From Malacoraja senta (taxonomy: Eukaryota): a DNA stretch of 64,000 bases. The stretch's first letter is position 1. Each line of letters starts with the position of its first letter. Below the pieces are notes generated by a model that was given only the letters and a program-made list of their open reading frames with translations, did no database searches and was not told where the DNA came from. The stretch lies in contig CM075988.1 of assembly GCA_038087875.1 (NCBI GenBank), positions 3,038,001-3,102,000 on the forward strand. Reading direction: 5' to 3'. Of this stretch, positions 1 to 64,000 are shown one piece after another. The translations under genes and the position numbers were made by a program.

Positions 1-1711
1 CTATGTGCTCTGGCAGCGCTTTCCATACTCACCATCTCTGAGTGAAAAAGTTGTCTTTCAGTTTCCTATTAAATGTTTCCCTCTCACAAACCTATGCCCT
101 CTAGTTCTTGATTCCATTACCCTGGATAATAGGCTTTCTGCAGTCACCTTATCTACAGGAACATTCCAAAGGCCAACAATTAACTCCCACTTCAATGGTC
201 TCACCACATAGCAATGCGGGACCATGTCCACCTGCTTGATCTTCCTGTGAGCTGATGGTCATAGGTGTTAGCTTTTCACACTGAGCCTTCAATCCTGATG
301 GAGGCTGGAACTTGACTGCCTACCCTCCATGGAATGTTTATTGAAGGGTTGGGTGCCAGTGCTGGAGTTTGACCACTTCACGACATGGGGTAAAATGTTG
401 GACACTTTAGACACAACGTCAAATATTTCTTAGAGTGGGAAGCATCCAGAAGTTCGAGCCCAGATGTGGAACCTGGAGAGTAAGGTCTGGAAACATATCA
501 AAGGCCACAGTGGAAGCTGCTGAAACAGGCCAGAGACAGCACCATGGCACCTTCATCCGCTGGTCAAATAGTACCAGAGATCTGTGACCTAGTCGTGGCC
601 TTTGAGAATTCTCCCACGCCAAAACTGAACCTGATGTATGACATGTTATTACATAAAACATAGAACACAGCAAAAGAACAGGCCCTTCAGCTGACAATTC
701 TGTGCCAACATGATGCCAAAACCCTATCTACCTGCATATTTCAATTTCCTGCATATCCATATGCCTACCCAAGGCGAGACCGACGTCAGGCACAGCCATA
801 GTGAAAAGTGACTCCATTGTCCGAGGTGCGGACAGAAGATTCTGTGGTGACAGGTGAGACTCGAGGATGGTGTGTTGCCTCCCTGGTGCCAGGGTCCAAG
901 ACATCCCAGACCGACTTCCTCACGAAAATCCTCCAGAGCGAAAGGGAGCAGCCGGAAATGGTTGTGCATGTAGGCAGAAATGTCGTAGGTAAGAAGAGGA
1001 AGGAGGTTCTGCAACGTGAATATAGAGAACTAGGCAGCAGGCTGAAAAGCAGGACTTCTAGGGTGGTTATCTCTGGGTTGTTTCCTGTACCTCATGCTAG
1101 TGAGGGTAGGAACCGGGAGATAGGTTGTGTGGCTGAGGAGTTGGTACAGGGGGCAGGGATTTAGATTTCTAGTTCACTTGGATCTCTTCTGGGGAAGGGG
1201 TGAACTGTACAAAAGGGACGGGTTGCACCTTAATTGGAAGGGGACCGACATTCTGGCAGGCAGGTTTCCTAGTGCTACACGGATGGGTTTAAACTAAAAA
1301 CTAGGGGGGTGGAGTTAACAACGTGGAAGCGTATGCGTGCAGCTAACTGGAAAGAGAGTGTAGGAAAGGTCACGTTTAAACGAACAGGGCAGGGGGATGG
1401 GAACCAATGCAAGGAGACAGAAGGCCTAAAAGGACAGAAGCAAAAGGTAGAAGAGAGATAAGAAAAACAAACCTGAAAGCTTTATGCCTTAATGCGAGGA
1501 GCATTCGTAATAAGGTGGATGAATTGAATGCGCAGTTAGTAGTTAAGGGATATGATATACTTGGAATTACGGAGACATGGCTCCAGGTGACCAAGGCTGG
1601 GAGCTAAACATGCAGAGGTATTCAATATTCAGGAAGGATAGACAGAAAGGAAGAGGAGGTGGGGTGGCATTGCTGGTTAATGAGGAGATTAATGCAATAG
1701 CAAGGAGAGAC

Positions 1712-1935
1712 TGAGTAGGAAAGAACAGCAGATGCTGGTTTAAATCAAAGGTAGACACAAAATGCTGGAGTAACTCAGCGGGTCAGGCAGCATCTCTGGA
1801 GAGAAGGAATGGGTGACGTTTTGAATCGAGACTCTTCCTCAGACTGATGTCAGGGGAGGGGGCGGGACAAAGAGAGAATGTAGTCGGAGACAGTAAGACT
1901 AGTGGGAGAACTGGGAAGGGGAGGGGATGGAGAAT
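1712..1935 (-). mobile_element. Penelope-derived terminal-repeat fragment inserted in the CR1
   Basis: Reverse complement of the repeat at 3700-3900. It interrupts the CR1 endonuclease region. Confidence 0.7.
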
Positions 1936-3519
1936 AATTATCTTGGATGCTGTAGAATCAGTATGGGTAGAACTGCGAAATAGCCAAGAGCAGAAAACGC
2001 TTGTTGGAGTTGTATACAGACCACCAAACCGCAGTAGGGAGGTTTGGGATAGCATCAAGCAGGTAATTAGGGATACGTGTAGCAAAGGTCCAGCGGTTAT
2101 CATGGGTGACTTTAATCTACCTATAGATTGGGCCAACCAAATTGGTAACAGTGCTTAGGAGGAGGATTTCCTGGAATGTATATGGGATGTGGGTTTTTAA
2201 ACCAATATGTAGAGGAACTGACTAGAGGGCAGGCCTAGACTGGGTATTGCGTAAAGGGAAAGAATTAGTTAGCGATCTTGTTGTGAAAGGCCCCTTGGGC
2301 AACAGTGACCATAATATGGTGGAATTCTGGATTAGAATGGAGAGTGACACGGTTAATTCAGAGACATGGGTCCTGAACTAGAATAAAGGAGACTTTGGAG
2401 GTACGAGACAGGAATTGGCTAGGATAGATTGGCAAATTATACTTAAAGGGTTGACAGTGGAGATGCAATGGCAACGATTTAAAGACCGCACGGATGAACT
2501 CCAGAAATTGTTCATCCCTGTCTAGCGAAAAAATAAAACTGGGAAGGCGGCTCAACCGTGGTTGACGAGGGAAGTCAAGGATAGTGTTAAATCCTAGGAA
2601 GGGGCATATAAATTGGCCAGAAGAAGCAGCAAACCAGAGGACTGGGAGAAATGTAGAACTCAACAGAGGAGGAAAAAGGGGTTAATTAAGAGGGGGGGGG
2701 GGGAAAGAGCATGAAAGAAAGCTTGCGGGGAATATAAAAACTGACTGTACAAGCTTCTTTAGGAATGTAAAAAGGAAAAAAAATAGTGAAGACGAATGTA
2801 GGTCCCTTACAGTCAGAGACAGGTGAATTTATAATGGGAAACAACGAAATGGCAGAACAGTTAAACGAGTACTTTGGTTCTGTCTTCACTAAGGAAGACA
2901 CAAACAATCTCCTGGAAATACTAGGGGACCGAGGATCTAGTGGGAGGGAGGAACGGAAAGGAATCCACATTAGTCAGGAAATGGTGTTAGGTAAACTGTT
3001 GGGGCTGAAGGCAGATAAAACCCCAGGGCCTGATGGTCTGCATCCCAGAATACCCAAGGAGGTGGACTGGAGGGTAGCCAATGTAACTCCACTTTTCAAG
3101 AAAGGAGGGAGAGAGTAAATGGGGAATTATAGACCAGTTAGCCTTACATCGGTTGTGGGGAAAATTTGGAAAGCAGTGATGGGATCAGTCAAAGTCAGCA
3201 TAGATTTATGAAGAGAAAATCATGCTTGACTAATCTTTTGGAAGTTTTTGAGGATGTAACAAGTAGAATGGATAAGGGAGAGCCAGGGGATGTGGTGTAT
3301 CTGGACTTTCAAAAAGCCTTTAACAAGGTCCCACACAAGAGATTAGTGTGCAAAATGAGAGTACATGATATTGGGGTTAGGGTATTGACATGGATAGAGA
3401 ACTGGTTGGCAGACAGGAAGCAAAGAGTAGGAGTTAACGGGTCCTTTTCAGAATGTGGCTGCCTCGCTAACATTTTGTCCGTCCTGTTTTTGTTATTTTA
3501 AGTACATGGTAAAGAGTAG

Positions 3520-3900
3520 GTTGTTGATCTCCCAGTGGCTCAGCACTTCAACTCCCCCTTCCATTCTGAATCCGACCTTTCTGTCCTGGGCCTCCTCCAT
3601 GGCCAGAGTTAGTCCCACCGTAAATTGGAGGAGCAGCACCTCATATTTCGCTTGGGTAATTTACACCTCAGCAGTATGAACATTGACTTCTCCAATTTCA
3701 GGTAGTCCTTGCTTTCTCCCTCTTTCCCCCCCCTTCCCAGCTCTCCCTCAGCCCACTGTCTCCGCCTCTTCCTTTCTTCTTCCCGACCCGCCACCCCACA
3801 TCAGTCTGAAGAAGGGTCTCGACCCGAAACGTCACCTATTCCTTTGCTCCATAGATGCTGCCTCACCCGCTGAGTTTCTCCAGCATTTTTGTCTACCTTT
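3520..3900 (+). mobile_element. Penelope-like element 3' fragment (GIY-YIG C-terminus plus pseudo-LTR)
   Basis: Encodes ...RKLEEQHLIFRLGNLHLSSMNIDFSNFR*, typical of the PLE endonuclease end. Followed by a pyrimidine tract and a hammerhead motif. Confidence 0.8.
3802..3836 (+). ncRNA. Minimal type I hammerhead ribozyme motif
   Basis: CTGAAGA core (3806-3812), stem II GGGT-ctcg-ACCC, GAAA, minimal palindromic helix III ACGT, GTC cleavage triplet. Stem I is very short. Activity not shown. Confidence 0.6.
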
Positions 3901-5897
3901 GAAACCTTGATTGACAGCCAGTGACAAGTGAGATGCCGCAAGTATCGGTGCTGTGACAACAGTTGTTTGCAATATATATTAACGATTTAGACGAGAGAAT
4001 TAAATGTAACATCTCTAAGTTTGCGGATGACACAAAGCTGAGTGGCAGTGTGAGCTGCAAGGAGGATGCTATGAGGCTGCAGAGTGACTTGGACAGGTTG
4101 GGTGAGTTGGCAGATGCATGGCAGATGCAGTATAATGTGGATAAATGTGAGGTTATTAGATGAATGGTCAGATTAGGAGAAGGGGAGGTGCAATGAGGCC
4201 TGGGTGTGCTTGTACATCAGTCACTGAAAGTAAGCATGCAGGTACAACAGGCAGTGAAGAAAGCTAATGGCATGTTGGCCGTCATTGCGAGAGGATTTGA
4301 GTTTAGGAGCAAGGAGGTCCTAGTGCAGTTGTACAGGGCCCCAATGATACTGCACCTGGAGTATTGTGTGCAATTTTGGTCTCCTAATTTGAGGAAGGAC
4401 TTTATTGCTATTGTGGGAATGCAGCGTAGGTTCATTAGGTTAATTCCTGGGTTTGGCGTGACTGACATGTGATGAAAGAATGGGTCGAATGGACATGTAT
4501 TTGCTGGAATTTAGAAGGATGAAAGGTGATGTTATAGAAACATATAACATTCTGAGAAGATTGGACAGGGTAGATGCAGGAAAAATGTTCCCGATGTTGG
4601 GGGAGTCCAGAACCAGGGTTCACAGTTTAAGAATAAGGGGTAGGCCATTTAAGACTGAGATGATGAAACCTTTTTAACCCAGAGAGTTGTGAATCTGTGG
4701 AATTCTCTGCCACAGAAGGCAGTGGAGGCCAATTCACGGGATGTTTTCAAGAGAGAGTTAGATTTAGCTCTTAGGGCTAACGGAATCAAGAGAATGGTGT
4801 TGCTGGCTCGAAGGGCCGAATGGCCTACTCCTGCACCTATTTTCTGTGTTTCTATGTTTCAAAAGCTCTTAAGAGCCACTATCGTATCTGCCTCAACCAT
4901 CAACCTATAACTGCCCTCACTAATTGCTCTGCAATAACTGCCCTCAAATAATTGCTCTGCACATCTCCTTTAAACTTTATCCCTCTCACGTTCAAGCTAT
5001 GTCTTTTAGTATTTGACTTTTCTGTCCTGGTGAAAAGGTTCTGACTGTCTACCATAATTGTCAGAAATGAATGGTTTAAAAACATGCAGCCCAGACTGAG
5101 GAAGGTCCTGACCTAAAATGCCGCCTTTCCGTGTTCTCCAGTTTTGCTGTCTGACACGCTGAGTTACTCCAGCACTTTGTAGATTCCAACATCTACAGTT
5201 GCTTGTGTCTACACTCCTTGCTCGAGGATAGGATTGGAATCCTTGGTGCTGCCCATTGACTCCTGGTGAGGTGGATGCGGGGCAGGAGATCATAGCCCTG
5301 CTATACACTGATCTTCTCCTGTCCTTCTGTGGGATCACAGCCCATCAGTAACTCAGCTCCATTTGCTGCCTCACCTCCCTCACCTTCACACCAGCGCCTG
5401 TGCGCATTTATCAAGTCAGGATTTGTAGCTTAATTGGCCTAGAAAAAATTGCCTTCAGTGTGCAGGGAGTGGATGAGAATGTGGGATAACATAGAACTAG
5501 TGTGAGCGGCTGATCGATATTCAACCACGTGCCATCATCACTGTGTCCATTGTAAACCCCAAGTGTGAGCAGTTTAGCTGCTGGATTTTCTTGGTGACCA
5601 CAGTGGCAATCGTTCCAAAGTAGGCGTAAAACTCTTGGGGTCATTCCAAGCTGAGAAAGGTGCTGCAGAAGGAAATGTTCTGTCTTCACTCAACTGTTTA
5701 CCTGGATGTGTTCTACCTGAAGATTGCACATTGCAGACCTCACCCAAATGAGCTTGTTTACTCATGAGACCTTCCCACTGCACATCCAGACTCACATTCA
5801 TCCAGTTTGCATCCCCTGCTATTGCCTCACCCTGCACTCCACACACAGTGGAGCATAGGGAACTATGTGAACCAACCCATCGTTTCAGTCTTAGTAT

Positions 5898-6197
5898 TTT
5901 AGTTTTAGAGATACAGCACGGAAACAGGCCCTTCGGTCCACCAAGTCTGCGACGACCAGTGATCTCCGCACTCTAACACTAACCTATACACACTAGGGCC
6001 AATTTACATTTATACCAAGTCAATTAACCTACAAACCTATACGTCTCTTTGGAGTGTGGGAGGAAACCCAATATCTCAGAGAAAACCCACGCAGATCAAG
6101 GGGGAGAACGTACAAACTCCGGACAGACAGCACCTGTAGTCGGGATCGAACCCGGGTCTCCGACTGTAAGGCAGCAACTCTACTGCTGCTCCACCCA
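5898..6197 (-). mobile_element. tRNA-derived V-SINE (HE1-like)
   Basis: On the - strand: B box GGTTCGATCC, V-domain GGAGTTTGTACGTTCTCCCC...TTTCCTCCCACA, CR1-like 3' end with a (CTAAA)-type tail. Confidence 0.8.
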
Positions 6198-6847
6198 GCT
6201 ATTAAATCTACTCCTAGTTTTCAGGCAGCGAATACCAATTCATCACAATTGTGTAAAGGAATATTCTTCATGTTGTCCACCATTTGCAGCTAATTATTTT
6301 ATTCCTGTGTTCTCCAATTACTGACCTCATTCATTGGAAACAGTTTAGGCAACAACTCTATCACTGCACCACTGTGCCATCTGTTCTTCCCCATCTGATT
6401 AATTTCATCCCACCCTGACACTATTCTTTTCACTCCTTGTTCCGTTCTTTCCATTTACACCCATGATACCTCTGATCTCCTCCACCGACAGTTTCTGGTT
6501 TTCTCGTCCCACCTGGTCCATCTTCACCGTGAAGATAATCTGCCTTCACTTCCATCCCACACCAGGATGGCCGGAATACCTTGCCCTACTTCCATGAAGA
6601 GAGGGCAGAGCCGGCCCCATTCCCACCATCACTCCCCATGGCCTTGTAAAACATTATTTCAGTGACAAACCTCTCCTTTGTCCTCAAATGGAAGTCAGAT
6701 AAGAGAAAGTAACCAGGAATGGGAAGTAAGAAAGATAAAAAAGATAAATAAACGGTTAAAAACACAGCGAAGTAGCAATGTGGGTGAGAGTGCAGGAAAA
6801 TATTAAAGTGACAAGTTTTAAAGATGTTATATCTAAATTATCACATC

Positions 6848-7047
6848 NNNNNNNNNNNNNNNNNNNNNNNNNNNNNNNNNNNNNNNNNNNNNNNNNNNNN
6901 NNNNNNNNNNNNNNNNNNNNNNNNNNNNNNNNNNNNNNNNNNNNNNNNNNNNNNNNNNNNNNNNNNNNNNNNNNNNNNNNNNNNNNNNNNNNNNNNNNNN
7001 NNNNNNNNNNNNNNNNNNNNNNNNNNNNNNNNNNNNNNNNNNNNNNN
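6848..7047. other. Assembly gap (200 N)
   Basis: Exactly 200 N. Confidence 1.
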
Positions 7048-7213
7048 AATGTACGGTATATGTAGAAGTGAACAAGTCAGATCTCATTAAAGATAGACAC
7101 AAAAAGCTGGAGTAACTGGAAGCAGGACAGGCAGCATCTCTGGAGAGAAGGAATGGATGACGATTCAGGTCGAGCCTTCTTCAAGAGTCAGAGCAGAGGG
7201 AGACCCTAGGGCT

Positions 7214-7408
7214 GGCCGGCAGAGGGCGGTGTGGAGCTCCTCCGGCCGGCAGTGGGCGGTGTGGAGCTCCTCCGGCCGGCAGTGGGCGGTGTGGAGCTCC
7301 TCCGGCCGGCAGAGGGCGGTGTGGAGCTCCTCCGGCCGGCAGAGGGCGGTGTGGAGCTCCTCCGGCCGGCAGTGGGCGGTGTGGAGCTCCTCCGGCCGGC
7401 AGGGGGCG
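7214..7408. repeat. 30-bp GC-rich tandem repeat, 6 full copies plus a partial
   Basis: Unit GGCCGGCAG(A/T)GGGCGGTGTGGAGCTCCTCC starts at 7214, 7244, 7274, 7304, 7334, 7364; partial at 7394. Confidence 0.97.
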
Positions 7409-7470
7409 CGCTGTCTGCAGCGGCCGGCGCGGAGTGCGGAGCGGGGAAGGCGGGCGCCGGCAGGTGAGGG

Positions 7471-7668
7471 ATGGCTGAGTGCGTGAAGGACAACGCGGCG
7501 GAGCCCGAGCTCAAGAAGCACAAAACCAACGGCAGCGGGGATGGCGACGGCGACGGCGACGACGGAGCGGCGGAGGCGCCGCGGAGCCGGTTCAGCCTGG
7601 GCAGCTTCCGGCTGGAGAAGATCCTCCGCGGGAGCGCGCGGGACAAGACGGTGTTCGTGCACGGCAAG
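7471..7668 (+). CDS. DCPS: m7GpppX diphosphatase (scavenger decapping enzyme), coding exon 1
   Basis: ATG at 7471 gives 66 codons ending FSLGSFRLEKILRGSARDKTVFVHGK. This matches the vertebrate DcpS N-terminal domain as recalled (human ...[24 protein letters not shown]). Phase-0 donor AAG|GTGGGC at 7669. Lies in a CpG island. Confidence 0.93.
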
Positions 7669-7726
7669 GTGGGCGTGGGCGCGGGCACGGCGGGCGCGGC
7701 CTTGTGGGGGCGGGCGGTGGATAAGC

Positions 7727-9165
7727 GTGTGTGTCTGGGGGAGGGGAGGGGAGGGTGGGGGAGGGGTTGTGTCGGGGAGGGGGGAGTCTGGGGGAGGGGT
7801 TGTGTCGGGGAGGGGGTGTGTCTGGGGGAGGGGTTGTGTCGGGGAGGGGGTCTGTCTGGGGGAGGGGTTGTGTCGGGGAGGGGGTGTGTCTGGGGGAGGG
7901 GGGAGTCTGGGGGAGGGGTTGTGTTGGGGAGGGGGTGTGTCTGGGGGAGGGGTTGTGTCGGGGAGGGGGTGTGTCTGGGGAGGGGTTGTGTCGGGGAGGG
8001 GGGAGTCTGGGGGAGGGGTTGTGTCGGGGAGGGGAGGTGTCTGGGGGAGGGGTTGTGTCGGGGAGGGGGTGTGTCTGGGGGAGGGGTTGTGTCGGGGAGG
8101 GGGGAGTCTGGGGGAGGGGTTGTGTCGGGGAGGGGAGGTGTCTGGGGGAGGGGTTGTGTCGGGGAGGGGGGAGTCTGGGGGAGGGGTTGTGTCGGGGAGG
8201 GGAGGTGTCTGGGGGAGGGGTTGTGTCGGGGAGGGGGTGTGTCTGGGGGAGGGGGGTGTCGGGGAGGGGTGTGTCTGGGGGAGGGGTTGTGTCGGGGAGG
8301 GTGTGTGTCTGGGGGTGGGGTTGTGTCGGGGAGGGGGTGTGTCTGGGGGAGGGGGGGTCTGGGGGAGGGGTTGTGTCGGGGAGGGGGGTCTGGGGGAGGG
8401 GTTGTGTCAGGGAGGGTGTGTGTCTGGGGGAGGGGTTGTGTCGGGGAGGGGGGGTGGGGGGGTCTGGGGGAGGGGTTGTGTCGGGGAGGGGGAAGTCTGG
8501 GGGAGGGGTTGTGTTGGGGAGGGGGTGTGTCTGGGGGAGGGGTTGTGTCGGGGAGGGGGTGTGTCTGGGGAGGGGTTGTGTCGGGGAGGGGGGAGTCTGG
8601 GGGAGGGGTTGTGTCGGGGAGGGGGGTGTGTCTGGGGGAGGGGTTGTGTCGGGGAGGGTGTGTGTCTGGGGGAGGGGGTGTGTCGGGGAGGGGTGTGTCT
8701 GGGGGAGGGGTGTGTCTGGGGGAGGGGTTGTGTTGGGGAGGGGGTGTGTCTGGGGGAGGTGGGGTCTGGGGGAGGGGTTGTGTCGGGGAGGGGGGTCTGG
8801 CGGAGGGGTTGTGTCGGGGAGGGTGTGTGTCTGGGGGAGGGGTTGTGTCGGGGAGGGGGGGTGTCTGGGGGTGGGGGGGTCTGGGGGAGGGGTTGTGTCG
8901 GGGAGGGGGGTGTCTGGGGGAGGGGGTGTGTCTGGGGGAGGGGTTGTGTCGGGGAGGGTGTGTGTCTGGGGGAGTCTGGGGAGGGGTTGTGTCGGGGAGG
9001 GTGTGTGTCTGGGGAGGGGTTGTGTCGGGGAGGGGTGTGTCTGGGGGAGGGGGGAGTCTGCGGGAGGGGTTGTGTCGGGGAGGGGGTGTGTCTGGGGGAG
9101 GGGGTGTGTCTGGGGGAGGGGTTGTGTCGGGGAGGGTGTGTGTCTGGGGGAGGGGGTGTGTGTGG
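7727..9165 (+). repeat. G-rich minisatellite at the start of DCPS intron 1
   Basis: About 1.4 kb of variants of GTGTCTGGGGGAGGGGTTGTGTCGGGGAGGGG, with dense runs of 4-5 G. Confidence 0.97.
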
Positions 9166-9167
9166 AT

Positions 9168-9297
9168 AGTTTAGTTTAGATATACAGCGCGGGAACAGGC
9201 ACTTCGGCCCACCGAGTCTGCACCGACCAGCGATCCCTGCACATTAACATTATCCTACACACACAACAGGGACAATTTACACACACACCAAGCCAAT
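9168..9297 (-). mobile_element. V-SINE 3' fragment
   Basis: TAGTTTAGTTTAGATATACAGCGCGGGAACAGGC... is the same family as 5898-6197. A possible 5' part lies at about 12255-12310. Confidence 0.75.
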
Positions 9298-9504
9298 AAG
9301 CGAGTTCGGTATTCTGAAAAACGCAAGGAATCATGGGATTTGTCAAAGGTCATTCGCGATAAAGAAAAAGTGAATGGCTGGCTGGCTGTATAAACGCTGG
9401 CTGTATAAACTGTATAAATTCTTATCTTTATTCATAATTTATGTGTAAAAATATATTTAATCTGAGGAACGGGGGTGCCAGGTAGCGGGCAAGCGGGGTG
9501 TAAA

Positions 9505-12182
9505 CATAGAAACATAGAAATTAGGTGCAGGAGTAGGCCATTCGGCCCTTCGAGCCTGCACCGCCATTCAATATGATCATGGCTGATCATCCAACTCAGT
9601 ATCCCGTACCTGCCTTCTCTCCATACCCTCTGATCACTTTAGCCACAAGGGGCACATCTAACTCCCTCTTAAATATAGCCAATGAACTGGCCTCGACTAC
9701 TCTCTGTGGCAGAGAGTTCCAGATATTCACCACTCTGTGAATATCTCATCTCGGTTTTAAAGGATTTCCCCCTTATCCTTAAGCTGTGACCCCTTGTCCT
9801 GGACTTCCCCAACATCGGGAGCAATCTTCCTGCATCTAGCCTGTCCAACCCCTAAGAATTTTGTAAGTTTCTATAAGATTCCCTCTCAATCTCCTAAATT
9901 CTAGAGAGTATAAACCAAGTCTATCCAGTCTTTCTTCATAAGACAGTCTTGACATCCCAGGAATCAGTCTGGTGAACCTTCTCTGCACTCCCTCTATGGC
10001 AATAATGTCCTTCCTCAGATTTGGAGACCAAAACTGTACGCAATACTCCAGGTGTGGTCTCACCAAGACCCTGTACAACTGCAGTAGAACCTCCCTGCTC
10101 ATATACTCAAATCATTTTGCTATCAAAGCTAACATACCATTCGCTTTCTTCACTGCCTGCTGCACCTGCATGCCTACTTTCAATGACTGGTGTACCATGA
10201 CACCCAGGTCTCGCTGCATCTCCCCTTTTCCTAGTCGGCCACCATTTAGATAATAGTCTGCTTTCCTGTTTTTGCCACCAAAATAGATAACCTCACATTT
10301 ATCCACATTATACTGCATCTGCCAAACATTTGCCCACTCACCCAGCCTATCCAAGTCACCTTGCAGTCTCCTAGCATCCTCCTCACAGCTAACACTGCCC
10401 CCCAGCTTAGTGTCATCCGCAAACCTGGAGATATTGCCTTCAATTCCCTCATCCAGATCATTAATATATATTGTAAATAGCTGGGGTCCCAGCACTGAGC
10501 CTTGCGGTACCCCACTAGTCACTGCCTGCCATTGTGAAAAGGACCCGTTTACTCCTACTCTTTGCTTCCTGTTTGCCAGCCAGTTCTCTATCCACATCAA
10601 TACTGAACCCCCAATGCCATGTGCTTTAAGTTTGTATACTAATCTCTTATGTGGGACCTTGTCGAAAGCCTTCTGGAAGCCCAGATACACCACATCCACT
10701 GGTTTTCCCCTATCCACGCTACTAGTTACATCCTCGAAAAATTCTATAAGATTCGTCAGACATGATTTACCTTTCGTAAATCCATGCTGACTTTGTCCAA
10801 TGATTTCACCACTTTCCAAATGTGCTGCTATCACATCTTTAATAACTGACTCTAGCAGTTTCCCCACTACCGATGTTAGACTAACTGGTCTGTAATTCCC
10901 CGTTTTCTCTCCCCCTCCCTTCTTGAAAAATGGGGTTACGTTTGCTACCCGCCAATCCGCAGGAACTACTCCAGAATCTAAAGAGTTTTGAAAGATTATT
11001 ACTAATGCATCCACTATTTCTGGAGCTACTTCCTTAAGTACTCTGGGATGCAGCCTATCTGGCCCTGGGGATTTATCGGCCTTTAATCCATTCAATTTAC
11101 CCAACACCACTTCCCGACTAACCTGGATTTCACCCAATTCCTCCAACTCCTTTGACCCGCGGTCCCCTGCTATTTCCGGCAGATTATTTATGTCTTCCTT
11201 AGTGAAGACGGAACCAAAGTAGTTATTCAATTGGTCCGCCATATCCTTGTTCCCCATGATCAACTCACCTGTTTCTGACTGCAAGGGACCTACATTTGTT
11301 TTAACTAATCTCTTTCTTTTCACATATCTATAAAAACTTTTGCAGTCAGTTTTTATGTTCCCTGCCAGTTTTCTTTCATAATCTATTTTTCCTTTCCTAA
11401 TTAAGCCCTTTGTCCTCCTCTGCTGGTCTCTGAATTTCTCCCAGTCCTCCGGTATGCTGCTTTTTCTGGCTAATTTGTACGCATCATCCTTCGCTTTGAT
11501 ACCATCCCTGATTTCCCTTGTTATCCACGGATGCACTACCTTCCCTGATTTATTCTTTTGCCAAACTGGGATGAACAATTTTTGTAGTTCATCCATGCAG
11601 TCTTTAAATGTCTTCCATTGCATATCCACCGTCAACCCTTTTAGAATTAATTGCCAGTCAATCTTGGCCAATTCACGTCTCATACCCTCAAAGTTACCTT
11701 TCTTTAAGTTCAGAACCATTGTTTCTGAATTAACAATGTCACTCCCCATCCTAATGAAGAACTCAACCATATTATGGTCACTCTTGCCCAAGGGGGCACG
11801 TACAACAAGATTGCTAACTAACCCATCCTCATTACTCAATACACAGTCTAAATTAGCCTGCTCTCTCGTTGGTTCCTCTACATGTTGATTTAGATAACTA
11901 TCCTGCATACATTCCAAGAAATCCTCTTCCTCAGCACCCCTGCCAATTTGATTCACCCAATCTATATGTAGATGGAAGTCACCCATTATAACTGTTTTGC
12001 CTTTGTCGCACGCATTTCTAGTTTCCTGTTTGATACCATCTCCAACTTCACTACTACTGTTAGGTGGCCTGTACACAACACCCACCAGCGTTTTCTGCCC
12101 CTTAGTGTTTCGCAGCTCTACCCATACCGATTCCACATCCTCGAAACTAATGTCCTTCCTTTCCATTGCGTTAATCTCCATT
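9505..12182 (-). mobile_element. Young 5'-truncated CR1 LINE with TSD GTGTAAA
   Basis: 689-aa open frame (partial EN, RT with FADD) plus C-terminal ORF 9836-10102. 8-bp tail repeat at about 9505-9520. GTGTAAA at 9498-9504 and 12183-12189. Confidence 0.93.
10112..12181 (-). pseudogene. CR1 ORF2 fragment (partial endonuclease plus reverse transcriptase)
   Basis: Motifs VVYRPPN, MGDF, SDHN, NYRPVSLTS, GVPQGSVLGP, FADDTKL. N-terminally truncated, with a stop at 10112. Confidence 0.9.
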
Positions 12183-12312
12183 GTGTAAAAGCGAGAGAGG
12201 GGGCAGATGCGAGTGGGAGACAGGGGGAGAGTGCTGCGCGCAAACAGACTCGTGCCTCATCAGCAGCCAGAATCGAACCCGGGTCCCCGGCACCGCAAGC
12301 GCTGCCAAACCC

Positions 12313-12387
12313 TCATGTGACGCTGCTCGTTACTAGGCAATGGGAACAAGCTGTACCTAAAAACCACATGGGCCTGAAGTCGCCACA
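12313..12387 (-). repeat. Truncated Gypsy 3' LTR (75 bp)
   Basis: Aligns ungapped to 16492-16566 with about 9 mismatches. Preceded on the - strand by the polypurine tract AAGGGGGGAG. Confidence 0.88.
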
Positions 12388-15300
12388 GCTCCCCCCTTAG
12401 TCATCGAGTCACACAAGGTGGCGACTGCCTGGCTTTGTCCTGCCCCATACTGGTCTGGCGGATTGATATTACAGCCTGATCTCATTTGGTACTGCAGTGT
12501 GGGAGGTCTTTGACAGGAAGTGTTCGTGTCCTGTGACTTTGCCCGCTCGGTGAGCGAGGTTGTCGGTTGGTTCTTGACGTATGCTGGCTTTAACCGGTCG
12601 ACGGATATAGTGTCCGTTTTTCCTTTCCGATTGATTACGAAACTCTTGGGTAGGCTTTAGATGATGGTACGGGGTATGCTTGTATACCCTGTTGCTTGTT
12701 TGCTGTATATTTGCTGAAGAGGTTGGCGGACCAAAACGTGTGCAGCTTTGGAGATCAACAGGCACGTAGACCATTGCAGGTGTTTGCCGCGTTGGTGTCG
12801 GCCTGAGTAGCTGCATAGTTCGCTGTAATCGATCGACATGCCTGTTTGGGTCATAGGATCTGTCCGTGGGAATTGGTTGAACAAATTCGCCGGGCAGCTT
12901 CAGAGTTGTGCCGTAAACCATTTTAGTTGACGAACACCCTAGCTCTGCTTTCACCGCCGTACGAATGCCAAGCAGAACCAGAGGCAACCGTTCCAGTTCA
13001 ACGCGTCTCCTCCGGCTGCCAGAGCGGCTTTCAACTGGCGATGGAACCATTTAATCGGGCCGTTCGCTTGTGGATGATACGCCGTCGTTCGAATCTGGTT
13101 CGTACCCGAAAGGTCGGTTAGTGTTTGAAACAGCGCAGACTCGAATTGTGGTCCTCGGTCTGTTGTGGTCGTACTTGGGACCCCAAAGACCGAAATCCAT
13201 CGGTCAACAAAAGCGTGGGCTATTGTCTCTGCTGAAATGTTGATGACTGGGCTGGCATCTTGCCATCTTGTGAACTGGTCTTCACAAGTGAGCAGATGTG
13301 TGTAGTTTCTTGACGGTGGGAGTGGGCCGACCAAGTCCAGGTGCACGCGCTCGAAACGGGTGTTCGGTTCGGGAAACTCGCCGAAAGGGGTCCTAGTGTG
13401 TCGAGATCTTGGATTGTTGACACGGTAGACAAGTCTTTGCCCACAATCCAACGTCCTGCTTGATGTAAGGCCAAATGAAATGTTCAGAGATTAGCTTCAT
13501 CGTAGCTTTCTTGCCCGGATGTGATAAATTATGCAGCGCGCTGAAAACATCTCGACGCATCCTCCTAGGCACAAACGCCTTGGTTTGCCAGTGGAAGTGT
13601 CACAAATTATGGTTTCTCTCGTGTCACCGATCGGTACATCTTCCAATTTTAGAGCTGTATGTGTCCGTTGGTAATGGATCAGATCGTGATTGGTGTGCTA
13701 CTCGAGCCATGGCATAAAAATCAATGAGTGTGGCTGCATTAGAGCATCCGCGTCCAGTCTAGATAGGGTGTCGGCAACCGGATTTGCTTTTCCTTAAATA
13801 TGTCTGATATCACTGGAGAATTGCAAAACGAAATCCAAGTGGCGATTTTCCCGCGGTGAATGGTTCCCCACACTTGTACGAGCAGTGTAGATGAGCGGTT
13901 GGTGATCCGTATAAATAGTGAAGAGACGGTCTTCCAACAGTTGGTGGAAATGCATGACGGCGAGGTACATAGCCAAAAGTTCTCGCCCGAACGTACAGTA
14001 CCTCACCTGAGTGGTTGATAATTTTGCCGAAAAAAATGCCAGCGGCTCCCACCTGCCGTTGACGGTGAGTGAAAATAAGGCATTGGGCCTCTGATGGACC
14101 AGCATAGTTGCGTCGGCGAAAGTCCGCTGAGCGGCGTTGAAGGCTTGCACATCATCCTCGGGCAAACTCAACGGTTTCTTTGAAGACGATTTGTCCGAAC
14201 CTTTGAGTAAGTTAGTCGAGGGTATTAGGGAACCTGCAGCATTCGATAGAATGTGGCGGTAGAAATTCATCATCCCCAAAAATCGCCGTAATTGGTTTAA
14301 CGAATTTGGCACTGGGTAATTTTGGATTTCCTGCACCTTTGATTTGTTGGGCAGGATGCCGTTCTCCGTCACGCGATGCCCAAGGAAAGTGAGTTCGCGA
14401 GCGCCAAACACGCATTTGTTCGTGTTAATGACAATACCATATTCGTCGAGACGCCGGAACAGTATTCCAATGTGTTCCTTGTGTTCGTCTTCGCTGGAGC
14501 TCGCTACCAACACGTCGTCGATGTATGCGTAGATGAAATCGAGGCCGGAGAGTACGTGGTCCATGAAATGCTGGAACGATTGTGCTACGTTCCATAAACC
14601 AAACAGCATCCATAGAAATTCGAAAGTCCCGAAGGGAGTGACCACAGCTGTCTTGGAATATCGGCAGCTCAACCGGAATTTGATTATGGGCGCACAAGAG
14701 ATCGATTATTGTGAACATCCGCTTACCCTGTAGGCTTGCAGAGATACCCTGCAAATGTAGAATGCTGTATCGATCTGGAATAGTGGCACTGTTTAGTGAA
14801 TGGGAGTCGCCGCAGGGTTGCCAATCTCCGGGAGACTTCTTCGGGACCATGTGAAGAGGTGATGCCCAGCAGCTCCTAGACCTACGGATGATCCCGAGCT
14901 CTAACATATGGTCAAATTCTGCCTTTGACACCTTGAGGCAATCCATGGGTAACCTGCGTGCTTTGCCGAAACTGGAGGGCCACGGGTCTGAATTTGATGC
15001 GTGACAGAGTGTTTGATATCATTGTGCCGGTAAGACGGAGTTATTAGTCACGGAAATTGTTTCAGTAATTCCTGATATGGGCCGGTGCTGGGCTGGAGGC
15101 TGGTAAGGTGAGAGATAGTCATTGCCAGACTGCAGATGCAGTTCACCTGTGCGTGAGTGCAGCAATCACTCAAGCGGCGATTTCTTAAATCCACCAGCAA
15201 AGAAAAGTGTGAAAGAAAATCCGCTCCGATAATAGGTTTTGATATGTCGGCGACCGTGAAAATCTAGTGAAGCGTTTTCTGCAGACCAAAGTCGAGCGTG

Positions 15301-16315
15301 ACTGATTTCTGACCAAATGTCCGTATGCTAGAATTGTTCGCGGCAGTGAGAAAGCATCCGTGGTTAGGGTGTAAACGCTCTTGGGAACTGGGAGGAACGA
15401 CCGATAACTCGGCGCCGGAGTCAGTAAGATATTGCATACCCGAAAGGCGGTTGATGAGAAAAAGACGGTGGCTAGTTTGGCCACGGGCAGCAGTCGCCTC
15501 TACTGCCAGGCCTCGTTGTTTTCCCGGGTGTTGATGTTTGTAGAAAGAGCAAGGAGGTTGACACGACCAGGCCGCTGCACCAAATTTGTGGTGTTTCCAG
15601 CAAACGCGTTGAGCATCGCTTCGGCCCCGTCCCCGACCCCTACGGTTTGCGTTAAACCTGAAACGAGGATGGCGCTGTTGCACTGACAAAGCCTGGACTT
15701 GCGCAGTGAGCGCTGCAATTTGCTGTTCGAACTGCATTTTCCGGCTTTACTGTCGCTGCATTTACCACCGTCACCTACAGCGCATTGGTTGACTCCATGA
15801 TAATGTCGGCCTGTTTTGCGAGCTTGATTATGGTAGCCGATTGAAACGTACCTATCAGGTGCCCCTGCACCTGAGTAAGCATGCACTGGAGAAACTTCTG
15901 CTTCCAGACATCACCGTCAATGTCTTCATCTCCCATCAGCCTGCGCCATCTCCGCAGCATTTGTGATGGCCTCATATCGCTGAGATTATAATCTCCCAGC
16001 AGCTCCGAAATGTGGGCTTGTTTCGAGGGCTGCGTTCGCTCCAAGACAGCGGATTTAAGTTTGTCCTTAGGGTTAAGGAGCACGTCCTCGACTTCACATG
16101 CGATCTACTCTGGAAGACGAGCTGCTAGGCACCCACATTTTTTTTTGTTGGCTCTTGACATTGAGGGAGTGAAATCGAGCTTCTAGTATCGAAATCCACA
16201 CTCTTGCGTTGGTTGTAAAAAGCATTGGGACGTCGAGTTTTACTTTGTCGACGGACACCGCGTCACTTCTATCGTCGCATATCGTTGTAAGTAAATTGAA
16301 GGTTGCGTGTAGCCA

Positions 16316-16326
16316 CGAGGTCACCA
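16316..16326 (-). promoter_or_regulatory. Primer-binding site (tRNA-Trp type)
   Basis: TGGTGACCTCG is complementary, with one G:U pair, to the tRNA-Trp 3' end ...CGGGGUCACCA as recalled. Confidence 0.8.
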
Positions 16327-16328
16327 GA

Positions 16329-16566
16329 TGTAGAATCCACTAAATCTCACTACCGAAAGTAAAGGACAAGCGACACCAAGCTTTGCCAAACACCCTGTGC
16401 CTTGTTTAATAAAAATCTCCTCAAACTCCTCTTGTACAGATATGCCCGTTATACCCTCTGACCTCGGTGTTTGAATCTCTGCTTTCGACCGTCATGTGAC
16501 GCAGCTCATTGCTGGGCAACGGGGACAAGCTGCACCTAAAAACCACGTGGGCATGAAGTCGCCACA
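16329..16566 (-). repeat. Gypsy 5' LTR (238 bp, TG...CA)
   Basis: Starts TGTGGCG and ends CTACA on the - strand, followed 2 nt later by the PBS TGGTGACC. Confidence 0.85.
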
Positions 16567-16569
16567 GTC

Positions 16570-16727
16570 GTCTGGGGAGAGGGGGAGAAGGTGTCTGGGT
16601 ATAGGGGGTATCTGGGGAGAGGGTGGGTTGACTGGGAAGAGGGGGGGAAGATGTCATCTGGGGAGAGGGGGAGAAGATGTCTGGGGAGAGGGGTGTGTCT
16701 GGGGAGGGGGGATATGTCTGGGGAGAA
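16570..16727 (+). repeat. Second G-rich repeat block
   Basis: Degenerate TCTGGGGAGAGGGG units resembling 7727-9165. Confidence 0.8.
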
Positions 16728-17152
16728 CTAGTGCCGCACCTTCTCCCCACCCTCTCAATGTCTACCCGTCTCACTCCACTATATCTCCAGTGTCTCTGTC
16801 CCCTCACTGCCCCAGGTCAGGTCAGGTCATTCCAACCACTGGCACTTCAGCTGCAACGGTACAGTCATGCTCCTCGAGTGACAGCAAGCAAACTGCTGGA
16901 GTGACACAGCAGGTGTGGAGGGATCGGAGAGACTCGGCTGCAGCCTCCTCAGAGCTGGGACATCCAGCTTTTTGTGCAGAGCCCAAGATCCCAGCAGGTG
17001 TAGTTCCTCATATCTCCCACTGCAGAAAACCGGTTGTAAAACCGATCAATCAATGGGGAAAAGGGGGTGAAGGGCGAGAGCTTCAAAGATGCAGTAACAA
17101 AAATTATTCCTCACACGATTTTCAAACAAAGGTATTTTTGATAGCTACAAGT

Positions 17153-17390
17153 TTAGTTTAGAGATACAGCGTGGAAATATGCCCTTCGGCCCATCAAGTC
17201 CACATCGACCAGTGATCCCCGCACCTTAACACTATCCTACACACACTAGGGACAATATAACATTTGTACCAAGACAATTAACCTACAAAGTTTGGAGTGT
17301 GGGAGGAAACCGAAGATCTCAGAGAAAACTCACATAGGTCACGGGGTGAACTGGCGCTATAAGGCAGCAATTCTACCGTTGCGCTGCCCA
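17153..17390 (-). mobile_element. V-SINE (internally deleted)
   Basis: Same family as 5898-6197. Confidence 0.75.
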
Positions 17391-18264
17391 AGCTTAGTTT
17401 TGTGACTGCAAACTAAAAATATGCAAGGCTATATGTTACGATGTTTACATTACCAACCGCCTCTAAACCCCGGTACAGTCGCCAGCGGTGAGCATAGCGA
17501 CTGTGGACCTGGGGCTGGTGAAAACACAGTCAGCGCCTGTCGGGCAAAAGACAAAGTTTAAATCCCAACGGAGGGAGTCCCAGGCAATGAAGAAGCTCCA
17601 GGGCTAGATACTGCTTTAGAGCGTATTGCCCAAATAGAAAGCCTTTTACACAGGCTGTTGGAGCAAAGTTCACTCAGGGAGGAGTGTTCTGAAAGCCAAG
17701 CTGCTGGAAACAGCTCAAACAGCTCCTGGTACAGCGCTAGATACTGCTTTCGAGCGTATTGCCCAAATAGAAGCCTTTTTTATAGGTTGTTGGAGCAAAA
17801 GTTCACTCAGGAAGGAGTGTACTGTAATCCAAGCTGCAGGAGCAGCTTAACAGCACCTGGCTCAGGGCTGATGGAATGCACCCTCAGGAATGAGGAGCGT
17901 GCTACGGGTCATGAGATTTCAGACCCCGACTCTGACGGTGAGGCTGTACAAGGCGATGAAAGGCAGCTGCCAGATGTTCCACCCCTGGTAGTAGGATTCG
18001 CTGCCCCGTCAGGGTCAGGAGAGCCATTAGGAAGAACTGGCCTCCTTAATAAATTACTTGGTTTACCATTAGCTGGAACAGCATGAAATGGATGAGACTG
18101 CAAGAGTATCTGGAATCAGTTGCAGAGAATATTAAAGCTGCTGGGTTCTGGAATAACTGCTTTTACCAGAATAGCAGGTAACAACCAAAAAATGACGAAG
18201 TTGCATCAGCAAGCACTGGGGTTGCTATGCAGCACCCACTTCGAGAAGTGCTATACGGTCTACT

Positions 18265-20068
18265 ATGAATCCGAAATTCGCAACACTCTGCAAACCAAGT
18301 AATATACAAATTACCCAACTTACTCTTTGGAGAGATCTCGGGAGACGTATTAAAGAGTTGGAAGATGAAGCGAAAACAGGATTGATGAAGACATCAATGG
18401 TTGTGAAGTCTGTAAAGAGGAAGTATCCTTTCAGACGTTATATGGATCCTGGACCAAGTCGCTCATCAACGCAGGGACGTAGTTGGCGACCTGCAGCGGG
18501 AGCAAGAACCAGTGGGTGTGCTTCCGGGAGAACCCAGGAATCTCAGGGTACTCAAATGACTCAAGAGGTAGGTGGACCTGGTTCTCATGGGAACATACTA
18601 ACTGGATTAAGTCCAAAAGTTGGAGGCAGGTTACATTTCTTCTATAATAATTGGAAGAAAATTACTTCAGATGTGGTAATCCTGAATAATATACAAGGAT
18701 TTCGAATTGAATTCAATCCAAATTATGATTTGCCTGTTCAGCATGTTCCTAGCCGAACTCTGCACTTTGTACAAAAAGAAGTGATGGAGGTTCAGGTTGC
18801 AATTGAAACCCTATATAAAAAAGGGGTTATTGAAAAATCAGTCTACCAAAGTCACCAATTTGTGTCAAATATATTCCCTCGATCAAAAAAGGATGGAGGA
18901 TGTAGGATTCTTGTAGATTTGATAAATCTGAATCCTTTTGTGCAATTTAGACATTTTAAAATGGAAACATTTGTGACTGCCAAACAGCTTATTTCAGAAG
19001 CATGTAATATGGCAACTATAGACTTGAAAGATGCATATTATTCAGTGTCTGTTCATTCAGAAGATAGGAAGTATCTTAAATTTAAATGGATGAACCAGTT
19101 GTGGCAGTTCAAAGCTCTGCCTAATGGGTTAATATCTGCACCCAGAATATTCACAAAATTGTTAAAACCAATTCTGGGCTTACTGAGTAGCCAGGGGCAT
19201 GTACTAATGGCATATTTGGATGATGTCTTGATTATAGGAAAGACAAAACAGTCAACAGAAGTATCTGTTGCAGTTGTGAAATCAACTTTTGAAAATTTGG
19301 GGTTTCTAATTCATCCACAGAAATCTAGGTTAACACCATGTACCTCTATTAATTATTTGGGGTTCACAATTGATTCAGTCCAAATGAATATTACTTTGCC
19401 CAGGGAAAAAGGTGGATTTGATTAAAGATTGCAGTAATCTCCTAAACGAGCAAAAACCTTCAATTAGACAGGTGGCTCGTGTACTGGGAAAATTAGTAGC
19501 AGCATTCCCAGCAGTCCAATTCGGACCATTACATTATCAACAGCTGCAGAGACTTAAAGAACAGGCACCGAGAATGCATGTTGGTCATTTTGATAGAACA
19601 AATGCTGTTTCTGATCTGCAGTGGTGGATTCTACATGTCTCAAGCAGTTCCAGCAAAGTGCTGATTGAACAACCTTCCATGATATTACAAACTGATGCCA
19701 GTGCACCAGGATGGGGTGCAACTGACTTAACATCTAGCTGACGAGGCAGATGGAATCAGGAAGAGTCATTGTTACTGCAGACATGGGGAATTAACTATTT
19801 GGAGCTTCTAGGATGTTTCTATGTTTCTTATTGTTCTAACACAACTAATAAGCATGTTCAAGTTCAAATTGATAACACAACAGTAGTTGTTTATATTAAT
19901 GATATGGGTGGAATTAAGTCGGTGTCTTGTGACATAATGGTTAATCAACTTTGGGCTTGGTGTATTGAAAAGAACATTTGGATTTCAGCTATCTATCTAC
20001 CAGGTAGAATGAACGATAGCAGACACCAGGTCACGAAAAGTTCCATGATAATAAAGAATGGATGTTGA
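18265..20068 (+). pseudogene. DIRS RT / RNase H (frameshifted)
   Basis: ORFs 18265-19425, 19412-19741 and 19769-20068 carry consecutive RT and RNase H motifs. Confidence 0.88.
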
Positions 20069-20442
20069 ATGAAGAGGTATTCAATGATATAGTCATCAGA
20101 TTTGGAATGACCGACATCGACTTGAATCATCAGCTATCGAGATATGTCTCATGGAAACCAGATCCAGGAGCAGTGGCGATTGATGCTTTCTCGCTACATT
20201 GGGGTGGTATGTTTTCATATATATTTCCACCTTTCTGCCTCATAAGCCAATGTTTGCTTAAAATCAGGCAAGATGCTGCTTCAAGGGTATTGGTAGTACC
20301 AGATTGGCCTACACAGCCATGGTATCCGTTGATATTAGAATTAACAACACAAATGTTGATGAAAGTCCCAAAAAAGAGTAATTTATTGCTGCACCCTGTA
20401 CAGGGGAACAACATCCATTATATGATCGTTTGGATTTGTTGA
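20062..20442 (+). pseudogene. DIRS DNA N6-adenine methyltransferase-like domain remnant
   Basis: DIDL..., DAF..W, FPPF and PDWPTQPW motifs typical of DIRS1 pol C-termini. Confidence 0.75.
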
Positions 20443-20443
20443 T

Positions 20444-21434
20444 TTGCAGGTTTTAAGAATGCCTTTTCTGGGACGAGGACTGTCTGAGCATACTGTGGAC
20501 ATGCTTACGGCAGTCTGGAGGAAGAGCACTCAAAAACAGTACCTTTCTTATATTAAGAAATGGGAAGAGTTCTGGGTACAAAAGAATGCAATAAAGTACT
20601 GCAGATATTTCAAATGTTTAGAATTTCTGTCAAAACTTTATTATGATGAAGGTCTGAGTTGTAGTGCAATTAATTCAGCCAGAAGTGCATTGTCCTCATA
20701 CTTGGTTCTGGATTCAGAAAGAAACTCAATTGGGTCACACCAAATTGTTTCCAGACTAATGAAAGGAATCTTTAATTCCAAACCACCGAAACCTAGGTAC
20801 GTGACAATCTGGGATGTAAGTGTGGTACTGAAACTACTTCGTGATGGTCATCAAGTGTGTCTTTACCTTTGGTCAAGCTCAGTATGAAAGTATTCATGTT
20901 TATGGCATGAGTGACAGCACAACGAGTGCAAACACTTGGAGAATTACAAATAGACAGTATGGAAGTAACTGAAGACAAGGTTACATTCTATATCTATGAC
21001 CCACTAAAGCAAATTAGGCCAGGTGTGACAGGATTTAAAATTATGCTGGCAGCATATCCAAATGATCCATGTCTCTGTATGAAGACATATTTATTACAAT
21101 ACATTGAGGTCACAAAGAATTTGAGAATACGGAAACTGGGTTTTTGATCACACACAAGAAACCACACAAGAGAGTTTCAATACAGACTATTTCCAGATGG
21201 ATAAAAGAAGTCTTAACAGCTGCTGGTATTAACACTTATGTTTTTACGTCTCACTCGACTAGGGCAGCAGAAATGTCGGCGGCCAGGGCAAAAGACGGCC
21301 CCGTCGACCATATCCTCGCAGCCGCCGGGTGGTCCACTGAGTTGCTGTTTCAACATTTTTACCATCGGCCTATTGTTAATGCGGGGTTGTTTGCAGAAAC
21401 TATTTTAAGTTCTGTGCAAATTCCTCTGGTTTAA
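20444..21434 (+). pseudogene. DIRS tyrosine recombinase (frameshifted)
   Basis: SARSALS, PPKPRY..WDV..VL, AQRVQTL, TISRWIK, HSTRAA, AAGWS..F..FY. Confidence 0.88.
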
Positions 21435-21614
21435 AGGGGATCTGATTCATTTCATTATTGAAATGAATTACTGCATTTGTGGTACAAATGTTATTATGAA
21501 TGCATGATTGATTATTCTCGTCAATCTATGCAGTGAGAAGCCGGGATTGATCCACGGCATGAAATCACAAAGCTTTAAAATCTTCACGTAGTCACTCACG
21601 TGACTCCGAAGTAA

Positions 21615-21926
21615 AATAGTAAGATTAAACGAGAACTTACCTAAGTTTGAAGTTTGATCTTTATTTTATGAGGAGTTACGTAGGTGATTAAGTGCTCACC
21701 ACGACCCTACCCTCTATCATAAAGGTCAGATGGAAGTTCTTGTCTTACTCGTTTTAGTATGAGACTATATTACTTCGGTTGTTGTTTTTTGTGATTTCAC
21801 ACCGCTGCTTTGAAGATTGACGCGCAGGCGCACTGGCGGGGTTCTTCATGTAATCACCTACGTAACTCCTCATAAAATAAAGATCAAACTTCAAACTTAG
21901 GTAAGTTCTCGTTTAATCTTACTATT
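21615..21926. repeat. Perfect 76-bp inverted repeat (21615-21690 / 21851-21926)
   Basis: The arms are exact reverse complements with a 160-bp spacer. Confidence 0.95.
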
Positions 21927-22134
21927 CCCCATGCCTTATTTCCCTTCAAAAGGTTATGGCGATCTCCCTTCTTGAACAATTGAGGTGGGCAGTTCCAGAA
22001 GTTAAACACGTGTAAACACCAGCAACTCTGTCTGATGTGCAAGATCAGCATCCTGTAGATGGTGCTGTCTCTCTAAATCTGCTGACTTAATCTTTAGTCA
22101 TTGAAATCACAGATTTAACAGGTGCTGAAGAGTA

Positions 22135-22428
22135 GAGTTTAGTTGAGAGTTTAGAGATACAGAGCATAACCAGGCCCTTCTGCCCACCAAGTATGGACCG
22201 ACCAACGATCACCCCCGTGCACTTGCTCTATCCTACACACTCGGGACAATTTACAATTTTTACCAAAGCCAATGAACCAACAAACCTGTACGTCTTTGGA
22301 CAACCCAAAACCCACGCAGGTCACGGGGAGAACCTACAAACTCTGTACAGACCACCCGTAGTCAGGATCGAACCCGGGTCTCTGGTCCTGTAAGGCAGCA
22401 ACTCTACCGCTGTGCCACCATGCCACCT
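22135..22428 (-). mobile_element. V-SINE
   Basis: Same family as 5898-6197. Confidence 0.75.
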
Positions 22429-23104
22429 GAGCAAGTAATAGCAGCGCACTTTTGTGGATGGTACGTGCTACAGGTGAGAGTTGTTGGAGCTGAACTCCGA
22501 TCACACTCCTGACTTCTGTTCTGTGGACACTGGTCAAGATATGGGGCATCAGGTGATAAGAATCTTACTGCATTATACCCAGTTTCTAACTAAATCCTGC
22601 ACCCAGAGCATTTATAGATTCACAAAACATTTAGCCAAGGTACCCCATCAACACTGGTCCCACCGGTCCGTGTTTGGCCCTTATCCCCCTAAACTATTCC
22701 TATCCATGTACCTATCCAAATGCCTTTTAAATATTGTTCTAGTACCTGCCTCAGGCAACTCGTTCCGTATACCAACCACTGATATGACTGATCAGTGATG
22801 CTCTGCAGCATGCTGGTAACATCAGTGCGTTTAAATGTTTAGAATAGGTGGTCCTAACTCCCTGCACTCTTATCTCTGTGGCATAAAATTGAATGCGTTC
22901 GGGAAAGCCAAAAGCACATCACCCGTGGTGCTCCTTTATCCAATTCTATTTGGCAAGAGTAGATGGAAAAGACAAGTGTAACTTGAGCCCTTGTGCCTGC
23001 TCTAACTCTCCTTGCACAGCTATTGCTCATAGTCCCACAAATTGTTTTCAGCCCCCCCCCCCATATTAAATATCTTTCATCAGAACAGTACTAGCAAAGA
23101 AATG

Positions 23105-23407
23105 AGCGGCACGGTGGCACAACGGCGGAGTTGCTGCCTTACAGTGCCAGAGATCCATGTTCGATCCTGACCATGGGTGCTGTCTGTACGGAGTTTGTAC
23201 GTTCTCCCCGTGACCATCTGGGTTTTCTCCGGGAGTACTGGTTTCCTTACGTACTCCAAAGACGTACAGATTTGTAGGTTATTGGCTTGGTAATTGGTAA
23301 ATTGTCCCTAGTGTGTGTAGGATAGTGTTAGTGTTGGGGGATCGCAAGTCGGCGCGGACTTGGTGGGCCAAAGGGCCTGTTTCCACACTATCTCTAAGCT
23401 AAACTAA
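23105..23407 (+). mobile_element. V-SINE, full length
   Basis: A box TGGCACAACGG, B box GTTCGATCC, V-domain, CTAAA tail. Confidence 0.8.
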
Positions 23408-23474
23408 GCCAAAGAGTTACACAAGACGCTGGAATCTGGGGCAAAATCAAACTCCTGTAGGGACGTGAGAGTTC

Positions 23475-23697
23475 TGAATCTGGAATTTTTGGCATAGAAG
23501 GCAGTGGAGGCCAATTCACTGGATGTTTTCAAGAGAGGGTTAGATTTAGCTCTTAGCGCTAAAGGAATCAAGGGATATGGGGAAAAAGCAGGAACAGGGT
23601 ACTGATTTTAGATGATCAGTCATGATCATATTGAATGGCGGTGCTGGCTCGAAATGCCAAATGGCCCACTCCTGCACCTATCTTTCTATGTTTCTAT
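23475..23697 (+). mobile_element. CR1 3' fragment
   Basis: CR1 3' UTR ending TTTCTATGTTTCTATG. Confidence 0.8.
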
Positions 23698-23744
23698 GAT
23701 TCAGAGGGTTGAGGAGCAGGTAAGAACGTCAGAATGGAATTGTA

Positions 23745-25010
23745 ATTGATTTTATTGATTATATTAGCCAAGTATGATAACATAACAAGTATGTAAATCA
23801 TATGAGGAATTTGATTTTGCCATACAGTCATACCAAAAATGCAACAAAACACGCAACCATATAAACATTTAACATAAACATCCATCACAGAGGCGCCTCC
23901 ACATTCCCCACTGTGATGGAAGGCAATGAAGTCTTATCTTCTTTCCTCCTTTTTCTCCCGCGGCCGGACAGTTGAACCATCCGCAGTCGGGGCAAATGAC
24001 GCTCCTGCAGACGGCGATCAAAGCTCCTGTGTTGGGGCGATTGAAGCTCCCGCGATCGGGGCGGTCGAGGCTCCTGCGGTTGGAGCTCCCGAAGCTGGTC
24101 CCTAACCAGGGACCATAAGCTCCGCGAAGTTAAAGTCCGCGGGCTCCCGCAGTTGGAGCTTCCGAGATTGATCCCTGGCAAAGGGACCGCCAGCTCCAAG
24201 ATGTTAAATCCGCAGGCTTCCGTGGTTGGAGCTCACAAAGTCGATCCCCAGCAAGAGGCCGCCAACTCCACGATGTGAGGAAGAACATTATAGCCATAGA
24301 GGGAGTGCAGAGAAGGTTCACCAGACTGATTCCTGGGATGTCAGGACTTTCATATGAAGAAAGACTGGATAGACTTGTCTTATACTCGCTAGAATTTAGG
24401 AGATTGAGAGGGGATCTTATAGAAACGTACAAAATTCTTATGGGGTTGGACAGGCTAGATGCAGGAAGATTGTTCCCGATGTTGGGGAAGTCCAGGACAA
24501 GGGGTCACAGCTTAAGGATAAGGGGGAAATCCTTTAAGACCGAGATGAGGAAAAACTTTTTCACACAGAGAGTGGTGAATCTCTGGAACTCTCTGCCACA
24601 GAGGGTAGTTGAGGCCAGTTCATTGGCTATATTTAAGAGGGAGTTAGATGTGGCCCTTGTGGCTAAGGGGATCAGGGGTATGGAGAGAAGGCAGGTACGG
24701 GATACTGAGTTGGATGATCAGCCATGATCATATTGAATGGCGGTGCAGGCTCGAAGGGCCGAATGGCCTACTCCTGCACCTATTTTCTATGTATCTATGT
24801 TAGTCCACAGTGCGGACGGAGATACAATACGGATAAAGTCGCATCTCCGTCGAGGAAAGAGATTAAAACAGTTTACCCCACCTCCCCCCCCCCCCCAATT
24901 TATACAAAGCTAAAGAAACACTAAAACATACATTTAACAACAGACTAAAAACAACAAAGAAGGAAAAAGACGAGACAGACCGTTGGCGAGGCATCCATTG
25001 TTCGGCACCA
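23745..25010 (-). mobile_element. Composite VNTR-containing non-autonomous retroposon (copy A), interrupted by CR1
   Basis: Shares head, hairpins and GC-rich repeats with 37819-38590 and 59335-60222. Confidence 0.65.
24277..24798 (+). mobile_element. Young CR1 3' fragment
   Basis: IIAIEGVQRRFTRLIPGMSGLSYEERL... Nearly identical to 44522-45054. Confidence 0.9.
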
Positions 25011-25237
25011 CCTGGGAGAAGTTAAAGATGTCCATGAATGTTCTTCCAGCTGGCCCGTGCTGCTGGGTCCTTTATCTGAGACAGTTGCTTTTTGCAACAA
25101 TGGCGTGGGTACAGGCGTTCCCAGACTGTCAGGACGGTGATGTCAGTCCATCGACCGTCTGTTCAAAGCGAGCATTCACCTGGTAGGATAGGCTTGTCTT
25201 GCTGCCAGTGATGCTGCCCAACCTCATTTTGTAGTTA

Positions 25238-25450
25238 CGATACACACAAAATGGTGGAGAAACTCAGCAGGTCAGGCAGCATCTCCGGAGAAAAAGGATC
25301 GGTGACGTTTCGGGTCAGGAACCTTCTCTCTCAACTCGAAACATCACCTATCCTTTTTTCAGCAGAGGTGCTGACTGACCTGGTGTGTTACTCCAGTACT
25401 TTGTGTCTGTCTTTGAAATATACCAGCATCTGCAGTTCTTTGTTTCTACT
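25238..25450. mobile_element. Inverted pair of Penelope-derived terminal repeats
   Basis: Two opposite-orientation copies of the GAAACGTCACC...GATGCTGCC...TACTCCAG repeat. Confidence 0.65.
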
Positions 25451-27039
25451 TCCTCACATTGAACCTGCCTGACCCGCTGAATGTTTTCAGATCTTATATT
25501 TTGCCCTTTGCACTCTCCCAGTTTCATTGTATGAAACTGTCCAGACTCCTCTTGCTGTGTGTGCATCAATAAAAAAGTTAATTTTAAGTTCACTTCATGG
25601 TATCTAAAGCTTCAATGCCTTTAATTCTGTTACCGTCTTTGTTAATGTCAGGGTGGTCGAAACCCCCTGTTATTATTGGAGATTAATTATTCTCAGAAAC
25701 TTCCCAACATGCTCATTTATTTCCTCTGGTTGTTTGGGGCTATTGTAGTGTCGGTAGTGGAACACTTAAGGGATTAGTAACCATAATTCTATGGAAAATA
25801 ATAGACTGGTCCATGAATCAAAGTCCTAAATTGGTATAAAGCCAATTCTGAAGGGCTTCGACAGGAACTTGCAGAGATTTGATTGGGAGATGCTGTTTAC
25901 AGGTAAAGAAAGGGACGTCAGGACGTTGGAGGCTTTTAAAGGTGGGATTGTGGAGAGTTCATCAACAGCATATTCCTGTTAGAATGAAGGGTGAGGCTGG
26001 CAGGTTCAGGGAACCTTGGCTGAAGGAAGGATATTGAGGCCCCAGTCAGGTAAAAAAACGAGGCTTGATTCAGGTATAGGCAGCTGGGATGAAGTTAATC
26101 CTTTGAGAGTTATAAGACCTGAAGTACCACGGTTCATGGTCGGTGGACCTCACCCAGAAAGCATGTCCAGGAGGGAGCTGACCAATGAGCCTTCCGGGTG
26201 AGTTCCACCGACCGATTAACAGCGGCACCTCAGGTGCAAGAGGAGCAAGGGCCAGTAAGAGGGTGAACCAGGGTAATGCCTCCAGTGCTCTCAAGGTTGG
26301 CTGCAGGAGGTGCCCCCGGGACACAAATTCAGCCGGGCAAGGAGAGGAGAGGGATGTCGGTTTGCGGGAACTGCTTCAGTGCATCGAGAGCACGGGCTGA
26401 CCGGACTTTGAATGATGGCACCAATAATGTCGGCGCCCACATGTGTAATATATGCAAAGAGAATTTCACTGTGCAGTTGCATATGTGACAAATAAAGCTC
26501 CATTGAAATGTAGGCGTCCCCTTAGGGAATTTAAGAGGACATGGAACAGCTCTGGCAGACATGATAATGGAAAATCAAAAGCGATTCTGCAGGCGTATTA
26601 AGAACAAAAGGGTAACAATGGTGAGAATAAAGAATGTCCCCTTAAGGATTAACATGTTATCCTGTCATGTCACAGGAGATGAGACAGGTGTTAAATGAAT
26701 ACTGCTCATCCGTATTTACCAAGGAGATGGTAATGGTAGCAAAGGAGCTGAGGGAAATCAGTAGTGATGTGTTGGACCAGATCCAACTGACAAAAGAACA
26801 GGTGCATGTAGTCTTAAAGAATATTACTGAGGATAAATGACCCTCCCCACCCTAATTCATGTCCCTCAATGCCTTCTACCCATTCCTCTCATTCTACATT
26901 TCACGTTCCACCTTCCTTCCTTATCAGATTCCACCATTTGGAATCTTTTGCATTCTCCACATCACCAACAACCTTGGTTACATTCTCCCACATCTCCCAA
27001 TCAACCCCTCATTTCCTGGATCTACCTATTACTCAGAAT

Positions 27040-28678
27040 TAACGGGACAGAAAGCTCACAAAGGGATAGGAGAGTATGGCCAAGTGAAATAGGAATTGAT
27101 GTGAAAGGTGAGGTCAGTAATGGATTAAATGTATTATATATGAATGTGCAAAGTATAAGAAGTAAAGTGGATGAGCTTGAGGCTCAGTTAGAGATTGGTA
27201 GATATGGCATTGTGGGGATTACAGAGACATGGTTGCAGGAGGATCGGGGCTGGGAATTGAATATTCAGGGGTCTAGTCCTAAGATCAAGGGGGAACCTGT
27301 GGAAAATGCCACAAGATTTACCTATCTTGGCAGCATGTTCACAGTAGGAGATGTGGAGGTCGACATCAACTCCCGAATTGGTAAAGCTGCATCAGTCTTC
27401 AGACGAATGCAGCCAATATGGTCTAGCGGCAGCATATCCAAGATGCTAAAAGTCAAGCTCTTCCAGTCTGTAGTATTCCCTACAGCCCTCAATGCCAGTG
27501 AGACATGGAAAATCAATGTGAAGATGAAAAAGGAATTGAATGCATTCCAACAACGCTGCTTGAGGAACATCCTGAAGACTAGCTACACAGAGACCACATC
27601 ACAAATGAGGAGATCCACCATAAAACGGCAACAAAGCCTCTCAGCCAGGACATAGAGGGATGCAGGGTGAAATTTGCAGGACATGTACTCAGAATGTCAC
27701 CAGAACGTGCACCTAAGAGAGCAATGACATGGCAACCTGACGGAAGAAGGAAAAGAGGCTGACCAAAACTCACCCTGCAACCTCCTAGCAGATGACACAA
27801 AGCTGGGTGGCAGTGTGAACTGCGAAGAGGATGCTAGGAGGTTGCAGGGTGACTTTGTCAGGTTGAGTGAGATTCATGGCAGATACAGTATAATGTAGAT
27901 AAATGTGAGGGTATCCACTTTGGCGGCAAGAACAAGGAGGCAGATTATTATCTCAATGGTGTCAGATTAGGAAAAAGGGAAGTGCAACGAGACCTGGGTG
28001 TCCTTGTACACCAGTCACAAAGTAAACATGCAGGTACAGCAGGCAGTGAAGAAAGCTATTGGCATGTCGGCCTTCATAACGAGAGGATTTGAGTATATGA
28101 GTAAAGAGGTCCTTATGCAGTTGTATAGGGCCCTGGTGAGACCACATCTGGAGTATTGTGTGCTGTTTTGGTCTCCTAATTTGAGGAAGGACATCCTTGC
28201 TATTGAGGGAGTGCAGCGTAGGTTCACGAGGTTAATCTCATATGAGGAAATATTGGAAAGACTGGGCTTTATTCACTGGAATTTAGAAGGATGAGAGGGA
28301 ACCTTATAGAAACATATAAAATTATAAAAGGACTGGACAAGCGAGATGCAGGAAAACTGCTCCCAATGTTGGTGGAGTCCAGAACCAGGGGCCACAGTCT
28401 AAGAATAAAGGGGAGGCCATTTAAAACTGAGATGAGAAAAAACGTTTTCATCCAGAAAGTTGTGAATTTGTGGAATTCTCTGCCACAGAAGGCAGTGGAG
28501 GCCAATCACTGGATGAATTTAAAAGAGAGATAGAGCTCTTGGGGCTAGCGGAATCAAGGGATATGGGGAGAGGGCAGGCACGGGTTACTGATTGTGGGTG
28601 ATCAGCCATGATCACAATGAATGGCAGTGCTGGCTCGAATGGCTGAATGGCCTCCTGCACCTATTTTCTATGTTTCGA
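27040..28678 (+). mobile_element. CR1 with its central region replaced by an RTE fragment
   Basis: CR1 EN (YMNVQSIRSK, ITETWLQ) runs to about 27270. CR1 RT and 3' end resume at about 27788 (ADDTKL) and run to the tail. Confidence 0.8.
27285..27775 (+). mobile_element. RTE-clade LINE ORF C-terminal fragment
   Basis: FTYLGS...DINSRIGKAASVF...IW...KVKLFQSVV.PT..ASETW...LNAFQQRCLRNIL. Confidence 0.75.
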
Positions 28679-29099
28679 TGAGAGGCAGAGATAAGGTGAG
28701 GCAGGATAGAGGAGTCCAGAATAAGAGGGTGTAAGTTTAAGTTGAGGGAGGAATGTATTTAAATGAGACCCTTGTGCAAAGAGAAGGGGGTGCCTTTAGG
28801 GAATAAGCTGCTGGAAGAAGCTGTAAAAGTGGGTACAGTGGTCACATAGGAAGGAAAGGTTTAGTGGGATATGGGCCTAACACAGGCAAAATGGACTAGC
28901 TCGGTTATAAGACTTGGTTGCCATGGATAGGTTGGGTCAAAAGTCTACTTGAGTGCAGAGAAGATTTACAAGGATGGTTTTTTTCCTGGTCCCCTTATTC
29001 CAATCAGTCTGAAAATGGTCCTGACCTGAAATGTCACTTTCAATTTAGTTATGTTTATTGTCACATGTACTAAGGTACAGTGAAAACCTATCCATGTGT

Positions 29100-29318
29100 A
29101 AGAAGGAACTTCAGAAGCTGGTTTACACCGAAGATGGACACAAAATGCTGGAGTAACTCAGTGGGTCAGGCAGAAAAGGAATAGGTGACGTATAGGGCAA
29201 AACCCTTCTTCAGGACGTTTCGGGTTGAGAACTTATCCATGGAGCTGGCTGACCCACTGAGTTACTCCAGCATTTTGTGTCTATCTATGGTGTAAACCAG
29301 CATCTGCAGTTCCTTTTT
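29100..29318. mobile_element. Inverted pair of Penelope-derived terminal repeats
   Basis: Arms ACACAAAATGCTGGAGTAACTCAGTGGGTCAG and CTGACCCACTGAGTTACTCCAGCATTTTGTGT. Confidence 0.7.
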
Positions 29319-29324
29319 ATTACA

Positions 29325-29780
29325 TTTACGAGAATGTTGCCAAGACACGAGGGCCTGAGCTATGGAGAGAGATTGCGCTGGCTAGGAATTTATTTCTTGG
29401 AGCGCGGGAGGCTGAGGTGGTGATCTTAAAGAGGTATATGAAATCATGAGGAATTAAAAGGTTGAATGCACAGTCTGTTACTCAGGGTATGGGAATCAAG
29501 AACCAGAGGACATGGGTTTAAAGTGGGAGGGGAAAGCTTTAACAGGAACCAGAGGGGCAACGTTTTCACTCAGTGGATATTAGATTCGTGAACGGTGCTG
29601 TGAGAGAAGGTAGCTGAAGCAGGTACAATAACAATATTTAAAGGACACTTGGTCATACACATGGTTAGGAAGAGGGTTAGAGGGATATGGGCCAAATGTA
29701 GGCAAATGGGATTAATTTAGCTGGGACATCTTGGTCAGCATAGACAAGTGGGACAAATGCCTGTTTCTGTGCTGTATGAA
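29325..29780 (+). mobile_element. Old CR1 3' fragment
   Basis: Degenerate CR1 C-terminus and 3' UTR (AGAACCAGAGGACAT..., GGATATGGGCCAAATG). Confidence 0.65.
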
Positions 29781-30496
29781 ACTATACACTCCCAGGAAAA
29801 CAATTTCCCTGCTAGGCCTACCAGTTACGTCATTTCATACTGCATATATTTCTACATGGTGTCTGACCACCAATCCACCACACAAACCTGATTTTACTCA
29901 AAAATTGCTTCATTAAATGTGTTGGCCTGGAGTTAAACTAAACACACTGACCCTCCATCCACTCTATAATGACACAGCCCTTGAAATTATGATTTAGAGT
30001 TAGTCATGATCTGCTTTCTGCTTTTACCTCTGGGATGAATTGGCTCAAGCATTCAAGGCTAATGTTTAGATTTCAAAAATAAATAAAATATTCTTATGTA
30101 TTCCTGTCATAATGCAGCAAATCTCATCCAGATGGAGATAGCCGGGTTCTGACATAATGTTCTCATGGGAAAAGCTGCTCTTTTCTGGACAACATTGCTG
30201 CTTGTGGACTCCAGGTGTTTGGCATCAGACTGCAGCCATTGTGCATAGATGGAAGTCTAGCTGCCTGGAAGAGAAATATGCATTTGAATCGAAGCACTGT
30301 TCGATGATTAGTATTGATGCTAACCCAGACAATATATTTTGATTATCCAAATAGCTTGAGGCTCCTTGCTGGGATAGTGTAAGGTATTCTCTAATACTCG
30401 ACTCAAGTGGCAATGTTAAGAATCTAGTGTTATTATATGTCCCAGATAAAACAATGGAATTCTTACTTGCAGCAGCACTACAAAATATATAAACAG

Positions 30497-32388
30497 CAGG
30501 CACATGCCATCAGGGTAGGTAAGGTAGGCACTGCCTACCCAGACTAAAATTATAAAATGGTAATTATTAAATATAAATAGTAAAGGCAAAGGGAGAATTA
30601 TGCCTACCTAAGAGATCGATATGTGCAGCTCACGTGTAGTTGACACAGCTTCAAGCCTTCAATGACAAGGGGAGCTGAAGGCAGCTGAAATTCTTTGTTT
30701 GCACCGTGGACTGCGTACTGCACATGCGCAGCAGCCTACTGCGCATGCGCATCATAAGTTTCTTGGCAGGTTTTTCAAACATAGATCTTAAGAGTATCTT
30801 GAGAAACCATTATCTTAAGAGTATCTTGAGAAACAAAGAGAGAAGAATGGAGTTTGTGTACAAATAATGTGGTAAGTAAATTTCTTTGAGCAAAATGTTT
30901 TTAAATATCGTATTTCCCGGCAATGAAGATGCTATTTTTTACCCAAAAATAAGACACGGAAATTTACCTGCGTCTTGGAGGCCGAAGGTTAGGTTCTTAG
31001 CCAAGAAAGATAGACTTGGCTATCCCTCAGTACAGCAACATCAAGAACGTGTGGGTAGTCTTGCCAGGGGTAAAGTTGCGGGGAGGGCAGGAGCGTTGAG
31101 AAGGAGGGGGTCGGCGATCATGCCAGAAACTCACTCACGCTCCGGGCACGGAGCCACCGCATTGTGGCCGGGGAGGGAAGTAGCTCGGGTGGCTGCAAGT
31201 GGCTGCCGGGACTGGACAGCGGCTTCGTGGCAGCCGCTTTCTGCAAATCCTTAAATTCCGACTGCCGCCGGGGAGCAGGACATGGCCTCACTTGCTGCGC
31301 TGGGTGACACTGCATGGTATTCACTGCCCGGTGGAGCTTTCTCCTGTGTCAGCGCGAGGAAACTCAATTGGTCCCTTGATCGTGCTGACACGGGAGTAAG
31401 CTCCACCGCCCGCTGTCCTGTTATCCATCGCCTGCTGACCCGCACTTGTCTGGTCTCCATCATTGTCCGGTCTCCATCACTGTCGCTGTCAATTGAAAGA
31501 CACGGACCGGGCAGTGAATGCCATGCAGTGTCATCCAGCACAACAAGTGAGGCCATGTTCTGCTCCCGGCGGCAGTCGGAATTTAGGGATTTGCGGGAAG
31601 CAGCTGACATGAGCGAGGCCGGTGAGCGGCAGGTGAGAGATGTTCAGACGGAGAGCAATGCCAGAGGTGAACGAGGCCGGCGAGAGATGTTCAGATGGAG
31701 AGCACTGCCAGAGGTGAGGGGCCGGCAGAAGGTGCTTAGGTGGCAGCCAGTTCCGCTGTCCGGTCCTGGCGGCCGCTCGCATCCACCCGAGCTACTTCCC
31801 TCCCCGGCCACAATGCGGTGCCTCCGTACCCGGAGCGCCGCGGCAGCGGTGAGTGAGTGAGTTACTGGCATGATCCCCGACCCCCACCTTCACAACGCTC
31901 CTGCCCTTCCCGCAACTTTACCCCTGGCCAGACTCCCCACACGCTGTGAAAGTAACTCTCCCCCCAATTGGTCCCTTGAACTAGTATTGTCATTCAATAA
32001 GATCACAACTGATTCAACTTGTCCCGGTGTGCTCCCGTTTTTCCCACCATCTCTCCGCCTGCTGTCACCCTCCACCCCCCACCCATTCAGTAATTCAGAA
32101 TGAAGGAGATTTGGAAGCCTTGGGCAAATTGAATTGTTACTTTCTTTATTTTTATTTTTTATCTTTTTGAGCGTGAGAAATTCTATGTCCCGCCAGCCTT
32201 CTTTCAAAATTTAGCAACTCAAAATGGGGGTGCGTCTTCGTCGCAGGTGCATCTTCATTGCCGGGAAATACGGTACTTTATTAAGAGATATGGCTTTTGA
32301 AGACTTTATAAAAGTCGACCGACAGATAACAATTTTTTAAATGCCGACTGACTGCCTACCATGAGTAATTACTCACTGCATGTGCATG
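30497..32388. mobile_element. Non-autonomous hAT-like element with 8-bp TSD
   Basis: TSD ATAAACAG at 30489-30496 and 32389-32396. TIRs CAGGCACATGC / GCATGTGCATG. Subterminal TGCCTACC motifs. Confidence 0.8.
30908..32273. mobile_element. Nested non-autonomous Tc1/mariner-superfamily (CCGTA-type TIR) element
   Basis: TIRs (T/C)CGTATTTCCCGGCAATGAAGATGC and its reverse complement, flanked by TA. Internal long inverted repeats. Confidence 0.8.
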
Positions 32389-32436
32389 ATAAACAGTAAT
32401 TTGTAAATAATATAATAACTGAGGAGAAAAGGTTCT

Positions 32437-32467
32437 GTGTGTGTGTATATATGTATGTGTATATATG

Positions 32468-32520
<53 letters not shown>

Positions 32521-32535
32521 ATATATATATATGTA

Positions 32536-32579
<44 letters not shown>

Positions 32580-32593
32580 CATACACACACACA
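32437..32593. repeat. Compound (TG)/(TA)/(TC)/(CA) microsatellite
   Basis: Read directly from the sequence; abuts the Tc1 left end. Confidence 0.97.
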
Positions 32594-34205
32594 CAGTACC
32601 CTCTATAATGTTTGGGACAAAGACCCATCATTAATTTATTTGCCTCTGCACTCCACAATTTGATATTTGTAATAGAAAAAATCACATGTGGTCAAAGGCC
32701 ATTTTTATATATTTTGATTTCATCATGTAGAAATTACAGCAGTGTTTATATGTCGTCCCCCCATTTCAGGGCAACATAATGTTTGGGACATGGCTTTCCA
32801 TGTGTTTGTAATTGCTCAGGTGTGTAATACTTGCCTCCTTAATGCAGGTACAAGAGAGCTCTCAGCACCGAGTCTTTCCTCCAGTCCTTCCATCACCTTT
32901 GGAAACTTTTTTTATTGCTGTTTATCAACATGAGGACCAAAGTTGTGCCAATGAAAGAAGCCATTATGAGACTGAGAAACAAGAATAAAACTGTTGGAGA
33001 CATCATCCAAACCTTAGGCTCACCAAAATCAACTGTTTCGAACATCATTAAGAAGAAAGAGAGCACTGGTGAGCTTACTATTCGCAAAGAGACTGGCAGG
33101 CCAAGGAAGACCTCCACAGCTGATGATAGAAGAATTCTATCTATAATGAAGAAAAATCCCCGAACACCTGTCTGACAGGTCAGAAACCCTCTTCAGAAAT
33201 CAGGTGTGGATTTGTCAATAACCACTGTCCGCAGAAGACTTCATGAACAGAAATACAAAGGCTACCACTGCTCAGATGCAAAGATGCAAACCACTGCTCA
33301 GCTGCAAAAATAGGATGGCCGGGTTACAGTTTGCCAACTAGTAATTAAAAGAGCAACCACAGTTTTGGAAAAAGGCCTTGTGGACAGATGAGATGAAGAT
33401 TAACTTATATCAGAGTGATGGCAAGAGCAAAGTATGGAGGAGACAAGGAACTGCCCAAGATCCAAAGCATACCACCTCATCTGTGAAACACACTGGTGAG
33501 GTTGTTATGGCCTGGGCATGTATGGCTGCTGAATGTACTGGCTCACTTATCTTCATTGATGATACAACTGCTGATGGTAGTAGCATAATGAATTCTGAAG
33601 TGTATAGACACATTCTATCTGCTCAAGTTCAAACAAATGCCTAAAAACTCATTGGCCAGCGGTTCATTCTACAGCAAGACAATGATCCTAAACATACTGC
33701 TGAAACAACAAAGGAGTTTTGCAAAACTAAAAAATTGTAAATTCTTGAGTGGCCAAGTCAATCACTCGATCTGAACCCAATTGAGCATGCCTTTTATATG
33801 CTGAAGAGAAAACTGAAGGGGCCTACCCCCCAAAGCAAGCATAGGCTAAAGCTGCCTGCAATACAGTCCTGGCAGAGCATCACCAGAGAAGACACCCAGC
33901 AATTGGTGATGTCCATGAATCGCAGACATGAAGCAGTCATTGCATGCAAAGGATATGCAACAAAATACTAAACATGACTACTTTCATTTACATTACATTG
34001 CTGTGTCCCAAACCTTATGGTGTGCTGAAATGGGGGGGGGGGGGAACTGTATAAACACAGCTGTAATTTCTACATGGTGAAACCAAAATGTATAAAAATG
34101 GCCTTTGTTAAAATCTGACAATGTGCACTTTAACCACATGTAATTTTATTCTATTACAAATCTTAAATTGTTGAGTCTTTGTCCCAAACATTATGGAGGG
34201 CACTG
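32594..34205 (+). mobile_element. Tc1 transposon copy 1 (defective)
   Basis: TIRs CAGTACCCTCTATAATGTTTGGGACAAAGAC / ...GGAGGGCACTG. Transposase remnants GRPRKT, WTDE, QQDNDPKH, DLNPIEH. Stops and frameshifts. Confidence 0.93.
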
Positions 34206-34732
34206 TATATATATATATATATAAAGACACACACACACACACAGACGCAAACAAACAATAATAGTGCAAAAAGACAAAACCAATGAAAGGGTCTCGACCC
34301 AAAACGTCACCCGTTCCGTTGCTACCTGTCCCGCTGAGTTACTCCAGCACTTTGCATCTAACCCCAAGTCTATGTTGTTCAGAGCTTATTTGGAGCTTGT
34401 GTTTAATAGCCTGACGGCTATAGGGAGTCCATGGGTGAATACAAACAATAATGTCCAAAAAATATGCTGGAAGTTGTCTGGAAACATGCATTTTCCAGCA
34501 GGAGTTGCAAGAGTGGGTAAAGCGGTCAGTCAGGAGATCCGAGAATTTAGAAAAGTGCAGCACAGGAACAGTCCTTTCAGCCCACAATGTCGATGCTGAA
34601 CATGATGCAAAGTTAAAGTAATCGCCTCTGCCTGCATGTGATCAATAAACCTTCAATCCCTGCATATGATGAACTATTTCTCCTTCCTAGCCCAGAGGCT
34701 CAGAGATCAGTGGTTGCACATAGTCCATACAT

Positions 34733-35150
34733 ACACACAAAATGCTGGAGTAACTCGGCGGGCCAGGCAACATCTCAGGAGAAGGAATGGGTGACGTTTC
34801 GGGTCAAGACCCTTCAGACTAGAGTCAGGGGAAAGGGAAACGAGATATAGACGGTGATGTAGAGAGATGTAGAAGATATCAATGAAAGATTTGCATAAAA
34901 GTAACGATTATAAAGGAAACTGGCCATTATTAGCTGTTTGCTTGGTGTGAACGAGAAGCTGGTGTGACTTGGGTGGGGGCGGGATGGAGAGAGGGAATGC
35001 AGGGGTTACTTGAAGTAGAGAAATCAATGTTCGTACTACTGGGGTGTAAGCGGCCCAAGCGAAATATGACATGCTATTCCTCCAATTTGTGTTTAGCCTC
35101 ACTCTGACAATGGAGGAGGTCTAGGACAGAAAGGTCAGTGTGGGAAGGGG
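34733..35150 (-). mobile_element. Penelope-like 3' fragment
   Basis: Reverse-strand KLEE.HVIFRLG region plus terminal repeat with a degenerate hammerhead. Confidence 0.7.
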
Positions 35151-35659
35151 AACTGGGAGATTGTCTGATCTGAGTCCTGACATACATCTACACTGCCCCT
35201 TGTGCTCCTTGAACCTGTCACCTTGGCTGTGACCAGCTAACCACCAGTAATGATGAAATCGGGAGTATGAAGCATTCACGCGATTATTACTCATGAAGTT
35301 TGTGGGAAGCCTTATAATACTGTTATTATTCAGTCAACTTGGAAAATATTGCAAATTAGTATTCCTGTACTTTGCTGTAATAGTATTATTATATTAGTAT
35401 TATAATTCTGAAATATGGAAAAATATTTTGGTAAGTGGATTTTTTTCTGTCAATGTGTTATTTAAAAAAATTATATCTACACAGATGTTCTGCTTATTGA
35501 GCATTTGCAGCTCATTAAGTGATTACCATTACCAGTGCCTTCCAGAAGGTCATAAAAGGAGTGCAGAAGGCAAGAAGCCTTGTGAGCATAATGCAAAGCG
35601 CTGGAGAGGGAGTTTCTACTAGTATTCGGTTTAGTTTAGAGATACAGCGCGTAATGTTC

Positions 35660-37134
35660 AATAGATTCAGGATCAGTTCCTGTGGATTGGAGGATAGCTA
35701 ATGTTATTCCACTTTTCAAGAAAGGAGAGAGAGAGAAAACGGGGAATTACAGACCAGTTAGCCTGACCGGTGTTGGGAAAGATGCTGGATTCAATTATTA
35801 AAGAAGTAATATTGGGGCATTTTGGATAGCAGTAAAAGGATTAGTCCAAGTCAGCATGGATTTATGAAAGGAAAATCATGCTTGACTAATCTTCTGGAAT
35901 TTTTTGAGGATGTGACAAGTAAAATGGATGAAGGGGAGCTAGTGGATGTAGTGTATCTAGACTTTCAGAAAGCCTTTGATAAGTTCCCGCACGGGAGACC
36001 GGTGACCAAAATTAGAGCACATGGTATTGGGGGTAGGGTGTTGAAATGGATAGAAAATTGGTTGGCAGATAGGAAGCAAAGAGTAGGAGTGAACGGGTCC
36101 TTTTCAGAATGGCAGGCAGTGGCGAGTGGAGTGCCGCAAGGCTCGGTGTTGGGGCCGCAACTGTTTACCATATATATTAATGATTTGGAAGAGGGAATTA
36201 GGAGCAACACTAGCAGGTTTGCAGAAAAACACAAAGCTGGGTGGCAGTGTGAACTGTGAAGAGGATGTAAGGAGGTTGCAGGGTGACCTGGACAGGTTGA
36301 TTGAGTGGGCAGATGCGTGGCAGATGCAGTATAATATAGATAAATGTGAGGTTATCCACTTTGGTGGCAAAAACCAGGGGGCAGATTATTGTCTCAATGG
36401 GGTTAGGTTAGGTAAGGGGGAGGTACAGCGAGACCTGGGTGTCCTTGTACACCGGTCACTGAAAGTTGGTGTGCAGGTACAGCAGGCAGTGAAGAATGGC
36501 CTTCATAACAAGAGGATTTCAGTATAGGAGTAGAGAGATTCTTCTGCAGTTGTATAGGGCTCTGGAAAGACCACATCTGGAGTATTGTGTACAGTTTTGG
36601 TCTCCTAATTTGAGGAAGGACATCCTTGTGATGGAGGCAGCGCAGCGTAGGTTCACGAAATTGATCCCTGGGATGGCGGGACTGTCATATGAAGAAAGAT
36701 TGAAAAGACTAGGCTTGTATTCACTTGAGTTTAGAAGGATGAGGGGGAATCTTATTGAAACATATAAAATTAAAAAAGGACTGGACGAGCTAGATGCAGG
36801 AAAAATGTTCCCAATGTTGGGCGAGTCCAGAACCAGGGGCCACAGTCTTAGAATAAAGGGGAGGCCATTTAAGACTGAGGTGAGAAAAAACGTTTTCACC
36901 CCAAAGAGTTGTGAATCTGTGGAATTCCCTGCCACAGAGGGCAGTGGAGGCCGAATCACTGGATGGATTTAAGAGAGAGTTATATGGAGCTCTAGGGGCT
37001 ACTGGAATCAAGGGATATGGGGAGAAGGCTGGCACGGGTTATTGATTGGGAACGATCAGCCATGATCATAATGAATGGCGGTGCTGGCTCGAAGTGCCGA
37101 ATGGCCTCCTCCTGCACCTATTTTCTATGTTTCT
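35660..37134 (+). mobile_element. 5'-truncated CR1 inserted into a V-SINE
   Basis: RT motifs SQHGFMKGKSCLTNL and GVPQGSVLGP. SINE halves lie at 35628-35654 and 37135-37185. Confidence 0.9.
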
Positions 37135-37818
37135 TAACAGGCCCTTCGGCCCACCGAGTCCACATCACCAGCGATCCCGCACATTTTTAACAAAGAGCCA
37201 GGAATTAAAAACGTAAAGCAGTAACTGTGTATTCATTGGAGTATTTTATGTCCTTTATATGAATTAGTTTAAGGGCTAGGTTTATTATTGTCATGTGCAA
37301 TTAGGTAGATTAGTTTATTGTCATGTGTACTGAGGTACAGTGAAAAGCTTTTTGCAGCGTGCTAACCAGTCAGTGGAAAGACTGTACATGATTACCGTCG
37401 AGCAATCCACAGTGTATATATGATGAAGGGAATAACGTTTTGTGCAAGATCAAGTCCAGTAAAGTATAATTAAAGATAGTCCGAGGTAGAGTGAATAGCT
37501 TTGTTTGGCATACTATCCTATCAGATCAGACAATATTATACTTGAATACAATCTAGTCAAACTCAAGTACAATAGGTAGAGCAAAGGAAGATGCAGATTA
37601 CAGAATATAGTTCTCTGCGTTGTAGCGCATCGGTTCCACAAACAAATTCCAATGTGATGCCGACAGTACCCTAGTTCATGGCAAGACCGTTCATATGCCT
37701 GATAACAGAAGGGAAGAAGCTGTTCCTGAGTCTGGTGGTGCATGCTTTCAAGCTTCTGTACCTTTTGCCTAACAGGAGCAGAGAGAAGGAATGACTGGGG
37801 TGGGTCAAATATGATTAC

Positions 37819-38590
37819 GAATCAGAATCAGAATCAGAATCACACTTTATTCGCCAAGTATGTTTTGCAACATACGAGGAACTTTATTGGCCAGGTCAGT
37901 CATACAATTAAATGTAACAGACCACTCAAAAACACATTTTAACATGAACATCCACCACAGTGACTCCTACACATTCCTTACTGTGATGGACGGCAAAATA
38001 AAGTTCAAGTCCTTCCCTTAGTTCTTCCTCGGTCGCGGGCCTCGAGCCCCCGTTGATGGGATGATCTGACTCCCATAGCAAGCGGCGTTCGGGCCCTCCG
38101 TGTCGAGGCGATCAAGCTCCCGCATCGGGGGAATGTCAGCTCCCCCGCGGCGGGCGATCAAACCTCGCGTCGGGGCTGGTCGAACCTTCCGTGTTGGAGA
38201 GGCCGAGTTGGAGCTTCCCGACTCGGCCTAACCCGAAGACTTCGAGCCCTTGGTGTTGGTTCTGCGGTGGGAGCGATCCCAGGCAAGGGATCAGCTCTGA
38301 TGTTAAGTCCACGCCCCGCGGTGGGGCTCACGACAATCTGAGGAGGCTTCCAGCTCCATCGATGGTAGGCCGCAGAGCCCGGCGAATGTGGTCCGAAATT
38401 CAATCACATCTCCTGGAAGGTAAGAACCTGAAAAAAAGGTCTCCCCCGATCCCCTTCCCCCTCCCCCCACATAAAACAAACCGAAGAACATTAAAACAAA
38501 AAAAAACTTTTAACAAACTAAAAAATAACAAAAAGAGTGAAAAGAGGAACAGACTGCCGGCAGGGCAGCCATCGCCCCGGCGTCTCTGGT
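37819..38590 (-). mobile_element. Composite VNTR-containing retroposon (copy B)
   Basis: (GATTCT)n tail, conserved CCATCACAGT..ACTGTGGTGG hairpin, GC-rich repeats, T-rich/G-run head. Confidence 0.65.
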
Positions 38591-39509
38591 GGTCTATGTA
38601 GAAGCAAAGAACTGCAGATGGTGGTTTATACCAAAGATAGACACATTTTAGGTCGGGACCCTTCTTCAGCCTCAAGTGTGAAATCTGAATTCTGTCTGAA
38701 AAAGGGTCTCAACCCAAAACATCACCCTTTTTCTCCTTTAATCAAGCACTTTGTCTATCTCAAGTCTATCATTATATTGGCTGCTTTTCCAAGGCAATGT
38801 GAAGTATAGATGGAGTCAACTATGGGGAGTCTGGTTTGTGAGATGGACTAAAGTATATCTACAACTCTGCAACTCTGCAAAAGTCTTGGGCAGAACTCCT
38901 GTTGTGATTCCTGGAGTTAGGTTAAATAACATTTAATAACAGTAGTGCATTCCTTGTGTGGGATACGACTTTAACCGTAACAGTATTCCCTCTTTGATGT
39001 CTTTTGACTTTTTAAACTTTTTCCTTGATTCTACCCTCACTCAAAAGCCTGCCCGATGCCAAGAACAATTATTCTGATCTTACCTGTGTATTTGAGTCCT
39101 TTACTTAAGGGTGGTAAGGTAATGAACTGAATCCTCCTGGTGAAGTGTAACCTGGACATTGTGAGCAACTTGCTAAGAAGTATCTCTTGACCACTTTCGA
39201 TGACACTTTTTGTCACTGTGCTGATGATTGAGCGTAGAGAGGTTGGTATGTGACTGGTGTATGTGATGGCGATAACCCTGGAAGACGATCGGCCACATTA
39301 GGATTTGATCAGCTTTGTCGGTGATGGCCTGACCAGGCTACTCAGGCTTACCAGGTGATGTTGACATTTCCCAGCCGGAGCCCAATGCAACTTCAATGCT
39401 CAATGCAACTTCAGTGCAAGCCATTCCTCCTGTGGCTTTTGTTGCCGGGGGTGGAAGATTGCAAGTGCTCAAGAGTTTTTTTCATTTTTAGATTGCTTGT
39501 TTATTTCAG

Positions 39510-39790
39510 ACATCTAACCAAGTTCACATTTATCGTCACGTGCACCAATTAAGGTACAGTGATATTTGAGTTACCAAACCGGCCATACAAGTAAAAAAAG
39601 AACGCAATACACAATAATTTTAACATAAACATCCACCACAGCGGAATCAACATTCCTCACTATGATGGAAGGCAATAAAGTTCAGTCATCTTCCTCCTTT
39701 GTTCACCCGTGGTGGTTGGGGCCTTCAACCCTCAGCACTGCCTCTGCCGACGATCCGATGTTAAAACTCTCTCGGGACGGAACGGAAACA
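39510..39790 (-). mobile_element. Composite retroposon, 5'-truncated (copy C)
   Basis: Same hairpin at 39632-39669 but a different 3' tail. Confidence 0.55.
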
Positions 39791-41164
39791 CTACACGGCA
39801 CGGAGCTCCATGATCATCTTAAAAAAATCTTACATGTTATTTGTTTTCAGAGGCCTTTGTTTGAATGATTGGCCTCCTGATGTTTTTCTATCCCTTCATT
39901 GCAGTGAAAGAGATCCTCATTGAATAACATACTAAATTAGTTGATTGATTGGTTTATTGATTGATACTTTATTATCACATGTGACGTCACAGTGAAATTC
40001 TTTGTTTTGCATACCATACACAAAGTATGTAAAGGGTCACCATCTACAGGGGGCCCACAAAGATACAAAGTCCTCACTGTGGTCCCCAATGGTCTCTCTT
40101 AGTTTTCGGCGGTGCTTCCTCGACCTCCAGCACTCATGCCTGTCCTTGACCGCACGCAGCCAGACCCTCTCTTGGACGGCTGCGCGGTGCTCACCGGGAG
40201 CTTCCAACGGCCCACCTCCCTCTCTGACGGCCCACTTCGCTCTCTGACGGTCCACCTCGTTCCTCGATGGCCCACCTCACCTCGCTCTCCGACGGCCCTC
40301 CTCACTCTCGGCGGTTGCTCAAGGGTCCCTCATCGCTCTCTCAGTGTGGTTGCCATCCGTATCAGGCGAGCCGGGCCTACTGGGCAGGTCCGACATCCGC
40401 AGCGAGGGAGCCGGGCCTACTGGAGGGCTTGGCCCCGCTCGCTGGGAACACTCCCGGCCGCACTGCTCTCCAGGTGTATTCTAACTGAATATTCTGCGAG
40501 GTTCATGAAAAATTGACCAGGTTACCTCTTTAATTGGTGGTTGAGGATTGTCCTCCTGCAATTAACGCCTTGGATTTTATATTCACCTGAAAGGTGTCAT
40601 CAATTTCGTAGCGAATCTTAAAGGTGCCACTTCGTACATGAAGCGTTCCATTATTACAGCCATGATATGCCAGCAAATGTTATGCACAAATGCCTGAAAA
40701 GGGGCTTGAATCGTATGATTCAGGGGAAAGAGCTTATAACTGGGCCACAAAGGAATGATGATTTATAAACAAATAGGAAATTGTGGCTTCAAATTCATAA
40801 TCATGGCTGCCACCTTATGAAGGAATGTTCCTTCAGAAGGTCATGATGTACACCTTTTACCCCTTGATTACATTTTGCATTTCAATTTTCTGGCATATGA
40901 ATAGATGACTTCAATCTGCAGGGTAATGAATCTGTTATTTTCTTGCAGCCCTTGTCATCAAATCTTGCTCAATATAACTACAATGCATTTGTTCATGGAG
41001 AAACGACTGCTTTAATGTGAAACTGGCTGCCAGATGCAGAACTGAACGAGGACTATTTATAGAGAGAGACAAGGAATCATGCAGCACAGAAACAGGCCCT
41101 TCACCCCAACTCGTCCATGCCAACAAAGATTCCCCATTTAAGCTAGTCCCATTTGCCTGCATTT

Positions 41165-41485
41165 ACATAGAAACATAGAAAATAGGTGCAGGAGGAGGCT
41201 ATTCATTGTGATCATGGATGATCGTCCCCTATCAATAACCCGTGCCTGCCTTCTCCCCATATCCCTTGACACCACTAGCCCCTAGAGCTCTATCTAACTC
41301 TCTCTTAATCCATCCAGTGACTTGGCCTCCACTGCCCTCTGTGGCAGGGAATTCCATAAATTCACAACTCTGGGTGAAAAAGTTTTTTCTCACCTCAGTC
41401 TTAAATTACCTCCCCTTTATTCTAAGACTGTGGCCCCTGGTTCTGGACTCGCCCCACATTGGGAACATTTTTCCTGCATCTAGCT
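41165..41485 (-). mobile_element. CR1 3' fragment
   Basis: CATAGAAACATAGAAA tail; LDAGKMFPMWGESRTRGHSLRIKG. Confidence 0.85.
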
Positions 41486-41696
41486 CATACCCCTCCATAC
41501 TTTTCCTATCAAGACTCCAGAGTGTTTTATTATCATATGTACCAAAATGGAACAATGAAATTCTTACTTGCAGCAGCACAACAGGTTTGTAAACAGTACT
41601 CCATAGATAATATAAACAAAAATAAAAAATAAATAAAATATATATTAAATAAATAATATAGTACAAAAAACAAAAGAAAGCCCAAAGTCCCTAGTG

Positions 41697-42990
41697 CAGC
41701 GTTTCTCAACCTTTTCACCCTTGCGGAACCCTTGAAATAATTTTCATGTCTCAGGGAACCCCTGAGTTGGGGGTTGCCGGGCCCGCCGCCATTTTGAGAT
41801 CGCCATTTTGACTTGCGTCACAATGGCGATCTCTGGAGTCACAGCGGGGACCCGTCAGCCGCGCTTGCGCAGTTGGAGAAGGGCAGGTCGCCTTTGTTTT
41901 TTCAATCAGCTCTCGTGTCTCAGTCTCTGCTATAACTACAAAGTGTTTCACTTTACGAATTTTGTTTCTTAGTAAGAAGATTGCCTAGCAAGCATTACTT
42001 TTATGATTGGTATTAACTTACAGTTGTAGGCTACAAGAAAGTTTTGATGAGAGAGGGAAAAAACAATGCTATTTTGGCTAAGATTGTTTTGGGAGCCACA
42101 TCCTTTCCATTAATAAACCATTTGAAATCGAACATTAGCAGAAACAAATGTAGAACTATCGAAAAAAATTGTTGTTTCGCTATTTCTACTTCTTCCCCAC
42201 CATTTTAGTGCTGGCATCCAAGAGAGACTCTGGGTTGTGGCCTCTCCCGGTCAGTGCGGGTTTCTGGGATGATCGGGAGACCGGGAAGGGCCTAGAACAG
42301 AGACGCTTTGCAGTCGGCTGAGCTCTATCCTCCGCCATGCTGTCCAACACAGTGGAGAGAAAAGTATCCACCGCGCAGCCCGCACCGCTACACTTGTTTT
42401 TTTCCTCTCAGCATCTGAACCCAGCACCCAGCCGCTCCACACCGCGCAACCGAACCCCGCTCAGCGCCCACCCCCTCCCTCCTCATTGGCCACAGCTGAC
42501 TGTCCAGAGGGCGGTCCCTTCTCCTATTGGGCCAGCCTGGTGTCAGTCACGCGGGATGACGACCAGCCGGTTTGTCTGGCTCTCGCCGCGTTCGGACCCT
42601 CCGCCCCCCACCCCCCTCCCCCCGAGCGGCATCTACAGTTCGATTGGTCGGGTCAGGTGTCAGTCGAGGAGTCGTCACAATGCTGGCAGCGCGGAGCCAC
42701 GGCCTCTCACGCCATATAAAGAGCCCGTGGCTGACCAGGGAGGCGGGTCACTCGCACAAGCAGCGGCTCAGGGGGAGCCCGGACGCCCCGGCACCGGGAA
42801 CATCTGCAGCCCGATCCGGCACCAGGGACAGCTGCAGCCCGCTCTGGCATTGGGGAAATCATCCCCTGGGCCGGATTGGACCCCTTCACTGGCCGCATCC
42901 AGCTGGTAGTTTATCACTATTTCTCGCGGAACCCCTCACGACCTCTGGCGGAACCCTAGCGTTCTGGGGAATCCCGGTTGAGAAATGCTG
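41697..42990. mobile_element. Non-autonomous hAT (Charlie-like) element
   Basis: TIRs CAGCGTTTCTCAACC / GGTTGAGAAATGCTG. 8-bp TSD CCCTAGTG at 41689-41696 and 42991-42998. GGAACCC subterminal motifs. Confidence 0.88.
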
Positions 42991-43108
42991 CCCTAGTGAA
43001 ACCAAGGTAGTTCGTAGTTGGAGTTTGTAATGTTCAATAGCATTATGGTTGTTTGAATGGGAGGGAAATGAGAGGGTGTACAGGGTGGTGTGGGTTTCTG
43101 ATGATGCT

Positions 43109-43314
43109 TTTTTTTATAATACAAAATGCTTTTATTCAAAACAAACAAAAATACATAGTAACACGATCAAAGACTGCCTATATTGGCAGTTTACAAACAA
43201 ACAGTTATCAAATTAAAATATCGCCAACTTTATCGACAATACACTCGACCTCCCACGGCAACCAGCGTTCACGGAAGGCCTGCAAAGTCCATATGGACAC
43301 CGCATTTTCCCTAC
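43109..43314 (-). mobile_element. Short 5'-truncated L1/Tx1-type LINE 3' end with 14-bp TSD
   Basis: Poly(A) on the - strand. ORF end ...LQAFRERWLPWEVECIVDKVGDILI*. TSD TTTCTGATGATGCT at 43095-43108 and 43315-43328. Confidence 0.75.
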
Positions 43315-43717
43315 TTTCTGATGATGCTAGCTGCCTTTTTGATGCAGCGCCTCCTATAAACCCTTTAGAAGGTGGGGAGGTAAGTACCTGTGATGGACCG
43401 GTCAGTGTTCACCTTTTGCAATCTCCTTCGTTCCACCTCTTTGAGTCTTTCCAAATGTGCTATTATATCTGCCTTAACTACGTCTGGCAGATCATTCCAT
43501 ATACCCACCACCTTCTGAGTGATTAAGTTATTCCTCAGGTTCATGTTAAATCTTTCCCCTCTCATCTTAAACCTATGTCCTCTGGTTCTTGACTCCCCTA
43601 CCTGGGTAAAACATTCTATGCATTTACCAGATCAATTCCCCTTAATCTGGAATAGAAAGGTTGACATTTATCTATTAAGTTGTGAATTGCGTTGAAAAGA
43701 CAGAGTGGAGAAATTAA

Positions 43718-44012
43718 TTTTAGTTTAGCATGGAAACAGGTCCTTTGGCCGACCAAGTGCGCTGACCAGCGATCCCCATACACTGGCACTATCTTACACA
43801 CTAGGAACAACTTACAGTTTTTACCAAAGCCAATTAATCTACAAACCTATACGTCTTAGGAGTGTGAAAAGAAACAGGAGCACCCGGGGGAAACGCGCGC
43901 GGTCACGGGGAGAAAGTGCAAACTCCTTACAGACAACGCCCAAAGTCCAAATCGAACCCAGTTCTCTGGCGCTGTAACGCAGCACCTCTACCGCTGCGTC
44001 AGCATGCCGCCC
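43718..44012 (-). mobile_element. V-SINE
   Basis: Same family as 5898-6197. Confidence 0.75.
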
Positions 44013-44521
44013 CAGTTGTGATGGCGTCCAAAAAATCGGTGAGGAACTCAGGAGAAAACTATTTATACAGATCAGATGTAGAATACATTCTAGGTCTACA
44101 AAAATGGTGGAAGACTGCAGTTCCTTCTTAAAAAAAAAAGAATACCTTCTAGTTCAGTTTAGTTTATTGTAGGTTTACCGAGATACAGCAAAAAGCTTTT
44201 GTTACGTGCTATCCAGTTAGCAGAAAGATAATACATGACAGGGCTCTCGCTTAACTTTTTTCCCCTGTTGCCAGCCGGGCAACCTTGACAGCATTTTAGG
44301 TTGCCAAATGACAGTTTAGGTGGTCATTTAAGATGGCTTGCATGACACGTGCGATAATGTGCTTGGACGAAGTGCGTAGTTACCAGTCGGAATTATACTC
44401 AATGAAGCATTCACATGTTATTTCTGCTTCAAAAAAAGTCACAAACTAAACATATTCACCAATCAAGACATGATATATCCCACAATGACATGCAGCAAAA
44501 TTATAAGTCAGTATCTCAACT

Positions 44522-45054
44522 CCAAATCTGAGGAAGGACATTATAGCCATAGAAGGAGTGCAGAGAAGGTTCACCAGACTGATTCCTGGGATGTCAGGAC
44601 TTTCATATGAAGAAAGACTGGATAGACTTGGCTTATACTCGCTAGAATTTAGGAGATTGAGAGGGGATCTTATAGAAACGTACAAAATTCTTGTGGGGTT
44701 GGACAGGCTAGATGCCGGAAGATTGTTCCCGATGTTGGGGAAGTCCAGGACAAGGGGTCACAGCTTAAGGATAAGGGGGAAATCCTTTAAGACCGAGATG
44801 AGGAAAAACTTTTTCACACAGAGAGTGGTGAATCTCTGGAACTCTCTGCTACAGAGGGTAGTTGAGGCCAGTTCATTGGCTATATTTAAGAGGGAGTTAG
44901 ATGTGGCCCTTGTGGCTAAAGGGATCAGGGGGTATGGAGAGAAGGCAGGTACGGGATACTGAGTTGGATGATCAGCCATGATCATATTGAATGGCGGTGC
45001 AGGCTCGAAGGGCCGAATGGCCTACTCCTGCACCTATTTTCTATGTATCTATGT
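44522..45054 (+). mobile_element. Young CR1 3' fragment nested in the DNA transposon
   Basis: Near-identical to 24277-24798. Confidence 0.9.
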
Positions 45055-46432
45055 AACTCTTTTTACACATTGCAATTAATGCAATTTCTATTAGATCTTT
45101 CCACTTCCACTTCCAAACAAAAATGTGTTTGGATTATTCCAGCGTATGATCAACCTGTGTCAATAAATCCTGGACCATGGTAACATATATGCGTACGTAT
45201 AGTTGTGAATGTTGCTCATTAAATAACTACAGTACTGATACTCCATATTAAGAGCATTGATTTGCCGTTAAAATGAATTCTGTAATAACGTGCCAATGGC
45301 AACAGTGACAATCGAACACTGCGGTTTTAATGTTTCACGTGTTCACAATTTAATTAATCCATCGTTATGGATTAAAACAAATAATAACATTGGGAATTAA
45401 AACACATTTGATTGCATTCTGTTATCAAACATAGTCAATGTTCGCTCTGAAGACATTTCCAGCACAATAGGGTCAAGGAGGGGGTGTGTGTGAATCAGTG
45501 CGGGGTGGATAGGTGGGGGGGGGGGAGTGAGAAGGCAGTCGGTGCAGAATGGATGGATTGAGGCAGGTGAATTAGTACGTGTTGGTTGGAGTAGGTAAAA
45601 TTGTGAGGGGAGAGCACCGGGGATGTCAGTGGTGTTGAATGGGGGGGTTCAGTACGGGATGGATGGGGGTAGACAAAAGTGCTGGAGAAACTCAGCGGGT
45701 GAGGCAGCATCAATGGAGCGAAGGAAATAGGCAACGTTTCAGGTCGAGACCCTTCAGACTGTTCTCCCCATTCTTCTTGAATGGGAGGATCAGTACAGGA
45801 TGGATGGGGGGGGGTGGGGAGATCAACGCAGCATGAATTGGGGGGGGGTCAGTACAGTGTGGATCGGAGGGTCTGTGCAGGATGAATGGGGGAACACTAC
45901 AGGATGAATGAGGGGAAGGGGGGAAGGTGCAGGGTAAATGGAGGGTGGGTCAGTATGGGATGAATGTGTGGATTAGTACAGGATGGATGGAAAAGGGTAA
46001 GTTCAGGGTGAATTGGGGAACGAGTGTAGGATGGATGGGGGGGGGTGGCAAGAGAATCAATGCGAAGTGGATAGGGTGATCAGCGCAGGATGAATAGATG
46101 GGGGGGGGTAGATGGGGAGGGGAGCACAGGGGATGTCAGTGAGGACTGAATAGAGGCGGGAATGGGGATCAGTGCGGGATGGAGTGGAGGGGTCCCAGGA
46201 TAAGGGGGTGGAGGGGGCGTACAAGAGAGAGAGAGAGAGAGAGGGAGAGGGGGGCGAGGTGGGGAGGAAGGAAGGTCAGCGATCCTCGGACAACATCGCC
46301 CCGCTGCCTTGGCCATTGGGAACTCCTCGCCACCGCCTCCCTCCTCCGCCAGCCAACAGCAAGGTGTGGGGCCGGGCGGTGCAGCTCAGAGATCCTATAG
46401 CGATAAGATCTTTGGTGCAGCTGCTTCAGATG

Positions 46433-46863
46433 CGACGTTTCGTGTCGGCGGCTGTCGTGCGGGGCCAAGATACTAGGTGCGGGGTGAGGAAGGGTCGGAG
46501 CGAATGATGGGTCCCGCACAGTGGCAACAGCGGCCGCGAACAGCAGCTCCATCTCCTCCTCCCGCCTTGATAAGGGCCTCTGCTTGTAAACCCGTTAACG
46601 GCGCTTTCAAACAAACTCTCCCGCACTACGAGGCCGGGAGGAGGGAGGGAGGGAGGGAGGGAGGGGGAGGCCTCGGAGTGCGGGTGAGTTTGTTTGAAAG
46701 CGCCGTTAGCGGGTTTACAAGCAGAGGCCCTTATCAGGGCGGGCGGAGGAGGAGGAGATGGACCCGCTGCTGCCGTTGTGCGGGGCCCGTCATTCGCTCC
46801 GACCCTTCCTCATCCCGCATCTAGTATCTTTGCCCCGCACAGCCGCCGCCGACACGAAACGTC
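46433..46863. repeat. Long imperfect inverted repeat (~200-bp arms)
   Basis: GACGTTTCGTGTCGGCGGC... pairs with ...GCCGCCGACACGAAACGTC, with a purine (GGGA)n spacer at about 46636-46668. Confidence 0.9.
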
Positions 46864-47214
46864 ACGTTCCTTTTCTCCAGAGATGCTGCCTGACCCGCGG
46901 AGTTACTCCAGTTTTTTGTGTCTATCTTCGGTACAAACCAGTATCTGGTTGCCAAGCCGGGCAAAATGACTCAGTGTTTAGGTTGCCCGGCGGCGCTTTC
47001 AGTGGTCAGTGGCACCCGGGCAACCGCTAATTTCGAGCCCTGCATGATTACAACTGAGCCATTTACAGTGTATAGATACATGATAAGGGAATAATGTTTA
47101 GTACAAGGTGAAGTCAGCAAAGTCCAATCAAGGATATTGAAGTACTTAAACCACAAAGGAGAATTGTGTATTAAGGGGAAGCTATTTAACAGGTAAGATT
47201 TAGAGAATTATGTT
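46751..47214 (+). repeat. 464-bp direct repeat, copy 1
   Basis: Ungapped match to 53520-53983 (offset 6769) with about 6 substitutions. Confidence 0.95.
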
Positions 47215-47618
47215 TTTTTTAATTTTTTTATTTTTAATTTTTTTATTTATTAGAAGTACATTACATTACAACCACATACATTAGTACTCGTCACTAATGT
47301 CTTCTTACAATTAATGTACTCCATTTGTTTTTTACACTAGTAAAAGGAAAGGATAAGATTGAAAGAAAGAAGAAAGTGAAGGAAAAAGTGAGAGTGTAGA
47401 AAATGTGACAACAAAAAAGAACGAAGACCCTATAAGAACAAAATTAAAAACAAAAGAAAAAGTCTTAAGAAATAGACCCTAGAAAAGAAGGAGAGAGAGA
47501 AAGAGGAAAAAGAGAGAAACAAATATTTTTTATGAGCATTACGCAAATGGGACATACCAACTCTTCAACTATCATCCCCCATTACCTGACCTCAATTTTT
47601 TTAAGGTACCTTTGCACC

Positions 47619-50600
47619 CTATATTTGTAATAATTCTATAAATGCAGACCACGTCAGGTGGAAGTGATCTGGTTTACCTGCCAGGAGGAGGAGTCTTATC
47701 TCTTCTAGGTGTAATGTTTCGAACATATTTGAAATCCACACAGTTGGTGTTGGAGCCTTCTTCCAAAATTTTAGGATTAGCTTTTTTCCAGTTATTAACC
47801 CATAGTCTATTAGTTTCTTTTGAAACACATTGAGTTCTGGACCATCTTCCGTTATTACGAAGATAATCCATTCTGCTTTGGGTATCAGTTTTATTTTAAA
47901 TAATTTTGTAAAGATTTCGAAAATTTCATTCCAAACTTTTTGAATTTTTGAACAGAAAACAAATGGGTGCGCTATAGTAGCTTCTTGGGATTGACATTTA
48001 TCACAAATAGATGATACATTTGGGAAAATGTTATGGATTTTAGTTTTGGAATAATATAATCTATGTAAAATTTTTAATTGTATTAAAGTGTGTCTTACAT
48101 TAATCGAACATTTATACACGTTTAATAAGTGTTCATTCCAACTTTCCTTTGAAATTTTAATAGCTAACTCTTGTTCCCAGTCTCTTCTGATACCCTCCGT
48201 AAATGGTATTTCTACATTTAAGATAATATACAAATATGATATTAAGTTTGATGATTCAGCTTTTATCTGCATTGCCTCATCCAATACATCTGCTGGGTTA
48301 TTATAATGATCTTTTGTATATTTTTTCAAATAGTCGCATATTTGAAAATATTTAAAATATTGATTATTTCCGAGTTTATATTTTATTTGTAATTGTTGAA
48401 ATGAAAGTAATTTTCCAGTTTCATACAAGTCACCGAACGTTTGAATTCCTAGTCTATCCCAATGTGTAAAAGCTTTATCTATAATAGAGGGATTAAACAA
48501 AGGGTTATTAGCTATGGGTAATAAAAGTGATAAATTTCTTAATTTTAAATTTTGTTTTATTTGTTTCCAAATTCGGATTGTGCTATGAATAATTGGGTTC
48601 TTATTATAATTTATATTATTCAGTTTCATTGGAGAGAGGAGGATCGCTCCAATGTTTCCAGAGGAGCAATCCTCTTTCTCCATTACAATCCAGTCCACTT
48701 GCTGGGCGGAGTTATCCATCAGTTGAATCATATTTTTAATATTTACTGACCAATAATAATACATAAAATTAGGTAGTGCTAAACCCCCTAATACTTTAGG
48801 TTTATTCAGGTGAGTTTTTTGTATTCTATGTGATTTATAGTCCCATATAAAATTAGTGATATCTGAGTCGAGTTTAAAAAAAAACTTCTTTGGTAAGTAT
48901 ATAGGAATCGATTGAAATAGGTATAAAATTTGTGGTAGAAAGATCATTTTTATTGCATTTATTCGGCATATTAAAGACATCGGGAGCGTTTTCCAGAATT
49001 TAATTAGTGTGTTTAATTTATTAAGTAGGGGATCAAAATTTGCCTTAAACATACCTTGATATGTTCTAGTAATTTCGATTCCCAAGTATTTAAATTTTTC
49101 TGTAGCTATTTAAAAGGGGAATTTTAAAAGATGTGTTGAATCTTTCGGTTTTATTGACATAATTTCACTTTTATTCCAATTTATTCTATATCCAGAAAAA
49201 GATCCAAAGTCTTCAATTAAATTTAATATATTTGGTATAGTGATTTGAGGTTTTGTAATGTACAGTAATATATCATCCGCGTATAAAGATATTTTATTAT
49301 ATGAATCTTTAGTATTATATCCATGGATATCAGGGTGTATTCTAATTTTTTCTGCTAGCGGTTCAATAATGAGAGCAAACAGCTGTGGTGATAATGAGCA
49401 TCCTTGTCTATTTCCCCTTGATAGTTGGAATTTTGAGGATAATATGTTAATAGTTAATATTCTAGCTGTAGGTTTATTATATAGTAATTTGATCCATAGA
49501 ATAAAATTCTCTCCCAGTTGAAATTTTTGTAATACTTTATCCATATAATTCCCTTCTACTTGGTCAAATAGTTTTTCAGCATCCAGCGAAATAATTGATA
49601 ATTCTTGATCTTCAGATTTGTGTGAGTGCATTATGTTGAGTAAACGTCTCATATTGTTAGATGAGTATCTCTTAGGGATAAACCCCGTCTGATCTGGGTT
49701 TATTAATTTACTAATGTATTTACTTAATCTAGCTAATGTTTTCGCTAATATTTTTTGATCTGTGTTTAACAATGCTATAGCTCTATATGAACCCGGTTCT
49801 TCTAAATCTTTGTCTTTCTTAAGTATCAGTATAATCGTTGATTCCGCTAATGTATCAGGTAGTATTTGTTTTTTAAAAGCATATTGGTACATTTTTTGTA
49901 ATCTTGGTATTATTTTATTATAAAAGCTTTTATAAAATTCATTAGAAAATCCATCAGGACCTGGTGTTTTTCCATTCTTTAGTGAGTTTATTGTATCTTC
50001 TAATTCCTTAATTGAAATTTGTGCACCCAATTCCTCTTGTTCCTTCAACTCTAACTTTGGAAGATTACAATTATCCAAAAACGTTGCGATATTATTGGAA
50101 TCAATTGTCGTTTTAGATGTATACAAATTCTCATAAAATTGCGCAAATCTTTTATTAATATCCTTCGGTGTTGTTAATAATTCCCCTTTATCTGATTTAA
50201 TCTTTGGGATAGTATGTTCCTTTTCTCGTTTTTTTAGCTGGCGAGATAAAAGTTTATGCGGTTTATCCCCAAATTCAAAGTGCTCTTGTTTTGTAATTTG
50301 AAAAAAGTCTTATAAGTTTGGCAGATAATAATTTATTTAATTTAAATTTCAAAATTATTATTTTATTATGTTTATCTATTGATGGATCTTTAGCATTATC
50401 TATATCCATTTGTCTAATAAGTTCTTCTAACTGTCTTTGTTCATTCTTATTCTTTTTATTTTGAAAAGCTTGATATGAAATTATAATACCCCTAATGTAT
50501 GCTTTAAAAGATTCCCATAATACAGTAGACGATATATCTGGAGTATCATTTATTTGAAAAAAGGCATCCATTTGTTCTTTTAAATATATACTCGCTTGTG

Positions 50601-51398
50601 GATCTTTTAGAATTTGAGAATTAAATCTCCAAAACGATTTATTCTTAAACATTCCTTCCAGTTTTAAAAAGAAAGTTAGTGGAGAATGGTCTGAAATCGA
50701 ATTTGTATGGTATGTTGGGTTAAATGTTTGAGGGATTAATTTTGTATCCAGCATGAAGTAATCTATACGTGAGTATGTCTTCTGTACCATTGAATAAAAC
50801 GAGTATTCCCTGCCAGTTGGATTAACAATTCTCCAAACATCTGCTATATTAGTATTGTTTATATAAGTATTGAGAAGTTCCCCGGTTTTCGATTTCATAT
50901 TCCCTCTCTGTTTTTGGCTTGATCTAAGTATGGATCTAAAACACAGTTAAAGTCTCCTCCTATTATAACATTTTGATAGTTAAACTCTGCAATTATGTTG
51001 AAAATTTTATTGAAAAAGTGGGGGTTGTCAAAGTTAGGGGCATATATATTTACCAAGGTAAGTGGAGTATCATGAATTTCTCCATTAACTATTAAGTATC
51101 TCCCTTCTATATCTGTTATGATATTCTTTGCTTTAAATGGTATACCTTTTCTTATAATGATTGACGTGCCTCTAGATTTCGAAGTGAATGAAGAATGGTA
51201 TGTTTGACCTATCCATTTCGCCCTCAACCTAGCTTGATCCTGAGATTTTAAGTGTGTTTCTTGTAAGAAGATAATGTCAGAGTTGTACAGTTTCAACTGA
51301 GCTAGTATCTTACCCCTTTTAATAGGTTCGTTAATACCTCTTATATTCCAGCTACAAAATGAGATTCCTCCTAGGTTCTTTTGTTTAGTATCATGCAT
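47619..51398 (-). pseudogene. L1 ORF2p (EN-RT-Cys), split into four ORFs
   Basis: ORFs 50895-51398, 50275-50898, 49110-50126 and 47619-49085 carry consecutive domains. Confidence 0.9.
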
Positions 51399-52239
51399 TT
51401 TGAATAATTATAGTACCTTTAAATCTTGTGGTGCATCCATATCCCAGGTCTTTGGGTATTGGGGGAACTTTTGAATTTTTGAGTTTTGTTGGTATATCCA
51501 TTTTACGCTTATCACTAAACACAAAACACAAACATGTGAGTTTATGTGATAATAATTTTAAAAAAACTAAAAAAGTGAAAATACAGTGTCTATTATAGTC
51601 GGCACTGTAGCGAGTGTCCCAACTGTAGGTGGGAAAAAACCTTGTTTCGACTTCCATTGTGATGTTAAACAAATAGCTCCGCTCTCTTGGTTGATCATAA
51701 CATATTAAAATATTAAAACGGGGCCTCACATTCAGATATATAATACAATTTTACCCTATATATTTCATTATAACATCATATTTATATCGCAATTTTAGCT
51801 ACTAATTAGTAAACCGATACTTTTGACTTCAATAAGAATCAACTGTTGGTTGAAGGGGTTAACGAGACGTGCCCCTGGACCTAAGCCAGGTGCTCGTTTC
51901 TCATCCCCTCCTCCCACTTATAGATAAGGTTTCAATTTATTAAAAATTCATATTAGTATGTTAGTTCGTTATTTTTTATTTTTATTTTTGTTAGTATTCT
52001 AATCTAACATGAATAACTTATTAAGTTATTAATAGGATAAATTCTTACAATTGGTTTTAATATTATAATCTAATAAACAAGTAAATGCTTCTGGTATATA
52101 CCATTCCCGTCTGTTCAGCTGTTTACTCATTTTGAACAGAAAGTGTCCTTGATTCAACATTCCAAAGATAACAGTCTAGCTATCCCCAGACAAAGCATTG
52201 CTTAGAATGGTTCAGATCTGCCAAACCCCCATTTGATTT

Positions 52240-53342
52240 CTATTTTTCAACGATAGTTTCGGCATATTTGAATGCGTCTTCAGGCTTAACAAATGACTTT
52301 ACAGAACCTTTGAAGGAAATACGCATTTTCGCTGGATAAAAAACTCCATATCTGATCCCTTCTTTCCCTCTTAAAAGATCCTTAACCTTCTCGAATTTGT
52401 TTCTTTTTTGCACAATTTCATACGGGTAGTCCCTGAATATCTTGATAGTGTCATTGTCCAGCCGCAGTTGCACACCGTGTTTGATTTTGCTCATAACATC
52501 TTCCAGTTCTAAAATATCCCGAAATTTCACAATAATATGTCGTGGATGAGTTTTTCCCGCACCAGATCTTTGTTTAAATCTTGGGACACGATGAGCCACT
52601 TCGATTTTCGGTTCTTTGGAAAGATTAAGCAGTTGTTTAAGCAAGCCCATGGCAATCTCACGCACATCCTCCCCCTCGCTCCCTCTGAGACTCCAAGAAT
52701 TCTCAAATTCTGACGTCTAGAGCGAGCTTCCAGGTCCAGGCATTTTTCTGAGACTTTTCCCAGTTGAATCACCATCTGTAGTGAAGTTTGTTCATTTTCT
52801 TGCCTCATTTGCTCATGTTCTTGCCTCATTTTCGCCATGTCTTCAACCACTCGAGCCGTGTTTTTCTCCAATTCCGTAATTGTGCGCATACTTGCAGCTA
52901 CTGTTTCAAGCACAGCCGTGAACCTGTCCGTAGTAGTTTCATCCATCTTGTCCATTCTCTCCGATTGTCCATCTTTCACATCCTCAATTCGTTTATTCAT
53001 AATGTCCAGTGAATCAATCACCTTCTGATTGCCAGCATCCATAGCCTTCTGATTACCAGCATTTAAATCCTTCAACATCTTTTCCATTTTTTCCATCATA
53101 TTTCCCATATTTTCCTTCATATTTTCCATCATAATTTTATTTTCATCCAAAATCTCATCTTTCATATTTTTCACTGATTTCTTCAAGTCATCAAACTCTT
53201 TCTTAGCTCTTGTATCCATTTCTGCAGCCACTTCAGAGACTTCAGAGACTTCAGAGGTAACTTCTCCTTCAGACTTATTCTGGTCTCTCAGCAGCTTTTT
53301 CACTAATCTCTGAGGGCTCTCAGCTGGAGACAGTTTACTCAA
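52240..53342 (-). pseudogene. L1 ORF1p (one frameshift)
   Basis: Overlapping ORFs 52527-53342 and 52240-52665. Confidence 0.85.
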
Positions 53343-53519
53343 TTAAAGGGCTTTAAACCACCGTTTAAAACATCGCGCTTACTGATGACGTCATCCAACC
53401 GGCGACCAGAAGCTCCGGTAAGTTTTTTAAATCCAATCCCGATTTATGGACCCGTTTTACACGATAAATCGTGAAATTTTTCGGGAGAGGAGCTAGGTGC
53501 ACGTCTGTTAGTCCAACAT

Positions 53520-53983
53520 GGAGGAGATGGACCCGCTGCTGCCGTTGTGCGGGACCCGTCATTCGCTCCGACCCTTCCTCATCCCGCATCTAGTATCTTT
53601 GCCCCGCACAGCCGCCGCCGACACGAAACGTCACGTTCCTTTTCTCCAGAGATGCTGCCTGACCCGCGGAGTTACTCCAGTTTTTTGTGTCTATCTTCGG
53701 TACAAACCAGTATCTGGTTGCCAAGCCGGGCAAAATGACTCAGTGTTTAGGTTGCCCGGCGGCGCTTTCAGTGGTCAGTGGCACCCAGGCAACCGCTAAT
53801 TTTGAGCCCTGCATGATTATAACTGAGCCATTTATAGTGTATAGATACATGATAAGGGAATAATGTTTAGTACAAGGTGAAGTCAGCAAAGTCCAATCAA
53901 GGATATTGAAGTACTTAAACCACAAAGGAGAATTGTGTATTAAGGGGAAGCTATTTAACAGGTAAGGTTTAGAGAATTATGTT
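53520..53983 (+). repeat. 464-bp direct repeat, copy 2
   Basis: Matches copy 1; abuts the L1 5' end. Confidence 0.95.
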
Positions 53984-54337
53984 GATAGGATTAAGTGAAT
54001 TATGGCAGAACCTACTGACCGAACAGCGCAGGAAATTCTGTTCTGATCTATGGAGATATTGGTTCCATGTTTAGGAATGCCTCTTTTAAATCCTTCCCCT
54101 GGTTTCAAACTGTAATCTTGCTTCTTCTACTATACCCTCCAGGCATATAATTATTCAATATAAATATGCGCATCTAATTTTGACTAAGCTTGTAAAGATT
54201 TATTTGCTTCACCTTCAGCAGCTAAGCTGTCAAAAGGTGCTAAAATCTGGAATTTCCTCTCTAAATTTTGTACCTCAGGGCATTTTTTTCTGCCAATGTA
54301 ATCTGAAACCAATTTATATGAAGCCTCTGGTTATATA

Positions 54338-55948
54338 CAGAGGCTTCCATAATGTTTGGGACAAAGACCCATCACTTATTTATTTGCCTCTGTACTCCAC
54401 AATTTGAGATTTGTAATAGAAAAAATCACATGTGGTTAAAGTGCACATTGTCAGATTTTATTAAAGGCCATTTTTATACGACATGGTTTCACCATGTAGA
54501 AATTACAGCTGTGTTTATACATGGTACCCCCATTTCAGGGCACCATAATATTTGGGACACATGGCTTCACAGGTCTTTGTAATTGCTCAGGTGTGTTTAA
54601 TGCCTCCTTAATGCAGGTATAAGAGAGCTCTCAGCATCTAGTCTTTCCTCCAGTCTTTCCATCACCTTTGGAAACTTTTATTGCTCTTTATCAACATGAG
54701 GACCAAAGTTGCCAATGAAAGTCAAAGAAGCTATTTTGAGACCGAGAAACAAGAATAAAACTGTTACAGACATCAGCCAAACCTTAGGCTAACCAAAATC
54801 AACAGTTTGGAACATCATTAAGAAGAAAGAGAGCACTAGTGAGCTTACTAATCGCAAAGGGACTGGCAGGCCAAGGAAGACCTCCACTGAAGATGACAGA
54901 GTCTTTCTCTCTATAATAAAGAAAAAATCCCCAAACACGTGTCCAACAGATCAGAAACACTCTTCAGGAGTCAGGTGTGGATTTGTCAATGACCTCATGG
55001 TCAAGACTTCATGAACAGAAATACAGAGGCTACACTGCAAGATGCAAACCACTGGTTAGCCGCAAAAATAGAATGGCCAGGTTACAGTTTGCCAAGAAGT
55101 ACTTAAAGAGCAACCACAGTCCTGGAAAAAGGTCTTGTGGACAGATGAGACGAAGATTAACATCAGAGTGATGGCAAGAGCAAAGTATGGAGGAGAGAAG
55201 GAGCTGCCCAAGATCCAAAGCATACCACCTCATCTGTGAAACACGGTGGTGGGGGTATTATGGCTTGTGCATGTATGGCTGCTGAAGGTACTGGCTCACT
55301 TATCTTCATTGATGATATAACTGCTGATGGTAGTAGAATAATGAATTCTGAAGTGTATAGACCCATCCTATCTGCTCATGTTCAAACATAATGCCTCAAA
55401 ACTCATTAGCTGGCAGCTCATTAAACAGTAAAACAATGATCCCAAACATACTGCTAAAGCAACAAAGCAGTTTTTCAAAGCTTGAGTGGCCAAGTCAATC
55501 ACCCGATCTGAACCCAATTGTGCATGCCATTTATATGCTGATGAGAAAACTGAAGGGGACTAGCCCCCAAAACAAGCATAAGCTAAAGATGGCTGCAATA
55601 CAGGCCTGGCAGAGCATTACCAGAGAAGACACCCAGCAACTGGTGATGTCCATGAATCGCAGACTTCAAGCAGTCATTGCATGCAAAGCATATGCAACAA
55701 ACTACTTTCATTTACATCACATTGCTGTGTCCCAAACATTATGGTGCCCTGAAATGGGGGGACTATGTATAAACACTGCTGTAATTTCTACATGGTGAAA
55801 CCTAAATGTATAAAAATGACCTTTATTAAAATCCGACAATGTGCACTTTAACCACGTGATTTCTTTCTATTATAAATCTCAAATTGTGGAGTACAGAGGC
55901 AAATGAATAAATGACGGGTCTTTGTCCCAAACATTATGGAGTGCACTG
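54338..55948 (+). mobile_element. Tc1 transposon copy 2 (defective)
   Basis: Same TIRs and transposase remnants as 32594-34205. Confidence 0.92.
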
Positions 55949-56097
55949 TCCACTAATACCTACAAGATTTGGTGACAAATTTTGTTAAATAATACTCCTG
56001 TGAAACATCTTGAGGGGTTTTGCTTCGTTTAAAGTGGAATATTGATGGAAGCTGGTTTTGTTGTTGTTTGACAAAGGATCCACTTTGCTCGGTTTTT

Positions 56098-56403
56098 AGG
56101 CTAGTTTAGAGACAGCATGGAAACAGCCCTTCGGCCCCCTGAGTCCGTGCCGTCAAGCGATCCTTGCACACATACCACAATCCTATACACACTAGAGACA
56201 ATTTACAATTATACCAAGCCAATTAACCTACAAACCTCTACGTCTTTGGATTGTGGGAGGAAACTGGAGATCCTGGAGAAAATCCACACAGTCACGGTGA
56301 GAATGTACAAACTCTGTACAGACATGCACCCGTAATCAGAATCGAACCCGATTGTCTGGCGCTGTAAAGCAGCAATGCTGCCGCTGCACAACCGTGCAGG
56401 CCC
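56098..56403 (-). mobile_element. V-SINE
   Basis: Same family as 5898-6197. Confidence 0.75.
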
Positions 56404-56505
56404 TAAATTATTAGATTGTATTGAACAGGGTAAACAAATTTCAATGCAGTTTCTGGTGTAGAGAGAATTCTATCAGATTGTTAACCAGCTGTTTTCCCGC
56501 GGCAG

Positions 56506-56674
56506 GTTGGCGAAGACTGTGGTGATGATCAAGATGCCGTGATCATTCTCGAGAAGACTCCTTTCCGCGAGGAAACACTGCCACAGCTTCTCAACAAGAA
56601 TGCAGATCTTCGTCTTCAAATGCAGAATGACATCTACAGCACACACCACCTTCATGCACCTTCGGCCCTCAATG
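56506..56674 (+). CDS. DCPS: DcpS coding exon 2
   Basis: Acceptor ...ttttcccgcggcAG|. Reads VGEDCGDDQDAVIILEKTPFREETLPQLLNKNADLRLQMQNDIYSTHHLHAPSALN, in frame with exon 1. Matches the DcpS DAVVILEKTPF...NDIYSTY motif. 169 nt, phase-1 donor G|GTACAG. Confidence 0.93.
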
Positions 56675-56852
56675 GTACAGTACAAGCCCATTCTTGCCTT
56701 GCTTTCTGCATGGTCAGCAATCATTGTTACTTTTACAGTGACACTCAGACCACTGCACTCGAGCCCAGTGTTATTTTAACAAGTGCAGCTTGCACCTCAT
56801 CAGTCTTCCGAATTTCTGTCTGACAAAATTGTATTTTATTATACTAATAATG

Positions 56853-57008
56853 TTAGATTTAGCTCTTAGGGCTAATGGAATCAAGGGATATGGAGAACAA
56901 GCAGGAACGGGGTACTGATTTTGGATGATCAGCCATGATCATATTGAATGGCGGTGCTGGCTCGAAGGGCCGAATGGCCGATTCCTGCACCCTTTTTCTA
57001 TGTTTCTA
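56853..57008 (+). mobile_element. CR1 3' UTR fragment
   Basis: GGAATCAAGGGATATGG...TTTCTATGTTTCTAT. Confidence 0.8.
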
Positions 57009-57319
57009 TAATATTTAGTAATCATTCTAGTTCAGTTTATTGTCACGTGTACCGAGGTACAGTGAAAAGCTTTTGTTAAGTGCTTACCAGTTAGCAGAAA
57101 GACAGTACATGATTACAATTGAGCCATTCACAGTGTGCAGATACAGGATAAGGGAATAGAGATTTAAAAGCGTGGAGCGATTATATGTGTGATTGCAGTT
57201 CCGCTTCTGTGACTAGCACACAAATAGTCGCCTGGGTTGGGTGCCATCTTGGTACCACATTTTCCATTACACATGGCTAACACCAGGACACCAGTTTCAA
57301 ACCATTAGTGAGTGAAGGA

Positions 57320-57582
57320 GGTTTAGAGATATAGCATGGAAACAGGTCCTTCAGCCCACCGAGTCAGCACCGACCAGTGATCACCCCTACACTAGTTCTA
57401 CCCGACACACTAAGAACAATTTACAGAAGCCAATTAATCTACAAACCTGCACGTCTTTGGAATGTGGAGGAAACCGGAGAAGTCACAAGGAGAACGTACA
57501 AACTCCCTACAGACAGCACCGGTAGTCAGGATCGAACCCAGGTCTCTGGCACAATAAGGCAGCAGATCTACCACTGCACCAC
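57320..57582 (-). mobile_element. V-SINE
   Basis: Same family as 5898-6197. Confidence 0.72.
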
Positions 57583-57612
57583 TATAGAGTTAATGTAGAA
57601 ATCATTGATATA

Positions 57613-59105
57613 CAGTACCCTCCATAATGGTTGGGACAAAGACCCATGATTTATTTATTTGCCTCTACTCCACAAATTGAGATTTGTAATAGAAAAAAAT
57701 CACATGTGGTTAAAGTGTACATTGTCAGATATTATTAAAGGCCATTTTTATACATTCTGGCTTCACCATGTAGAAATTACAGCTGCATTTATACATAGTC
57801 CCCCTATTTTAGGGCACCATAATGTTTGGGAGACATGGCTTCACAGGCATTTGTATTTGCTCAGGTATGTTTAATTGCCTCCTTCATGCAGGTCTATGAG
57901 AGCTCTCAGCACCTAGACTTTCCTCCAGTCTTTCCATCACCTTTGGAAACTTTTATTGCATTCATCAACATGAGGACCAAAGTTGTGCCGATGAAAGTCA
58001 AAGAAGCCGTTATGAGACTGAAAAACAAGAATAAAACTGTTCGAGACATCGGCCACACATGCTTACCAAAATCAACTGTTTTGAACATCGTTAAGAAGAA
58101 AGAGAGCACTGGTGAGCTTACTAATCGCAAAGGGATTGGCAGGCCAAGGAAGACCTCCACAGCTGATGACAGAAGAATTCTCTCTATAGTAAAGAAAAAT
58201 GCCCAAACACCTGTCCGACAGATCAGAAACACACTCAAGAGTCAGGTGTGAATTTGTCAATGATCACTGTCCGCAGAAGACCTCATGACAGAAATGCAGA
58301 GGCTATACAGCAAGATGCAAACCTCTGGTTAGCCGCAAAAATAGGATGGCCAGGTTACGGTTTGCCAAGAAATACTTAAGAGAACAACCACAGTTCTGGA
58401 AAAAGGCCTTGTGGACAGTTGAGATGAAGATGAACTTATATCAGAGTGATGGCAAGAGCAAAGTATTGGGGAGAGAAGGAACTGCCCAAGATCCAAAGCA
58501 TACCACCTCATCTGTGAAACATGGTGGTGGGGGAGTTATGGCCTGGGCATGTATGACTGTTAAAGGTACTGGCTCATTTATCTTCATTGAAGATACAATT
58601 GCTGATGGTAGTAGCAATATGAATTCTGAAGTGTATAGACACATCCTATCGGCTCAAGTTCAAATAAATGCCTCAAAACTCCTTGGCTGGCAGTTCATTC
58701 TACAGCAAGACAGTGATCCAAAACATACAGCTCAGGCAACAAAGGAGTTTTTCAAAGCTAAAAAATGGTAAATTCTTGAATGGCCAAGTCAATCACCCGA
58801 TCTGAACCCAATTGAGCATGCCTGAAGATATGCTGAAGAGAAAACTGAAGGGGATTGGCCTCCAAAACAAGCATAAGCTAAAGATGGCTGCAATACAGGC
58901 CTGGCAGAGCATCACCAAAGAAGACACCCAGCAACTGGTTATGTCCATGAATCGCAGACTTCAAGCAGTCATTGCATGCAAAAGATATGCAAAAAAATAC
59001 TAAACCTGACTACTTTCATTTACATGACACAAATCTCAAATTGTGGAGTACAGAGGCAAGTAAATAAATTATGGGTCTTTGTCCCAAACATTATGGAGGG
59101 CACTG
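57613..59105 (+). mobile_element. Tc1 transposon copy 3 (defective, deletion in right TIR)
   Basis: TA-CAGTACCCTCCATAAT... to ...GGAGGGCACTG. Motifs GRPRKT, KHGGGGVMAW, QQDSDPKH, SPDLNPIEH. Confidence 0.92.
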
Positions 59106-59334
59106 CAAGCAAAAAACTAGCCTGTAGTTGAATGCGTGGAAGCAGAAATTGGTTTTAAATCATAAGTTGCAGCTGTAGCAAGGACTGTCACAGCTCATTT
59201 AGAGTTATGACTTTCATGTTACACAGTGGGCGACTATTTGACACAAGTGGTGATAAACTGATCACTTTAGTTTTACATATATTGACAGTGATTGGATCTG
59301 CAGTGTGTGTTTGTATGTACCTGTAGATCTATTT

Positions 59335-60222
59335 CGGAAGTGGCGGCGCGGCACTGGCTGCAGCGGCTCATTCATCGGCAGTCCTGTTTGTTTGTGTTTT
59401 TTGTGTTGTTTATTTCGTTTTGGTTAGTCTAGTTTTTGGTTTTTAGTTTGTGTTTTGGGGGGGTGGGGGGTTGTAACGGGGTTTGCAGTCTCTCCCTGCG
59501 GGGGAATGCGACTTTTTGTCGTATTCCCCTTCTCTGCCTCCGTCTGCGCTGAGGCCTAATGGAGGTGGCGACCTCGAGGCTCCGGAGGCAGAGCCCGTCA
59601 GGACTCGCCCTAAGCTCGCTCCCGTGAGGGTGGTCCGGCTCAGGGCTGGAACAGTGCTCCCGTGAGCGCCCAAGTCGGGGCGGCCCGGCCCGAGGGAGAA
59701 GCGACCCCCAAGTCGGGGCGGCCCGGCCCGGGGAAGGAGCGACGCCCAAGTCGGGGCAGCCCGGCCAGAGGGAGAAGGGACGCCCATGTCGGGGCAGCCC
59801 GGCCGGAGGGAGGTTCGGCGCCCATGTCGGGGCGGCCCAGCCCGAGGCTGAAGACGGCACGGTACTCACGTGAGAGTGGCTGGGACGGTGTTCTGGCGGT
59901 GGTGGCCTGAGTCCGGGGTTCGGCCGCGGGCCAGCGTCTGCGTCTGCAGGACTGGTGGGCGGCAGCTTCGACCACCCCGGGCCGCGGTGTTTGAGCCGCG
60001 GGAAACATCGCCCGGGGAGTATCACCTCAGCGCAGAGGGAGAAGAGGAGGGAAGAGACTGCAGATCTAAGACTTTTGCGTCCATCACAGTGAGGAGATGT
60101 TGGGTGGACTCACTGTGGTGGATGTTAATATGTGTTTATTGTTGTTTTATGTATGACTGTTGCAATTTCGTTCAGACTTCGGTCTGAATGACAATAAAGG
60201 GCTATCTAATCTAATCTATCTA
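59335..60222 (+). mobile_element. Composite VNTR-containing retroposon (copy D)
   Basis: T-rich head, G run, hairpin, ~38-bp GC-rich VNTR (59667-59845), second hairpin 60078-60124, stem-loop plus AATAAA plus (CTAAT)n tail. Confidence 0.7.
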
Positions 60223-60825
60223 ATTTGCTCCATGCTGGGACAAAGCACCCAGGATGTCACTATGGGACTATGTCTTCTTCTGAAGAAGAAACGTCACCCA
60301 TTCCTTCTCTCCAGGGATGCTGAGTTACTCTCGCATTTGTGTCTATCTTCAGTTTAAACCAGCATCTGCAGTTCCTTCTACACACTAGTAAACCTCAGGA
60401 CTAACCTCCAACAACTGCACCATGAAATTTAAATTCTAAGGCAAGTATATCCTTCTTTGGATTCAAAGACAAAAACTGCACTCAATGCCTGTGTGTGATC
60501 CCATCAAAGACCTGGATCATTACAGAAATATTTTCTTAACTTAGTGATTTCTCTCCAGCAATTTTCCAATTGCTTGTTGTACCCACACATTAAGTTTCAT
60601 GTAGGCCACCTGTCCCTCTGAACACAAGCATTTATTAATTCCTCACCATTACAGTGTCATAGTGTTGTACTGCATAGAAACAAGTCCTTCAACCCACCAT
60701 CATCACGCCCACATGTCTGCATTAATTTGATATTCAGCCATGCACTACTCATTCAAGTATCTGTCCAAGTGCCTCTTAAATGTCATTACTGTTCTTGCCT
60801 CCAGCATTTTCTCTGGCAGCTGAGA

Positions 60826-61124
60826 TGGGTGGCACAGTGGCACAGCAGTAGTTGCTGCCTTATAGCGCCAAGGACCCAGGTTCGATCCTGACTACTGGTG
60901 CTGTCTGTATGAAGTTTGTACATTCTCTCAGTGATCTGTGTGGGTTTTCTCCAGGATCCACGGTTTCCTCCCACACTCCAAAAGATGTACAGGTTTGCAG
61001 GCTAATTGGCTTGGTATAATTGTAAATTGTCCCTGGTGTGTGTAGGATAGTGTTAGTGTGCAGGGGTCGCTGGTCGGCGCGGACCCAATGGGCCGAAGGG
61101 CCTGTTTACTAAACTAAACTAAAC
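60826..61124 (+). mobile_element. V-SINE
   Basis: A and B boxes, V-domain, (CTAAA)n tail. Confidence 0.8.
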
Positions 61125-62902
61125 TGATTCCCGAAACCAGAAACCAACTACTCTTTCTTGTGTGAGATTCCCTTTACATCTCCTCCCTCTCACCATAAAT
61201 ATATGCCCTCAGGTTTTAAACACCTCAGTCATGGGAAACTGACACTGGCTATTTACCTTACTTCTGATGCTCATAATTTTATATACCTCTATCATGTCAC
61301 CTGTCAGCTTCCTTTGTTCCAGGGAAAACAGATTCCGCCCTATCCAATCTCTCCTCATAATTCAAGACCTCCAATCCAGGCAACATCCTTGTGAATCATT
61401 TCTGTACCCTTTCTAACTTAATCGCATGTTTCCTGTAATTCTCTGTGCAAATTCTCTGCTTCCTTCCCATTGCTCATTCTTTTGCCACTTTGTTGATTGT
61501 CAGCAACTTGGATATGTGGCAATTGTACTTTCTTCTAAACTCTTAAACAGAGTGTGAAGAGCTGAGTTTCTGCAGGTGGTCATGCTATTAATGACCATGT
61601 CAATGGATATTTTTACGGCAGAGATAGATAGATTAGTACAGGTGTCAAGGGTTATGGGGAGAAGGTAGGAGTATGGGGTTAGGAGGGAGAGATAGATCAG
61701 CAATGATTAAATGGTGGAGCAGACTTGATGGGCCAAATGGCCTAATTCTGCTCCTATCACAACCTTAATGACAAATAGCAACCTGAAAATTGTCCATTTT
61801 CTGTTCCTGCTAATATGTTGCCCTCAAATATTTGAGATCTTTTTCATCTAACAATTTCGATATTTTTTTAATATATCACGTCCCTCTGATCCATCATACT
61901 ACTTACATTCATTTTAGGAGGCAAAAGAGAGTGGATTTGTCAAACAGCACGTTTTTCTTGTCTTAAAACCATGTTAACTGAGCCTAATGGTTTTATGTTT
62001 TTTCTAAGTAGGTTTTAATATTTGCCAAGCAGCTGATCTCTGAATGCGGTTCCTTATAGAGAGAGTTGAGCTATAATAAACTTACAGAATTGTTATTGAA
62101 TATAACATGATTAATGAATTGGGGAACTCTATATTACGTGGGCCTAATTGGTTATAAAGCAATTTCAATCAGGAATTCGAGAACCACTGTCTTGGAAATA
62201 ACTGTTTCCATTTAACTTCTCCTGAGTAATCGGCCACCATTTTCTCTTTAAATCTCCTCCCTCTCACTCATAACCAATGGGACGCCATTGAAAATGACCG
62301 GCAATTGCTTCAATTGATGCGTGCAATATTATTCTATTAAATCATGTAGCATAAAACTTCATTTTTAGCTTTTATTTTATTTTTTATATAATATTTGATA
62401 TAATATTTTATTTATTATATATTATATATTTTTATTTTTATTTGCAATTATTATTTGTATTATTTATTAATATATTATATTTTGTGTAATATTTATATTA
62501 TTTTAGCATTAATGTATATATTTGAAAATCCTGCAGAGGAAAATAACTTTGTTATTACCATCCTGAAACTCTCCAGCCCCGAACCCCGTTTTCACCATTT
62601 AATTAGTTGGTTTTCTTCCACAATATTCTCTAACAAGAGGTTTCTTAGGAACACAATTATTATGTTATACCAAAACTATTTGCATTCATTTTTTTTCCAG
62701 AACCATTGCAGAATCTAGGGATTTCTGCAGAATCACAATTCTATCTCATCAGATGGAATGCTAGAATATGGGTAAGAGTCATAAAGGGATACAGCACAGA
62801 AACAGGCCAAGCAGCACACCAGGTCTGCACAGACGATTAACCTCCCACTTACATTAATCCCAAGTATTTTTACTCCCCATTTTATCAGCACTCTCCCCAG
62901 AA

Positions 62903-63200
62903 TTGGGCAGCACAGTGGCGCAATTCTAGAGTTGCTGCCTTAAAGTGCCAAAGATCCGGGTTCGATCCTGGCAATGGGTGCTGTCTGTACGGAGTTTGTA
63001 AATTCTCCCTGTGACCGCATGGGTTTTCTCTGGGTGCCCCAGTTTCCTCCCACACTACAAAGAGGTACAGGTTTGTCGGTAATTGGCTTCTGTAAAAATT
63101 GTAAATTATCCTTAACGTGTAGGATAATGCTAGTGTACAGGGTTGGTGCGGACTCTGTGGGCCAAAGGGCCTGTTTCCGCACTCTGCCTCTAAAGCTGAA
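62903..63200 (+). mobile_element. V-SINE
   Basis: Same family as 5898-6197. Confidence 0.78.
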
Positions 63201-63214
63201 AAGTCTAAAGATTC

Positions 63215-63420
63215 CACACACTTGGAGTAATTAACCGAAGCCAATTAACCTCCCAATCTGCATGTCTTTGGGTTGTGGGAGGAAATCAGAAATCTCAGGA
63301 GAAATCCATGAAGTCACATGGAAAAAGTACAAATTGCACACAGACAGTACTGTCAGGGTAGAACCCAGGTCTCTAATGCTGTGAAGCAGTGGCTCTACCA
63401 GCTGCGCCACTGTGCTGCCC
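63215..63420 (-). mobile_element. V-SINE (partial, inverted relative to the previous copy)
   Basis: Same family as 5898-6197. Confidence 0.72.
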
Positions 63421-64000
63421 TAAATCGGATAATCAGGTCCAGATGGTCCACCAGTACTGTTTATTTAAAGTGCTTCTCTCTTGATAGAACCTTGAGAGAG
63501 TGGAGTCCAGAATAGACTAAATTACTTAAGTGATAGTGAAGACCTAGTGAGTAACAAAAGTATTTTTGGTGAAGATGTAAATAGGGAGAGAACTATGAAA
63601 TGTCAATTACCAGAAGAAGAGAGGAAAGAAAGCTCAGTGTTGGAAACATGAGATGCAGGCTGGAAAAGGTGAATATCTGAAATTGATTTCAATGACAAGA
63701 CTGATGTGCCAAGTCAGAAGATGAGGTACTATTTCTTGAGCATACCTTAAGCTTTGTTGGAGCAGTGTAAGAAGCCAATGATAAAGTTGGAGAGCTAAAG
63801 TGAGAGATAACTGAGTGCTCAGGATCAGGCTTGTGACTATTCTATATAATAATTACCCAAATTCCGGGTGACGAAATGTAAGTGGGATTGTATTGCTTCT
63901 GATGTTGCACGGTGTTGTGAGAAGGGGTTAATTGAATATTGATTGAGATGGAAGGTAGGTGGATGGAACGGTCCCTTTGTAAACTTGAGGTAAGATGAAG

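Follow-up and report, generated by a model that had tools for sequence, protein, structure and literature searches.

Bipartite non-autonomous LINEs, among them RTESINE, WALLSI3 and Bov-A of RTE, RIME and NARTc of Ingi, the Vingi derivatives and the R2 SIDEs, have no open reading frame (ORF) and have LINE-like 5' and 3' ends. They are probably transcribed by Pol II and mobilised in trans, and their parents are ORF1-less. As reported sources of bipartite ORF-less elements, Kojima 2018 (PMC5786205) lists RTE, Ingi, Vingi and R2 only. In the R2/R1 hybrid SIDEs of Drosophila (PMC3414825), the 3' end has been replaced so that the machinery of another retrotransposon moves the element; these SIDEs have a 5' ribozyme, are rDNA-specific and are rare. 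The primate composites SVA, LAVA, PVA and FVA are non-coding and trans-mobilised, with a GC-rich central VNTR that evolves by lineage and a 3' domain that varies while the mobiliser stays L1 (PMC4432496). EhSINE1 of Entamoeba histolytica is 500-600 nt long, with no small-RNA head identified, variable internal repeats of 26-27 nt and a LINE tail of about 70 nt; it has one partner, LINE similarity in the tail alone and long TSDs (PMC2996970). Finally, SINEs with tRNA or 5S heads (SlmI, Hpa I and OS-SINE1 with RSg-1; SINE2-5_NV with Rex1-24_NV; CmiSINE/SacSINE1; the bivalve HCD SINEs) exchange modules and thereby change LINE partner, according to PMC5499810, PMC3747384 and PMC11481361.

Here we describe four copies of a repeat family, produced by known mechanisms, in a window of 64,000 nucleotides from Malacoraja senta (the whole stretch of DNA analysed): A, B and C on the minus strand and D on the plus strand (see the table). 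We read them, with a probability of about 0.72, as ORF-less non-autonomous retroposons carried by Rex1/Babar-type LINEs, with a bipartite Rex1 frame, a foreign structured body and termini exchanged between lineages. They are like the bipartite non-autonomous LINEs in the features given above, but have a Rex1-type parent, a large repeat-bearing body of non-LINE type and tails from several lineages. Compared with the R2/R1 hybrid SIDEs they are dispersed and multi-copy, have a VNTR body and gave no ribozyme match. They resemble SVA and its relatives in the features listed, but lack Alu-like, SINE-R and hexamer domains and a poly(A)/L1 route, and it is the recognition stem-loop itself that is swapped. 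EhSINE1 is like them in size, head, internal repeats and tail. The tail-exchanging SINEs share the change of partner, whereas A-D have neither a tRNA/5S head nor a B box, have early T runs and are 750-900 nt long. A search of the literature, with Repbase and Dfam outside its scope, found no published description of the family.

Features of the four copies and of neighbouring elements, with positions in the window
Feature	Position	Strand	Basis or detail
Copy D, full length, 888 nt, recent insertion	59335..60222	+	empty orthologous site
D Rex1-type 5' terminal block	59335..59373	+	PWM rank 2 of 127,800, with or without T term; best matches L014/L061/L003, z 5.7/5.1/4.7
D T-rich tract	59384..59456	+	first T run of at least 5 at element position 63; many autonomous Rex1 5' ends likewise T-rich there
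D G run, canonical G-quadruplex (G4) motif	59457..59481	+	G4Hunter 2.7
D outer long-range stem, 5' arm (predicted)	59484..59496	+	pairs with 60050-60062; 13 nt, 92% complementary
D hairpin 1	59501..59529	+	z -5.2
D inner long-range stem, 5' arm (predicted)	59538..59554	+	pairs with 60025-60041; 17 nt at 94% complementarity, arms separated by 470 nt
D VNTR, 38-nt unit x 4.8	59667..59847	+	TRF; contigs of other copies skip 73-76, 122 or 136-139 nt in or beside it
D purine tract, 3' arms of long-range stems	60025..60066	+	complementarity, predicted pairing
D hairpin 2	60080..60122	+	pattern, fold
D Rex1-type tail: stem-loop 60166-60192, AATAAA, (ATCTA)n-like microsatellite	60161..60222	+	3' UTR and BLAST matches
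Copy B, full length, about 770 nt, older	37819..38588	-	homology
B Rex1-type 5' terminal block	38553..38586	-	PWM rank 1 of 127,800 with T term, 5 without; best L009 z 4.0, L023 z 3.5, L026 z 2.7
B G4 motif 38443-38468, long-range 5' arm about 38414-38435, decayed hairpin 1 38384-38413	38384..38468	-	
B degenerate GC-rich repeats (A-homologous), purine tract 38004-38030, hairpin 2 37951-37990	37951..38371	-	
B Rex1-type tail of another lineage: stem-loop 37853-37881, AATAAA, (TGATTC)n	37819..37887	-	
Copy A, about 745 nt excluding nested CR1	23745..25013	-	
A 5' block	24980..25013	-	
A G4 motif	24876..24896	-	
A long-range arm	24852..24870	-	
A hairpin 1	24815..24851	-	
A repeats (73-nt and 24-nt units)	23965..24276	-	
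A purine tract	23932..23959	-	
A hairpin 2	23881..23920	-	
A tail, B-type	23767..23809	-	
Young CR1 3' fragment, nested antisense in A, outside the family	24277..24800	+	about 525 nt, 98% to 44517-45054; ACAT on both sides
Copy C, lacking its 5' part, with purine tract, hairpin 2 (39632-39669) and a tail of a third type, its stem-loop at 39535-39564	39517..39806	-	
Rex1-type LINE 3' fragment immediately 3' of B, comprising the ORF C-terminus, the 3' UTR and a tail of C type	37312..37812	-	

The initial annotation had recognised these four copies, and their strands, module order and quoted motifs were all recovered in place. Head homology is far beyond chance in shuffle tests (z 20.1 for A-B, 11.6 for A-D and 8.8 for B-D), and the purine tract with hairpin 2 scores z 14.9-26.4 in all six copy pairs, with no equal score in 300 shuffles. 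The full hairpin-2 pattern, with up to 2+2 mismatches, has four sites in the window, exactly those of copies A-D, and no match in viral and metagenome contigs. A and C share 72% identity over 157 nt as far as the tail stem-loop, beyond which they are unrelated (z -1.1). Of the interval 23745-25010 originally assigned to copy A, about 525 nt is the nested CR1 fragment. C has lost its 5' part but kept its tail whole, as expected of TPRT. A search for TSDs gave a possible but unproven duplication of 5-7 nt at C and none for A or B.

Copy D is a discrete insertion. It is missing at the orthologous site in two other organisms (two of three DNA runs, X3 and X5), where the empty site skips 59331-60222 and joins 59330 to 60223, which sets the limits of D exactly; an overlap of four letters (ATTT) fits either side. 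The target site resembles the microsatellite repeat of the tail. All D modules are multi-copy in three organisms. Summed contig depth over D is 1.6e4-2.0e6 in 19 of 19 bins, against 31-49 in the left flank, although depth is not copy number. Pieces from the organisms with the empty site span the junctions from head to hairpin 1, hairpin 1 to repeats, purine tract to hairpin 2, and hairpin 2 to tail. A SINE piece adjoins D, and the loose contig ends there are dominated by that SINE.

Judged from their sequences, the tails, though of three types, all derive from the 3' end of LINEs in a single superfamily, of Rex1/Babar type. We take the partner LINEs to be probably Rex1 from their domain content and their single ORF, not from a Repbase classifier or a reference Rex1 in the tree. 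The B tail matches L026 at 85% over 67 nt (BLAST E 1e-11) and, without its microsatellite, scores z>=4 against seven of the 27 3' UTRs of autonomous loci, all seven in one 12-row RT clade. The D tail does so in three of the 27 (L012, L003 and L001), and has BLAST matches to L001, L003 and L014. B-type tails fall in the 12-row clade of the RT tree and D-type tails in its 21-row sister, both with SH-aLRT 99; this is a quick tree of 65 of the 89 loci, the 24 with fewer than 250 aligned residues having been left out. Its tail labels come from a whole-locus regex, and the label 'AB' on L003, L030, L048, L052 and L063 is unsupported by the 3' UTR test; we relied on BLAST and the 3' UTR test. The C tail scores z 9.0-11.6 against Rex1 3' ends in the window and reaches z>=4 in none of the 27 outside loci. 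It is a single copy, and C may be a one-off chimera. The Rex1 fragment directly 3' of B is a candidate partner lineage for C; its peptide P0001 has 252 matches at E<=1e-3, with RVT_1 in 8 and ALKBH8_N in 7 of the 10 long matches scanned. The tail that A was proposed to share with B does match it (z 4.9), but is degenerate and matched none of the 27 outside 3' UTRs.

Comparison with autonomous LINE 3' ends, a check proposed at the outset, thus leads to sister RT clades for B and D and to Rex1 fragments in the window for C. Together with the empty site, it supports the initial proposal of a non-coding, structured, non-autonomous retroposon family with 3' ends from different LINE partners. The L2-like partners once suggested left no sign, although the comparison set held no L2 tails, and the partners are lineages of Rex1/Babar type. 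The tails consist of a stem-loop and a microsatellite rather than poly(A), which would indicate stringent recognition. The partner LINEs fit Rex1/Babar in having a single APE-RT ORF without ORF1, a conserved 3' UTR and an oligonucleotide tail, the defining features given in PMC13343379 and PMC6274825. The former also describes Rex1 as lacking ORF1, abundant in rays and involved in many putative ray-teleost transfers. No Rex1 protein was found in viral contigs.

The body of the copies is best read as foreign, of non-LINE origin. BLAST of the head, the hairpins and the repeats against 89 Rex1-related loci (364 kb) gave nothing convincing, and hairpin 2 reached z>=4 in none of 27 autonomous 3' UTRs. 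A further 23 loose hairpin-2 regex matches in Rex1 loci are at chance level, and none was upheld in the 3' UTR test. It is unlikely that the copies are plain internal deletions of a ray-specific autonomous Rex1 with the G4 motif, hairpins and repeats in its own UTRs, their tails differing through recombination or divergence of the parent. Both ends are Rex1-like, and B aligns weakly with the 3' UTR of L019 (134 nt, 72%, low complexity); the sampled loci include no full-length Rex1 of this organism's lineage, and a ray-specific Rex1 with long structured UTRs is possible. However, where a 5' end could be recognised in the sampled autonomous loci, it is mostly followed so closely by the ORF that the body would have no room there, and hairpin 2 is missing from the 3' UTR of the Rex1 in the window that carries the C type of tail. 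In addition, the bodies are 67-73% alike in DNA while the Rex1 clades that donated the B and D tails are 46-59% identical in amino acids. The origin by internal deletion from one known LINE that the initial annotation had set against its own proposal is therefore half borne out: both ends are LINE-derived, but the body occurs in no sampled Rex1 and two or more lineages supplied the tails.

The modules of the body are preserved to different degrees. Hairpin 1, proposed for the family, is stable in D and in A (z -3.4), whereas that of B has decayed (z +1.4). Hairpin 2 is paired in 40 of 40 cells; two pairs vary one-sidedly via G:U and none of the ten shows two-sided changes. Across the three or four copies, covariation does not emerge. 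For hairpin 1, G:U pairs that work in the sense strand only had been noted; the sense strand does fold better in seven of seven hairpins, but this counts for little because that strand is G/T-rich. The repeats, said to differ between copies, do so in D, whose 38-nt unit is its own (z 4.8 for B-D, 1.2 for A-D), but A and B have homologous GC-rich middles (z 18.5). TRF found arrays of 73 x 2.3 and 24 x 2.8 in A as well as that of D, and none in B or C.

A long-range stem, missed in the initial annotation, is predicted to close the repeat domain, strongly in D and weakly in A and B. For the outer stem of D the predicted pair probability is about 1.0 and the duplex energy -33.5 kcal/mol, with none of 1000 shuffles as good. 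Composition-matched control pairs equal A in 24 of 278 cases and B in 29 of 278, and the arm of A pairs better with the purine tract of D than with its own. In fold predictions of the full-length copies the stem does not form in B and has p of about 0.4 in A. The whole of D folds at -430 against -378 +/- 5.5 for 15 shuffles, a value inflated by repeats and composition and left out of account here.

All three full-length copies open with a two-block Rex1 pattern followed by a T-rich tract, in D at the exact terminus. A two-block PWM, trained on 14 autonomous Rex1 5' ends and designed after the copies had been seen, ranks B, D and A 1, 2 and 6 among 127,800 window positions (5, 2 and 67 without the T term; 15, 8 and 21 with a GC-rich background). 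The resemblance is short, about 35 nt and the T tract, and profile-HMM scans of the window with Rex1 5' ends gave nothing significant (at best 5.8 bits, shuffled-window null maxima up to 6.8). The start of D best fits three loci that belong to its own tail lineage or lie closest to it (z 4.7-5.7). The start of B does not fit these three (z -0.9 to 1.2); its best match, L009, lies outside the B tail clade, and the start of A matches no single autonomous 5' end (maximum z 2.3). The head thus appears to begin with a Rex1-type 5' end, and the SVA-like frame first proposed, one put together from SINE and ERV parts, gives way to that of a bipartite derivative of a LINE.

SVA-type elements have a poly(A) tail and L1-type insertion with a long TSD. 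The copies described here have stem-loop and microsatellite tails and, at D, a 4-nt overlap, and would be SVA-like only by analogy. Less likely still than internal deletion is that the copies are genuine composites of SVA type, each a Pol II unit in its own right, made of host or other repeat parts with only its tail from Rex1, whose 5' likeness reflects convergence on ETS/YY1-type initiator motifs. The GC-rich VNTR, the G4 motif, a body with no LINE match and the short 5' similarity, not significant by HMM, are consistent with such a unit; the Rex1 start in all three full-length copies and the fit of the D start to the lineage giving the D tail argue against it, as does the lack of any identified SINE-, ERV- or gene-derived module in the copies.

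In line with the absence of A/B boxes and protein motifs noted earlier, we found no tRNA, no B box and no coding support. Rfam searches over the copies returned no relevant family and no 7SL or tRNA match. Two long antisense ORFs have no Pfam match and that of D no homologue, and coding potential was rejected; the reading frames of D match no other copy, and a B-A frame match only mirrors DNA similarity. T5+ runs occur by position 46-63, which, with no B box, makes Pol III transcription unlikely. A Pol III SINE reading was rejected, there being no tRNA, 5S, 7SL or snRNA head and no internal promoter. CpG o/e is 0.84-1.02 in the copies and 0.53 in the window, and the copies are probably transcribed by Pol II. 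The possibility of 5' self-cleavage had been raised, but neither Rfam nor HDV-like and hammerhead descriptors, run without a positive control, gave a ribozyme in any of the four copies, and a ribozyme-headed element was rejected.

A non-autonomous DNA element of HINE/DINE-1-like or MITE-like form, with subterminal inverted repeats round central repeats, in or beside Rex1 fragments, is very improbable: inverted repeats do flank the D repeat domain, and a HINE likewise combines subTIRs with central repeats and a stem-loop at its 3' end (PMC4067079). But what the empty site lacks extends from the Rex1-like start to the microsatellite tail, and the inverted arms are set some 150 nt in from the ends, whereas HINE subTIRs are 2-4 nt from the 5' end and 38-60 nt from the 3' end. 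The truncation of C is of the TPRT type, and the insertion of D does not fit that of HINE/DINE-1, in TT without target change; this reading was rejected.

The reading we favour, ORF-less retroposons carried by Rex1/Babar-type LINEs, suggests the following course. The frame would comprise the first 35 nt or so with the T-rich tract, like a Rex1 5' end, and a last 45-60 nt with the Rex1 stem-loop, AATAAA and microsatellite; between them the ORF would have been replaced by a 500-750 nt non-LINE body of G4 motif, hairpin 1, CpG-rich repeats, purine tract and hairpin 2. Transcription by Pol II would start from the Rex1-type 5' end and the CpG-rich interior. In the RNA, the purine tract is predicted to fold back and pair on either side of hairpin 1, so that the repeats loop out and the tail stays unpaired with the rest. 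As tail homology and the target site suggest, the Rex1 APE-RT of the matching lineage would bind the tail stem-loop in trans, and reverse transcription would be primed where the target resembles the tail microsatellite; we infer that the element moves as a unit by TPRT. The pattern of tails indicates two or more replacements of the terminal stem-loop, each time with one from a different Rex1 lineage; template switching would be the simplest mechanism. The body would thus outlive any one partner, and the element is apparently copied by whichever Rex1 lineage is active.

A more far-reaching version can be put forward only tentatively. The body may be a portable RNA cassette (G4, a multi-way junction looping out the VNTR, hairpin 2) that, by double template switching, has repeatedly acquired new Rex1 termini, matched in lineage, at its 5' and 3' ends alike, and so tracks the Rex1 lineages reaching rays by horizontal transfer. 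That the D start fits the loci of or near its tail lineage, while the B start does not fit them, is a hint in this direction, but the best match of the B start lies outside the B tail clade. If true, this would be a non-primate VNTR composite with stringent recognition, and a fifth LINE clade yielding bipartite elements.

Kojima 2018 (PMC5786205) leaves open whether the list of four sources reflects sampling bias, a question on which a multi-copy case from Rex1, which is also ORF1-less, bears. One body on three natural tails forms a swap series for what the Rex1 protein needs at the 3' end, and perhaps the 5' end, of an RNA. The family also supplies presence/absence markers, D being absent in two related organisms, and CpG-rich inserts, which in this case lie 3' of exon 1 of a DcpS-like gene. 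Descriptions of VNTR composites have confined them to hominoids; convergence on this form in a cartilaginous fish would allow comparison across unrelated LINE machineries of the roles of VNTR, G4 and long-range folding in trans-mobilisation.

The four copies A to D lie where the initial annotation had placed them, and they belong to one retroposon family that is non-autonomous, Rex1-framed and VNTR-bearing, with exchanged termini. It is a real family, and its first reading is partly re-interpreted here. Alignments between copies score z 8.8–20.1 for the heads and z 14.9–26.4 for the purine tract with hairpin 2, and in both cases 0 of 300 shuffles scored as high. The complete hairpin-2 pattern occurs at only four places in the window, namely in these copies. 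About 525 nt of copy A belong to a CR1 fragment that is nested within it in antisense. The GC-rich repeats had been described as differing between copies, which holds for D with its own 38-nt unit, but A and B are homologous in their middles (z 18.5); TRF reports tandem arrays in A and D only. D and A keep a stable hairpin 1, whereas that of B has decayed. Hairpin 2 is paired in 40 of 40 cells; two-sided changes were looked for in 10 pairs and none was found, so that covariation is not established.

The window consists of animal DNA rich in repeats, among them pieces of CR1, L1, Gypsy-like and Tc1-like elements, and its CR1 and SINE signatures suggest a cartilaginous fish. The 464-nt duplication that brackets an L1/Tx1-type element is much longer than an ordinary TSD, and is either an insertion-linked duplication or an assembly artefact. 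Copy B abuts a Rex1-type 3' fragment, and copy C lies less than 150 nt from another. The 230-nt element at 57022 may be another bipartite Rex1 derivative, a short one; the Rex1 5' model described below places its start no higher than 1256 of 127,800.

Copies of the family and neighbouring features (positions within the window)
Feature	Position	Strand	Remarks
Copy A	23745–25013	−	
Copy B	37819–38588	−	
Copy C	39517–39806	−	5'-truncated
Copy D	59335–60222	+	
Gap of 200 N	6848–7047		upstream of DcpS-like exon
30-nt repeat	7214–7408		upstream of DcpS-like exon
DcpS-like decapping enzyme, first exon	about 7471–7677	+	E 6e-7 to solved DcpS chains
G-rich minisatellite, 1.4 kb	7743–9165		16/34-nt units; directly behind DcpS-like exon
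CR1 3' fragments, young	9503–10026, 24277–24800, 44517–45054		mutual identity 93–98%; 5' truncation position nearly identical in two of three
Broken RT + recombinase-like element (presumably DIRS-like)	17562–21300		inverted perfect 76-nt repeat at 21615–21690/21851–21926
Gypsy-like pol region, broken	12469–15750		
GC-rich MITE-like elements	31048–31943 and 46434–46713		long inverted repeats: 191 nt at 84% + 108 nt at 89%; and hairpin of roughly 45 nt
Three copies taken to be Tc1/mariner-like	32577–34222, 54333–55949, 57608–59105		long terminal inverted repeats; 85–88% alike
LINE fragment	37312–37812		directly 3' of B; peptide matches 252 proteins
Rex1-type 3' UTR/tail fragments, short	29045–29090, 39945–39995, 44156–44238, 47043–47136		
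Direct duplication, 464 nt	46751–47214 and 53520–53983		98.7% identical
L1/Tx1-type element, near-complete	about 47214–53520	−	between the duplicates; ORF1 + ORF2 in pieces
Short Rex1-ended element, 230 nt	57022–57255	−	AAGATGG start; Rex1 3' UTR + C-type tail at end; no ORF between

Among the long matches of the LINE-fragment peptide, 10 of which were scanned, RVT_1 is present in 8 and ALKBH8_N in 7. The 89 related LINE loci collected with these proteins (80 confirmed out of 192 in metagenomes, 9 out of 9 in genome contigs) are taken by us to be Rex1, a provisional name given on domain content and the single ORF. They have one APE-RT ORF beginning near the 5' end and a tail of stem-loop, AATAAA and microsatellite. 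The accessible text of two descriptions gives Rex1 the same ORF and tail layout (PMC13343379, PMC6274825). Loci L081–L089 are Rex1-type LINE sequence in four prokaryote genome records, two from Aeromonas, one Metamycoplasmataceae MAG (six contigs) and one Microbacterium, and most likely represent animal host contamination.

The proposal that the tails come from different LINE partners is supported for B and D, whose tails match sister Rex1-type clades. B's tail is 85% identical to locus L026 over 67 nt and, without its microsatellite, reaches a z of at least 4 in 7 of the 27 3' UTRs of autonomous loci; D's does so in 3 of 27, none common with B's seven, although several tail-matching loci are near-duplicates and independent elements are therefore fewer than these counts. 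In a quick RT tree of 65 of the 89 loci, the B-type seven all fall in one 12-row clade and the D-type three in its 21-row sister (SH-aLRT 99 each), with 46–59% protein identity between the two. The tail of C matches three in-window Rex1 ends (z 9.0–11.6) and 0 of the 27 outside 3' UTRs, and that of A has a match in B alone. As far as the terminal stem-loop, A and C are 72% alike; past it they are unrelated, which places the exchange point at that stem-loop's base. One body is carried on three tail types.

Autonomous loci open on two GC blocks, the first of them a GGCG block, and in many cases a T-rich tract follows. We trained a two-block model on 14 of these 5' ends, all from outside the window; out of 127,800 window positions it puts the start of B at rank 1, that of D at 2 and that of A at 6. 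If the T term is dropped, the ranks of B, D and A become 5, 2 and 67, and against a GC-rich background they are 15, 8 and 21. Because this model was designed after the copies had been seen, and plain HMMs of the 5' ends gave no window-wide significance, the evidence for a Rex1-type 5' end is good, not overwhelming. Among 15 autonomous starts, that of D best fits L014, L061 and L003 (z 5.7, 5.1 and 4.7); L003 and L014 bear D-type tails, and the nearest relative of L061 is L003. This agreement is a hint, and only that, that both ends may track the same Rex1 lineage. The start of B fits none of these three; its best fit is L009 (z 4.0), of another tail type, followed by L023 and L026 (z 3.5 and 2.7), both of B's own tail clade. 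The start of A fits none of the 15.

No part of the body, from the T tract up to the 3' T-rich stretch, is convincingly matched in the 89 loci (364 kb). Hairpin 2 reaches a z of at least 4 in 0 of the 27 3' UTRs, and is missing from the in-window Rex1 sharing C's tail. All three full heads carry a canonical G4 motif (G4Hunter 2.7–3.0). The CpG o/e of the copies is 0.84–1.02, against 0.53 for the window, and no Rfam family or ribozyme pattern was found in them.

A long-range stem, new here, was not part of the initial annotation. The repeat domain of D is predicted to be closed by pairing of the purine tract with both hairpin-1 flanks (13 nt at 92%, 17 nt at 94%), at a pair probability of about 1, and 0 of 1000 shuffles were as good. 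For the hairpin-1 flank of A and of B, too, no downstream stretch pairs better than the purine tract, in different letters (35 and 26 of 1000 shuffles were as good), and folding the core by itself yields the stem. Pairing at least as good is reached, however, by 24 and 29 of 278 composition-matched pairs from the window, the A flank has a better partner in D's purine tract than in that of A, and in full-length B the stem does not form. On these predictions we lean towards a real stem.

Contigs of four public runs, three of them DNA runs, were aligned to 59110–60480. In the runs X3 and X5, from two other organisms, a single-copy contig runs straight from 59330 to 60223 without the 892 nt in between, and four junction letters fit either side. 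This empty site sets the limits of D listed in the table and places its insertion after the split from those lineages; the site resembles D's own tail repeat. In the three DNA runs summed contig depth is 1.6e4–2.0e6 in all 19 bins over D, against 31–49 in the left flank, so that each module is repeated, the sum itself being no copy number. Contigs from the empty-site organisms connect the head with hairpin 1, hairpin 1 with the repeats, the purine tract with hairpin 2, and hairpin 2 with the D-type tail; contig joints of 73–76, 122 and 136–139 nt show that the repeat domain varies in length. The family is a multi-copy unit that moves whole, with Rex1-type ends on the moving unit.

The family is not a Pol III SINE: the reported lack of tRNA A/B boxes holds (no tRNA, no B box in the three full heads), and each full head has a run of at least five T by position 46–63. 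The reported lack of protein motifs holds too, no conserved ORF having been found. The family is SVA-like by analogy only, having no Alu-like part, no SINE-R part and no poly(A); judged from the available portions of PMC4432496 and PMC2996970, SVA and EhSINE1 resemble it in having a VNTR. A pure LINE deletion derivative is not indicated on present data, the body being unmatched in the 89 loci. In its way of working the family is like a bipartite non-autonomous LINE; for ORF-less bipartite elements, the accessible text of Kojima 2018 names no sources other than RTE, Ingi, Vingi and R2 (PMC5786205). A search largely of papers open without subscription turned up no published description, and Repbase or Dfam may already list the family as an unknown or Rex-Babar repeat. 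That it is a portable cassette re-framed at both ends is a tentative reading, to which we give about one chance in three.

Transcription would be by Pol II from the Rex1-type start, the tail stem-loop would be bound by the APE-RT protein of the matching Rex1 lineage, and priming would occur at target sites like the tail repeat. The G4, hairpins and long-range stem might, as a conjecture, recruit proteins or the ribosome, protect the RNA, or keep the tail free of the GC-rich repeats. Tails may be replaced through template switching, for which the consulted parts of the sources offer precedents in SINE module exchange (PMC5499810), R2/R1 hybrid SIDEs (PMC3414825) and double jumps (PMC2104539). 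According to the accessible text of PMC13343379, Rex1 coverage in rays is among the highest, and many putative transfers of Rex1 connect rays and teleosts; such transfers would provide new partners.

Follow-up and report, generated by a model that had tools for sequence, protein, structure and literature searches.

How did an L1 retrotransposon come to lie between two nearly identical 464-bp blocks, each about 30 times as long as the usual target-site duplication (TSD; canonically about 7-20 bp)? An initial annotation of the locus, which lies in a 64,000-nucleotide stretch of DNA (the window), had proposed a giant TSD, and this was followed up by alignment, profile searches, read contigs and the literature.

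The repeat and the element between its copies

Window self-alignment bore out two copies of about 464 bp with about six substitutions, abutting the ends of the L1. Positions 46751-47214 (copy 1) and 53520-53983 (copy 2) are 464 bp each and align gap-free with 6/464 mismatches (1.29%), all of them transitions: G/A at 46785/53554 and 47018/53787, C/T at 47034/53803, 47051/53820 and 47066/53835, and A/G at 47198/53967. Identity falls to background immediately beyond either end of the repeat, which is flush with the insert on both sides, as copy 1 adjoins the T-rich tail of the L1 at 47215 and copy 2 begins one base past the terminal L1 base, 53519. The final TT of the block can be assigned to the block or to the L1 tail alike. 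Among the five window self-matches of at least 150 bp and at least 93% identity, a ranking that excludes one satellite at 7.4-9.3 kb, this repeat is the most identical, and dispersed repeats or a 30-bp tandem array account for the remaining four. The block had been described as a mosaic of host repeats, and so it is: 46751-46863 forms the right-hand arm of an inverted repeat, segment 46850-46947 has 13 other matching places in the window and segment 47043-47136 has two. The features of the locus are as follows.

46434-46863, no strand: host inverted repeat; left arm about 46434-46635, right arm about 46669-46863, separated by a G-rich spacer of 33 bp
46751-47214, plus strand: copy 1, duplicated target at the L1 3′ side; runs on into the left flank; two probably derived changes (46785, 47198)
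47215-47251, minus strand: A-rich tail, with AATAAA at 47246-47251 followed by two copies of a 15-nt A-rich unit
47252-47618, minus strand: L1 3′ UTR
47619-51398, minus strand: L1 ORF2 (APE-type endonuclease, reverse transcriptase, C-terminal region), 3,780-bp span
51399-52239, minus strand: 841-bp spacer between ORF1 and ORF2
52240-53219, minus strand: L1 ORF1 (coiled-coil-like N-terminal half, then RRM-CTD), frame change near 52680-52716
53220-53519, minus strand: short CpG-rich 5′ UTR, 13 CpG in 300 nt vs 4.8 per 300 elsewhere
53520-53983, plus strand: copy 2, duplicated target at the L1 5′ side; runs on into the right flank; four probably derived changes
53980-53985, plus strand: inferred first-strand nick site, TGTT/GA as read on the empty site; degenerate, of TTTT/AA type
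53984-54330, plus strand: right flank, single-copy; contiguous with the block end in the organism A, C and E runs

The insert between the block copies is a 6,305-bp minus-strand L1 whose best named relatives are from a skate. Profile matches identified the endonuclease (PF03372, E 1.3e-13) and reverse transcriptase (PF00078, E 1.2e-32) of ORF2, with the C-terminal region scoring below the cut-off for PF13966; ORF2 aligned to human L1 ORF2p at E about 1e-77, compared with about 1e-20 for R2, and a C-terminal ORF2 piece gave E about 3e-26 across 465 residues. ORF1 matched human ORF1p at E 7e-08 and PF02994 at E 0.016, the latter below cut-off, and longer ORF1 relatives were sought without success. 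The start of ORF1 may be further upstream, the frame being open to 53342. Both reading frames are disrupted; in ORF2 the frame changes near 50900-50950 and again near 50300, and a stop lies at 49110-49112. No second copy of the L1 was found within the window, and pattern and protein scans found no family copies in metagenome, viral or prokaryote genome contigs.

By its sequence, the insert is an L1-clade non-LTR retrotransposon with an APE/RT ORF2, an L1-type ORF1, a poly(A)-type tail and no LTRs. In length and identity the blocks do resemble a young LTR pair, and they might be part of the element, either as LTRs or as flank moved by 5′ or 3′ transduction. This is largely refuted and scarcely credible, since what lies between the blocks is an APE/RT L1 ending in a poly(A)-type tail, copy 1 is not followed by a further A-tail, the block ends are GG..TT whereas LTR ends follow the TG..CA rule, and each block copy is native to its own flank. 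The homology to ORF1p and ORF2p, the A-rich tail and this continuity with the flanks upheld the original classification as an L1 and not an LTR element. Calling it full-length was slightly overstated, given the 15-20 nt likely missing at its 5′ end. The frog-type 5′ motifs AGACGTG and TAGCTCC, conserved in vertebrate L1s, occur at positions 14 and 25, vs about 30 and 40, and are 15-16 nt nearer the element end than in frog L1; a GACTTCCGG-like start motif (up to two mismatches) is absent from the first 300 nt of the L1. The element probably lacks about 15-20 nt of its 5′ terminus, judging from this spacing.

Origin of the duplicated block

The A-rich tail is flush with the block at one junction and the 5′ UTR at the other, no short repeat was seen at either L1 junction, and both block copies, each native to its own flank, appear to derive from host target DNA. 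We consider the locus to be an L1 insertion with a 464-bp TSD, its far end in the window's longest hairpin, with a probability of roughly 0.75. The giant TSD and its origin as host target DNA thus stand as the best reading of the locus, while the completeness of the L1, the clock and the single nick route claimed with them were overstated.

Read contigs were compared for 4 of 24 runs over 47215-54330, a stretch with one block copy (copy 2). In organisms A and C, a contig bridges 53983/53984 with more than 100 letters on each side, at 25/478 and 18/479 substitutions, respectively. The run of the block end into the right flank in both organisms fits a formerly single-copy target. Depth in the L1 tail bin was 6.4 and 5.2 in these organisms vs 766,202 in run X19, and they are nearly without L1 ORF1 also, indicating that the subfamily is younger than the split. 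The block could instead have been duplicated in tandem first, with the L1 landing later exactly at the junction, or some other repair event next to an L1 already in place could have doubled it. Duplications in hairpins and microsatellite runs, such as those that hold the far end, need no L1 to get started, and contig pruning could mask a second copy in the relatives, which makes their single-copy state suggestive only. Such a history is very improbable given that it requires insertion at one position in about 900, without a visible short TSD at either junction, and that only one contig was placed at the block end in each of organisms A and C.

In the best-matching run, X19, positions 53924-53974 are covered by one contig only (depth 29.7), so no copy-1 branch appears there among the contigs. 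This lone block end shows 0 differences in 470 bp from copy 2 and its flank, and no junction-spanning read is among those listed, nor does any listed contig cross either L1 junction (rows for 47215-47251 excluded). These observations would suit an assembly artefact in which merged haplotypes or contig ends doubled the block. We regard an artefact as decidedly unlikely. By structural reasoning, a plain merge of L1-bearing and L1-free haplotypes cannot yield both the block-to-tail and the 5′-to-block junctions; there is no N gap between 7048 and 64000; and a diversity of 0.002, a value taken from a shark (PMC10587355), predicts 0.9 differences, fewer than the six found here with derived states on both copies. 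Short branches into high-copy repeats may also be pruned from SPAdes-like contigs, pruning that is inferred here, so that graph simplification or the 12% unread portion of X19 could conceal copy 1. In organism E, depth was about 1e5-1e6 along the L1 vs about 30 for the flank, which is not a copy number. The second sample from this organism, run X20, had a single-copy flank depth of 0.23 and is therefore uninformative on polymorphism.

Unequal crossover offers another route, in which two alleles carry same-orientation L1 insertions at opposite ends of the block and recombine to leave a chimeric L1 between block copies. This would yield exactly the observed structure with each junction a true L1 junction, the L1 family is abundant in organism E, and the block copies would begin with allelic differences; under a coalescent model, the probability of at least six differences in 464 is 0.012 at a diversity of 0.002 and 0.12 at 0.005. 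It is unlikely, as it calls for two insertions on the same strand, 464 bp from each other and each still segregating, followed by a crossover. Moreover, the 5′-side insertion should have left a separate nick site between 5 and 31 bp inside the block, where the best candidate scores 3.5 vs 4.5 for TGTT/GA and none exceeds 2.5 within 20 bp, on a crude score from which the preference of the family may differ.

Insertion, hairpin and age

The first nick had been placed at TATGTT/GA, and the sequence there is as stated. By a crude TTTT/AA score, which may not be the preference of the skate L1 family, 3.9% of block positions score as high as TGTT/GA. For an L1 insertion with a 464-bp TSD, we infer all enzymatic steps. 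Target-primed reverse transcription would have begun with an ORF2p nick of the plus strand at TATGTT/GA, with the T-rich target end priming on the A-rich tail of the RNA, as suggested by the junction and established L1 biology, and would have ended about 15-20 nt before the RNA 5′ end, as suggested by motif spacing. The usual second cut 10-20 bp away would have gone unused, and the cDNA end would have been joined to target DNA at a distance of 464 bp, at a (GGA)n run within one arm of the 430-bp hairpin, with the intervening target DNA copied to both sides of the L1. A second-strand nick 464 bp away, as originally proposed, is possible; it is not the sole route, since replication-based copying from the reciprocal end is a published alternative. 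We favour break-induced synthesis at a structure-prone site, coupled to replication or repair, slightly (about 60:40) over a remote nick with unwinding and fill-in. The insertion would then have been inherited, with both copies and the L1 decaying afterwards.

The hairpin is the window's longest close-spaced inverted repeat, and its spacer fits a G-quadruplex pattern (46636-46667). The far end of the duplication, 46750/46751, falls in the right arm within a (GGA)4 run; copy 1 carries the hairpin on across its left border, and it is the symmetry of the hairpin alone that backs the left junction. The association between hairpin and far end is a single case, noticed post hoc.

An LTR-style clock had been claimed for the insertion. 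The divergence of the copies is measurable; as a clock it is weak, with a 95% interval of 0.47-2.8%, two of six changes at CpG sites and four of six within 49 bp. Two changes on copy 1 are probably derived, 46785, where the hairpin partner has A, and 47198, as 53967 is not among the differences listed for two relatives. On copy 2 the probably derived changes are 53787 and 53803 (both CpG), 53820 and 53835. That this cluster reflects deamination in a single-stranded intermediate was weighed and not adopted, because two are ordinary CpG changes and the clustering has P about 0.045, post hoc. The 1.3% divergence is a quarter to a third of that to organisms A and C. One in-frame stop was seen in the L1 vs 1.2-1.7 expected at 0.65%, so decay of the element fits the age of the repeat divergence, by a weak test that 0.24% and 1.4% fit equally. 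An absolute age from the epaulette shark pedigree rate of 7e-10 per generation came to 3-20 million generations, which is seemingly too old, and only relative ages were used.

Significance and comparison with known long duplications

Second-strand cutting and joining in L1 insertion are still unsettled. A TSD of 464 bp inherited in a vertebrate other than a mammal suggests that a long-TSD pathway also operates in normal germlines and is undercounted. A single locus speaks to existence, not frequency, and it is chiefly useful as a reason to count TSDs genome-wide in skates, where the L1 family is abundant and young. The copies are also marked by six polarisable differences, through which precise L1 excision could be recognised. 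That long germline TSDs, of hundreds of bp, are a regular product of this family, with extrudable hairpin repeats fixing the far end, is quite unlikely. If they were, such insertions would generate small duplications that go unnoticed, because genome surveys cap TSDs at 25-30 bp; their repeats would act as pseudo-LTRs allowing clean L1 excision; and the single block end of X19 could be a re-emptied allele.

Large-TSD L1 insertions were reportedly seen in cultured human cells by Gilbert (2002 and 2005) and Symer (2002). The premise that L1 TSDs measure tens of bp or less holds for nearly all germline cases, while TSDs above 100 bp have precedent. De novo sperm Alus had TSDs of 8-18 nt in 51/51 cases, TSDs across 1,019 genomes were mostly 10-20 bp, those of equid retrocopies were 10-31 bp, and genome surveys often seek only repeats of 5-25 or 5-30 bp. 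In HeLa cells, TSDs above 100 bp accompanied up to 10% of L1 insertions, and in NER-deficient cells the median TSD was 1,495 bp (Servant et al., PMC5223499). Long TSDs in HeLa accompany 5′-truncated insertions and have been ascribed to peculiarities of that line (PMC2912911). We found no report of an inherited TSD of such size in cartilaginous fish in a search that covered few subscription papers, and one may well exist in print or in supplementary tables.

The locus looks like an inherited example of a rare outcome known from cultured and tumour cells. The skate element is like the fish/frog-type L1s of Boissinot and Sookdeo (PMC5381506) in its short 5′ UTR, its long inter-ORF spacer and its AGACGTG and TAGCTCC motifs near the 5′ end, and differs in missing their conserved terminal motif; no passage on sharks was found in that paper, and skate L1 ends fall outside its coverage. 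With the cell-line L1s of Servant et al. (PMC5223499) it shares an A-tail, a first nick at a TTTT/A-like sequence and a duplicated stretch running to hundreds of bp; 464 bp is inside their TSD range of 5 bp-5.3 kb. Those cases were engineered de novo, mostly in NER-deficient cell lines, whereas the skate case is in an assembled cartilaginous-fish genome and is 1.3% diverged. ZfL2-2, likewise a fish LINE with a long TSD, produced a 1,228-bp TSD in 1/25 insertions in wild-type chicken DT40 cells (PMC2666801), and unlike the skate L1 it belongs to the L2 clade and inserted in a heterologous cell line, not by inheritance. Finally, L1-linked tandem duplications of 1-10 kb in tumours and induced clones have been interpreted by their authors as large TSDs made via break-induced replication at the reciprocal end (bioRxiv 10.1101/2024.12.14.628481); unlike the skate case, these are somatic, human and longer than 464 bp.

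An L1 flanked by two copies of a 464-bp block

The features on which the analysis rests are as follows.
46434-46863, inverted repeat of 430 bp with ~200-bp arms and a 33-bp spacer matching the G-quadruplex pattern
46751-47214, first copy of the duplicated block (copy 1)
47215-53519, minus strand, L1 element of 6,305 bp between the block copies
53520-53983, second copy of the block (copy 2)

Pairwise alignment of the two copies, 464 bp each, gave zero gaps and six mismatches, all transitions, with identity stopping abruptly at both borders. A T-rich tract begins at 47215, directly after copy 1, and copy 2 starts directly after 53519, confirming the ungapped pair with about six substitutions, flush with the L1 ends, described in the initial annotation. 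Judged by length and identity, a chance origin of the repeat is excluded, and the locus is best read as an L1 insertion, real and probably inherited, whose target-site duplication (TSD) is unusually long. An assembly artefact such as a merge of L1+ and L1- haplotypes, considered from the outset as what could overturn this reading, is improbable: a plain merge cannot give both junctions and the L1 locus is gap-free, the sole N run in the window being 6848-7047.

Pfam matches were obtained in three of the seven frames scanned, to endonuclease (E 1.3e-13), reverse transcriptase (RT; E 1.2e-32) and, below the cut-off, zf-RVT (E 1.3e-4). The RT piece matched human L1 ORF2p at ~1e-77 versus ~1e-20 for R2, the C-terminal ORF2 piece aligned with L1 ORF2p across 465 residues, and the second ORF1 piece matched human ORF1p (E 7e-08); the best named protein match was from Leucoraja erinacea (79% identity), which points to a skate as the probable host. 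With a 5′ UTR no longer than 300 nt, a spacer of 841 bp and an ORF2 span of 3,780 bp, the layout is that of fish/frog-type L1s, by the ranges in the available part of PMC5381506. ORF1 is broken by one frame change and ORF2 by two frame changes and one in-frame stop. This homology bears out the identification as an L1 and not an LTR element, and an LTR or transduction origin of the repeat, contradicted by the element's anatomy, is barely credible. At the 3′ end, AATAAA precedes two copies of a 15-nt A-rich unit; this tail (47215-47245) is not pure poly(A), and slippage during priming is possible.

The element begins with ATGTTGG; positions 14 and 25 carry two frog-like motifs, and its first 300 nt contain nothing resembling GACTTCCGG. 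By analogy with the L1s of other vertebrates rather than its own family, this copy therefore probably lacks 15-20 5′-terminal bases, so that the L1 first called full-length would be better described as nearly complete. Completeness matters because, in the portion of PMC2912911 consulted, full-length insertions in HeLa cells had 10-17 bp TSDs and very long TSDs accompanied 5′-truncated ones. Truncated L1 ends tend to be joined via annealing (PMC4245944, in part).

Putative target DNA in the flanks and in other organisms

Copy 1 begins within the right arm of the inverted repeat and the arm symmetry continues across 46750|46751, indicating from the sequence that copy 1 is native to the left flank. 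Organisms A, C and E all show high copy numbers of this right arm (bin 53403-53640), as would suit a MITE-like family.

Contigs from four of 24 listed runs (X1 from organism A, X6 from organism C, X19 and X20 from organism E) were compared with 47215-54330. In A and in C alike, a single contig spanning 53853-54330 (25 substitutions in A, 18 in C) joined the block end to the flank on its right; depth there came from that contig alone. Depth in the L1 tail bin was 6.4 (X1) and 5.2 (X6) versus 766,202 (X19) and 280,487 (X20), and ORF1 bins reached 0-556 in the A and C runs versus 51,000-284,000 in X19; the A and C runs almost lack both regions and contain older relatives within ORF2. The simplest reading would be that the target was single-copy in the common ancestor, for which the single copy is suggestive, and that the L1 inserted later in the organism E lineage. 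A tandem duplication of the block before the L1 arrived is improbable, as the L1 would have had to hit that junction exactly and leave no short TSD.

Among the matches listed (47215-54330, four runs, tail rows skipped), no contig crossed either L1 junction. In X19, a 511-nt contig, the sole one over 53924-53974, matched copy 2 and the flank with 0 differences in 470; X20 gave no cover of the right flank. Had this contig come from an old allele that the L1 never entered, ~6 differences in 470 would be expected (P of none 0.002; at the lower bound, 0.11), so the haplotype in X19 is probably that of the window. The copy-1 branch was not found in the X19 contigs, covering ~88% of the run. As Logan contigs are simplified via SPAdes-like heuristics (bioRxiv 2024.07.30.605881, in part) and ~12% of X19 was unread, we infer that a short branch into the very high-copy tail could drop out; the single block copy in A and C is open to this doubt as well.

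Other elements of the window
12469-16104, minus strand, broken LTR-retrotransposon frames matching RT, RNase H and integrase
16475-21926, broken element, presumably DIRS-like, with RT at 18196-19422, a weak tyrosine-recombinase match at 21108-21431 (E 0.00084, below cut-off), then a perfect 76-bp inverted repeat (21615-21690/21851-21926)
10112-12256, minus strand, open frame of 714 codons encoding the endonuclease and RT of another LINE family, which has related copies near 1.8-4.9, 28 and 35-37 kb
24263-24800 and 44517-45054, 539-bp repeat, 98% identity, 20 kb apart, with a third, inverted copy at 9503-10026 (93%); probably young LINE 3′ ends
32600-34240, 54333-55950 and 57600-59100, mutually matching Tc1/mariner-like copies, the second starting ~350 bp right of copy 2 and the third with transposase matches at 57823-58768
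6848-9170, gap of 200 N followed by a tandem array of 30-bp units (7184-7453) and a G-rich satellite with a 16-18-bp unit (~7600-9170)

Proposed mechanism and age of the duplication

The 3′ junction reads TATGTT followed by the tail, giving a putative empty site TGTT/GA; on a crude TTTT/AA score, this site ranks among the best 4% of positions in the block. No such endonuclease-like site marks the far end, which lies within a (GGA)4 run inside the window's longest close-spaced inverted repeat (0.7% of the window), the spacer of which has the G-quadruplex pattern. Structure-prone DNA of this kind can block replication forks or undergo structure-specific cleavage. Given this setting, the favoured route is that the cDNA end was joined at the hairpin/(GGA)4 site and the intervening DNA copied, although the hairpin link is a single case, noticed after the fact. 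Joining and copying has been proposed for L1-linked 1-10 kb duplications (bioRxiv 2024.12.14.628481, in part). The second-strand nick 464 bp away originally put forward survives as the alternative, in which a distant nick is followed by unwinding, a route put forward for cells deficient in NER in the accessible text of PMC5223499; sequence cannot separate the two. A crossover between two alleles, each with its own L1 insertion at an offset position, would yield the same structure, but is unlikely, since it requires a nick site just within the left end of the block, where no candidate is conspicuous.

Copy 1 appears derived at 46785, where the hairpin partner carries A, and probably at 47198, since the copy-2 equivalent (53967) does not differ in A or C among the matches listed. 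Copy 2 appears derived at the sites matching 47051 and 47066, where a pair of paralogues at other places in the window carries C, and its remaining two changes are CpG decay. With derived changes on both copies, each evolved independently. As an LTR-style clock for the insertion, the pair is weak: divergence is 1.29% (interval 0.47-2.8%), changes fell at 2 of 48 CpG bases versus 4 of 416 others, and four of the six lie within 49 bp, 53787-53835 (P ~0.045 for any four of six, 0.004 for four of four), a cluster that conversion or a single event may have produced. These four are C>T or G>A only and all probably derived in copy 2. The block divergence is a quarter to a third of that to A and C, for which the compared regions differ. 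One L1 stop codon was seen versus 1.2-1.7 expected at 0.65% decay, and a much wider range fits too. Applying a shark pedigree rate (PMC10587355, in part) to the copy divergence gives 3-20 million generations, which we do not trust as an absolute age.

Comparison with known target-site duplications

Germline TSDs are short as a rule, in agreement with the initial annotation's tens of bp or less: in the portions of the sources consulted, they measure 8-18 nt in 51 of 51 de novo sperm Alus (PMC12633430), mostly 10-20 bp across 1,019 genomes (PMC12350158) and 10-31 bp in equid retrocopies (PMC10249811). No long-TSD L1 case was found in the available parts of PMC4859970 and PMC12458276, nor was a literature report of an inherited TSD this size in cartilaginous fish, with supplements outside the search. 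Inherited long TSDs are likely undercounted, since the definition of a TSD used in surveys is often 5-25 bp (PMC12016303) or 5-30 bp (PMC2912911), as their excerpts state, and this case prompts a genome-wide count. Long TSDs are established in cultured cells; by the same partial reading of the sources, no more than 10% of events in HeLa have TSDs above 100 bp, TSDs reach a median of 1,495 bp in cells without NER (PMC5223499), and a zebrafish LINE gave a 1,228-bp TSD in 1 of 25 insertions (PMC2666801). The insertion is a good example of a known outcome rather than of a new mechanism.
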